31,669 nucleotides of DNA from Deferrisomatales bacterium (GCA_033551855.1 JAWSUI010000022.1:1-31669), one strand, 5' to 3'; positions 1 through 31,669 are shown, counted from the first letter of the stretch. Made by a program: numbers and translations. Notes: generated by a model not told the origin, from the sequence alone.

Positions 1-185
1 CGGCGACACCCCTTCGCATGGCCGCGGATGGCGGGGCGGAGCGGAGGGGCTCGCGGGCTCCGCTCGCCGACCAGCCGGTGAATCCAGGGACAGCCCGGTC
101 GTTGACGCCCACCACGATTCCCGTTATGGTTCTGGACGGTTGATCCTTGCCGGCGTTCTCCGCGCCATTCGAGAGGCATCCTCCC

Positions 186-839
186 ATGCACGTCCTGCGC
201 TTCGCCGCTCTCCTCGCCGCACTCTTGGCCATTGCCTGTGCCGGCAAGCACAAGCGGGCCGAGCTCCCCCCGGAGGAGCTCTACCGGCAGGCCCAGGAGG
301 CGGTGGAGCGCAAGCGCTATGACCGCGCCCAGGAGCTTCTCGACCAGCTCCGGGACGAGTACCCCTTCTCCCGCCTCGCACCGGAAGCCGAGCTGCTCTC
401 GGCAGACATGGCCTACCAACAGAAGAATTACGAGGAGGCGGCCGCCGCCTACCGCTCCTTCGAGGAGCTCCACCCGACCAACCCGAGGGCCTCCTATGCC
501 CTCTACCGGCGGGGGTTGGCCTACGCTGCCCTGAGCCTCCCGGAGGACCGGGACCAGAGCGGCACCCGCAGCGCCGTCGCCGCCCTGGAGAGGCTGCTCT
601 ACGCGCACCCCGGCAGCGAGTACGCGGAGGACGCGCAGCGCCGACTGATCGAGCTGCGGGGCCGTCTGGCCGGCCACGAGCTCTATGTGGCCCGTTACTA
701 CCTGCGCCGAAAGAACTACGGCGCGGCTCTCCAGCGACTGGAGACGCTGGTCCAGGAGTACCCGGACGCCCCCCAGCGGGATGAAGCGCTCCGCCTGGCC
801 CTGGAGCTCCAGGCCCGAACCGGGACCGACAGCCGCTGA
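186..839 (+). CDS. bamD: Outer membrane protein assembly factor BamD (TPR lipoprotein)
   Basis: ATG at 186 gives a lipoprotein signal (MHVLRFAALLAALLAIAC). Sequence has YPFS, F..LHP, ALYRRGL, RDQS and LAGHELYVARYY motifs typical of BamD/YfiO. Confidence 0.9.
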   Translation: MHVLRFAALLAALLAIACAGKHKRAELPPEELYRQAQEAVERKRYDRAQELLDQLRDEYPFSRLAPEAELLSADMAYQQKNYEEAAAAYRSFEELHPTNPRASYALYRRGLAYAALSLPEDRDQSGTRSAVAALERLLYAHPGSEYAEDAQRRLIELRGRLAGHELYVARYYLRRKNYGAALQRLETLVQEYPDAPQRDEALRLALELQARTGTDSR

Positions 840-1070
840 ACCCGTGGAGGACCCGTCGCGAGCCGGCCCGGTCGCCACCCACGCGAACGCGAAGGAGGAG
901 ACTTCGCCAACCGCCGGGCTGGAAACCTCCGGGGCGGCGGCGGGATCGGTGTCACGCTCCCGGGCGACACCCATCCAGATGGGAACCGAGGCGGAGGGGG
1001 TGCACGGCGGACGGCGACACGGCCGGCCGGCGCCGCGGAGGGAGATCGAGGTGTCGGAGGGAGGGAGACC

Positions 1071-1778
1071 GTGGAAGCGGCAATGATCGAGCTCTACCAG
1101 TTGGGCCGCGAAGCCTTCGACGAGGGGCGCCTCGACGACGCCGAGCGCTTCTTCCAGAAGTTGTCATCCCTCGGGTGCCGCTTCGCGGACGTGCTGAACA
1201 TGCTCGGCATCATCGCCTTCGAGAAGGGCGAGTACCGGGCGGCCGAGGAACACTTCGAGGAGGCGCTGCGGATCAACCCGCGGTACACGGAGGTGTGCCT
1301 GAACCTGGCGGTGACCCTCAACGAGATGGGCCAGTACTCCTCCGCAGAGGGGGCATTCGACCGCGCTCGGAAGGTCTCCCGGGTGGAACAGGGAGCCGTC
1401 GATCCCTTCGTCAAGGGCCGCCTGGCCAATCTGCACGCAGACATCGGGGAGATCTACCACGGGCTCGGAATCCACGACGAGGCAGTGGTGGAGTATCGGA
1501 AGGCGCTGGACCTGGGTCCCCACTTCCCCGACCTGCGCACCAGGCTGGGCATCCTTTACCGGGACATGGGAGACCACGAGCGGGCCATCGCCGAGCTCAA
1601 CCGGGTCCGCAGGGAGCACCCCCACTACACACAGGCCACCATCCAGTTGGGGATCACCTACTACGCCCGAGGGCAGACCGAGCTCGCGGTCGAGGAGTGG
1701 AGCTCCATCCTCGAAAAGGAGCCGAACCACCCCAAGGCTCTCATGTATCTGCAGCTCGCGGAGCGGGACCAGCTCTGA
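1071..1778 (+). CDS. Tetratricopeptide repeat protein
   Basis: Multiple TPR units (ADVLNMLGII...ALRINPRY, YRKALDLGPHFPD). GGAGG RBS lies before GTG 1071; alternative ATG at 1083. Confidence 0.85.
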   Translation: MEAAMIELYQLGREAFDEGRLDDAERFFQKLSSLGCRFADVLNMLGIIAFEKGEYRAAEEHFEEALRINPRYTEVCLNLAVTLNEMGQYSSAEGAFDRARKVSRVEQGAVDPFVKGRLANLHADIGEIYHGLGIHDEAVVEYRKALDLGPHFPDLRTRLGILYRDMGDHERAIAELNRVRREHPHYTQATIQLGITYYARGQTELAVEEWSSILEKEPNHPKALMYLQLAERDQL

Positions 1779-1796
1779 CCGGCCCTCCCCCAGGGT

Positions 1797-3062
1797 TCAC
1801 CCTCCCTCCGCCTCCCCCTGCTCCTCCACCGCGACCACCCGGAGCCCGTTCCCGGGGGAGAGGTCGATGAGAGTCCCGCCCTCGACTTCCACCCGCGGAC
1901 AGAGCAGGTCTTCCCGGCCGGGCTCCCGGATCTCCGCCAGACGTTCGTCCGACAGGCGAACCCGGGTCCCTTCTCCGAGGAGCTCCAGCAGCGTGCCCAG
2001 CGTCGCCACGTACCGTCGGGGAAGGACCTCTCGGTTCACCTCCTGGATCAACGCGCTGAAGGCCCTCTCGGTGGTCCAAGACCCGCGGTAGGGTCGTACG
2101 GTCCGCAGGGCATCGTACACGTCCGCCACCGCCACGAGCAGGGCGGCGGGATGCGGTGGCCCCCCCCCCTGGAAAACCGGGTACCCCGTGCCGTCGCTGC
2201 GCAAGTGATGCTGACACGCCACCACCGGGAGCAGGGGATCCACGCCACCGCGCAGGCGGAGCAGGATGGCAGCCCCCTCCTGGGCGTGGGCGTTCATGAT
2301 GGCCCGCTCCCCGTCGTCAAGGGCCCCGGGTTTGTTCAGGAGCTCCGCGGGGATTCGTTCCTTCCCCACGTCGTGGCACAGCGCGGCCAGCGAAAGGGCT
2401 TTGATCCGCTCTTCGGGCACCCCCAGGCGGCGACCCAGGGCCGTGGCCAGCACGCAGACGTTCAGGGCATGGGTGAACGTGTAGTCGTCGTGCCCCTTCA
2501 GGGCTCGGACAGGACCGAGCAGATCCTCGCCCGAAGCCAGATGGGTGGCGACGGCGAAGACCACCTCCTGGGCTCGGTGCAGGCCCTCGGGGCTCTCCTC
2601 GGAGAGCTTCCCGAGCGCCTGCTGCACGTCGGGCAACAAGTTCTCGTAGGAGGGCGGTAAGGGCTCGTCCTCTGGCCGCTCCGGCTCCGCCTCAACCCGC
2701 ACGACGCCCGCGCGGATGAGCCCGCCCCCCGTACCTGTCTCGCCTCCTCCACCGACGAGCCCCTCGACCCAGGCCTCCAGATCCTCCGCCCCGACGTCGG
2801 CTTCGATGTGGAGGGCTTCCTGCCCCCGGGCCCCCAGAATCTCCATGAGCGCCAGGAGGGAGGAGGGGGTTTCCTGCAGGGTCTCGTTCTCGACCACAAG
2901 GTTCGCGCCGAGCCGGGCGATGCGAACCCGGCACCCGAGCTCCGAGAGGGTCTCCGCCGCCCGCTCGGCGGCCTTCCGGACCTGCTCGTTGCCCCTCGGG
3001 TACATCCGGCGGGCCCGGTACAGGGTCCCCAGCTCCCGGAGAAACCGCGCCACCTCGGCCAT
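1797..3062 (-). CDS. HD-GYP domain protein (putative cyclic di-GMP phosphodiesterase)
   Basis: C-terminal part of the 918-aa ORF, true start ATG 3062 (MAEVARF). Motifs DDYTFTHALNV, CHDVGK, QHH..DGTGYP and VADVYDALRTVRPYR. Confidence 0.9.
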   Translation of the reverse strand: MAEVARFLRELGTLYRARRMYPRGNEQVRKAAERAAETLSELGCRVRIARLGANLVVENETLQETPSSLLALMEILGARGQEALHIEADVGAEDLEAWVEGLVGGGGETGTGGGLIRAGVVRVEAEPERPEDEPLPPSYENLLPDVQQALGKLSEESPEGLHRAQEVVFAVATHLASGEDLLGPVRALKGHDDYTFTHALNVCVLATALGRRLGVPEERIKALSLAALCHDVGKERIPAELLNKPGALDDGERAIMNAHAQEGAAILLRLRGGVDPLLPVVACQHHLRSDGTGYPVFQGGGPPHPAALLVAVADVYDALRTVRPYRGSWTTERAFSALIQEVNREVLPRRYVATLGTLLELLGEGTRVRLSDERLAEIREPGREDLLCPRVEVEGGTLIDLSPGNGLRVVAVEEQGEAEGG

Positions 3063-3064
3063 GG

Positions 3065-4852
3065 CTATCCCCTCTCCGCCCTTGCCTCGACAAGGGCCCT
3101 CTCCACGAGGCCCCTCTCCTCTCCCCCATACGGGGCTCGCTGCAGGAACTCGGCCAGAGCGCTGCGGGCGGCGGGAACCGGGATCCGGGCGAGGGCCTGC
3201 ACCGCCTCGTGCCGCACATGGGTGTTCTCGTGGGACAGGAGGCTCCGGAGGGCGGGTATCGTCCGGGGGTCGCCGCGGCGACCCAACACCGTTGCCAGGT
3301 TGCGGGTGACGAACCACGGACCGCTCCGGAGCCTCAGCACCAGGACCGGTGTCGCCGCCGGGGAGAAGGCGCACAGGGCCTCCACCAGGAACCTCCGTAC
3401 CGCGAGCCGCTCCTCCTGCCCCAGGGCTCGGAGCACCGCGTCCAGCAGCAGCCCCTCGTGTCGGCGCACGAAGGCAAACAACGCTTCCCGCCCCTCGGCA
3501 TCGGTGCCCCGCAGGTTCCGGCACGCCCCGTCGAACACGGCATGGACCAAACGGGGCCGCTTCCCGACGAGACCGGGCAGGGAGCGCTCCACCAGGTTGA
3601 GGAAGCGGGCCAGGGTCTCGGGACGCTCCCCGAAAACCCGGGACTCGAGGCGGTCCAGAAGGGCGCCGCCCCACGCGAGCGGGTCCGTGCTGGCGAGCAA
3701 CAGGTACACGCCGTCGAGCTGGTCCGTGACGTCCTCGAGGAGCTCGCCGGCAGGAGTTTCTTCCACCGGGGACGCCCCATCCCCGGAAAGGCCTTCCAGG
3801 GAAGACGCGTAGTCCTCCCCCATGAAGGGGTCTTCGTCCAACTCGAGCAAGAACGACTCCACCGCCTTCCAGACGTCCAGGGCAAACCCGGTGCTGGGCC
3901 CCTCGGACAGCCGGGCGCGCACCAGGGGAAGGAGGTCCTCCCCTCCCTCCGGCGCAAACCGCCGAAACACGTCGGCAATGCGTCGGGTGTCCCGCCCCTC
4001 CAGGGAAATCATGGCGGCCAGGACATCTACGAGCCTCTCCCCTTTGACGCCCTGGGAGACCCCGGACACGAGGGGGCCGTGGAGCCCCTCCCGGGCATCG
4101 GCAGCCAGGAGGAGTTCCCCCATCTCTCGGGACCCCAGGGAGTCTCCCAGCTCCGTCAAGCGCCCGGCCACCGCTTTGCGGCCCTCCCCCGACATCAGTG
4201 CCAGGGCCTCCTGCAGCTTGCGCCCGAGGCTCAGGAGCCAGCGGGCCACCTCTGGCGCCTCCGCGTCCCAGGGCTCCCCGGTCGCCAGGGCCTCGGCCAC
4301 CTCCAGGGCCGTGGTGTTCTGATTGAGCAGCCACTCCCACAGGTCTCGGGCATCTCTGGCCGCCGCCTCCGGGCCCACGAGGGCTCCCTCCTCGAAGGAC
4401 TCGTGCAGTCGCTCCAGGTCGAGCGGCTCGACGGCGATGGCGCAGACCGCCCGCTCTCGGAGGGCCTGCAGCAGCTCCTCGCCGCTCCGCGAGAGGTCCG
4501 CGAGGACCTCTGCGAAGCCCACGGCGTCGGCCACGGTGGCTTCCCTCGTCCACACCAGGCGCAGGACCCGGCGCAGGTGGAGGTGGGCCGCCAGATACGC
4601 GGCGCGGGAGTGCTTGCCGCCCACGCTCACCTTCCCGAGGGTGAGCTCGTCACCCATCACCCCCAACTCCAGGGGCGCCGGCATCTCCGCCCGGACACGC
4701 TCCATGAGGCGGTGGGCCGCCTCGGACAAGAAGGGGTGGGACGAAGGGTAGACCTTGACTGCCCGGACCAACGCCAGGAGGTCCCGTGCGAAGGCCTCCA
4801 CGGTCTCGGCGCAGTCAGGGGCGGGGTCGTTACTCCCGGGGGCGCGTTCCAT
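3065..4852 (-). CDS. HEAT-repeat domain protein, probably co-transcribed with the HD-GYP gene
   Basis: C-terminal HEAT/PBS-like repeats (WFVTRNLATVLG, HVRHEAVQALAR). N-terminus has a YP..HP motif similar to the HD-GYP N-terminus. 2-bp gap to the HD-GYP gene. Confidence 0.75.
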   Translation of the reverse strand: MERAPGSNDPAPDCAETVEAFARDLLALVRAVKVYPSSHPFLSEAAHRLMERVRAEMPAPLELGVMGDELTLGKVSVGGKHSRAAYLAAHLHLRRVLRLVWTREATVADAVGFAEVLADLSRSGEELLQALRERAVCAIAVEPLDLERLHESFEEGALVGPEAAARDARDLWEWLLNQNTTALEVAEALATGEPWDAEAPEVARWLLSLGRKLQEALALMSGEGRKAVAGRLTELGDSLGSREMGELLLAADAREGLHGPLVSGVSQGVKGERLVDVLAAMISLEGRDTRRIADVFRRFAPEGGEDLLPLVRARLSEGPSTGFALDVWKAVESFLLELDEDPFMGEDYASSLEGLSGDGASPVEETPAGELLEDVTDQLDGVYLLLASTDPLAWGGALLDRLESRVFGERPETLARFLNLVERSLPGLVGKRPRLVHAVFDGACRNLRGTDAEGREALFAFVRRHEGLLLDAVLRALGQEERLAVRRFLVEALCAFSPAATPVLVLRLRSGPWFVTRNLATVLGRRGDPRTIPALRSLLSHENTHVRHEAVQALARIPVPAARSALAEFLQRAPYGGEERGLVERALVEARAERG

Positions 4853-4993
4853 GCCCCAACGGATCGACCGAAACGGGCCCGAAGTTGAGCCCCCGGATCG
4901 ATACGGGATTCTTCTGCACCCCGCTGGAGTCGGCCTCTCCCAGCGCCGACTCCCCGGGTGGGGCGGCCCCCTGGAGGCCCGGTGACGGGCGGC

Positions 4994-5227
4994 TCAGCCG
5001 CCGGCCACCGGCGGGAAGACGCTCAGGGTGTCGCCGTCGCCGAGGGCTTGATCCGGTTGTGCGTGGCGACTGTTGACGAGGAGGATGCGGGGCTTGTCCC
5101 GAGGCACCTGAAACAGGTCGAGCACGTCCTGGACCGTCGCCCCGTCAGGGACTTCCGCCGCGTGGGGGCTTTGCCCTTGGGGCAGATAACTGCGCAGGCC
5201 GGCGAAAAACTTCAGATGGACGACCAC
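4994..5227 (-). CDS. moaD: MoaD/ThiS family sulfur carrier
   Basis: 77-aa ubiquitin-like protein (FFAGLR...DGDTLSVFPPVAGG) ending in Gly-Gly. GGAGG RBS. Directly downstream of AOR. Confidence 0.88.
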   Translation of the reverse strand: MVVHLKFFAGLRSYLPQGQSPHAAEVPDGATVQDVLDLFQVPRDKPRILLVNSRHAQPDQALGDGDTLSVFPPVAGG

Positions 5228-5251
5228 GGATCGCCTCCCGGATCAGCAGTC

Positions 5252-5278
5252 GGAGAGGGGGCCGGGGCCCCCCTCTCC
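5252..5278. repeat. GC-rich intergenic hairpin between aor and moaD
   Basis: 10-bp stem GGAGAGGGGG / CCCCCTCTCC. No U-tract follows, so it is more likely an mRNA-stabilising or attenuating hairpin than an intrinsic terminator. Confidence 0.5.
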
Positions 5279-5295
5279 AACCTCGGGCCGAGGGT

Positions 5296-7047
5296 CTACT
5301 GCACGAAGTTGAAGACCTGATCGAGCTCCTCGTCCGGCACGGTAAACACCGCATTGTGGGGCGGAAGGGGCTCGGTGCGCATCCAGTCCGGGAGCCGGTC
5401 GTGGGCCGCGGCAAAACCTGCGGCCAGGTTGAACTTGCGCTCCATGGAGAGGACCGTCTTTCCGAGCTCCACCACGTCGTCCACCTTGAGCTCGGTGCCG
5501 TAGAGGCCGTTGATCATCTCGCAGGCCTGGGGCAGGCCGTCGGGGTTGTCCAGCAGCGCGAAGGCCACGAAGAGGCACAGGCCCGTGGAGTCCACCGCTG
5601 CCGTGGCGATCTGGAGGTTGCGGCTCAAATCCACCTGCCCCTCGGGCTTCAAGGGATCCACGTAGCCCCCCACCTTGAGGATGTTGGTGGCGATGGCGTA
5701 GCCAGCGGTGTGGTCCGCCCCCTGGGTCGAGGTGGCGTAGGTGACGCCGATGCCCTGGATGGCGCGCGGCTCGTAGGCCGGCATGGCCTGGCCCTTCACG
5801 GTGGGAATGTGGTCCACGCCGAAACACCGGCCGACGGTATCGGCGCCGCACCCGAGGATGCGCCCGAGGGGCGTGCCCTTGCGGACCTCCTCCAGGAGCC
5901 GGATGGCCGCATCCGCGTCTCCGAACTTCGCCAGCCCGGCGTCCATCGCAACCCCGATGGCGGCCCCCATCTCGATGGTGTCGAGACCGATGTCGTCGTC
6001 CAGGTAGTCCATCCGGGCGATGGCGTCCAGGTCATCGATGCAGCAGTTGGTGCCGTGGGCCCAGATGGTCTCGTACTCGGGCCCCTTGGAGATGTAGTGC
6101 CCATCCTTGTCCGCGTAGATCCGCGAGCACTGGATGATGCACCCGGAGTGGCAGCCGTGGGGGAGCTTCCCGTCGCCCCCGCGCTTCAAGATCCGGTCGT
6201 GCTGCTCCTCGCCTGAGATCTTGGACGCGCCTTCGAAGCTCCCGAGCCGGAAGTTCTTGGTGGGGAGCCCGCCGGCCTCGTTGATGATGTTCTGGAGAAC
6301 GTTGGTACCGTAGGTGGGTAGCCCCTCACCGGTGACCGCGTGGTCCTTGAGGATCTTGGCGAAACTGCGCGAGGCCTCGCTCAGCCGGGCCTTGTCCTTG
6401 GGCTCCTTCATGGAGGTACCGTTGTCGTCGCACACGATGGCCTTGAGCCGCTTGGAGCCCATGAGCGCCCCCAGCCCTCCGCGGCCCGCGTGGCGGGTGG
6501 GCCGCAGCTCCGGGTCGGTGCAGGCGATGGAGGCTGCGGTGAGGCCCCACTCGCCCGCCATGCCGATGGTGATGTAGCCCACCTTCTTTTCGCCGTACTT
6601 GGCCGTGAGCTTCTTCACCGCGTCGTAGTTGCCGAGTTCTTTGAGCTCCGGGCTCTCCACCAGGGAGATCCCGTCCTTCTTGAGTACCAGGGTGTAGAGC
6701 TTGCTCGCGTCCTCGGGCTTGTCCTCGATGACCAGGGCCCGGATGCCGAGCCGGCCCAGGATCTGCCCGGGCTGGCCGCCGGCGTTGGACTCCTTGATCG
6801 TCCCGGTGAGCGGGCTCTTCCCGCCCACCGAGATCCGCCCCGACTGGACCGCCGAGGAGCCGCCCAGGAGCCCCGGGGCAAACACGAGCTTGTTCGTGGC
6901 ACCCAGCGGCGGGCAGGTGGGGGGCACTTCCTCGGAGACGACGGCCGAGGTCATGGCCCGGCCCCCGAACAGGGCCCACTTCTGGGGTAGCGGCTCCTCC
7001 GTGATCTTCCGGGTCCTCATGTTGACGCGCACGATCCGGTCTGCCAT
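5296..7047 (-). CDS. aor: Aldehyde:ferredoxin oxidoreductase (W/Mo-pterin, 4Fe-4S)
   Basis: Motifs KSPLTGTIKESNAGG, AGRGGLGALMGSKRLKAI, GCHSGCIIQC, GPEYET, GLDTIEMG and DSTGLCLF. 583 aa. Confidence 0.95.
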   Translation of the reverse strand: MADRIVRVNMRTRKITEEPLPQKWALFGGRAMTSAVVSEEVPPTCPPLGATNKLVFAPGLLGGSSAVQSGRISVGGKSPLTGTIKESNAGGQPGQILGRLGIRALVIEDKPEDASKLYTLVLKKDGISLVESPELKELGNYDAVKKLTAKYGEKKVGYITIGMAGEWGLTAASIACTDPELRPTRHAGRGGLGALMGSKRLKAIVCDDNGTSMKEPKDKARLSEASRSFAKILKDHAVTGEGLPTYGTNVLQNIINEAGGLPTKNFRLGSFEGASKISGEEQHDRILKRGGDGKLPHGCHSGCIIQCSRIYADKDGHYISKGPEYETIWAHGTNCCIDDLDAIARMDYLDDDIGLDTIEMGAAIGVAMDAGLAKFGDADAAIRLLEEVRKGTPLGRILGCGADTVGRCFGVDHIPTVKGQAMPAYEPRAIQGIGVTYATSTQGADHTAGYAIATNILKVGGYVDPLKPEGQVDLSRNLQIATAAVDSTGLCLFVAFALLDNPDGLPQACEMINGLYGTELKVDDVVELGKTVLSMERKFNLAAGFAAAHDRLPDWMRTEPLPPHNAVFTVPDEELDQVFNFVQ

Positions 7048-7112
7048 CTGACCCTCCTTTTCCCGTGGGATCGGGGTGACGAAACGCCGCGAGACCCGAC
7101 GCCGATTCGAGT

Positions 7113-7958
7113 CTACCCGAGATTCGCGGCCTGGCTAGGGGCAACCGACTCCACGGCGATTCCCAGGGTGGCCCGGAAGAGCCCCGGGACGCCGAAATCT
7201 TTGCTACCCGCCCCGTACCCCACGGCCTGCACCACCAGGGGGGGCATGGGGCCGAAGCCGGCGCAGAAGTGCCGCAGCAGCGCTGCGCCCGTGGGAGTGG
7301 TCAGCTCACCACGCACCCCGTCCGAGTAGGCGGGCACACCGCACAGGAGCTCCAGGGTGGCCGGCGCCGGAACCGGCAGGACCCCGTGGGCGCACCGCAC
7401 GGTGCCGCACCCCACGTGGATGGGGGAACACCGGGCGTCCTCCGCGCCGAGCTGGTGGAAGGCCGACGATGCCGCCACGATGTCGGCGATGGAGTCCAGG
7501 GCCCCCACCTCGTGGAAGTGCACCGCTTCCGGGGACACACCGTGCACCTTGCCCTCGGCCGCCCCGAGGAGCTCGAAAACCGCCACGGCGGCGGCGGCCA
7601 CAGGCCCGGGAAGCCCCGCCGCCCGGATCAGGGAGCAAATCTCGGGCAGCCCCCGGTGGGGGTGGCGATGGTGGTGGGCGCCGTGTCCGTGTCCGTGCCC
7701 CTGTCCATGCTCGTGCCCGTGCCCCCCGTCCGCTGGTTCGTCCACGGGGCGTCCGGTGCCCGGGGCGAGCACGTCGAACTTGGTCCCCACGAGACCCCGG
7801 CGCTCCACCTTGCGGGCCCGAAGCTCCAGGCCCTCGACCCCCAGGGAGGCCACGTGGCGTTTCACGGTCTCCAGGCTCGCCCCGAGGTCCAGTAGCGCGC
7901 CGACGAACATGTCGCCGCTCACGCCGGCACTCGCGTCGAAGTAAAGGATCCGCCTCAC
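7113..7958 (-). CDS. larC: Nickel insertase LarC, N-terminal portion only (281 aa)
   Basis: GTG 7958 overlaps the larB stop. Motifs YFDASAGVSGDM, His-rich insert, VHFHEVGALDSIADIV, CAHGVLPVPAPAT and GELTTPTGAALL. Stops before the usual C-terminal domain. Confidence 0.9.
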   Translation of the reverse strand: MRRILYFDASAGVSGDMFVGALLDLGASLETVKRHVASLGVEGLELRARKVERRGLVGTKFDVLAPGTGRPVDEPADGGHGHEHGQGHGHGHGAHHHRHPHRGLPEICSLIRAAGLPGPVAAAAVAVFELLGAAEGKVHGVSPEAVHFHEVGALDSIADIVAASSAFHQLGAEDARCSPIHVGCGTVRCAHGVLPVPAPATLELLCGVPAYSDGVRGELTTPTGAALLRHFCAGFGPMPPLVVQAVGYGAGSKDFGVPGLFRATLGIAVESVAPSQAANLG

Positions 7959-8731
7959 CGCTCCCCCTCCTGGCGTCGGCCGCGAAGGGCCAGCTTGTTG
8001 ATCATGTCCGCCTGGTAGGCGGCCCCGAAGCCGTTGTCGATGTTCACCACGCTGATCCCCGAAGCACAGGAGTTGAGCATGGCCAGGAGCGCCGTGATGC
8101 CCCCGAAGCTCGTTCCGTACCCGACGCTCGTGGGAACCGCGATGACCGGAACGTCCACCAGGCCTCCGATGACGGACGGAAGCGCCCCTTCCATCCCGGC
8201 CACGGCCACCACGCAGTTGGCCTGCCGGAGCACATCGCCGTGGGCGAAGAGCCGGTGGATCCCGGCCACCCCCACGTCGTAGACACGCTCCACCCGGCTC
8301 CCGAACACCTCCAGGGCCACGGCTGCCTCCTCGGCGACGGGCAGGTCCGAGGTCCCGGCCGCCGCGAGGGCCACCAGGCCCACAGGAGCCACGGTGTCTC
8401 GTCGCAGCTCCACGACCCGGCACAGCCCGTGGTAGCGGGCCTCCGGCACCCGATCCCGCACGGCCTCGGCCACGGCGGCGCTCGCCCGCGTGCAGAGCAC
8501 GTTGGGGTTGTGGCCGGCCAGCCGCCCGAAGATCTCCGCCACCTGCTCCGGCGTCTTTCCCTCCCCGTAGATCACCTCGGGGTAGCCGTTGCGCATGCGC
8601 CGGTGGTGGTCGATCTTCGCGAACCCCACATCCTCGAAGGAGAGGCTCTTGAGGCGGTCGAGCACGTCGTCGGTGGAGATCTCCCCCTGTTTCAGGCTCT
8701 CGAGCAGGTGGCGCAGGTGGTCAGGGGTCAT
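7955..8731 (-). CDS. larB: NPN cofactor biosynthesis carboxylase/hydrolase LarB
   Basis: Motifs FAKIDHHR..R.GYPEVIYGEGKT, AGTSDLPVAEEA, DVGVAGIHRL, AGMEGALPS, AVPTSVGYG and NSCASGISVVNIDNGFGAA. Confidence 0.96.
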   Translation of the reverse strand: MTPDHLRHLLESLKQGEISTDDVLDRLKSLSFEDVGFAKIDHHRRMRNGYPEVIYGEGKTPEQVAEIFGRLAGHNPNVLCTRASAAVAEAVRDRVPEARYHGLCRVVELRRDTVAPVGLVALAAAGTSDLPVAEEAAVALEVFGSRVERVYDVGVAGIHRLFAHGDVLRQANCVVAVAGMEGALPSVIGGLVDVPVIAVPTSVGYGTSFGGITALLAMLNSCASGISVVNIDNGFGAAYQADMINKLALRGRRQEGER

Positions 8732-8770
8732 GGTTGGCTCGTCGTCCGTTGTCCGTGGGGTTTTCCGACC

Positions 8771-8798
8771 GATTCACGATTCACCATTCACGACTCAC
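8771..8798. repeat. Heptamer tandem repeat (GATTCAC-like x4)
   Basis: GATTCAC GATTCAC CATTCAC GACTCAC, overlapping the larE stop codon. Confidence 0.7.
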
Positions 8799-9609
8799 GC
8801 TCCCCCAGCACCTCGTTCATGGCCCCGGTGCGGTAGCCCTGAAGGTCCAACGCCACGTAAGCGTAGCCGGCGGCCTTGACCGCGGCCACCACCCGGTCGC
8901 GCAGGCCGTTGGCCACCCGCTCGAATTCCTCCGGCCCCACCTCCAGGCGGGCCACGTCGCCGTGGTGGCGCACCCGGAGCACCCGCAGGCCGAGCTCCCG
9001 CAGGGCCTCCTCCGCCCGGCCCACCTGGGAGACCTTCTCCTTCGTGATGCGGACCCCGTAGGGGAAGCGCGACGAGAGGCACGCAAAGGCCGGCTTGTCC
9101 CAGGTGGGGAGGCCCAGGGCCCGGGAGAGCTCCCGGATGTCCTGCTTGGTGAGGCCGGCCTCGTCCAGGGGGCTGCGCACCCCCAACTCCCGGGCCGCCT
9201 GCCGCCCCGGTCGGTAATCTCCCCGGTCGTCGGTGTTGGTGCCGTCGAGCACGTGGGGCAGGCCCTCGGCGTCGGCCACCTCCCGCAGCTTCCCGAAGAG
9301 CTCCTTCTTGCAGAAGTAACAGCGGTTCTTCGGGTTGTCGGCAAACCCCGGCACGTCGAGCTCCTCCGACACGATGATCCGGTGCCGGGCCCCCAGGCTC
9401 CGGGCCAGCTCCTCGGCCTCCCGGCGCTCCCGTTCCGGGTAGGTCTCGGAGGTGGCCGTCACCCCCAGGACCCGGTCCCCCAGGACCTCCCGGGCCACGG
9501 CGAGGAGGAAGGTGGAGTCCACCCCCCCGGAGAACCCGACCACGGCGCCCCCCAGTTCGCGCAGGAGGCGAGTCAGGTGGTCGCGCTTGTGCTGGAGTGT
9601 GTGTTTCAT
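8788..9609 (-). CDS. larE: ATP-dependent sulfur transferase LarE
   Basis: PP-loop FSGGVDSTFL, RCYFCK, DGTN.DD.GDYRPG, ACLSSRFPYG, RVRHHG and LDLQGYRTG. Confidence 0.95.
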   Translation of the reverse strand: MKHTLQHKRDHLTRLLRELGGAVVGFSGGVDSTFLLAVAREVLGDRVLGVTATSETYPERERREAEELARSLGARHRIIVSEELDVPGFADNPKNRCYFCKKELFGKLREVADAEGLPHVLDGTNTDDRGDYRPGRQAARELGVRSPLDEAGLTKQDIRELSRALGLPTWDKPAFACLSSRFPYGVRITKEKVSQVGRAEEALRELGLRVLRVRHHGDVARLEVGPEEFERVANGLRDRVVAAVKAAGYAYVALDLQGYRTGAMNEVLGERES

Positions 9610-9654
9610 CGGAAGCCTGCCTCTTGTCCGTTTTCCGTGGGAGTCGATCGGCCC

Positions 9655-11109
9655 CTAGCCCCTCGCCGCTTGTTCCTGCCTCAGGCCCCGGGCGGGCCGG
9701 ACGGAAACCTGGGCCAGGTAGCTCCGGAAGGTCCCGTGCCGCAGACAGCCCCAGAAGACGCCCGCCCCGTAGGCCAGCTGCTCCCCGGTGTAGTAGAAGA
9801 GGAACGCCGGGTAACCCAGGCTCACCCGCCGCACCCGATGGTCCACGGCGGCCACGCCCAAGAGGAGCAGGAGCACCACCGCACCCAGCCGGGGGAAGAG
9901 CGCGGACGCCAGGAGCAGCGGCCACCCATAGTACCGGATGGCGTGGTACCCGACATAGTAGGCGAGACTCGCCGCCGCCCGGGCCCGGGAGGCGAGCGCC
10001 CGGGGCAGGCCCAACCCGAGCCCCACCCGCCGGAAGCGGGCCTGGGCCCGGGACGCATCCAGCAGCAGCACCAGCGCTGCCGCGAAGAGGGCGGTCCACC
10101 CCGCCCCCAGGAGGGCCGCCAGGCCACACCCCAGGACCGCGACAAGTCCCGAGGGCGCCGCCAACTTTTTGCGCCGCCGGGGGTGCCGGCCCTGGAGGAG
10201 CGCCTCCGATGTCCCGTACTCGAACCGGCGCCGCAGGAACGCCGCGAGGCGGTTTCGGTGCTCGTGGTAGACCCAGCCCCGCGGCACGTAGACGAGGCGA
10301 TAGCCCCGGTCCCGGAGGCGCCAGCTCAGGTCCACATCCTCCCCCACGTGCATCCCCGCCCGGAACCCGCCGGCCTCGCGGAAGGCGCTGCGCCGCACTA
10401 GGATGTTGCAGCTCGGCACGTAGAAGGTGTCGTCGCCGTCCCGGCCCGAGAGCTCCCGGTCCCCCAAGGAGAGGCTCGACATCCGCGCCTCGTACTGGTC
10501 TAGCCGGGTGGCACAGTGCATCCCCTCCACCCGCCCCCCCACCGCCCCCACCTCCGGGTCGGCGAAGCGGCCCACGAGCTCGGCGAGCCAGTCCGGGGCC
10601 GAGGTGCAGTCCGAGTCGATAAACGCCAGGAGCTCCCCCCGGGCCTCCCGGGCGCCCCGGTTGCGGGCCGAGGCGGGCCCGGCGCCGCACCCCCCGGAAG
10701 CAACCACCCGGGCCCCGTGGGCGCGCGCCACGGCCGGGCTCTCGTCCGTCGATCCGTCGTCCACCACGATCACCTCCAGGAGCTCTCGAGGGTAGCGCAG
10801 CCTCTCCAGGGAGGCGAGGCACCGTTCCAGCTCGTCCGCCCGGTCCTTGACCGGGATCACCACGGTCACGCTGGGCCGCGCCCCGGTCCCCGGGTCTTCC
10901 CCTGCCTGCCGCTCCAGGTATCCGGCCCGGGCCAGGGCCTCCAAGACGTGGGCCTCCCCTCGGCTCCCGCTCGAGAGCGCCCCTTCCCGGGAGAGGAGGC
11001 GGTAGAGGGCCTCGTTCACCCGAACCGCCCGCAGGGGCCGCTCGGCCAACAGGAACTTCCCCTCCTCGGTGGCGCGCAGCGTGACGCCGGGCGCGAGGGA
11101 GAAGCTCAC
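9655..11109 (-). CDS. mftF: Mycofactocin glycosyltransferase MftF (GT2)
   Basis: GTG 11109 overlaps the ETF-beta stop. Motifs VTVVIPVKDR, VVDDGS, GPASARN, AFIDSDC, SSLSLG, YVPSCN, MHVGEDVDL.WRL and RRFEYGTSEA.L..RHP, in mft context. Confidence 0.92.
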   Translation of the reverse strand: MSFSLAPGVTLRATEEGKFLLAERPLRAVRVNEALYRLLSREGALSSGSRGEAHVLEALARAGYLERQAGEDPGTGARPSVTVVIPVKDRADELERCLASLERLRYPRELLEVIVVDDGSTDESPAVARAHGARVVASGGCGAGPASARNRGAREARGELLAFIDSDCTSAPDWLAELVGRFADPEVGAVGGRVEGMHCATRLDQYEARMSSLSLGDRELSGRDGDDTFYVPSCNILVRRSAFREAGGFRAGMHVGEDVDLSWRLRDRGYRLVYVPRGWVYHEHRNRLAAFLRRRFEYGTSEALLQGRHPRRRKKLAAPSGLVAVLGCGLAALLGAGWTALFAAALVLLLDASRAQARFRRVGLGLGLPRALASRARAAASLAYYVGYHAIRYYGWPLLLASALFPRLGAVVLLLLLGVAAVDHRVRRVSLGYPAFLFYYTGEQLAYGAGVFWGCLRHGTFRSYLAQVSVRPARGLRQEQAARG

Positions 11110-11993
11110 GGCGCCCCCCCGGGCACGAGGCCCTCCCGACAGAGGATCCGAAACAGCCCCTCGGCGGCCTCGTCGGGGCTGCCGAAGTGCATCACCCCAG
11201 CCCGGGCCTGGATGCCCCCGGAGAGCAGGGCTGCCACCCGCTCGTGGCCCGGCAGGTCCGCGGCCGGCGTCGGCGCGCGGATGGGCTGGGGCCTCGGCAG
11301 CGAAACACCGTCGCAGCGCAGCAAGGCCCCCTTTTCCCCCACCTCCCACAGCGGCAGGTTCAGCTCGGGAAGTCCCCAGAGCTCCACCTGCGCCTCGGAA
11401 GCGGCGAGAACCCCCTCCAGGTCCGGGTAGCGGGGCACGGCGGACCCGGCCTCGAAGAGGACCGCGCAGGGCAGCGGCACCGAGATGCGCTGGCGTGCAC
11501 CCCGATCGCCCTTGCGCAGCACCTCGGCGTTGGCCCCGGCGACCCGGCAGCCCACCGCGGCGTTCACCACCGGCAGGCCCGACCGGGCCGCCGCCAGGGC
11601 CGGACTGGGCTCGTCCCCCCGGTCCGCGAGGCGCGACCCCGTCGCCACCAGCCCGGGCCGCAGGATCTCCAGAACCCGAGCCAAGAGGCGCCCATCGGCG
11701 ACCGCATCACCCCCCTCCAGGCCGTGGTCCCAGACGCGGATGGCGCGGCTCGCGCCCATGGCCAGGGCCAGGCGCAGGCCGTCCTCCAGGCGCTCGGGTC
11801 CGACCCCCAAGGCGGTCACCGGCCCGCACCCCAGGGCCAGGGCCGCCTCCAGGGCCTCCAGGTCGGCCGGGTTCATCATCCGGCGCAGGCCCCGGTCCCG
11901 CAGGGCGGCCCCACCCTCGGCGGGGTCTGCCGGCGGTCGCGGGTCGACAACCTCCCGCAGGAGGACGAGCACGTCGCGCTGTTGCATCGCCAT
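11106..11993 (-). CDS. etfB: Electron transfer flavoprotein beta subunit (FixA/EtfB-like, divergent)
   Basis: Motifs MNPADLEALEAAL, LRLALAMGASRAIRV and PRYPDL; adjacent to fixX, fixC and etfA. Confidence 0.85.
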   Translation of the reverse strand: MAMQQRDVLVLLREVVDPRPPADPAEGGAALRDRGLRRMMNPADLEALEAALALGCGPVTALGVGPERLEDGLRLALAMGASRAIRVWDHGLEGGDAVADGRLLARVLEILRPGLVATGSRLADRGDEPSPALAAARSGLPVVNAAVGCRVAGANAEVLRKGDRGARQRISVPLPCAVLFEAGSAVPRYPDLEGVLAASEAQVELWGLPELNLPLWEVGEKGALLRCDGVSLPRPQPIRAPTPAADLPGHERVAALLSGGIQARAGVMHFGSPDEAAEGLFRILCREGLVPGGAP

Positions 11994-12017
11994 CTGGGCC
12001 TCCCCGCTCGCCGCCCG

Positions 12018-12302
12018 TCACGTCATCCGGAAGCTGACTCCGAACCCGCCCCGGGGATAGCGCCACCTCTCGAAGTGGCCGTCGCAGACCACGTAGCAGG
12101 TGCCGCACTCCAGGCAGCCGTCGTAGACAAAGGTGAGCTTCCGGTCCTCCTCGGACCAAGTGTAGCACCGGGCCGGGCAGGTGGTGGTGCACCCGCGGTG
12201 GGTGCAGGCGGCGCAGGCCGCAGGGTCGACGACGATGTGGGGCTCCCGGTCGATGGAGAAGCTGGTGACGTCGAACAGGTCGTCGATGTTGACGTAGCTC
12301 AT
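12018..12302 (-). CDS. fixX: Ferredoxin-like protein FixX
   Basis: ATG 12302 overlaps the fixC stop. Motifs PHIVV, C..C....C...CPA.CY, GCLECGTC.VVC and WRYPRGGFGV. Confidence 0.92.
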   Translation of the reverse strand: MSYVNIDDLFDVTSFSIDREPHIVVDPAACAACTHRGCTTTCPARCYTWSEEDRKLTFVYDGCLECGTCYVVCDGHFERWRYPRGGFGVSFRMT

Positions 12303-13597
12303 ACGGCCCTCCACGCGGTGAAGGCATCGGACAGGAGGTCGCGGGTCGTCATCTGCTCCTTCGCCTTGCGCAGGAAAAGCTTCGGGAGCTTCTCCTTGGG
12401 CGCGCCGTCGATCCGGTAGACGCGGTCGAAGAAGCCGCAGAGCACCTCGGGGTACGCCTCGTAGAGGCGGTCGATGTGCAGCATCTTCGGGGCTTTGCGG
12501 TAGAGCTTGAGGTCCTTGAGGACGAAGCTCTCCTCCAGCTTCTTTCGGTAGCGCGCCAGAGTCTGCCTCCGGAAATCCCCCTCCTGCACCGCCTCGATCA
12601 CCGTGTCGGCGGCCAGGACCCCGGAGTGGGCGGCGAGGTTGATCCCCTCCAGGTTGAGGCCGGTGGCGTAGCAGAAACCCGCCGCATCGCCGGTCACCAG
12701 CATCCCGTCCCCCGCGAGCTCCGGGACCGTGTCGTAGCCTCCCTCGGGGATGACGTGGGCGGAGTACTCCAGGAGCCGGCCGCCCCGGAGGAGCTTTGCC
12801 ACCTGGGGGTGGGCCATGAAGTCGTTGAGGAGGTCGTAAGGCGTCTTCCCCGAATCCCGCAGGCTCCCGATGTGGAGCACCAGCCCGATGGAGACGCTGT
12901 CGTAGTTGGTGTAGAGAAAGCCTCCGCCCCGCACGCCGCCGCTGCACCCGACGAATTCGTTCGAGAAGCCCTGGTCCCGCACGAGCCCGAAACGGTCGTC
13001 GATCACCGCTTTGGGGAGGTCGATCAGGGCCTTGACGCCCACGGCCATCTGGTCGGGACCGAGCTTGGGCTGTCGGATCCCGGCCTTGAGGGCCGTGAAG
13101 GAGAGCACGCCGTCCGCCGCCACCACCACCGGCGCCCGGAGCTCTCCTCCTTCCCGCAGGACCCGCACCCCCGCCACCCTGCCCGAATCCAGGATCACGT
13201 CGTCCACCGTGGAGCGGGTGAGGAGCGTCGCGCCCGCGGCGACGGCTTCCCGGGCCAGCCAGTGGTCCCAGGCCGGTCGGTACACCGTGTAGCCGTTGTA
13301 TGGGGCACGGTCGAAGGCCTCGGTCTCGAAGAGCGCGTGAAAGCTCGCCTCGCCGGTCATGAAGGTGAGGGCCTTCTTCACCACGTGGCGCTGCAGCGGC
13401 GCCCGGCTCCAGAAGTCGGGGAACAGCTCCTCCAGGGCGGGCATCCGGTGCAGGAGCCCCCCGAACATGTTCTTCTCGCCGGGAAAACTCCCCCGCTCCA
13501 GGAGCGCCACGTCCAGGCCCGCCCGGGCCAGGCGCAGCGCCGCCGCCGAGCCGGCGGGGCCGGCGCCCACCACGATCGCCTGGAAGGACCGCTTCAT
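12299..13597 (-). CDS. fixC: ETF:quinone oxidoreductase flavoprotein FixC
   Basis: Motifs VVGAGPAGS, ERGSFPGEKNMFGG, GGGFLYTN.DSVSIG, EYSAHVIPEGG and GDAAG. Confidence 0.93.
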   Translation of the reverse strand: MKRSFQAIVVGAGPAGSAAALRLARAGLDVALLERGSFPGEKNMFGGLLHRMPALEELFPDFWSRAPLQRHVVKKALTFMTGEASFHALFETEAFDRAPYNGYTVYRPAWDHWLAREAVAAGATLLTRSTVDDVILDSGRVAGVRVLREGGELRAPVVVAADGVLSFTALKAGIRQPKLGPDQMAVGVKALIDLPKAVIDDRFGLVRDQGFSNEFVGCSGGVRGGGFLYTNYDSVSIGLVLHIGSLRDSGKTPYDLLNDFMAHPQVAKLLRGGRLLEYSAHVIPEGGYDTVPELAGDGMLVTGDAAGFCYATGLNLEGINLAAHSGVLAADTVIEAVQEGDFRRQTLARYRKKLEESFVLKDLKLYRKAPKMLHIDRLYEAYPEVLCGFFDRVYRIDGAPKEKLPKLFLRKAKEQMTTRDLLSDAFTAWRAV

Positions 13598-14601
13598 CGG
13601 GCACCTCCGGCGGCGGTCCTCACCAGCTCCAGGAGCCGGGGCAGGACCTCCCGCGCGTCCGCCACGAACCCCTCGTCCGAGTTGGGGAACAGGGGGGCCT
13701 TGGGGTCCACGTTGAGCGACACGATGGCCCTGGAGTCCTTGACCCCCCCCACGTGGTGCATGGACCCGGAGATTCCCACCCCCAGGTAGAATCGCGGCGT
13801 CACGGTCTTGCCGGTCTGGCCGATCATCCGCTCGAAGCCCGCAAACCCCTGGTCGTAGACCGGGCGGGTCACCCCCAGGGAGGCGTGCAGGAGCCGCGAG
13901 AGCTCCCGGAGCCGCTCGTAGGTCTCCCGGTCCAGGCCCTTGCCGGCGCAGAAGATCACCTCGGCCTCGGACACGTCGACGGTCTGGGGGTCGGGGGGGA
14001 TGCGCTCGACCACCCGCACCCGCTTCGCGCCCGCCAGCGCCTCGAAGGCCCAGCTCACCCGCCGGGGCTCGCTCGGCGCCATCGAGGGCAGCACCACGGC
14101 GCCCAGGGCCTGGGGCAGCACGGTGAGGACGAGCGGGGTGCCGTCGGCCCAGACGCGGTGCTCCGCCACGCGGGGCCCGAGGACCCGGCGGGTCAGGCGC
14201 AGGCCCTCCGCCAGGGGCTCAAAGGCGAGCGCCTCGGTGAAGAGCGCCGCCCCCAGGCGCGCCGCCACCAGGGGAGCCAGGGCCGAGCCGGCGTCGGTGT
14301 GGGCCAGCAGCACGCACGCGGCGCCCACGTGCCGGGCCGCGCCGGCCACGGCGTCCGCCAGGGCCTCGGGGTAGTCGGCCAGGGGCTCGCCGGAGGCGAT
14401 CTCCAAGATCTCGGGCACGCCGTAGGCCCCGAAGGGAGCGTAGGCGGCCGGGTCCGGCGGGGGCAGGCAGACGGCCCGCCAGGGCGCCTTCAGGGCCTGG
14501 GCGAGCTTGCCGCTCTCGGCCAGGATGCCCTTGCCCGCCTCGTCCAGCTCCCCCTCGGGGAACGGCGCGTAGACCAGGAACTCGCCGGTGGCCGGGGACA
14601 T
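13594..14601 (-). CDS. etfA: Electron transfer flavoprotein alpha subunit (FixB/EtfA)
   Basis: C-terminal part of the 1016-aa ORF, ATG 14601. Motifs VSEAEVIFCAGKG, TRP, MIGQTGKTVTP, GISGSMHHVGG and NVDPKAPLF. Confidence 0.92.
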   Translation of the reverse strand: MSPATGEFLVYAPFPEGELDEAGKGILAESGKLAQALKAPWRAVCLPPPDPAAYAPFGAYGVPEILEIASGEPLADYPEALADAVAGAARHVGAACVLLAHTDAGSALAPLVAARLGAALFTEALAFEPLAEGLRLTRRVLGPRVAEHRVWADGTPLVLTVLPQALGAVVLPSMAPSEPRRVSWAFEALAGAKRVRVVERIPPDPQTVDVSEAEVIFCAGKGLDRETYERLRELSRLLHASLGVTRPVYDQGFAGFERMIGQTGKTVTPRFYLGVGISGSMHHVGGVKDSRAIVSLNVDPKAPLFPNSDEGFVADAREVLPRLLELVRTAAGGAR

Positions 14602-16568
14602 CAGAGCTCCCTCCCCACCTTGTGGCCGTCCCAGATCGCCATGTCCACCTTGCGGGGAGCCACGCAGTCGCCGATCCGGTGGAGTTCCTTGACCTTGCCC
14701 TTGAGGGCCTTGTACAGGCTGTCGTCCGCCTCCTGGTTGACCGCCAGGACCACCGAGTCGTAAGGGCCGAAATCGGCCATGACGTTGGAGTAGACGTTGA
14801 TGCCCTGGAGCATCTTGGCCCCGGGCTCCCCGGAGACCGCGATCACCGCCGTGTCCGGGGTGAAGGTGCACCCCTTCTGCAGAAGCCGCTGGCGGGTGAG
14901 GTAGAGGTCCTGGAGGGGGCCGAGCTCGGCGCCCACGAAGAGGCTCGAGCACAGGATGTGGACCGACTTTCCCAGGATGGCCATGTACTCGGCCGTAGAG
15001 GTCGCCCGGTGGTGGCCGTCCTGGTCCACGAGGCACACCTTCTCCCCCAGGTCCGCCTCCCCCTGGAGCACCTGCCACACGTCGTAGACCCCGGGGCCGT
15101 CGGCGCCCCCGATGCCCGGGTTCCCAGCCGGCACGCTGCCCGTGGCGACGACGACTGCGTCGGGCTTCTCCCGGAGGACCAGCTCGGGGGTCACCTCCAC
15201 CCCCAGGTGGACGGTCACCCCGGCCTTGTCCACATTGCCCTTCTCGTTGCGGATGATGACCCCGAACTCGTCCCGGCCCGCGCCCTTCAAGGCGATGCGC
15301 ACCTGGCCCCCGAGCTCTTCGTTGCGGTCGTAGAGATCCACCCGGTGGCCCCGCCGTCCGGCCATCTTGGCGGCCCACAGCCCCGCAGGGCCCCCGCCGA
15401 CGACCATCACCTTCTTCTTCACCGGCGCGGGCTTGAGCGAACCCTCGCCCCAGTCCTTCTCCAGCCCCACGGCCGGGTTCTGGATGCACCCCAGGAGCTT
15501 GTTCAGACCCATGCGGCCGATGCACCCCTGGTTGTCGCCGATGCAGTAACGGATGTCCTCGATCTTCCCCTCGAAGGCCTTCTTCGGCAGGAAGGGGTCG
15601 CAAATCAGCGCCCGGCACATGCCGATCACGTCCGCCTGGCCGTTTGCCAGCACCTTCTCGGCCATCACCGGGTCGTTGATCCGCCCCGTGCAGAAGACCG
15701 GCAGCTTGATCTTCTCCCGGATCCCCGCGGCCAGCGGGATGGTGTAGCCCAGCGGGGTGTGCATCGATCCTTCGACCAGGTACAGGTTGAAGAAGGTGCC
15801 GATGGAGAGGTCCATGAAGTCGATCAGGCCCGTGGCCTCGAAGCGCTGGGCCATCTGCTGGATGTCGGCGAGGTTCAGGCCGCCCCACGGGATCATCTCG
15901 TCGGCGCACAGCCGGATACCCATGGTGAAGTCCTTCCCCACCGCCTTGCGGACCGCCTCGATGAACAGCACCGGGGCCCGCATCCGATTTTCCAGGCTCC
16001 CGCCGTACTCGTCCTGCCGGCGGTTCGTCAGGGGCGAGAGGAACTGGCGGGCGAGGCTCGAGTGCCCGTACTGGAGCTCGATGCCGTCGAAGCCGCCCTC
16101 CCGGGCGTGGACCGCGCTCTTGGCGAAGTATCGGGCCACCTCCTGGATGTCCTCGGCCTCCATCTCCTTGGGGACCTCCCGGAAGAGCACGTCGGGCACC
16201 GGGCTCGGGGCCCACACCGGCAGGCGGGACAGGGTGCCGTCGCACTGCTGCCCGTTGTGGTTGAGCTGCGCAAAGATCTTGGCGTCGTACTGGTGGACCC
16301 GGTCGGTGATCTTCCGAAAGCCCGGCACCACCGCGGGCTGGAACACCTCGATGAGCTTCTCGTAGGCCCGGTCCGTGGGGTGAACGCTCATCTCCTCGGT
16401 GATGATGAGCCCCACTCCCCCCTTGGCCCGCTCGCCCCAGTAGTACCGGTGCCGCTCGCTGGGCAGGCAGTCCACCGCGAAGTTGGTCAAGTGCGGCTGA
16501 AAGGAGAGGCGGTTCTTGATCTCCACCACGCCCAGTCTGAGCGGCGAGAAGAGGTATTGGAACATCAT
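14601..16568 (-). CDS. Mycofactocin-system FadH/OYE family flavin oxidoreductase (FMN barrel + Fe-S + FAD/NAD domain)
   Basis: Starts MMFQYLFSPL, overlapping the mftC stop. Motifs ERAKGGVGLIITEE.SVHPTD, ELQYGHSSL.RQFLSP.TN.R.DEYGGSLENR, CIGDNQGC, VVGGGPAG and RIGDCVAPR. Confidence 0.88.
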   Translation of the reverse strand: MMFQYLFSPLRLGVVEIKNRLSFQPHLTNFAVDCLPSERHRYYWGERAKGGVGLIITEEMSVHPTDRAYEKLIEVFQPAVVPGFRKITDRVHQYDAKIFAQLNHNGQQCDGTLSRLPVWAPSPVPDVLFREVPKEMEAEDIQEVARYFAKSAVHAREGGFDGIELQYGHSSLARQFLSPLTNRRQDEYGGSLENRMRAPVLFIEAVRKAVGKDFTMGIRLCADEMIPWGGLNLADIQQMAQRFEATGLIDFMDLSIGTFFNLYLVEGSMHTPLGYTIPLAAGIREKIKLPVFCTGRINDPVMAEKVLANGQADVIGMCRALICDPFLPKKAFEGKIEDIRYCIGDNQGCIGRMGLNKLLGCIQNPAVGLEKDWGEGSLKPAPVKKKVMVVGGGPAGLWAAKMAGRRGHRVDLYDRNEELGGQVRIALKGAGRDEFGVIIRNEKGNVDKAGVTVHLGVEVTPELVLREKPDAVVVATGSVPAGNPGIGGADGPGVYDVWQVLQGEADLGEKVCLVDQDGHHRATSTAEYMAILGKSVHILCSSLFVGAELGPLQDLYLTRQRLLQKGCTFTPDTAVIAVSGEPGAKMLQGINVYSNVMADFGPYDSVVLAVNQEADDSLYKALKGKVKELHRIGDCVAPRKVDMAIWDGHKVGREL

Positions 16569-17644
16569 GGCGTTGCTCCTTCGGAGCCGTGACGGGTGAC
16601 GAGTGACAGGTGACGCGCGGCCGAGGGCTCGGAGACCGCGGCAACGCAACGCTCGAGGCACTCGGGGTCTCCGCCGTCCAGGCCCCGGCGTAGGTGGTAC
16701 GCCACCGCGGGGCAGCCTCCGTGGCAGTGGTCGAACCGCCCGCAGTCCTCGCAGGAGCGGATTCGCAGGCTCCGGAAGGACGCGAACACCCCCGAGGCGT
16801 CCCAGATCTCCCGGAAGGGGGCCTCCCGCAGCGACCCGGCCTCGAACTCCGGGCTCTGGAGGAAGGCGCAGGGGTAGACGCCGCCCTCCGGGCCCACGCA
16901 GCAGGTGAGCTTCGCCGCGCCGCAGAGGTTGAGGCCCAGCCCCTGGCGCTGCTGTCGCGTGAGGGAGAAGAAACTGTCCCCGGTGCGGACGTCGCCGCTC
17001 GCGGAGAGCCACTCCGAGAAGGCGAGGAGCTGCTCGGCCGAGGGTCGAAGCTCCTCCCAGTGCAGGGCTCCCCGCCCCGAGGGGCGCAGGCGGCTCACCC
17101 GGAGGGAGACGCCGAGGGCGGCGGCGAGCCGGTGAAGCTCCGGGATCTCGGACGCGTTCCCGCCCGTGAGCACGGTGTTGATGCTCGTGGGGATCGGGCT
17201 CTCGCCCAGGAGGCGCAGGGCGGCCAGCGCCCGGACGTACGTTCCCGCCCCCCGGAGCGCGTCGCAGGTCGGCCCGCGGGCGCCGTCGAGGCTCACCTGG
17301 ACCGCCACCAGGCCCGACGCCGAGAGCTGCTCCACCCGCCCGGCGTCCAGGAGGGTGCCGTTGGTGGAGATGCAGGTGACGATCCCCCGGTCGTGGCACG
17401 CGGCCAGAATCTCCTCGAAGTCCGGGCGCAGGAAGGGCTCCCCCCCTCCGAAGTTCACCTGAAAGACCCGGGCCGCGCAGAGCTGTTCCACCAGGTCCAA
17501 GGCCTCGGCCGTGGAGAGCTCCCGCGCCGCCGGGGCCCCCGACGCCGACAGGCAGTGGCGGCAGCGCAGGTTGCAGGCGAGCGTCACCTCCCAGGTGAGG
17601 TTCACCGGGGCCCCCAGGCCGCGCTCAACGAACCGGTTGCTCAC
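16565..17644 (-). CDS. mftC: Mycofactocin radical SAM/SPASM maturase MftC
   Basis: GLGAPVNLTWEVTLACNLRCRHCLS (CxxxCxxC), GGGEP and VQVSLDGA. SPASM cysteines CGAAKLTC..YPC..C..C.....C.GGC..DPEC. Next to mftAB. Confidence 0.95.
   Translation of the reverse strand: MSNRFVERGLGAPVNLTWEVTLACNLRCRHCLSASGAPAARELSTAEALDLVEQLCAARVFQVNFGGGEPFLRPDFEEILAACHDRGIVTCISTNGTLLDAGRVEQLSASGLVAVQVSLDGARGPTCDALRGAGTYVRALAALRLLGESPIPTSINTVLTGGNASEIPELHRLAAALGVSLRVSRLRPSGRGALHWEELRPSAEQLLAFSEWLSASGDVRTGDSFFSLTRQQRQGLGLNLCGAAKLTCCVGPEGGVYPCAFLQSPEFEAGSLREAPFREIWDASGVFASFRSLRIRSCEDCGRFDHCHGGCPAVAYHLRRGLDGGDPECLERCVAAVSEPSAARHLSLVTRHGSEGATP
16589..16616. repeat. Heptamer tandem repeat (GTGACNN x4) in the 3' tail of mftC
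   Basis: GTGACGG GTGACGA GTGACAG GTGACGC. Confidence 0.7.
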
Positions 17645-17888
17645 GCAGGAACCCCTTCTCGGCCAGGGTCGCGAGCAGCCTCGCCAGGCGAGCCGCCCCG
17701 GGCGGGACCCCCCTTCCCGCCACAGGGCCCCGGCCCCCCTCGGCGGTCACGCCAGCCTGGAGGTCCGACGGCTCCAGGAGGTCGCCCGTCTCCGCGAAGA
17801 GGAGCCGCGGCCCCCGAAGGTCGTAGAAGAGGAGCCCGAAGGCCTCCTTGCGGACCCGGCAGGCGGGGTGGAGGGTGTAGAGGGGCAC
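17625..17888 (-). CDS. mftB: Mycofactocin RRE chaperone MftB
   Basis: LHP..RVRKEAFGLLFYD....RL.F and L..LAEKG. Sits between mftA and mftC; its GTG abuts the mftA stop. Confidence 0.9.
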   Translation of the reverse strand: MPLYTLHPACRVRKEAFGLLFYDLRGPRLLFAETGDLLEPSDLQAGVTAEGGRGPVAGRGVPPGAARLARLLATLAEKGFLREQPVR

Positions 17889-18017
17889 TCAGTACACCCC
17901 GCAGATCCCGTCGATGGCCAGCTCCTCGATGGCGATCTCCTCGAGGATCTCGGGTTCCTCGGCGCCCTCTTCGCGGGGCTCTTCCGGCACGCTCCCCAGC
18001 TTCGCGATCTCTTCCAT
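17889..18017 (-). CDS. mftA: Mycofactocin precursor peptide MftA (42 aa), absent from the ORF track
   Basis: Manual translation: MEEIAKLGSVPEEPREEGAEEPEILEEIAIEELAIDGICGVY*. Acidic leader plus IDGxCGVY core. GAGGAG RBS upstream. Confidence 0.96.
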   Translation of the reverse strand: MEEIAKLGSVPEEPREEGAEEPEILEEIAIEELAIDGICGVY

Positions 18018-18078
18018 CGCTCGTCTCCTCTCTCGTCCTTTCCCGATCCCTTCCGCGCTCCGCTTCCTGCCTTTCGCC

Positions 18079-18888
18079 CTACCCGGCCGCGGCGGTCCAG
18101 CCGCTGTCCACGGTGATCAAATTTCCGGTGACGCACCGGCTCTCGGGCAGGCACAGCCACAGCACCGCCTGGGCCACGTCGTCGGGGGTGATCTCCCGGT
18201 CCTTGAAGAGGTGGCCCTCGCAGAACTGCTCCTTGGCCTCCTCCTGCTCCATCCCGAAGTGCTCCGCCAGGCCCTTCATCATGTCGGTCCAGACCGTGCC
18301 CGGGCAGACGACGTTCACGTTGACGTTGTGGTCGGCCACCTCCATGGCGAGGCTCTTGGTGAACCCGATGATGCCGTGCTTGGCCGCGCAGTAGTGCCCC
18401 CCCATGCCGAAGCCTCGCTGGCCGCCCACGCTCGAGATGGCCACCACCTTGCCGGAGTGGGCCGCGATCATGTGGGGCACGGCGTAGTGGCACAGGAGAA
18501 ACGTGCCCTTCAGGTGGGTGTCGAGGGTGTCGTCCCAGGTGGCCTCGTCCATGTCGACCACGGGCACGAGGCTGGTGACGCCGGCGTTGGCCACGGCGAT
18601 GTCGATCCTTCCGAAGGTCTCCAGGACCTTCGCCACCGCAGCCTTCACCTGCGCGTCCACGCGCACGTCGCACACGATCCCGACGGACCTCACCCCCAGC
18701 TCCTCGATCTCCGTCACCGCCTTGTCCAGGGCGGCCCGGGTGGAGAGCCTGTAGGGCACGGTGGGGATATCCGCGCAGATGTCGGCGAGCGCCACGTGGC
18801 ACCCCTCGGCGGCCAGAGCCTTCGCGATGGCGAGGCCGTTGCCCCGCGCCCCTCCGGTGACGAGGGCGACTTGATCTTTGAGTTTCAT
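18079..18888 (-). CDS. Mycofactocin-coupled SDR family oxidoreductase
   Basis: TGGARGNG, the DIC-containing insertion (ADICADIPTVPYRLST) typical of mycofactocin-linked SDRs, VANAG and HYCAAKHG. Immediately upstream of mftA. Confidence 0.9.
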   Translation of the reverse strand: MKLKDQVALVTGGARGNGLAIAKALAAEGCHVALADICADIPTVPYRLSTRAALDKAVTEIEELGVRSVGIVCDVRVDAQVKAAVAKVLETFGRIDIAVANAGVTSLVPVVDMDEATWDDTLDTHLKGTFLLCHYAVPHMIAAHSGKVVAISSVGGQRGFGMGGHYCAAKHGIIGFTKSLAMEVADHNVNVNVVCPGTVWTDMMKGLAEHFGMEQEEAKEQFCEGHLFKDREITPDDVAQAVLWLCLPESRCVTGNLITVDSGWTAAAG

Positions 18889-18905
18889 GGGTCCTCCGGG
18901 AGCTC

Positions 18906-18987
18906 TCAGCCGTCAGCGGTCCGCCGTAAGCTCCAGAGTGGCTCGTTCCGGTCTCCCAGCTGACCGCTGACAACTGATCGCTGACCG
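18906..18987. repeat. Inverted pair of heptamer tracts (TCAGCCG-like / CTGACCG-like)
   Basis: TCAGCCG TCAGCGG TCCGCCG ... CTGACCG CTGACAA CTGATCG CTGACCG in the spacer upstream of the SDR. Confidence 0.65.
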
Positions 18988-18994
18988 CTCGTCA

Positions 18995-19357
18995 TCACAC
19001 CGCCTGGCGCAGCTCGTCCAGGTCAAAGACCTCCCCGATGCGCGCGAGACTCCCGTTGAGCTCCTGGAGGTCGTCCTTCAGCGAGTCGAGCCCGTACTCC
19101 TGGACCTGGAAGTCGAGCTGCCCTTCCAGCCCGTACACCAGGTAGAGCAGGTTGAGCAGGTCCACGCATGCCGGGCGAGCCATGAGCTCCGGGAAGTACC
19201 GATCCAGGAGCCCGGCCGCGTCCAGTTGCCCGAGGCCCCACTCCAGGGTCTCCCGGTCCACCTTCTGGAGCATCACCCCCCTCAGCAGCACCGCGGCCCG
19301 AACTCCCATGCGGGTGATGTCCTCCACCATTTCCCGGTCGGTCTGCAGGTCTGTCAT
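18995..19357 (-). CDS. Hypothetical protein (about 120 aa, acidic, helical)
   Basis: Start chosen at MTDLQTDRE (GAGG 6 nt upstream). Protein-like composition, GC3-biased codons, co-oriented in the operon. Confidence 0.75.
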   Translation of the reverse strand: MTDLQTDREMVEDITRMGVRAAVLLRGVMLQKVDRETLEWGLGQLDAAGLLDRYFPELMARPACVDLLNLLYLVYGLEGQLDFQVQEYGLDSLKDDLQELNGSLARIGEVFDLDELRQAV

Positions 19358-19369
19358 GGTCATCCTCAC

Positions 19370-19433
19370 GTGAGGGGTGACAGGTGACAGGTGACGGGGG
19401 ACAGGGGAGCGGGTCACGCGTCACGCGTCACCG
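19370..19433. repeat. Inverted heptamer tracts (GTGACAG-like / GTCACGC-like)
   Basis: GTGAGGG GTGACAG GTGACAG GTGACGG GGGACAG ... GTCACGC GTCACGC GTCACCG in the intergenic spacer. Confidence 0.7.
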
Positions 19434-19436
19434 CAC

Positions 19437-19763
19437 CTACGTCATCCGCACCTTCATGGTCTTCACGTGCTGGATGATCTTCTCGATGCTGCCGAAGAAG
19501 GGGTTGCACAGACTGCCCACTTCCGAGCCCTCCTTGCACGCCGCCACCTTGCTGTGGATCTCTTCCAGCTCGACCTTGAGCCGCTCCATGTCCTCGGTGC
19601 CCTTCTGGGTCTTGAAGTAGAGCTTGGGGGCCAGGGTCTCGAGCTCGTTGGCCAGGGCCTCCAGCTTGTCCTTGAAGGCCCCGAAGGAACCCCCCTGGGC
19701 CATCTTCCGGAACTCCTCGGCCATCTCCCGTGCGTGGTGGGTACCCATCTTCTGCTCCGACAT
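19437..19763 (-). CDS. Hypothetical protein (108 aa, Lys/Glu-rich, helical)
   Basis: GGGAG RBS and strongly biased codons (AAG, GAG, TTC). No recognisable family. Confidence 0.8.
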   Translation of the reverse strand: MSEQKMGTHHAREMAEEFRKMAQGGSFGAFKDKLEALANELETLAPKLYFKTQKGTEDMERLKVELEEIHSKVAACKEGSEVGSLCNPFFGSIEKIIQHVKTMKVRMT

Positions 19764-19802
19764 ACCGGATTCTCCCTTCCGATCTAGGGCGCCGAAGGCG
19801 CG

Positions 19803-20789
19803 TCAACCGTGGTGGTGATGGTGGTGGCCGCAACCTCCCTCGGCGGGCGCGCCCTGGCCGTGGCCGTGCTCTTTGTGGCGGTCGTGATCACGGTGCCCGG
19901 AGCCGGGGCAGGGCTTGCTCTCCTCCACCGGCGCGTCGGGCACGGACTTGGGTGCCATCTGACCTGCCAGGGTCTGGGCGATCTGCACGAAGGCCCGGGC
20001 CGTGACGCTCTCCGGGTGGAGGTTCACGATGGGCACCCCGGCGTCCGCCGACTCGGAGAAGAGCGGGTCGATGGGGATCGAGCCCAGGAAGGGGACCTCC
20101 ATCATCCGGGCCAGGCCCTGGCCCTTGTCCTTGCCGAAGAGGTTCACCGTGTCGCCGCAGCACCGGCAGGTGTAGACGCTCATGTTCTCCACCAGCCCCA
20201 GGACCTTGGCCCCCAGGGTCAGGGCCGCGTTGATGGCCTTGGAGCACACCAGGGTGGAGACCTCCTGGGGAGTGGTCACGATGACCACGCCGTCGAGATC
20301 CGGGATGGACTTCAGGATGGCGATGGGCTCGTCGCCCGTGCCCGGGGGCAGGTCGATCAGGAGGTAGTCCAGGCCGCCCCACTTGGCCGCCGAGAGGAGC
20401 TGGCGGATGGTGCGGCTCTTGGCCTGGCCGCGCCACATCACCGGGGTCATGTCCCCCGGCCAGAAGAGCGCCACCGAGAGCGCCTTGATCCCGGAGTCGG
20501 TGACGACCGGATCGAGCCAGAACCCGCCGTTGAGCTTCGCCTCCTTCTTGATCCCGAACATCTTCGGGGTGCTCGGCCCGTGGAGGTCGGCGTCGAACAC
20601 CCCCACCTGGTGGCCCGCGTTCTTGAGCGCTGCGGCCAGATTCACGGTGGTGGCGGTCTTCCCCACCCCGCCCTTGCCAGAGAGCACCGCGATCTTGTAC
20701 TTCACGTGCTTGAGGGCCTCGACGATCGCCCCCTCGCTGCGGAGCTGCTCGCGCTGCTTCTCGTGGAATTCGCTCTGGTTGAGTTCCAT
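19803..20789 (-). CDS. apbC: Mrp/NBP35 (ApbC) Fe-S carrier ATPase with His-rich C-terminal tail
   Basis: ATG 20789 with AGGAG RBS. Motifs SGKGGVGKT, DADLHGPS, WRG, DYLLIDLPPGTGDE, VTTPQ and GLVENMS..CRCC. Tail GHRDHDRHKEHGHG...GCGHHHHHHG. Confidence 0.92.
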   Translation of the reverse strand: MELNQSEFHEKQREQLRSEGAIVEALKHVKYKIAVLSGKGGVGKTATTVNLAAALKNAGHQVGVFDADLHGPSTPKMFGIKKEAKLNGGFWLDPVVTDSGIKALSVALFWPGDMTPVMWRGQAKSRTIRQLLSAAKWGGLDYLLIDLPPGTGDEPIAILKSIPDLDGVVIVTTPQEVSTLVCSKAINAALTLGAKVLGLVENMSVYTCRCCGDTVNLFGKDKGQGLARMMEVPFLGSIPIDPLFSESADAGVPIVNLHPESVTARAFVQIAQTLAGQMAPKSVPDAPVEESKPCPGSGHRDHDRHKEHGHGQGAPAEGGCGHHHHHHG

Positions 20790-20810
20790 GCTCTTCTCCT
20801 GTGCTCCGGC

Positions 20811-20867
20811 GTAGGGTGGGGCTGGCCCCACCTCAGGTCGCTACCGGCGGGGCAAGCCCCGCCCTAC
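20811..20867. repeat. GTAG-type REP doublet (REPIN-like)
   Basis: GTAGGGTGGGGCTGGCCCCACC (20811-20832) and its inverted copy GTAGGGCGGGGCTTGCCCCGCC (20867-20846). Confidence 0.75.
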
Positions 20868-21802
20868 GAGAGGCGCCGTAGGGTGTGCCCCCGCGCGCCG
20901 AGGCCGAGGGCCTCCGCCTCCCCGAGGACCTCCGCAAACTCGATCTGCGTCACCTGGCGCACCGCCCCAGGCCTCTCCGCCTCCAGAACGCCCCAGGTGG
21001 CCGCATCCAGGGCCAGCGGGTCCCGGGAAGCCAGGAACCCGAGGTTCCGGACGACGGGCCCGGCGCTGAAGGGGAAGTACTCGGGCTGGGGGGTCACGTC
21101 CCAGAGGTAGTTCACGTACAGCACCCGCTCGCTCACAGCGAAACGCACCGCCCGGTGTGCTTCCAGCGCCCGCCCCCAGAGCCCCCCCAGAGTCGCCCGG
21201 TCGGGCCGGACCCCGTTGAACGGGTAGGGGTCCACCCCGGCCAGCACCCGGGTCCGCTCCCGGCCCACCAGGCACTCGAACCCGCCGTTCCAGAGGGCGC
21301 CGCTCAGACCGAAGAGCGGGTGGAGGGTCACGTGAGAGAGGAACCAGAGCGTGTCGGCGCGGCACACCGCGGTGCCCACCTCGACCCCCCCCAGCTCCGA
21401 GGCGGCGAGTCCCACGGAGAAGAGGTCGCCCTCGTCCCCGCTGTAACCGCCGTTGATCGCGAAGTTGCCGCCCAGTGTGTCGGTGGCGTAGCCGCTGGCC
21501 CGCGCCACCTCCAGGAAGGACTGGCCCTTGGCGCCGTTCCAGTAGTCCACGAGCTTGAGGCCGTCGCACAGGGTGACCCGCTTCCCGCTGACGGACTCGG
21601 CCAGAGCCACGGCCGGTCGGTAGAAGACGGGCCGCAACCCGTATGGGTAGCCCTCCTCCGCCGTGTTTACCTTGAGCGTCACCCGCACGCCTTGCTCGAG
21701 GCCCACTGCGGCACCGGCTGCGTCCAGGAGTCGGCCCACCTTCTGGGGCACCGAGTTGTCGAAGGCCATGCCTTCCGCGTCGACCCACACCACTTCGGCC
21801 AT
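20864..21802 (-). CDS. DUF362-family protein, degenerate paralogue lacking the ferredoxin domain
   Basis: ATG 21802 (MAEVVWVDA). Aligns by eye to the upstream DUF362 protein (VTLKVN, LRP, GYSGDE, LSHVTLH, DVTP, LAS.DPLALD.AT, LGLG.R). Confidence 0.8.
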   Translation of the reverse strand: MAEVVWVDAEGMAFDNSVPQKVGRLLDAAGAAVGLEQGVRVTLKVNTAEEGYPYGLRPVFYRPAVALAESVSGKRVTLCDGLKLVDYWNGAKGQSFLEVARASGYATDTLGGNFAINGGYSGDEGDLFSVGLAASELGGVEVGTAVCRADTLWFLSHVTLHPLFGLSGALWNGGFECLVGRERTRVLAGVDPYPFNGVRPDRATLGGLWGRALEAHRAVRFAVSERVLYVNYLWDVTPQPEYFPFSAGPVVRNLGFLASRDPLALDAATWGVLEAERPGAVRQVTQIEFAEVLGEAEALGLGARGHTLRRLS

Positions 21803-21879
21803 GTGCACGTCCCTTCGCGCGACCATCCCGGGGAGGCAGGGCGAGAGGCCCCGGCGGCCTCCCGCCCTCGAGCGAGGCA

Positions 21880-23388
21880 CTAGCCGGGCTTCACCCCCTT
21901 GAAGGGGTCCATCTTCTTCCACTCGTTGTTCACCCAGTCCTTGTTGTACGCGGCCCGGTTGAACGGCATGACCTCGGTGGCGAGGTCGTGTTTGTAGAAG
22001 ACATCGCGCAGCCGGATGGTGGTGGGCCGATGGTTCTCGATCCCACCCCCGCGGATCTGCCACTTCATGGCGTTCTCCGGGCTCAGCACCGGCTCGTGGT
22101 GGATGAGCTTGTACTGGCGGGTGCCGAGGCCGATCTTCTCGCCTGCGGCCTGGGTAATGCGCGGGCTGAAGCCGTTGACGAGGCGGAACTTGTCCTCGCC
22201 CTGCTTGCCGCCCTTCTCGTCGAGGACCGACCCGGGGCTCACCGGCGCCTGGTCGATGAGATCCAGGGTGGCCTCCTCGACGGCCATCAGATCCTTGCCG
22301 GCGACGATCCCCACGTCCGGGCAGACGGCCTTGTTGGCCCAGGGGAAGCAGTCGCACTCGGGCACGACGTCGATGGCGCAGTTGATGAAGCCCACCTTGC
22401 CCCGGTCGAAGCACTTGAGGGCCCCCAGGGCGGCGTCGGCGTGGGCGATCATGGCGTTGGGGAAGTAGTTCTCCTCGAAGGTGATGCCGGTCATCCCCGA
22501 GAAGATGCAGGTGACCTGGCACGAGTAGCAGAGCCGGCAGCGCTCCGGGTACCACTCCTTGCCGTGGGCGAACACCTTGTGGGCGCTGCGCGGGCAGGAG
22601 TCGTCGCACATCTGGTGAAACTTGCAGGCCTGCCCAGGACAGTTGTCGGTGAACTTCGGCCAGCCGATGGCGTCGTGGGGGTCGCCCCAGTGGGCCAGGT
22701 GGGTGATGTACTTGCCCCTCTTGGACTGGCAGCCGATGCCGAGCTGCTTGAGGATGCCGCCGTACATGGTGATGGCATGCCCGCGGGCGTGCGCGAGGAC
22801 GATCATCGCGTCGGCTTCCGCGATGGCCCGCCCGATGTAGGTCTCCTTAAGGATGTTGCCCTCGGGGATCTCTACCCGATAGTCGTCCTCGCCGGAGTAC
22901 CCGTCGGCGATGAGCACCGGGCACCCGAAGGTGGCGTCGGTGTAGCCGTGGCGGATGGCGCCCTCCATCTGGTACTGGGAGATCGCCATGCTGTTGTAGG
23001 TGTGGTACGAAAGGGTGGTGTCGTTCACCACGTAGGGGTGACCCCCGCACGCCCTCACCTCTTCCACGATGGCGGCGATGTACTCGGGCCGCAGGATGGC
23101 CGTGCGGTTCCACTCGCCGTAGTGGATCTTGATCGCGACCTCGTCGCCCTTCTGGAAGCACTCGTTGAGCTTGGCTTCGTAGAAGAGGTCCTTGGTCTTG
23201 CAGATCAAGGACTCCGTCCAGTTCGTCGCGTTGGCGTCGGCGTACCAGACCGGAGCCGGGCCCTTCGCGGTGAAGGGGCCCCACTTCTTCTTCGTGGGAT
23301 TCCAGCTCTTCTTTTGGTAGTCGGCCCGCCCTCCTTCGACGGGCTTCTTGAGCTCGTGCCACTTGGTCGGTTCTGTCTTGTGCGCCAT
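21880..23388 (-). CDS. DUF362-family Fe-S protein with internal ferredoxin-type domain; candidate NPN-dependent enzyme
   Basis: ATG 23388 after an AAGGAAGGTGA RBS. Motifs VAIKIHYGE, LRP, IADG..G.D, HARGH..MYGG.LKQLG.GC.S..GK...H, C..C..C...C clusters, DVVPECDC and DVGI.AG.D..A.E.A. Confidence 0.88.
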   Translation of the reverse strand: MAHKTEPTKWHELKKPVEGGRADYQKKSWNPTKKKWGPFTAKGPAPVWYADANATNWTESLICKTKDLFYEAKLNECFQKGDEVAIKIHYGEWNRTAILRPEYIAAIVEEVRACGGHPYVVNDTTLSYHTYNSMAISQYQMEGAIRHGYTDATFGCPVLIADGYSGEDDYRVEIPEGNILKETYIGRAIAEADAMIVLAHARGHAITMYGGILKQLGIGCQSKRGKYITHLAHWGDPHDAIGWPKFTDNCPGQACKFHQMCDDSCPRSAHKVFAHGKEWYPERCRLCYSCQVTCIFSGMTGITFEENYFPNAMIAHADAALGALKCFDRGKVGFINCAIDVVPECDCFPWANKAVCPDVGIVAGKDLMAVEEATLDLIDQAPVSPGSVLDEKGGKQGEDKFRLVNGFSPRITQAAGEKIGLGTRQYKLIHHEPVLSPENAMKWQIRGGGIENHRPTTIRLRDVFYKHDLATEVMPFNRAAYNKDWVNNEWKKMDPFKGVKPG

Positions 23389-23593
23389 TCGCTTCACCTT
23401 CCTTTCTGCAAGAGAGGGGGAGTCTCACCCAGGGTCCTCGCACGGCCGGGACGCCTCGGCACCGGGGCCCCGCCCTGTTCCCGGTGCTGCGGCACGGTTC
23501 GACCCTCCTTTCCGTCCCGGTGTCGCCGGCCCCGGCCCGGACATGGCCCGGCACGGCCCTCGCCCGGGCCAACCGCTGGCTGACGGAGCGTTT

Positions 23594-23609
23594 TGCAACC
23601 GGCGTTCCA
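23594..23609 (-). promoter_or_regulatory. Sigma-54 (-24/-12) promoter of the DUF362-mft-lar-aor operon
   Basis: Minus strand TGGAACGCCGGTTGCA = GG-N10-GC, about 200 bp upstream of the DUF362 start. A GAFTGA activator is encoded nearby. Confidence 0.8.
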
Positions 23610-23684
23610 CGCGCTCCGGAGACGGAGAACCCCGCCATTCGCGCCACGGGCGTGCGGGCCTCCAAAGCCCGCGGGCGGAGCTCT

Positions 23685-23778
23685 TGTGGAAAAACGAAAC
23701 ACCGCCTTCCGAAACATCGTCTTCCTGGGCGCCCTCCGGCTTGTGGGGAGCCCCGCCACACTGTAGACTTTTTCCCCA
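23685..23778. promoter_or_regulatory. Candidate enhancer (bEBP) binding sites
   Basis: TGTGGAAAAACGAAACA (+, 23685-23701) and TGGGGAAAAAGTCTACA (-, 23778-23762): matching AT-rich 17-mers lying between two sigma-54 promoters. Confidence 0.55.
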
Positions 23779-23880
23779 GTGCTCTTCCGACGAACACGGA
23801 GGGAGCGGGAAACAGCGGCGCAAGTTAGGGGAAAAGCGCCTGCCGGCGCCCCCGGAGGCGCAGCCGGAGGCGGGGTGCGG

Positions 23881-23896
23881 CGGCACCCGACTTGCA
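23881..23896 (+). promoter_or_regulatory. Sigma-54 (-24/-12) promoter of the regulatory operon
   Basis: CGGCACCCGACTTGCA = GG-N10-GC, about 57 bp upstream of the Fe-ADH start. Confidence 0.7.
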
Positions 23897-23952
23897 ACGC
23901 CTCGGACTCGCTTGCCACTCCGGGTCCCGCCCCTGTTTCCGGATGCGACGAC

Positions 23953-25125
23953 ATGGCCGACATGCCCGAGGAACGAAGGAGTCTTCACCACTGCAAGTTC
24001 GAAGTGCCGGAGATCGTCTTCGGCGAGGGGCTGCTGGCCCGGGTGGGCGCATGTGCCCGGCGACTGGGGGGACGCAGGGTCCTGCTCGTGAGCGACCCGG
24101 GGGTCTTCCGGGCGGGGTGGGTGGACGTGGCCATGGGAAGCCTCGGGGACGCCGGCCTCGCCTTCGCGTACTACGACCAGATCACCTCCAACCCCAAGGA
24201 CGCCGAGATCGAGGCGGGCGCTCAGGAGTACGAGGCCTCCGGGGCGGACGTGATCCTGGGTCTGGGGGGCGGCAGCGCCATGGACGCCGCCAAGGGCATC
24301 GCGATCCTGGTCTCCAACGGGGGCCGCATCCAGGACTACGAGGGCTCCGACCGGATCCACCGGCCCCTGCCGCCCATGGTCCTGTGCCCGACCACCTGCG
24401 GCACCGGCTCCGACGTCTCCCAGTTCGCGATCGTCACCGACACCGAGCGCCGCTACAAGATGACGATCATGAGCCGTACGGTGGCTCCGGACATCAGCCT
24501 CACGGACCCGGACACCCTCTCCACCCTGCCCGAGGAGTACATCTGCACCACGGCCTTCGACGCCCTGAGCCACGCGGTGGAGGCGTTCTTCTCCATCGCG
24601 TCCACCTCGCTCACCGACGTCCACGCGGTCAAGGCGATCCGGCTCCTCTCCGGGAGCCTGGTCCGGGCCGTGCGCGAGCGAAGCCCGGCGGACCTGGAGA
24701 ACCTCGCCCGGGCGAGCCTCCATGCCGGGATGGCGTTCTCGAACTCGCTCCTGGGCATCGTCCATGCGCTGGCGCACCCCATCGGCGGCTTCTACGACGC
24801 GAGCCACGGGAGCGTGAACGCCGTGCTGCTGCCCGAGGTGATCCGCTACGATCTGCCAGTGGTGGAGGACCGGCTCCCGGAGCTCGCCTGGGGGCTCGGC
24901 CACCGGACCGGGGGCGATACCGCGCTGGCCGGGCGGATCGTCCTGGACGCCGTGGAGGAGCTCCTGCACCACACCGGTGCCCCCCGGAGCCTTCGCGCGC
25001 TGGGCGTGGAACGAAAGGACCTGCCCGAGATCGCGGATCGGGCGCTGCGGGACGCCTGCATCCTGACCTCCCCGCGGGGGGCGGACGCCCAGGACCTGCA
25101 GGGGATCCTGGAGAGGGCGCTGTGA
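23953..25125 (+). CDS. ercA: Iron-containing alcohol dehydrogenase-like protein, ErcA-type regulator
   Basis: KFEVPEIVFGEG, GGGSAMDAAK, PTTCGTGSDVSQF, DALSHAVE, VHALAH and SHGSVN. Stop overlaps the kinase start. Start codon is 23953 or 23962. Confidence 0.8.
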   Translation: MADMPEERRSLHHCKFEVPEIVFGEGLLARVGACARRLGGRRVLLVSDPGVFRAGWVDVAMGSLGDAGLAFAYYDQITSNPKDAEIEAGAQEYEASGADVILGLGGGSAMDAAKGIAILVSNGGRIQDYEGSDRIHRPLPPMVLCPTTCGTGSDVSQFAIVTDTERRYKMTIMSRTVAPDISLTDPDTLSTLPEEYICTTAFDALSHAVEAFFSIASTSLTDVHAVKAIRLLSGSLVRAVRERSPADLENLARASLHAGMAFSNSLLGIVHALAHPIGGFYDASHGSVNAVLLPEVIRYDLPVVEDRLPELAWGLGHRTGGDTALAGRIVLDAVEELLHHTGAPRSLRALGVERKDLPEIADRALRDACILTSPRGADAQDLQGILERAL

Positions 25126-26336
25126 CGCCGGCCGTGAAGCGGGTCCGCGTCGACGAGCCGAGCATCGAGCACCTGCTCGGGCTCGAGAGCTCCAAGATCG
25201 GGTTCTACGCCGAGGTGAAGCAGAAGATCCGCGAGCTCGAGTCCACCAACCTGGATCTGCGCACGAAGAAGAGCGAGCTCCAGGCCGTGTTCGACTCGAT
25301 CCGGGACGGCCTGGCCATCTTCGGCGAAGACCGCCGCGTGCAGTCCCGAAACCACGTGTGCCCGCGGCTGCTTCCCCGGGAGACGGCCATGGGGACTCCC
25401 TGCAGAGAGCTGTTCCACGCCGACCGGGAGGAGAGCCCGGAGGGCTGTCCGGTGGAGCTCGCCCTGCGCGGCGAGAACCGGGAGTCTTCCTTCGCCACGG
25501 CCCACGGCGGGCGCATCCGGTACTTCGAGGCCTCCGCCACACCCATCCGCGACCCCTTCGGGCGGCCGAGCCGCGCCCTGGTCTTCCTGCGCGAGGTCAC
25601 GGAGCGCCGCCTCCAGGAGCTCCAGCTCCTCCAGGCGGAGAAGATGTCCAGCGTGGGGGTCCTCGCCGCCGGCGTGGCCCACGAGATCAACAACCCCCTG
25701 ACCTCGGTGGCCGGGTACGCGGAGGCCCTCGTGCGGCGCCTGCGGGAGCACCCGGAGCTGTCGGCGGACCCGCGCCTGGAGGCCTTCCCGACGTACCTGG
25801 AGGTGGTCGTCCGCGAAACCTACCGCTGCAAGGCCATCATCGAGAGCCTGCTCAGCTTCAGCCGCCGTTCCGACGGCTCCATGGGGCCCGTGGACCTGGG
25901 AAGCCTGACCCTGGAGGTGACCGAGCTCGTGTGCCACCAGGCGCGCTACGACGCGGTGGAGATCCTCACCGACCTGGAGCGGAGCGCCCCCCCGATCCGG
26001 GGCGACGCGGCCAGCCTTCGGCAGGTGTTCCTGAACCTGACCATCAACGCGGTCCAGGCCGTGGGGAGCGCCGGCACCGTGGAGCTCTCGGTGCGGCCCG
26101 ACGGCGACCAGGTGGTCTTTCGCTGCCGAGACACGGGTCCGGGGATCTCGCCGGAGGTTCTGGACAAGATCTGGCAGCCCTTCTTCACCACCAAGGCCGT
26201 CGGCCAGGGCCTGGGCCTGGGCCTGGCGGTCACCTACAACATCGTGGAGCGGCACGGGGGGCATATCGGGGTGGAGAGCCGGCCGGGCCAGGGGGCGGAC
26301 TTCACGGTGCGCTTGCCCGTGTGGCGGGAATCCTGA
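25122..26336 (+). CDS. Cytoplasmic PAS-domain sensor histidine kinase
   Basis: GTG 25122. PAS-like region, H-box AGVAHEINNPL, N-box QVFLNLTINA, G1 DTGPGI, PFFTTK and GLGLGL. No transmembrane segment seen. Confidence 0.92.
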   Translation: MTPAVKRVRVDEPSIEHLLGLESSKIGFYAEVKQKIRELESTNLDLRTKKSELQAVFDSIRDGLAIFGEDRRVQSRNHVCPRLLPRETAMGTPCRELFHADREESPEGCPVELALRGENRESSFATAHGGRIRYFEASATPIRDPFGRPSRALVFLREVTERRLQELQLLQAEKMSSVGVLAAGVAHEINNPLTSVAGYAEALVRRLREHPELSADPRLEAFPTYLEVVVRETYRCKAIIESLLSFSRRSDGSMGPVDLGSLTLEVTELVCHQARYDAVEILTDLERSAPPIRGDAASLRQVFLNLTINAVQAVGSAGTVELSVRPDGDQVVFRCRDTGPGISPEVLDKIWQPFFTTKAVGQGLGLGLAVTYNIVERHGGHIGVESRPGQGADFTVRLPVWRES

Positions 26337-27691
26337 TGGCCGAAGGCGCCAAGATCCTCGTCGTGGACGACGAGGAGCCCCTGCGCGAGCTCCTCCGCAT
26401 GGAGCTCACGCGCGCCGGCAACGCGGTGGAGACCGCCGCCCGGGGCGAGGAAGGGCTGGCGTACTATCGGGAGCAGATCTTCAACGTGGTGCTCCTGGAC
26501 ATCCGGATGCCCGGGATGAACGGGGTGGAGACCCTGCGGCAGATGCGCCGGGAGTCGACGATCCCCGAGATCGTCATCCTCACAGGACACGGCACCATCG
26601 AGTCCGCGGTGGAGTGCATCAAGGAGGGCGCCTACGACTATCTGACGAAACCCGTCAAGCTCGACGAGCTCGACCTGGTCATCCGCAAGGCCCACGAGAA
26701 GAACCGCCTACGCATAGAGAACATCAGCTTGAAGCTCGAGGTCGGCAAGCTCGAACCCCACCGGATCGTGGGCCGCAGCGCCGCCATTCGCAAGGTCCTG
26801 GCGCTGGTGGCGCGCCTGGGCCCCACGGAGGAAGCCGTGCTCGTCGTGGGGGAGAGCGGCACAGGCAAGGAGTTGGTGGCCCATGCCCTCCACCAGGCGA
26901 GCCGCCGCCGCGACCGGCCCTTCGTGGCCGTCAACTGCGGCCGCCTCGACGCCCACACCGCCGAGAGCGAGCTCTTCGGCCATCAGCAAGGGGCATTTAC
27001 CGGCGCCGTCAAGGCCCGGGCGGGGCTCTTCGAGTTGGCCCACACCGGCACGCTCTTCCTGGACGAGGTCTCGGAGATGCCCCTGGACGTGCAGGTCAAG
27101 CTGCTGCGCATCCTGGAAACCGGGACCTTTCGGCGCCTCGGGGGCAACCGGGACATCCAGGTCGACGTGCGCCTGGTCTTCGCCTCCAACCGCGACCTGC
27201 CCCGCTGCGTGGAGCGTGGGACCTTCCGGGAGGACCTCTTCCACCGCATCAACCTCCTCCCCCTGGCCCTCCCGCCGCTGCGAGACCACGCCGAGGACAT
27301 CGCCCTGCTGGTGCGGCACTTCATCCAGTCCGGGCCGATTCGGGGGAGCGAGGACTGGGAGGTGGAACCCGCGGCCATGCGCGCGCTCATCAACCACCCG
27401 TGGCCCGGCAACGTCCGGGAGCTCAAGAACGTGGTCCGCCGGGCTTGCATCCTGGCGGACCAGCCGCGAATCACCCTGGATCTGCTGCCCTTCGCCCCCC
27501 CCGCGAGGGAGCGGGACGGGCCGGGTGGCAACGGGGAGGCCCGGGCTGCGCCCCTGTGGGAGGTGGAGCGGGACCACATTCGAAGGGTCCTCGACCAGAC
27601 GGAGGGAAACAAGAGCGAGGCGTCACGGGTGCTCGAGATCGACCGGAAGACCCTGTACGCCAAGATCGGGCGCTACGGCCTGGGCGGCTGA
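26336..27691 (+). CDS. Sigma-54-dependent response regulator (NtrC family)
   Basis: Receiver (ILVVDDE, LLDIRMP), Walker A GESGTGKE, GAFTGA, LFLDE, WPGNVREL and a C-terminal Fis-type HTH. Confidence 0.96.
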   Translation: MAEGAKILVVDDEEPLRELLRMELTRAGNAVETAARGEEGLAYYREQIFNVVLLDIRMPGMNGVETLRQMRRESTIPEIVILTGHGTIESAVECIKEGAYDYLTKPVKLDELDLVIRKAHEKNRLRIENISLKLEVGKLEPHRIVGRSAAIRKVLALVARLGPTEEAVLVVGESGTGKELVAHALHQASRRRDRPFVAVNCGRLDAHTAESELFGHQQGAFTGAVKARAGLFELAHTGTLFLDEVSEMPLDVQVKLLRILETGTFRRLGGNRDIQVDVRLVFASNRDLPRCVERGTFREDLFHRINLLPLALPPLRDHAEDIALLVRHFIQSGPIRGSEDWEVEPAAMRALINHPWPGNVRELKNVVRRACILADQPRITLDLLPFAPPARERDGPGGNGEARAAPLWEVERDHIRRVLDQTEGNKSEASRVLEIDRKTLYAKIGRYGLGG

Positions 27692-27740
27692 CCGAGCGCG
27701 GACGCCGCATCGGCCCGAGGTTCCCGGAAAGGAGGATCCC

Positions 27741-28052
27741 ATGGAAGCGAAGCAGGTCACCGTGATCGCGCGCTGCAAGGCCAAGCCGGGCAGGGAGGAG
27801 GAAACGCGGCAGGAGATCCTGGCCCTCGTGGGGCCCACCCGGTCGGAGGCCGGGTGTCTCAACTACGACCTCCACGTCTCGACCGGGGACCCAGGGCTCT
27901 TCCTGCTCTACGAGAACTGGAGGAGCATGGCCGACCTGGACCGGCACCTGGCGACCCCGTATCTCGAGCGGTTCAAGGTTCTGGCGCCCGACCTCCTCGC
28001 CGAGCCCATCGACATCGCCTTGTACGAAATGATCACCGCCCCTGGCAAATAG
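27741..28052 (+). CDS. ABM-domain protein (putative quinol monooxygenase, YgiN-like)
   Basis: AGGAGG RBS. Motifs AKPG.E, TRSEAGCLNYDLH and F.LYENW.S...LD.HL.TPY. Confidence 0.88.
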   Translation: MEAKQVTVIARCKAKPGREEETRQEILALVGPTRSEAGCLNYDLHVSTGDPGLFLLYENWRSMADLDRHLATPYLERFKVLAPDLLAEPIDIALYEMITAPGK

Positions 28053-28070
28053 GTAGTTGCGGAGGCCGCC

Positions 28071-28343
28071 ATGCCCAAGTACATGATCGAGAGAGAGATC
28101 CCGGGAGCCGGGGACCTGAAGCCGGAGGAGCTCCGGTCGATCTCCCAAAAGTCCTGCGGGGTCCTGCAGGAGATGGGTCCCGGGATTCAGTGGGTGCAGA
28201 GCTTCGTCACCGACGACAAGGTCTACTGCGTGTACATCGCCCCCAGCGAGGAGATGGTTCGCGAGCACGCGCGGCAGGGCGGGTTTCCAGCCGACGCCGT
28301 CCACCGGGTCCGGGGGGTCATCGACCCCACCACCGCCGAGTAG
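28071..28343 (+). CDS. DUF4242 family small protein
   Basis: MPKYMIEREIPGAG, IQWVQSFVTDDKVYCVYIAP, REHA..GGFPAD and IDPTTAE. GGAGG RBS. Confidence 0.85.
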   Translation: MPKYMIEREIPGAGDLKPEELRSISQKSCGVLQEMGPGIQWVQSFVTDDKVYCVYIAPSEEMVREHARQGGFPADAVHRVRGVIDPTTAE

Positions 28344-28361
28344 GCTCGGCTCACCCCGTAA

Positions 28362-28519
28362 GGGTCTGACACGGAATACCCGTCTCGGAGATGGGCGTCG
28401 AGGCGCCTGACCGGCAAGGCGCGACGACGCGGAATCGCCCAGCTATTTCAAGGAGGAGCAACGCCGCCCGTCGGGATGCATCGGCGCTCAGAATGACACT
28501 GTCATTCCGTCTCAGGCCC
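28362..28519. mobile_element. 158-bp MITE-like element with 16-bp terminal inverted repeats and a TAA target duplication
   Basis: GGGTCTGACACGGAAT (28362-28377) versus the reverse complement of 28504-28519, GGGCCTGAGACGGAAT (14/16 match). TAA at 28359-28361 and 28520-28522. No coding capacity. Confidence 0.7.
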
Positions 28520-28748
28520 TAAGGCGTTCTTCGCGGAGCGGGTCGCCGTGGCCTCCCGGACCCGCACCCTGTGACCGAGGGCCCGCCGGGGGCATCTACG
28601 AGCTGATCGGGATGCCTGCCCGCGGATTTCCCGGCTAGGGGCCGACAGGCCCCCTCGCGGTGGCTCGCCCTTCGGGCGTGCCTGCGGCGTGTCCGATCCC
28701 CTTTCTCGGGAAATCGTCTCGAGTGCGGCCCCGCGCCGAGGAGAGAGC

Positions 28749-29327
28749 ATGACCGCCGTACCTGCCGAGGCAGGAAAATCCAGCTTCGACCTGATCGACC
28801 GCGAGGCCTTCTTCGCCGCCCTGCCCCTGGGCTCGGTCCGCCGCGCGCTGGATCTCGGGTGCGGGGTGGGCAATTACACCCTCCCCCTCGCCGCCCACCT
28901 GCCCCCCGGCGCGACGGTGCACGGCGTCGACCTCTGGGAGGAAGGCGTCGGCCGGCTCCTCCGGGCGGCCGGGGAGCGTGGGCTGGGCAACGTCACCGCC
29001 CACGCCGGTGATCTGGCACGGCTGGAGGCGGTCCCGGACGCCGCCGTGGACCTGGCTCTCATGGCCACGATACTCCACGACCTGGCAGAGCGCGGCGAGG
29101 CGCCGGGGGCCCTGGCGGAGGCCGCCCGGGTCCTCCGCCCGGGGGGGTGGCTCGCGGTGGTGGAATTCAAGAAGATCCCCACCGAGCGCGGCCCGCCGGT
29201 GGCGATCCGCCTTTCCCCCCTTGACCTCGCCGCCCTCGCGGCGCCCGCCGGCTTCGCGGAGCGGGGGGTGGTGGACCTGGGTCCGAGCGTGTACCTGGCG
29301 CTCTTCGAGCGCGAGCCGGGCGGGTGA
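28749..29327 (+). CDS. Class I SAM-dependent methyltransferase
   Basis: ALDLGCGVGNY, GVD, ILHDL, EAARVLRPGG.LAVVEFKK and GPP...R. GGAG RBS before ATG 28749. Confidence 0.9.
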   Translation: MTAVPAEAGKSSFDLIDREAFFAALPLGSVRRALDLGCGVGNYTLPLAAHLPPGATVHGVDLWEEGVGRLLRAAGERGLGNVTAHAGDLARLEAVPDAAVDLALMATILHDLAERGEAPGALAEAARVLRPGGWLAVVEFKKIPTERGPPVAIRLSPLDLAALAAPAGFAERGVVDLGPSVYLALFEREPGG

Positions 29328-29486
29328 CGTCTCCGCCCCGGCCGTCCTTCCGAAGTCGAGATCGGCACCAGAGCCGGGGTCGGGGTCGATGATCGATCCG
29401 TCGGCGGGGCTCGACGCCCCTACCAATCCCAATGGCGGTGGCGCTGGACGGGTCTCCGCCCATCCCCTGCTCGTCGCTTCACACCC

Positions 29487-29810
29487 CTACCCCGTGGGTT
29501 TGCCCTCGGGCATCTCCCCCCGGCCCGCCGAGTAGATCCCCAAGGTGAAGCGGTGGGGCCCCGGGGTCCCCCGGGGCACGAAGGCCACACGGTCCCCCGG
29601 CCGCAGCACGTGGTCGAGATCCCACACCACCCGGTTGCAGAAGACCGCCTCCACCTTGTCCAGGGGAAGGCGAAGCCCCTCCGCCACCTCCCAGGCCGGC
29701 TTTCCCTCGGGCGGCAGGGGGACCTCCACCTCCACCGGATCCCCCCGCTCCTTGGACAGAGTGTCGAGACAACCGAGCAACCGCACCGAGATGGTCCCTT
29801 CTGTGGGCAT
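29487..29810 (-). CDS. MoaD/ThiS-like ubiquitin-fold protein with C-terminal extension (no terminal GG)
   Basis: AAGGAGG RBS before ATG 29810. L.LP.DKVEAVFCN....LDHVLRPGDRVAFVP.GTPGPHR..LG. Confidence 0.75.
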   Translation of the reverse strand: MPTEGTISVRLLGCLDTLSKERGDPVEVEVPLPPEGKPAWEVAEGLRLPLDKVEAVFCNRVVWDLDHVLRPGDRVAFVPRGTPGPHRFTLGIYSAGRGEMPEGKPTG

Positions 29811-30111
29811 GGTTCGTCCTCCTTCGCCGGAGTCGGTGGGGAAGCGTGCCGGCCCCCGGGGCCCCCCGCGCCCCCGCACGCTTCGAGCCCTTCCGGAAAC
29901 TCAGTGGGTCAATCCAGGGCAAGAACGATCTCGCACAGAGACGCTGAGACGCGGAGGAGCTCTTGGTTGGTTCCCGGCGCCTCCGCGCCGCGCGAGAACA
30001 CGATGGTCCCTCGCACCCACAGAAGACCCGGAAGCTCCACGCTTCGGGCCGCGTAACGGATGACATTCACGGCGCAAGACTGGCACATTTCGGCCCGGGC
30101 CCGGTCGGGTC

Positions 30112-31305
30112 TCACCCCTTCGCCGGCCGGTCCCCCACGAGCGCCGCCCGCGTCACGGTTCCTGCCCCGAAGCGCTCCCCCAGGGCGTCCAGGGCCCGGG
30201 CGAGCTCGCGCTGCCGACCGCCGCCGGGCGCCGCGAAGAGGTCGAGCTGGCCGGCCCCGGCCCCCTCCGCGGTGAGGCGCGTCGCGGTCACCCCCACGAG
30301 CCGCACCGGCTTGCTGCGCCAGGGAACCCGGTCCAGCAGGGCCACGGCTCCCCGGAAGAGCTCCTCCCCCAGGTCCGTGGGCAGCGGCAGGACGGCGGCC
30401 CGGGTGTGGGTGACGAAGTCCGCCCCCCGCAGCTTCAGGGTCAGGCCCCCGGCACGCAACCCTCTCCGGCGCAGGCGCCAGGCCACGCGGTCGGCCAGCT
30501 CCAACAGCGTCCGGCGCACCTCTTCGGGGTCGAACACGTCCTCCTCGAAGGTGGTCTCGGCCCCCAGGGACTTCGCCTCGGCCCCGCCCTCAACCGGCCG
30601 ATCATCCTCTCCCCGGGCCAAGCGCCAGAGATGCTCCCCCGCCTCTCCCAGGAGCCCCTCCAAGTCCCCGGGCCGCAGCGCCGCCACTTCCCCGATGGTG
30701 CGGAGCCCGACCCGGCTCAGACGCTCCGCGGTCCGGGGCCCCACCCCCCAGAGCCGGCGGATGGGCAGCGGGGCGAGGAAGGCTGCAGCACGCCCCGGGG
30801 GCACGACCACGAAGCCGTCGGGCTTTTCCAGGTCCGACGCGACCTTGGCCACGAACTTGCTGTCGGCCGCCCCCACCGAGGCAACCAGCCCCAACTCTCT
30901 TCGGACCGCCTCCTTGATCGCCTGCCCGATGGCCGCCGGCCCCCCGAACAGCCGGTCGGAGCCGGTCACGTCCAGGAAGGCCTCGTCGATGCTCAGGGGC
31001 TCCAACCGGTCGGTGTAACGGCCCAGGATCCTGAAGACGGCCTCCGACACCTCGGCGTAGCGTCGGGGCCGCGGCCGGAGGTACACGGCCCCGGGGCACA
31101 GGCGCCAAGCCTGGGAGATCGGAAGTGCCGAACGGATCCCGAAGGTCCGGGCTTCGTAGGAGCAAGCGGCGACGACCCCCCTCCCCCTCCCCTCCTTGGG
31201 GTCCGCCCCCACCACCACGGGCCGGCCCCGGTGCTCGGGTCGGTCGAGCTGCTCCACGGACGCGTAGAAGGCGTCCATGTCCACGTGGAGTATGGTGCGG
31301 GACAT
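30112..31305 (-). CDS. dinB: DNA polymerase IV
   Basis: ILHVDMDAFYASVEQ, VVAACSYEAR.FGIRSA, EPLSIDEAFLD, AKVASDLEKPDG and LWGVG. Confidence 0.96.
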   Translation of the reverse strand: MSRTILHVDMDAFYASVEQLDRPEHRGRPVVVGADPKEGRGRGVVAACSYEARTFGIRSALPISQAWRLCPGAVYLRPRPRRYAEVSEAVFRILGRYTDRLEPLSIDEAFLDVTGSDRLFGGPAAIGQAIKEAVRRELGLVASVGAADSKFVAKVASDLEKPDGFVVVPPGRAAAFLAPLPIRRLWGVGPRTAERLSRVGLRTIGEVAALRPGDLEGLLGEAGEHLWRLARGEDDRPVEGGAEAKSLGAETTFEEDVFDPEEVRRTLLELADRVAWRLRRRGLRAGGLTLKLRGADFVTHTRAAVLPLPTDLGEELFRGAVALLDRVPWRSKPVRLVGVTATRLTAEGAGAGQLDLFAAPGGGRQRELARALDALGERFGAGTVTRAALVGDRPAKG

Positions 31306-31369
31306 GAGCTGACGATATCGCGAAGGGAAGGGGCGGTCGAGGGGAAAGGGTTCATGGGGGTGACGGGCG

Positions 31370-31669
31370 GGGTCGGGCAGCCCCGGGGCTTGCCGCGCCG
31401 TCCGCGACGATTCCCGAAGGCGTGCCCCCCACGCAGCGCGCGTGCGACGGGCGGTGGTGGTCTGCCCCCGGGTCCGACGCTTCGGTCGGGGCGGTGCGCG
31501 GCGGCGCCTCGGGGCAGCCCGACCCTGCCGACGGAGGGTGGTGGGTCGGGCAGCCCCGGGGCTTGCCGCGCCGTCCGCGACGTTTCCGAAGCGTGCCCCC
31601 ACGCAGCGCGCGTACGACGGGCGGTGGTGGTCTGCCCCCGGGTCCGACGCTTCGGTCGGGGCGGTGCGC
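31370..31669. repeat. Tandem 173-bp repeat of a palindromic unit (second copy cut by the window end)
   Basis: Copies start at 31370 and 31543 and are nearly identical over about 127 bp. The unit is bounded by inverted repeats 31370-31385 / 31510-31525 (15/16 match). Confidence 0.8.

Follow-up and report, generated by a model that had tools for sequence, protein, structure and literature searches.

A probable alcohol-oxidation operon joins mycofactocin and nickel-pincer genes and encodes a candidate nickel-pincer protein of the DUF362 family

Genes for mycofactocin and for the nickel-pincer cofactor (NPN) stand together in a conserved 20-gene arrangement that probably serves an alcohol pathway, and the first gene of this operon encodes a protein, DUF362a, that can with good confidence be called a candidate to bind a nickel-pincer cofactor and is probably a new NPN user. 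The operon lies in a window of 31,669 nucleotides from a Deferrisomatales bacterium (GCA_033551855.1 JAWSUI010000022.1:1-31669), where an earlier sequence-only reading had seen about 20 co-oriented genes forming one sigma-54 operon that joins mycofactocin, nickel-pincer, ETF/FixCX and pterin-aldehyde oxidoreductase (AOR) modules. That reading knew of no described functional link between mycofactocin and NPN, and we likewise found none in the literature (mostly non-subscription papers), which also yielded no description of this operon and mentions DUF362 beside nickel-pincer proteins as an outgroup only (PMC11770544). If our reading is true, DUF362a would be the first enzyme joining mycofactocin and NPN. 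Two questions already posed are opened to tests on specific proteins: which enzymes other than LarA use NPN, with DUF362a as candidate, and how mycofactocin is re-oxidised and matured without MftG and MftD, with OYE2-ETF-FixCX as candidate.

All 20 genes were confirmed; they occupy 23388 to 4994 of the minus strand in the order DUF362a, DUF362b, Mrp/ApbC, orf108, orf121, SDR, mftA, mftB, mftC, OYE2, etfA, fixC, fixX, etfB, mftF, larE, larB, larC, aor and moaD; the etf and fix genes are nested within the mft genes, and larEBC sits between mftF and aor, both as first described. The reported overlaps of stop and start codons were verified gene by gene: mftA abuts mftB with a gap of 0, mftB overlaps mftC by 20 nt, mftC overlaps OYE2 by 1 or 4 nt, OYE2 overlaps etfA by 1 nt, and 4-nt overlaps occur at etfA/fixC, fixC/fixX, etfB/mftF and larB/larC, with the remaining 11 of 19 intergenic gaps measuring 24-106 nt. 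From this arrangement we infer co-transcription of the 20 genes. As for sigma-54 control, the match to the -24/-12 promoter site (TGGAAC-N5-TTGC, 23595..23609, minus strand) is not above chance in the window taken alone (2 matches to the motif, 1.5 expected), but the site is real: 22 of 62 loci carry one in the 450 nt before DUF362a, compared with none of the 62 reversed sequences and 1.8% of shuffled ones. A promoter and terminator scan returned no sigma-70 site, and 7 terminator-like sites where 6.9 were expected.

A second sigma-54-like site, from the motif scan (23881..23895, plus strand), faces three regulator genes on the plus strand, which encode an ErcA-like iron alcohol dehydrogenase (23953..25125), a PAS histidine kinase whose gene overlaps the ErcA-like stop (25122..26336) and a sigma-54-dependent response regulator (26336..27691), the last two recognised by profile matches. 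NF041833 is the best model for the ErcA-like gene despite a score of 423 bits, below the cut-off of 550; the protein is probably an alcohol sensor, and this regulator accompanies the block in 16 of 23 loci. The arrangement resembles the ErcA/YiaY-kinase control of the ped cluster for PQQ-dependent alcohol oxidation in Pseudomonas (PMC12997753), in which an Fe-ADH-like gene is co-transcribed with a kinase and adjoins both alcohol-oxidation genes and those for a redox cofactor derived from a peptide, but differs in its sigma-54 activator, in mycofactocin instead of PQQ, in cytoplasmic anaerobic enzymes and in an ErcA match below cut-off. Together, gene content and the travelling regulator give good support to the anaerobic alcohol-to-aldehyde-to-acid pathway that had been proposed. 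At the far end of the operon, a full-length member of the tungstopterin-type aldehyde:ferredoxin oxidoreductase family (5296..7047, minus strand, with AFOR_N and AFOR_C domains) is followed by a MoaD/ThiS sulfur carrier (4994..5227, minus; profile match). It matches tungsten AORs (PDB 9MQX, 8C0Z, 1AOR) over its whole length at E 7e-98 to 1e-74 and shares with them a MoaD neighbour; unlike them, it adjoins no gene for a ferredoxin or flavin subunit, and its metal and substrate are predicted from sequence.

The mycofactocin genes, all on the minus strand and scored against NCBIfam models (bits/cut-off), encode a mycofactocin-coupled SDR (18079..18888; NF040490 481/385) that is nearest, among solved structures, to mycobacterial carveol dehydrogenases, a variant-type MftA precursor with a C-terminal GICGVY (17889..18017; NF040489 42/30, TIGR03969 39/25), the MftB chaperone (17625..17888; 59/33), the radical SAM maturase MftC (16565..17644; 339/265) and the glycosyltransferase MftF (9655..11109; 406/280). 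MftA (ending in Val-Tyr), MftB, MftC, MftF and the SDR are all above cut-off, a likeness to the mycobacterial mftABCDEF/mftG system (Haft 2011 PMC3023750; PMC11778925), from which the operon nevertheless departs in lacking mftD, mftG and an mftE above cut-off, in carrying OYE2-ETF-FixCX, AOR, lar and DUF362 genes, and in its sigma-54/ErcA control. No MftD was detected at E 1e-10 in any of 18 genomes (among them G000, 100% complete) or in 5 further genomes, nor any MftG at E 1e-20 in the 18. No MftE reached its cut-off in these 18; two creatininase homologues in G000, both unlinked, score 97 and 91 bits against the MftE cut-off of 172. The redox centre of mycofactocin is a ketoamide with E0' of -255 mV, and MftG is missing from 25% of genomes, its replacement there having been posed as an open question (PMC11778925). 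Haft 2011 (PMC3023750) already names Geobacter, Pelotomaculum and Desulfotomaculum among the holders of mft clusters, and the terms 'nickel' and 'electron transfer flavoprotein' are absent from its text.

A candidate stand-in for MftG and/or MftD is OYE2 (14601..16568, minus), a FadH/trimethylamine-dehydrogenase-like flavo-Fe-S enzyme related to amine dehydrogenases, which scores above cut-off here (TIGR03997 946/793) and in 13 of 18 genomes; G369 (100% complete, 460 contigs) is of the DUF362/lar type and has no OYE2 above cut-off. Behind it follow, also on the minus strand and below cut-off for their models, EtfA (13594..14601; mft_etfA 142/240), a FixC-like FAD oxidoreductase (12299..13597; FixC 345/610), a FixX-like ferredoxin (12018..12302; FixX 65/166) and EtfB (11106..11993; mft_etfB 77/200). 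We consider it rather likely that OYE2-ETF re-oxidises mycofactocin.

The nickel-pincer genes, again on the minus strand, encode the sulfur transferase LarE (8788..9609; 338/150), LarB (7955..8731; 293/175) and a LarC reduced to the N-terminal, His-rich nickel-insertion half, LarC1 (7113..7958; LarC1 207/90), which covers Pfam positions 1-234 of 375 and lacks the CTP-binding LarC2 half. C58 carries another larC, which includes the C-terminal half but is without the His motif. Because the operon larB and larE are the only copies found in the assembly, and the genome encodes two ordinary LarA homologues, this larB and larE have further clients. Genome-level co-occurrence of lar was dropped as evidence, since LarB is so common (351 of the 401 genomes) that its mere presence is uninformative. 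Two larB copies are found in 10 of the 401, including 5 of the 8 genomes with the DUF362a clade, and a FastTree tree separates operon LarBs from most housekeeping ones.

The case for DUF362a (502 aa; 21880..23388, minus), a candidate NPN/Fe-S oxidoreductase, rests on fold and residue matches. It has the fold of LarA, lactate racemase, with a ferredoxin-like insert at about residues 243-306, and a fold search returned five LarA-family structures at Z 14.2-17.9 (7S91: Z 17.9, rmsd 2.9, 216 aligned; 5HUQ: Z 16.5, rmsd 3.4, 224 aligned), with the next match at Z 6.3; LarA-type structures are also the top 19 in Foldseek. Its H204, K214 and H230 fall, in a register without gaps, on H174, K184 and H200 of LarA, which are named as catalytic and NPN-binding (PMC7583248); in 98 aligned rows, both histidines are invariant and the lysine is kept in at least 90%, and the ferredoxin cysteines are conserved. 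The profile match between LarA and DUF362a is weak (hhalign probability 7%) and gapped around LarA D72, R75, H108 and K298, for which no equivalents were mapped; hhalign with single sequences was unsuccessful, PF04015 is the sole Pfam match with none to Lar_N (PF09861), a PDB sequence search gave nothing below E 0.77, and a plasmid search gave distant DUF362s only. DUF362a thus shares with the LarA superfamily (PF09861; PDB 5HUQ, 9EIA, 7S91) its fold, its triad equivalents, adjoining larE, larB and larC1 genes and, for DUF362, the Pfam clan CL0471 (PMC11770544), but differs in its 10-15% identity, ferredoxin insert, degenerate partner gene, the absence of LarC2 from the operon LarC, and a predicted net redox reaction in place of racemisation. 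A precedent is NphT (PMC13524815), likewise a non-LarA NPN client found through lar adjacency, with a His/Lys signature and intermolecular hydride transfer, of which NPN is capable with butanal among the acceptors; NphT is, however, an aldo-keto reductase barrel without Fe-S, and DUF362 is not mentioned in the text and 12 of 17 supplements of that paper. The His-Lys-His triad also occurs in a common 370-aa DUF362-ferredoxin family, present in 250 of 401 genomes at E 1e-80, and is therefore no marker of a mycofactocin partner. This family would, if our reading is true, be a main, overlooked NPN user in anaerobes. larB occurs in 236 of the 250 genomes with the family against 115 of the 151 without it, a difference whose significance is overstated by Fisher p-values because kin genomes are not independent.

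DUF362b (312 aa; 20864..21802, minus), recognised by alignment and fold, has a LarA-like fold (Z 17.3) without the Fe-S insert. The NPN-tethering Lys is Trp in the window, and none of the 12 complete copies aligned keeps it (W, V, F, Y, L or C instead); the nickel-ligand His is also replaced in window-type DUF362b, which is probably a non-catalytic partner; a complex prediction for DUF362a with DUF362b (score 0.02, mark 0.32) counts neither for nor against pairing. Between these genes and the SDR lie, on the same strand, an Mrp/ApbC Fe-S carrier ATPase with a His/Cys-rich tail (19803..20789; profile match), the conserved four-helix protein orf108 with a conserved C-terminal VRMT (19437..19763) and the conserved helical protein orf121 (18995..19363, start at 19363 or 19357); Atlas searches found no family for either orf.

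The linkage of mft, lar and DUF362 genes, which might have been unique to this genome, recurs in other loci. The DUF362a clade is found in 8 of 401 genomes of the phylum, 7 of which have mftC within about 6 kb, compared with 17 of 401 overall. Downstream of DUF362a, in loci with enough flank and without dereplication, stand DUF362b (55/61), Mrp (50/54), the SDR (32/38), mftC (27/34) and larB (22/27). Two Actinomycetota records (L056, L058) have the same genes in a different order, and interleaved lar and mft genes are seen in at least three orders (the window, the L181 type and L056/L058). The operon is nonetheless a mosaic of two blocks, so that the joining of four modules holds as a conserved linkage but not as one obligate unit, since each block occurs without the other. 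The block of mftA-mftF, OYE2, ETF and FixCX belongs with Geobacter/Anaeromyxobacter-type clusters (mftABC-OYE2-ETF-FixCX-mftF, often with a 60%-identical AOR), with which the window MftC groups in a quick tree; no direction of transfer was drawn from this or the LarB tree. Of the 32 OYE2 loci whose flanks reach far enough, 26 have no lar genes, and DUF362 or the SDR occurs in 0 of 15 Geobacter/Anaeromyxobacter-type clusters; therefore, both mycofactocin and this AOR can do without DUF362a. Conversely, the DUF362-SDR-lar-AOR scaffold is mostly without an adjacent OYE2/ETF block, DUF362a-b/Mrp/lar loci without mft in view include L235 and L246, and mft is also out of view in L237, L238 and L244. 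A sister DUF362 clade (36-40%) stands directly before an AOR gene, without mft, in 9 of 9 such loci (L120-L125, L127-L129), an arrangement also present in L126, L252, L254 and L255; larBC near L120, L121 and L124 was rejected as a link, being a single full-length copy in one genus with unrelated genes intervening.

From the observed gene content, synteny, fold, residues and absences we infer the following mechanism. The ErcA-like alcohol sensor, kinase and activator would switch on the sigma-54 operon for anaerobic oxidation of alcohol to acid. As its family suggests, the SDR would oxidise the alcohol and pass hydride to mycofactocin, which OYE2 would re-oxidise in place of the absent MftG, and perhaps MftD, with electrons flowing through ETF and FixCX to quinone; AOR, again judging by family, would oxidise the aldehyde. 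LarE, LarB and LarC1, with LarC2 from elsewhere, may supply NPN to DUF362a, and Mrp may load its Fe-S clusters. In the least sure step, DUF362a with DUF362b would be a two-electron/one-electron converter, with hydride exchanged between its NPN and mycofactocin at the keto/hydroxy-amide carbon, the carbon type on which LarA acts, and single electrons exchanged between its ferredoxin insert and AOR or ferredoxin. The full scheme, with alcohol oxidation, OYE2-ETF-FixCX for MftG, and DUF362a moving hydride between mycofactocin and Fe-S carriers, is plausible while falling somewhat short of probable. Mycofactocin as the redox partner of DUF362a, which would make the mycofactocin-NPN link directly chemical, is more tentative, and it is doubtful that DUF362a founds a class of nickel-pincer/Fe-S oxidoreductases turning hydride into single electrons and here coupling mycofactocin to ferredoxin/AOR; an Fe-S-wired NPN enzyme of this kind would add net electron transfer to the cofactor's roles in hidden redox and hydride shuttling.

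The conservation pattern also bears on two readings in which DUF362a never meets mycofactocin. DUF362a could itself be the main dehydrogenase for alcohols or 2-hydroxy compounds, its NPN taking the hydride and its Fe-S insert passing electrons to ferredoxin, with mycofactocin confined to a parallel branch, where it would serve the SDR alone. Its gene opens the operon and is one of the most conserved (80-86% alike across loci in which MftC is 52-57% alike), the sister clade precedes AOR without mft, L235, where no mft gene is in view, has DUF362a-b, Mrp and lar together with the ErcA regulator, and NphT offers a precedent; yet ethanol oxidation onto a ferredoxin-type cluster is uphill, and the clade's tight linkage to SDR and mftC would go unexplained, so that we hold this reading unlikely. 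Decidedly unlikely is mere co-regulation, a mosaic under one alcohol-responsive promoter in which lar serves LarA and DUF362 proteins that never touch mycofactocin: the mosaic history and the two LarA homologues beside a single larB and larE speak for it, but not the repeated interleaving of lar with mft or the extra larB kept in most genomes of the clade.

Other roles would bring DUF362 into mycofactocin chemistry differently. That DUF362a-b replaces the missing MftD or MftE, in an NPN-dependent deamination of AHDP or in core release, would suit the absence of MftD and of any MftE above cut-off and has a parallel in a nickel-pincer ornithine cyclodeaminase, cited in PMC13524815, but mft genomes without this DUF362 clade also lack MftD, a complete Anaeromyxobacter oryzae record without MftD has no DUF362-ferredoxin match, and OYE2, as an amine-dehydrogenase relative, is the more general candidate; we judge it improbable. 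Highly improbable is a mycofactocinol epimerase that, by a LarA-type hidden redox on the hydroxy-amide carbon, makes the SDR-made stereoisomer fit for re-oxidation by OYE2. Although this would be the canonical NPN reaction (PMC11851776) and DUF362/lar accompanies the SDR and not Fe- or Zn-ADH clusters (0/15), the conserved ferredoxin cysteines would serve no need, some loci have no mft in view, one genome has no OYE2, and in L138 an SDR (53%) adjoins OYE2 with DUF362a absent.

In three metatranscriptome runs of one study, relatives were found at a word share of 0.05-0.06, with contigs touching 30, 23 and 30 of 30 bins; such contigs neither rank genes nor imply a single transcript, may stem in part from DNA, and were left out of the argument. 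Close homologues are named from the cultured anaerobes Deferrisoma camini (P0160) and Pelotomaculum thermopropionicum SI (P0043).

Twenty genes run along the minus strand of the window from 23388 to 4994, and 8 of their 19 junctions abut or overlap, the other gaps measuring 24-106 nt, which bears out the sequence-only reading of about 20 co-oriented, tightly joined genes. The sigma-54 site claimed for the operon lies 207 nt upstream of its first gene; taken alone in the window it amounts to no more than chance, but such a site recurs upstream of DUF362a at 22 of 62 loci, and the 62 reversed control sequences show none. Divergent from the site in the window lie a gene for an ErcA-like iron alcohol dehydrogenase (Fe-ADH), one for a kinase and one for a sigma-54 activator, and an ErcA-like gene is found less than 7 kb upstream in 16 of the 23 loci with enough flank. 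A comparable Fe-ADH/kinase pair is described in Pseudomonas as required for inducing alcohol oxidation genes (PMC12997753); the window likewise pairs an ErcA-like Fe-ADH with a kinase, and adds the sigma-54 activator. Just beyond the regulator genes, 28071-28343 (+) encodes a 90-aa protein that weakly matches the SCO4226 nickel-binding family (E 8e-4).

The closest relatives are Deferrisomatales, Deltaproteobacteria and Thermodesulfobacteriota records. Among 401 genomes sampled from the phylum, mftC scores above cut-off in 17. Members of the DUF362a clade, taken at E below 1e-200, occur in 8; in 7 of these mftC lies no more than about 6 kb away, and the remaining genome is 81% complete, with a contig that ends before that distance. 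Two Actinomycetota records hold the same gene set with larEBC shifted ahead of the short-chain dehydrogenase (SDR) gene, so that the linkage of mft with lar and DUF362, which the earlier reading had left to a synteny search, does recur. Over all loci fetched, with redundant loci kept and one contig counted three times, the genes downstream of DUF362a include DUF362b (55/61), Mrp (50/54), the SDR (32/38), mftC (27/34) and larB (22/27, with one miss owed to the flank running short and another to larB lying upstream). LarB itself is near-universal (351 of 401 genomes), and therefore linkage alone is informative. Two larB copies are present in 10 of the 401 genomes, 5 of them in the DUF362a clade, and in the LarB tree the operon LarBs share a single branch with three others. 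Within the same sample larB accompanies the short DUF362-ferredoxin family in 236 of 250 genomes, versus 115 of the 151 without the family; the 14 family-bearing genomes lacking larB are all draft assemblies. Extra stand-alone DUF362a genes without DUF362b occur at loci L115, L205, L206, L207, L213 and L236, and a few of them have aldehyde dehydrogenase or sensor genes close by.

The operon linkage is thus real and conserved, and undescribed in the literature searched, in which no paper treats mycofactocin together with the nickel-pincer cofactor (NPN), as the sequence-only reading had supposed, and in which DUF362 enters nickel-pincer work only as an outgroup. The mft clusters of these anaerobes are known from Haft 2011, in whose passages the partner genes described here do not figure, and those of PMC13328260, on tungsten enzymes, make no mention of them.

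Three arrangements can be distinguished among the loci: type A, type B, and the window, which combines both. Type A (Geobacter, Desulfuromonas and Anaeromyxobacter records) reads mftABC-OYE2-etfA-fixCX-etfB-mftF, frequently with an aldehyde:ferredoxin oxidoreductase (AOR), and has Fe- or Zn-ADH genes without lar or DUF362. Among the 32 OYE2 loci that extend at least 6.5 kb downstream, 26 have no lar genes, and the lar-less OYE2 loci with 6.5 kb upstream (n=15) include none with DUF362 or the SDR and 10 with an ADH-like gene. Type B reads DUF362a-b, Mrp, orf108, orf121, SDR, mftABC(F), larEBC and AOR, the internal OYE2 block being absent. The window MftC clusters with type A (support 100) in a quick tree, separate from the MftCs of 23 type B loci (support 97), and the window DUF362a is 80-86% identical to that of type B loci whose MftC is just 52-57% identical. 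By these comparisons the window operon is a mosaic of the two types. Loci L235 and L246 hold DUF362a-b, Mrp and lar with mft genes not in view. A sister DUF362 clade (L120-L129, L252, L254, L255), in which Val replaces one cluster cysteine, immediately precedes a different AOR, after which lie a small ORF and genes for MoaD and an extended SDR, and no mft gene was found at these loci. As further observations, DUF362a-b/Mrp adjoins hydrogenase-like, lipoate-ligase and AOR genes at L244 and L246 (lar in L246; mft not in view); at type A loci L008, L039, L043, L049 and L063 genes for a MoxR-type AAA ATPase and for a CoxE-like vWA protein often adjoin Fe-ADH genes; and some type A loci carry a second radical SAM/SPASM gene downstream of mftF.

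Neither MftD nor MftG was found in any of the 18 genomes examined, 17 of which have mftC, and MftE is above cut-off in none. OYE2 is above cut-off in 13 of the 18; three more genomes have partial or near matches, genome G369 has only distant ones and G308 has none; its full-length solved relatives include trimethylamine dehydrogenase and histamine dehydrogenase. Both of these enzymes donate electrons to ETF. The ketoamide is made by MftD and the cofactor re-oxidised by MftG, and MftG is missing from about 25% of the genomes with mftC, its replacement being described as an open question (PMC11778925). Taken together, these absences, the presence and kinship of OYE2 and the published roles therefore make OYE2-ETF-FixCX the natural candidate to replace MftG, and perhaps MftD. 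Adjacent OYE gene pairs (L133, L135-L138) may provide one gene per job, MftD-type and MftG-type. At L135 and L137 what follows ETF is not FixCX but a multiheme cytochrome together with a CCG protein resembling heterodisulfide reductase, as annotated in L135.

The DUF362a model (pLDDT 93) finds strong structural matches in the LarA family alone (Z 14.2-17.9; next match 6.3), and contains, at about 243-306, a ferredoxin-like insert whose cysteines are conserved. Residues 192-230 align gap-free with LarA 162-200, placing H204, K214 and H230 at H174, K184 and H200, named as catalytic and cofactor-binding (PMC7583248); the DUF362a-LarA profile score is weak (7%), and beyond the aligned triad the remaining LarA residues are not mappable. 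Because the His-Lys-His triad is common to the short DUF362-ferredoxin family, it argues for family-wide NPN use and not for a link to mycofactocin. DUF362b retains the fold (Z 17.3) and has lost the lysine and, in the window's lineage, the Fe-S insert.

Building on the directly established anatomy, synteny, fold, residues and absences, we propose that the SDR would oxidise alcohol to aldehyde with mycofactocin, which would be re-oxidised via OYE2-ETF-FixCX to quinone (-255 to -74 mV), and that AOR would take aldehyde to acid. DUF362a, supplied with NPN and Fe-S clusters, would exchange hydride with the keto/hydroxy-amide carbon of mycofactocin, its clusters carrying the coupled flow of single electrons. 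By analogy this is its most likely job, because LarA chemistry targets an alpha-hydroxy/keto carbonyl carbon (PMC11851776) and NPN can shuttle hydride between molecules (PMC13524815). For NphT, the NPN-dependent hydride transferase, an adduct of +450 Da is reported. In rival readings DUF362a is an epimerase or itself a direct alcohol dehydrogenase. A further rival makes DUF362a a maturase; the contrast of type A with the window argues against DUF362 as a substitute for MftD. The modules might also be merely co-regulated. Even under the preferred hydride-exchange reading DUF362a is accessory and not obligate, because type A operates without it.

The window contributes three things: its hybrid character, with a type A OYE2/ETF block built in, the contrast that bears on MftD, and a split LarC. 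The operon LarC, like those of close relatives and the Actinomycetota records, consists of LarC1 only, LarC being full length in L112-L114; of the two halves, LarC1 is the nickel-inserting one and LarC2 the CTP-binding one (PMC13510736). A LarC2-bearing gene lies elsewhere in the window's own genome (G000), and the same holds for 8 of 10 further genomes. This second larC (G000 contig C58:17880-19010) has an intact-looking C-terminal half and a LarC1 without the His motif, which is lost also in L295 and kept in L280-L282; it may complement the operon LarC1. Two LarA homologues in G000 weaken the case for a dedicated role in this assembly.

Among the minor genes, a HEAT-repeat and HD-domain pair (1797-4852, -) on the same strand as moaD, starting 141 nt past it, was not seen in related loci and is probably outside the system. 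At L112:13287-13616 and 15 similar type B loci there is a further gene, winged-helix-like and bearing a conserved Cys/His cluster, which is absent from the window and possibly encodes a metal sensor. Finally, orf108 (19437-19763, -) and 44 homologues have a four-helix body followed by a conserved VRMT C-terminal tail, and because this free C-terminus is conserved, it suggests that the tail plugs into a partner or undergoes processing.
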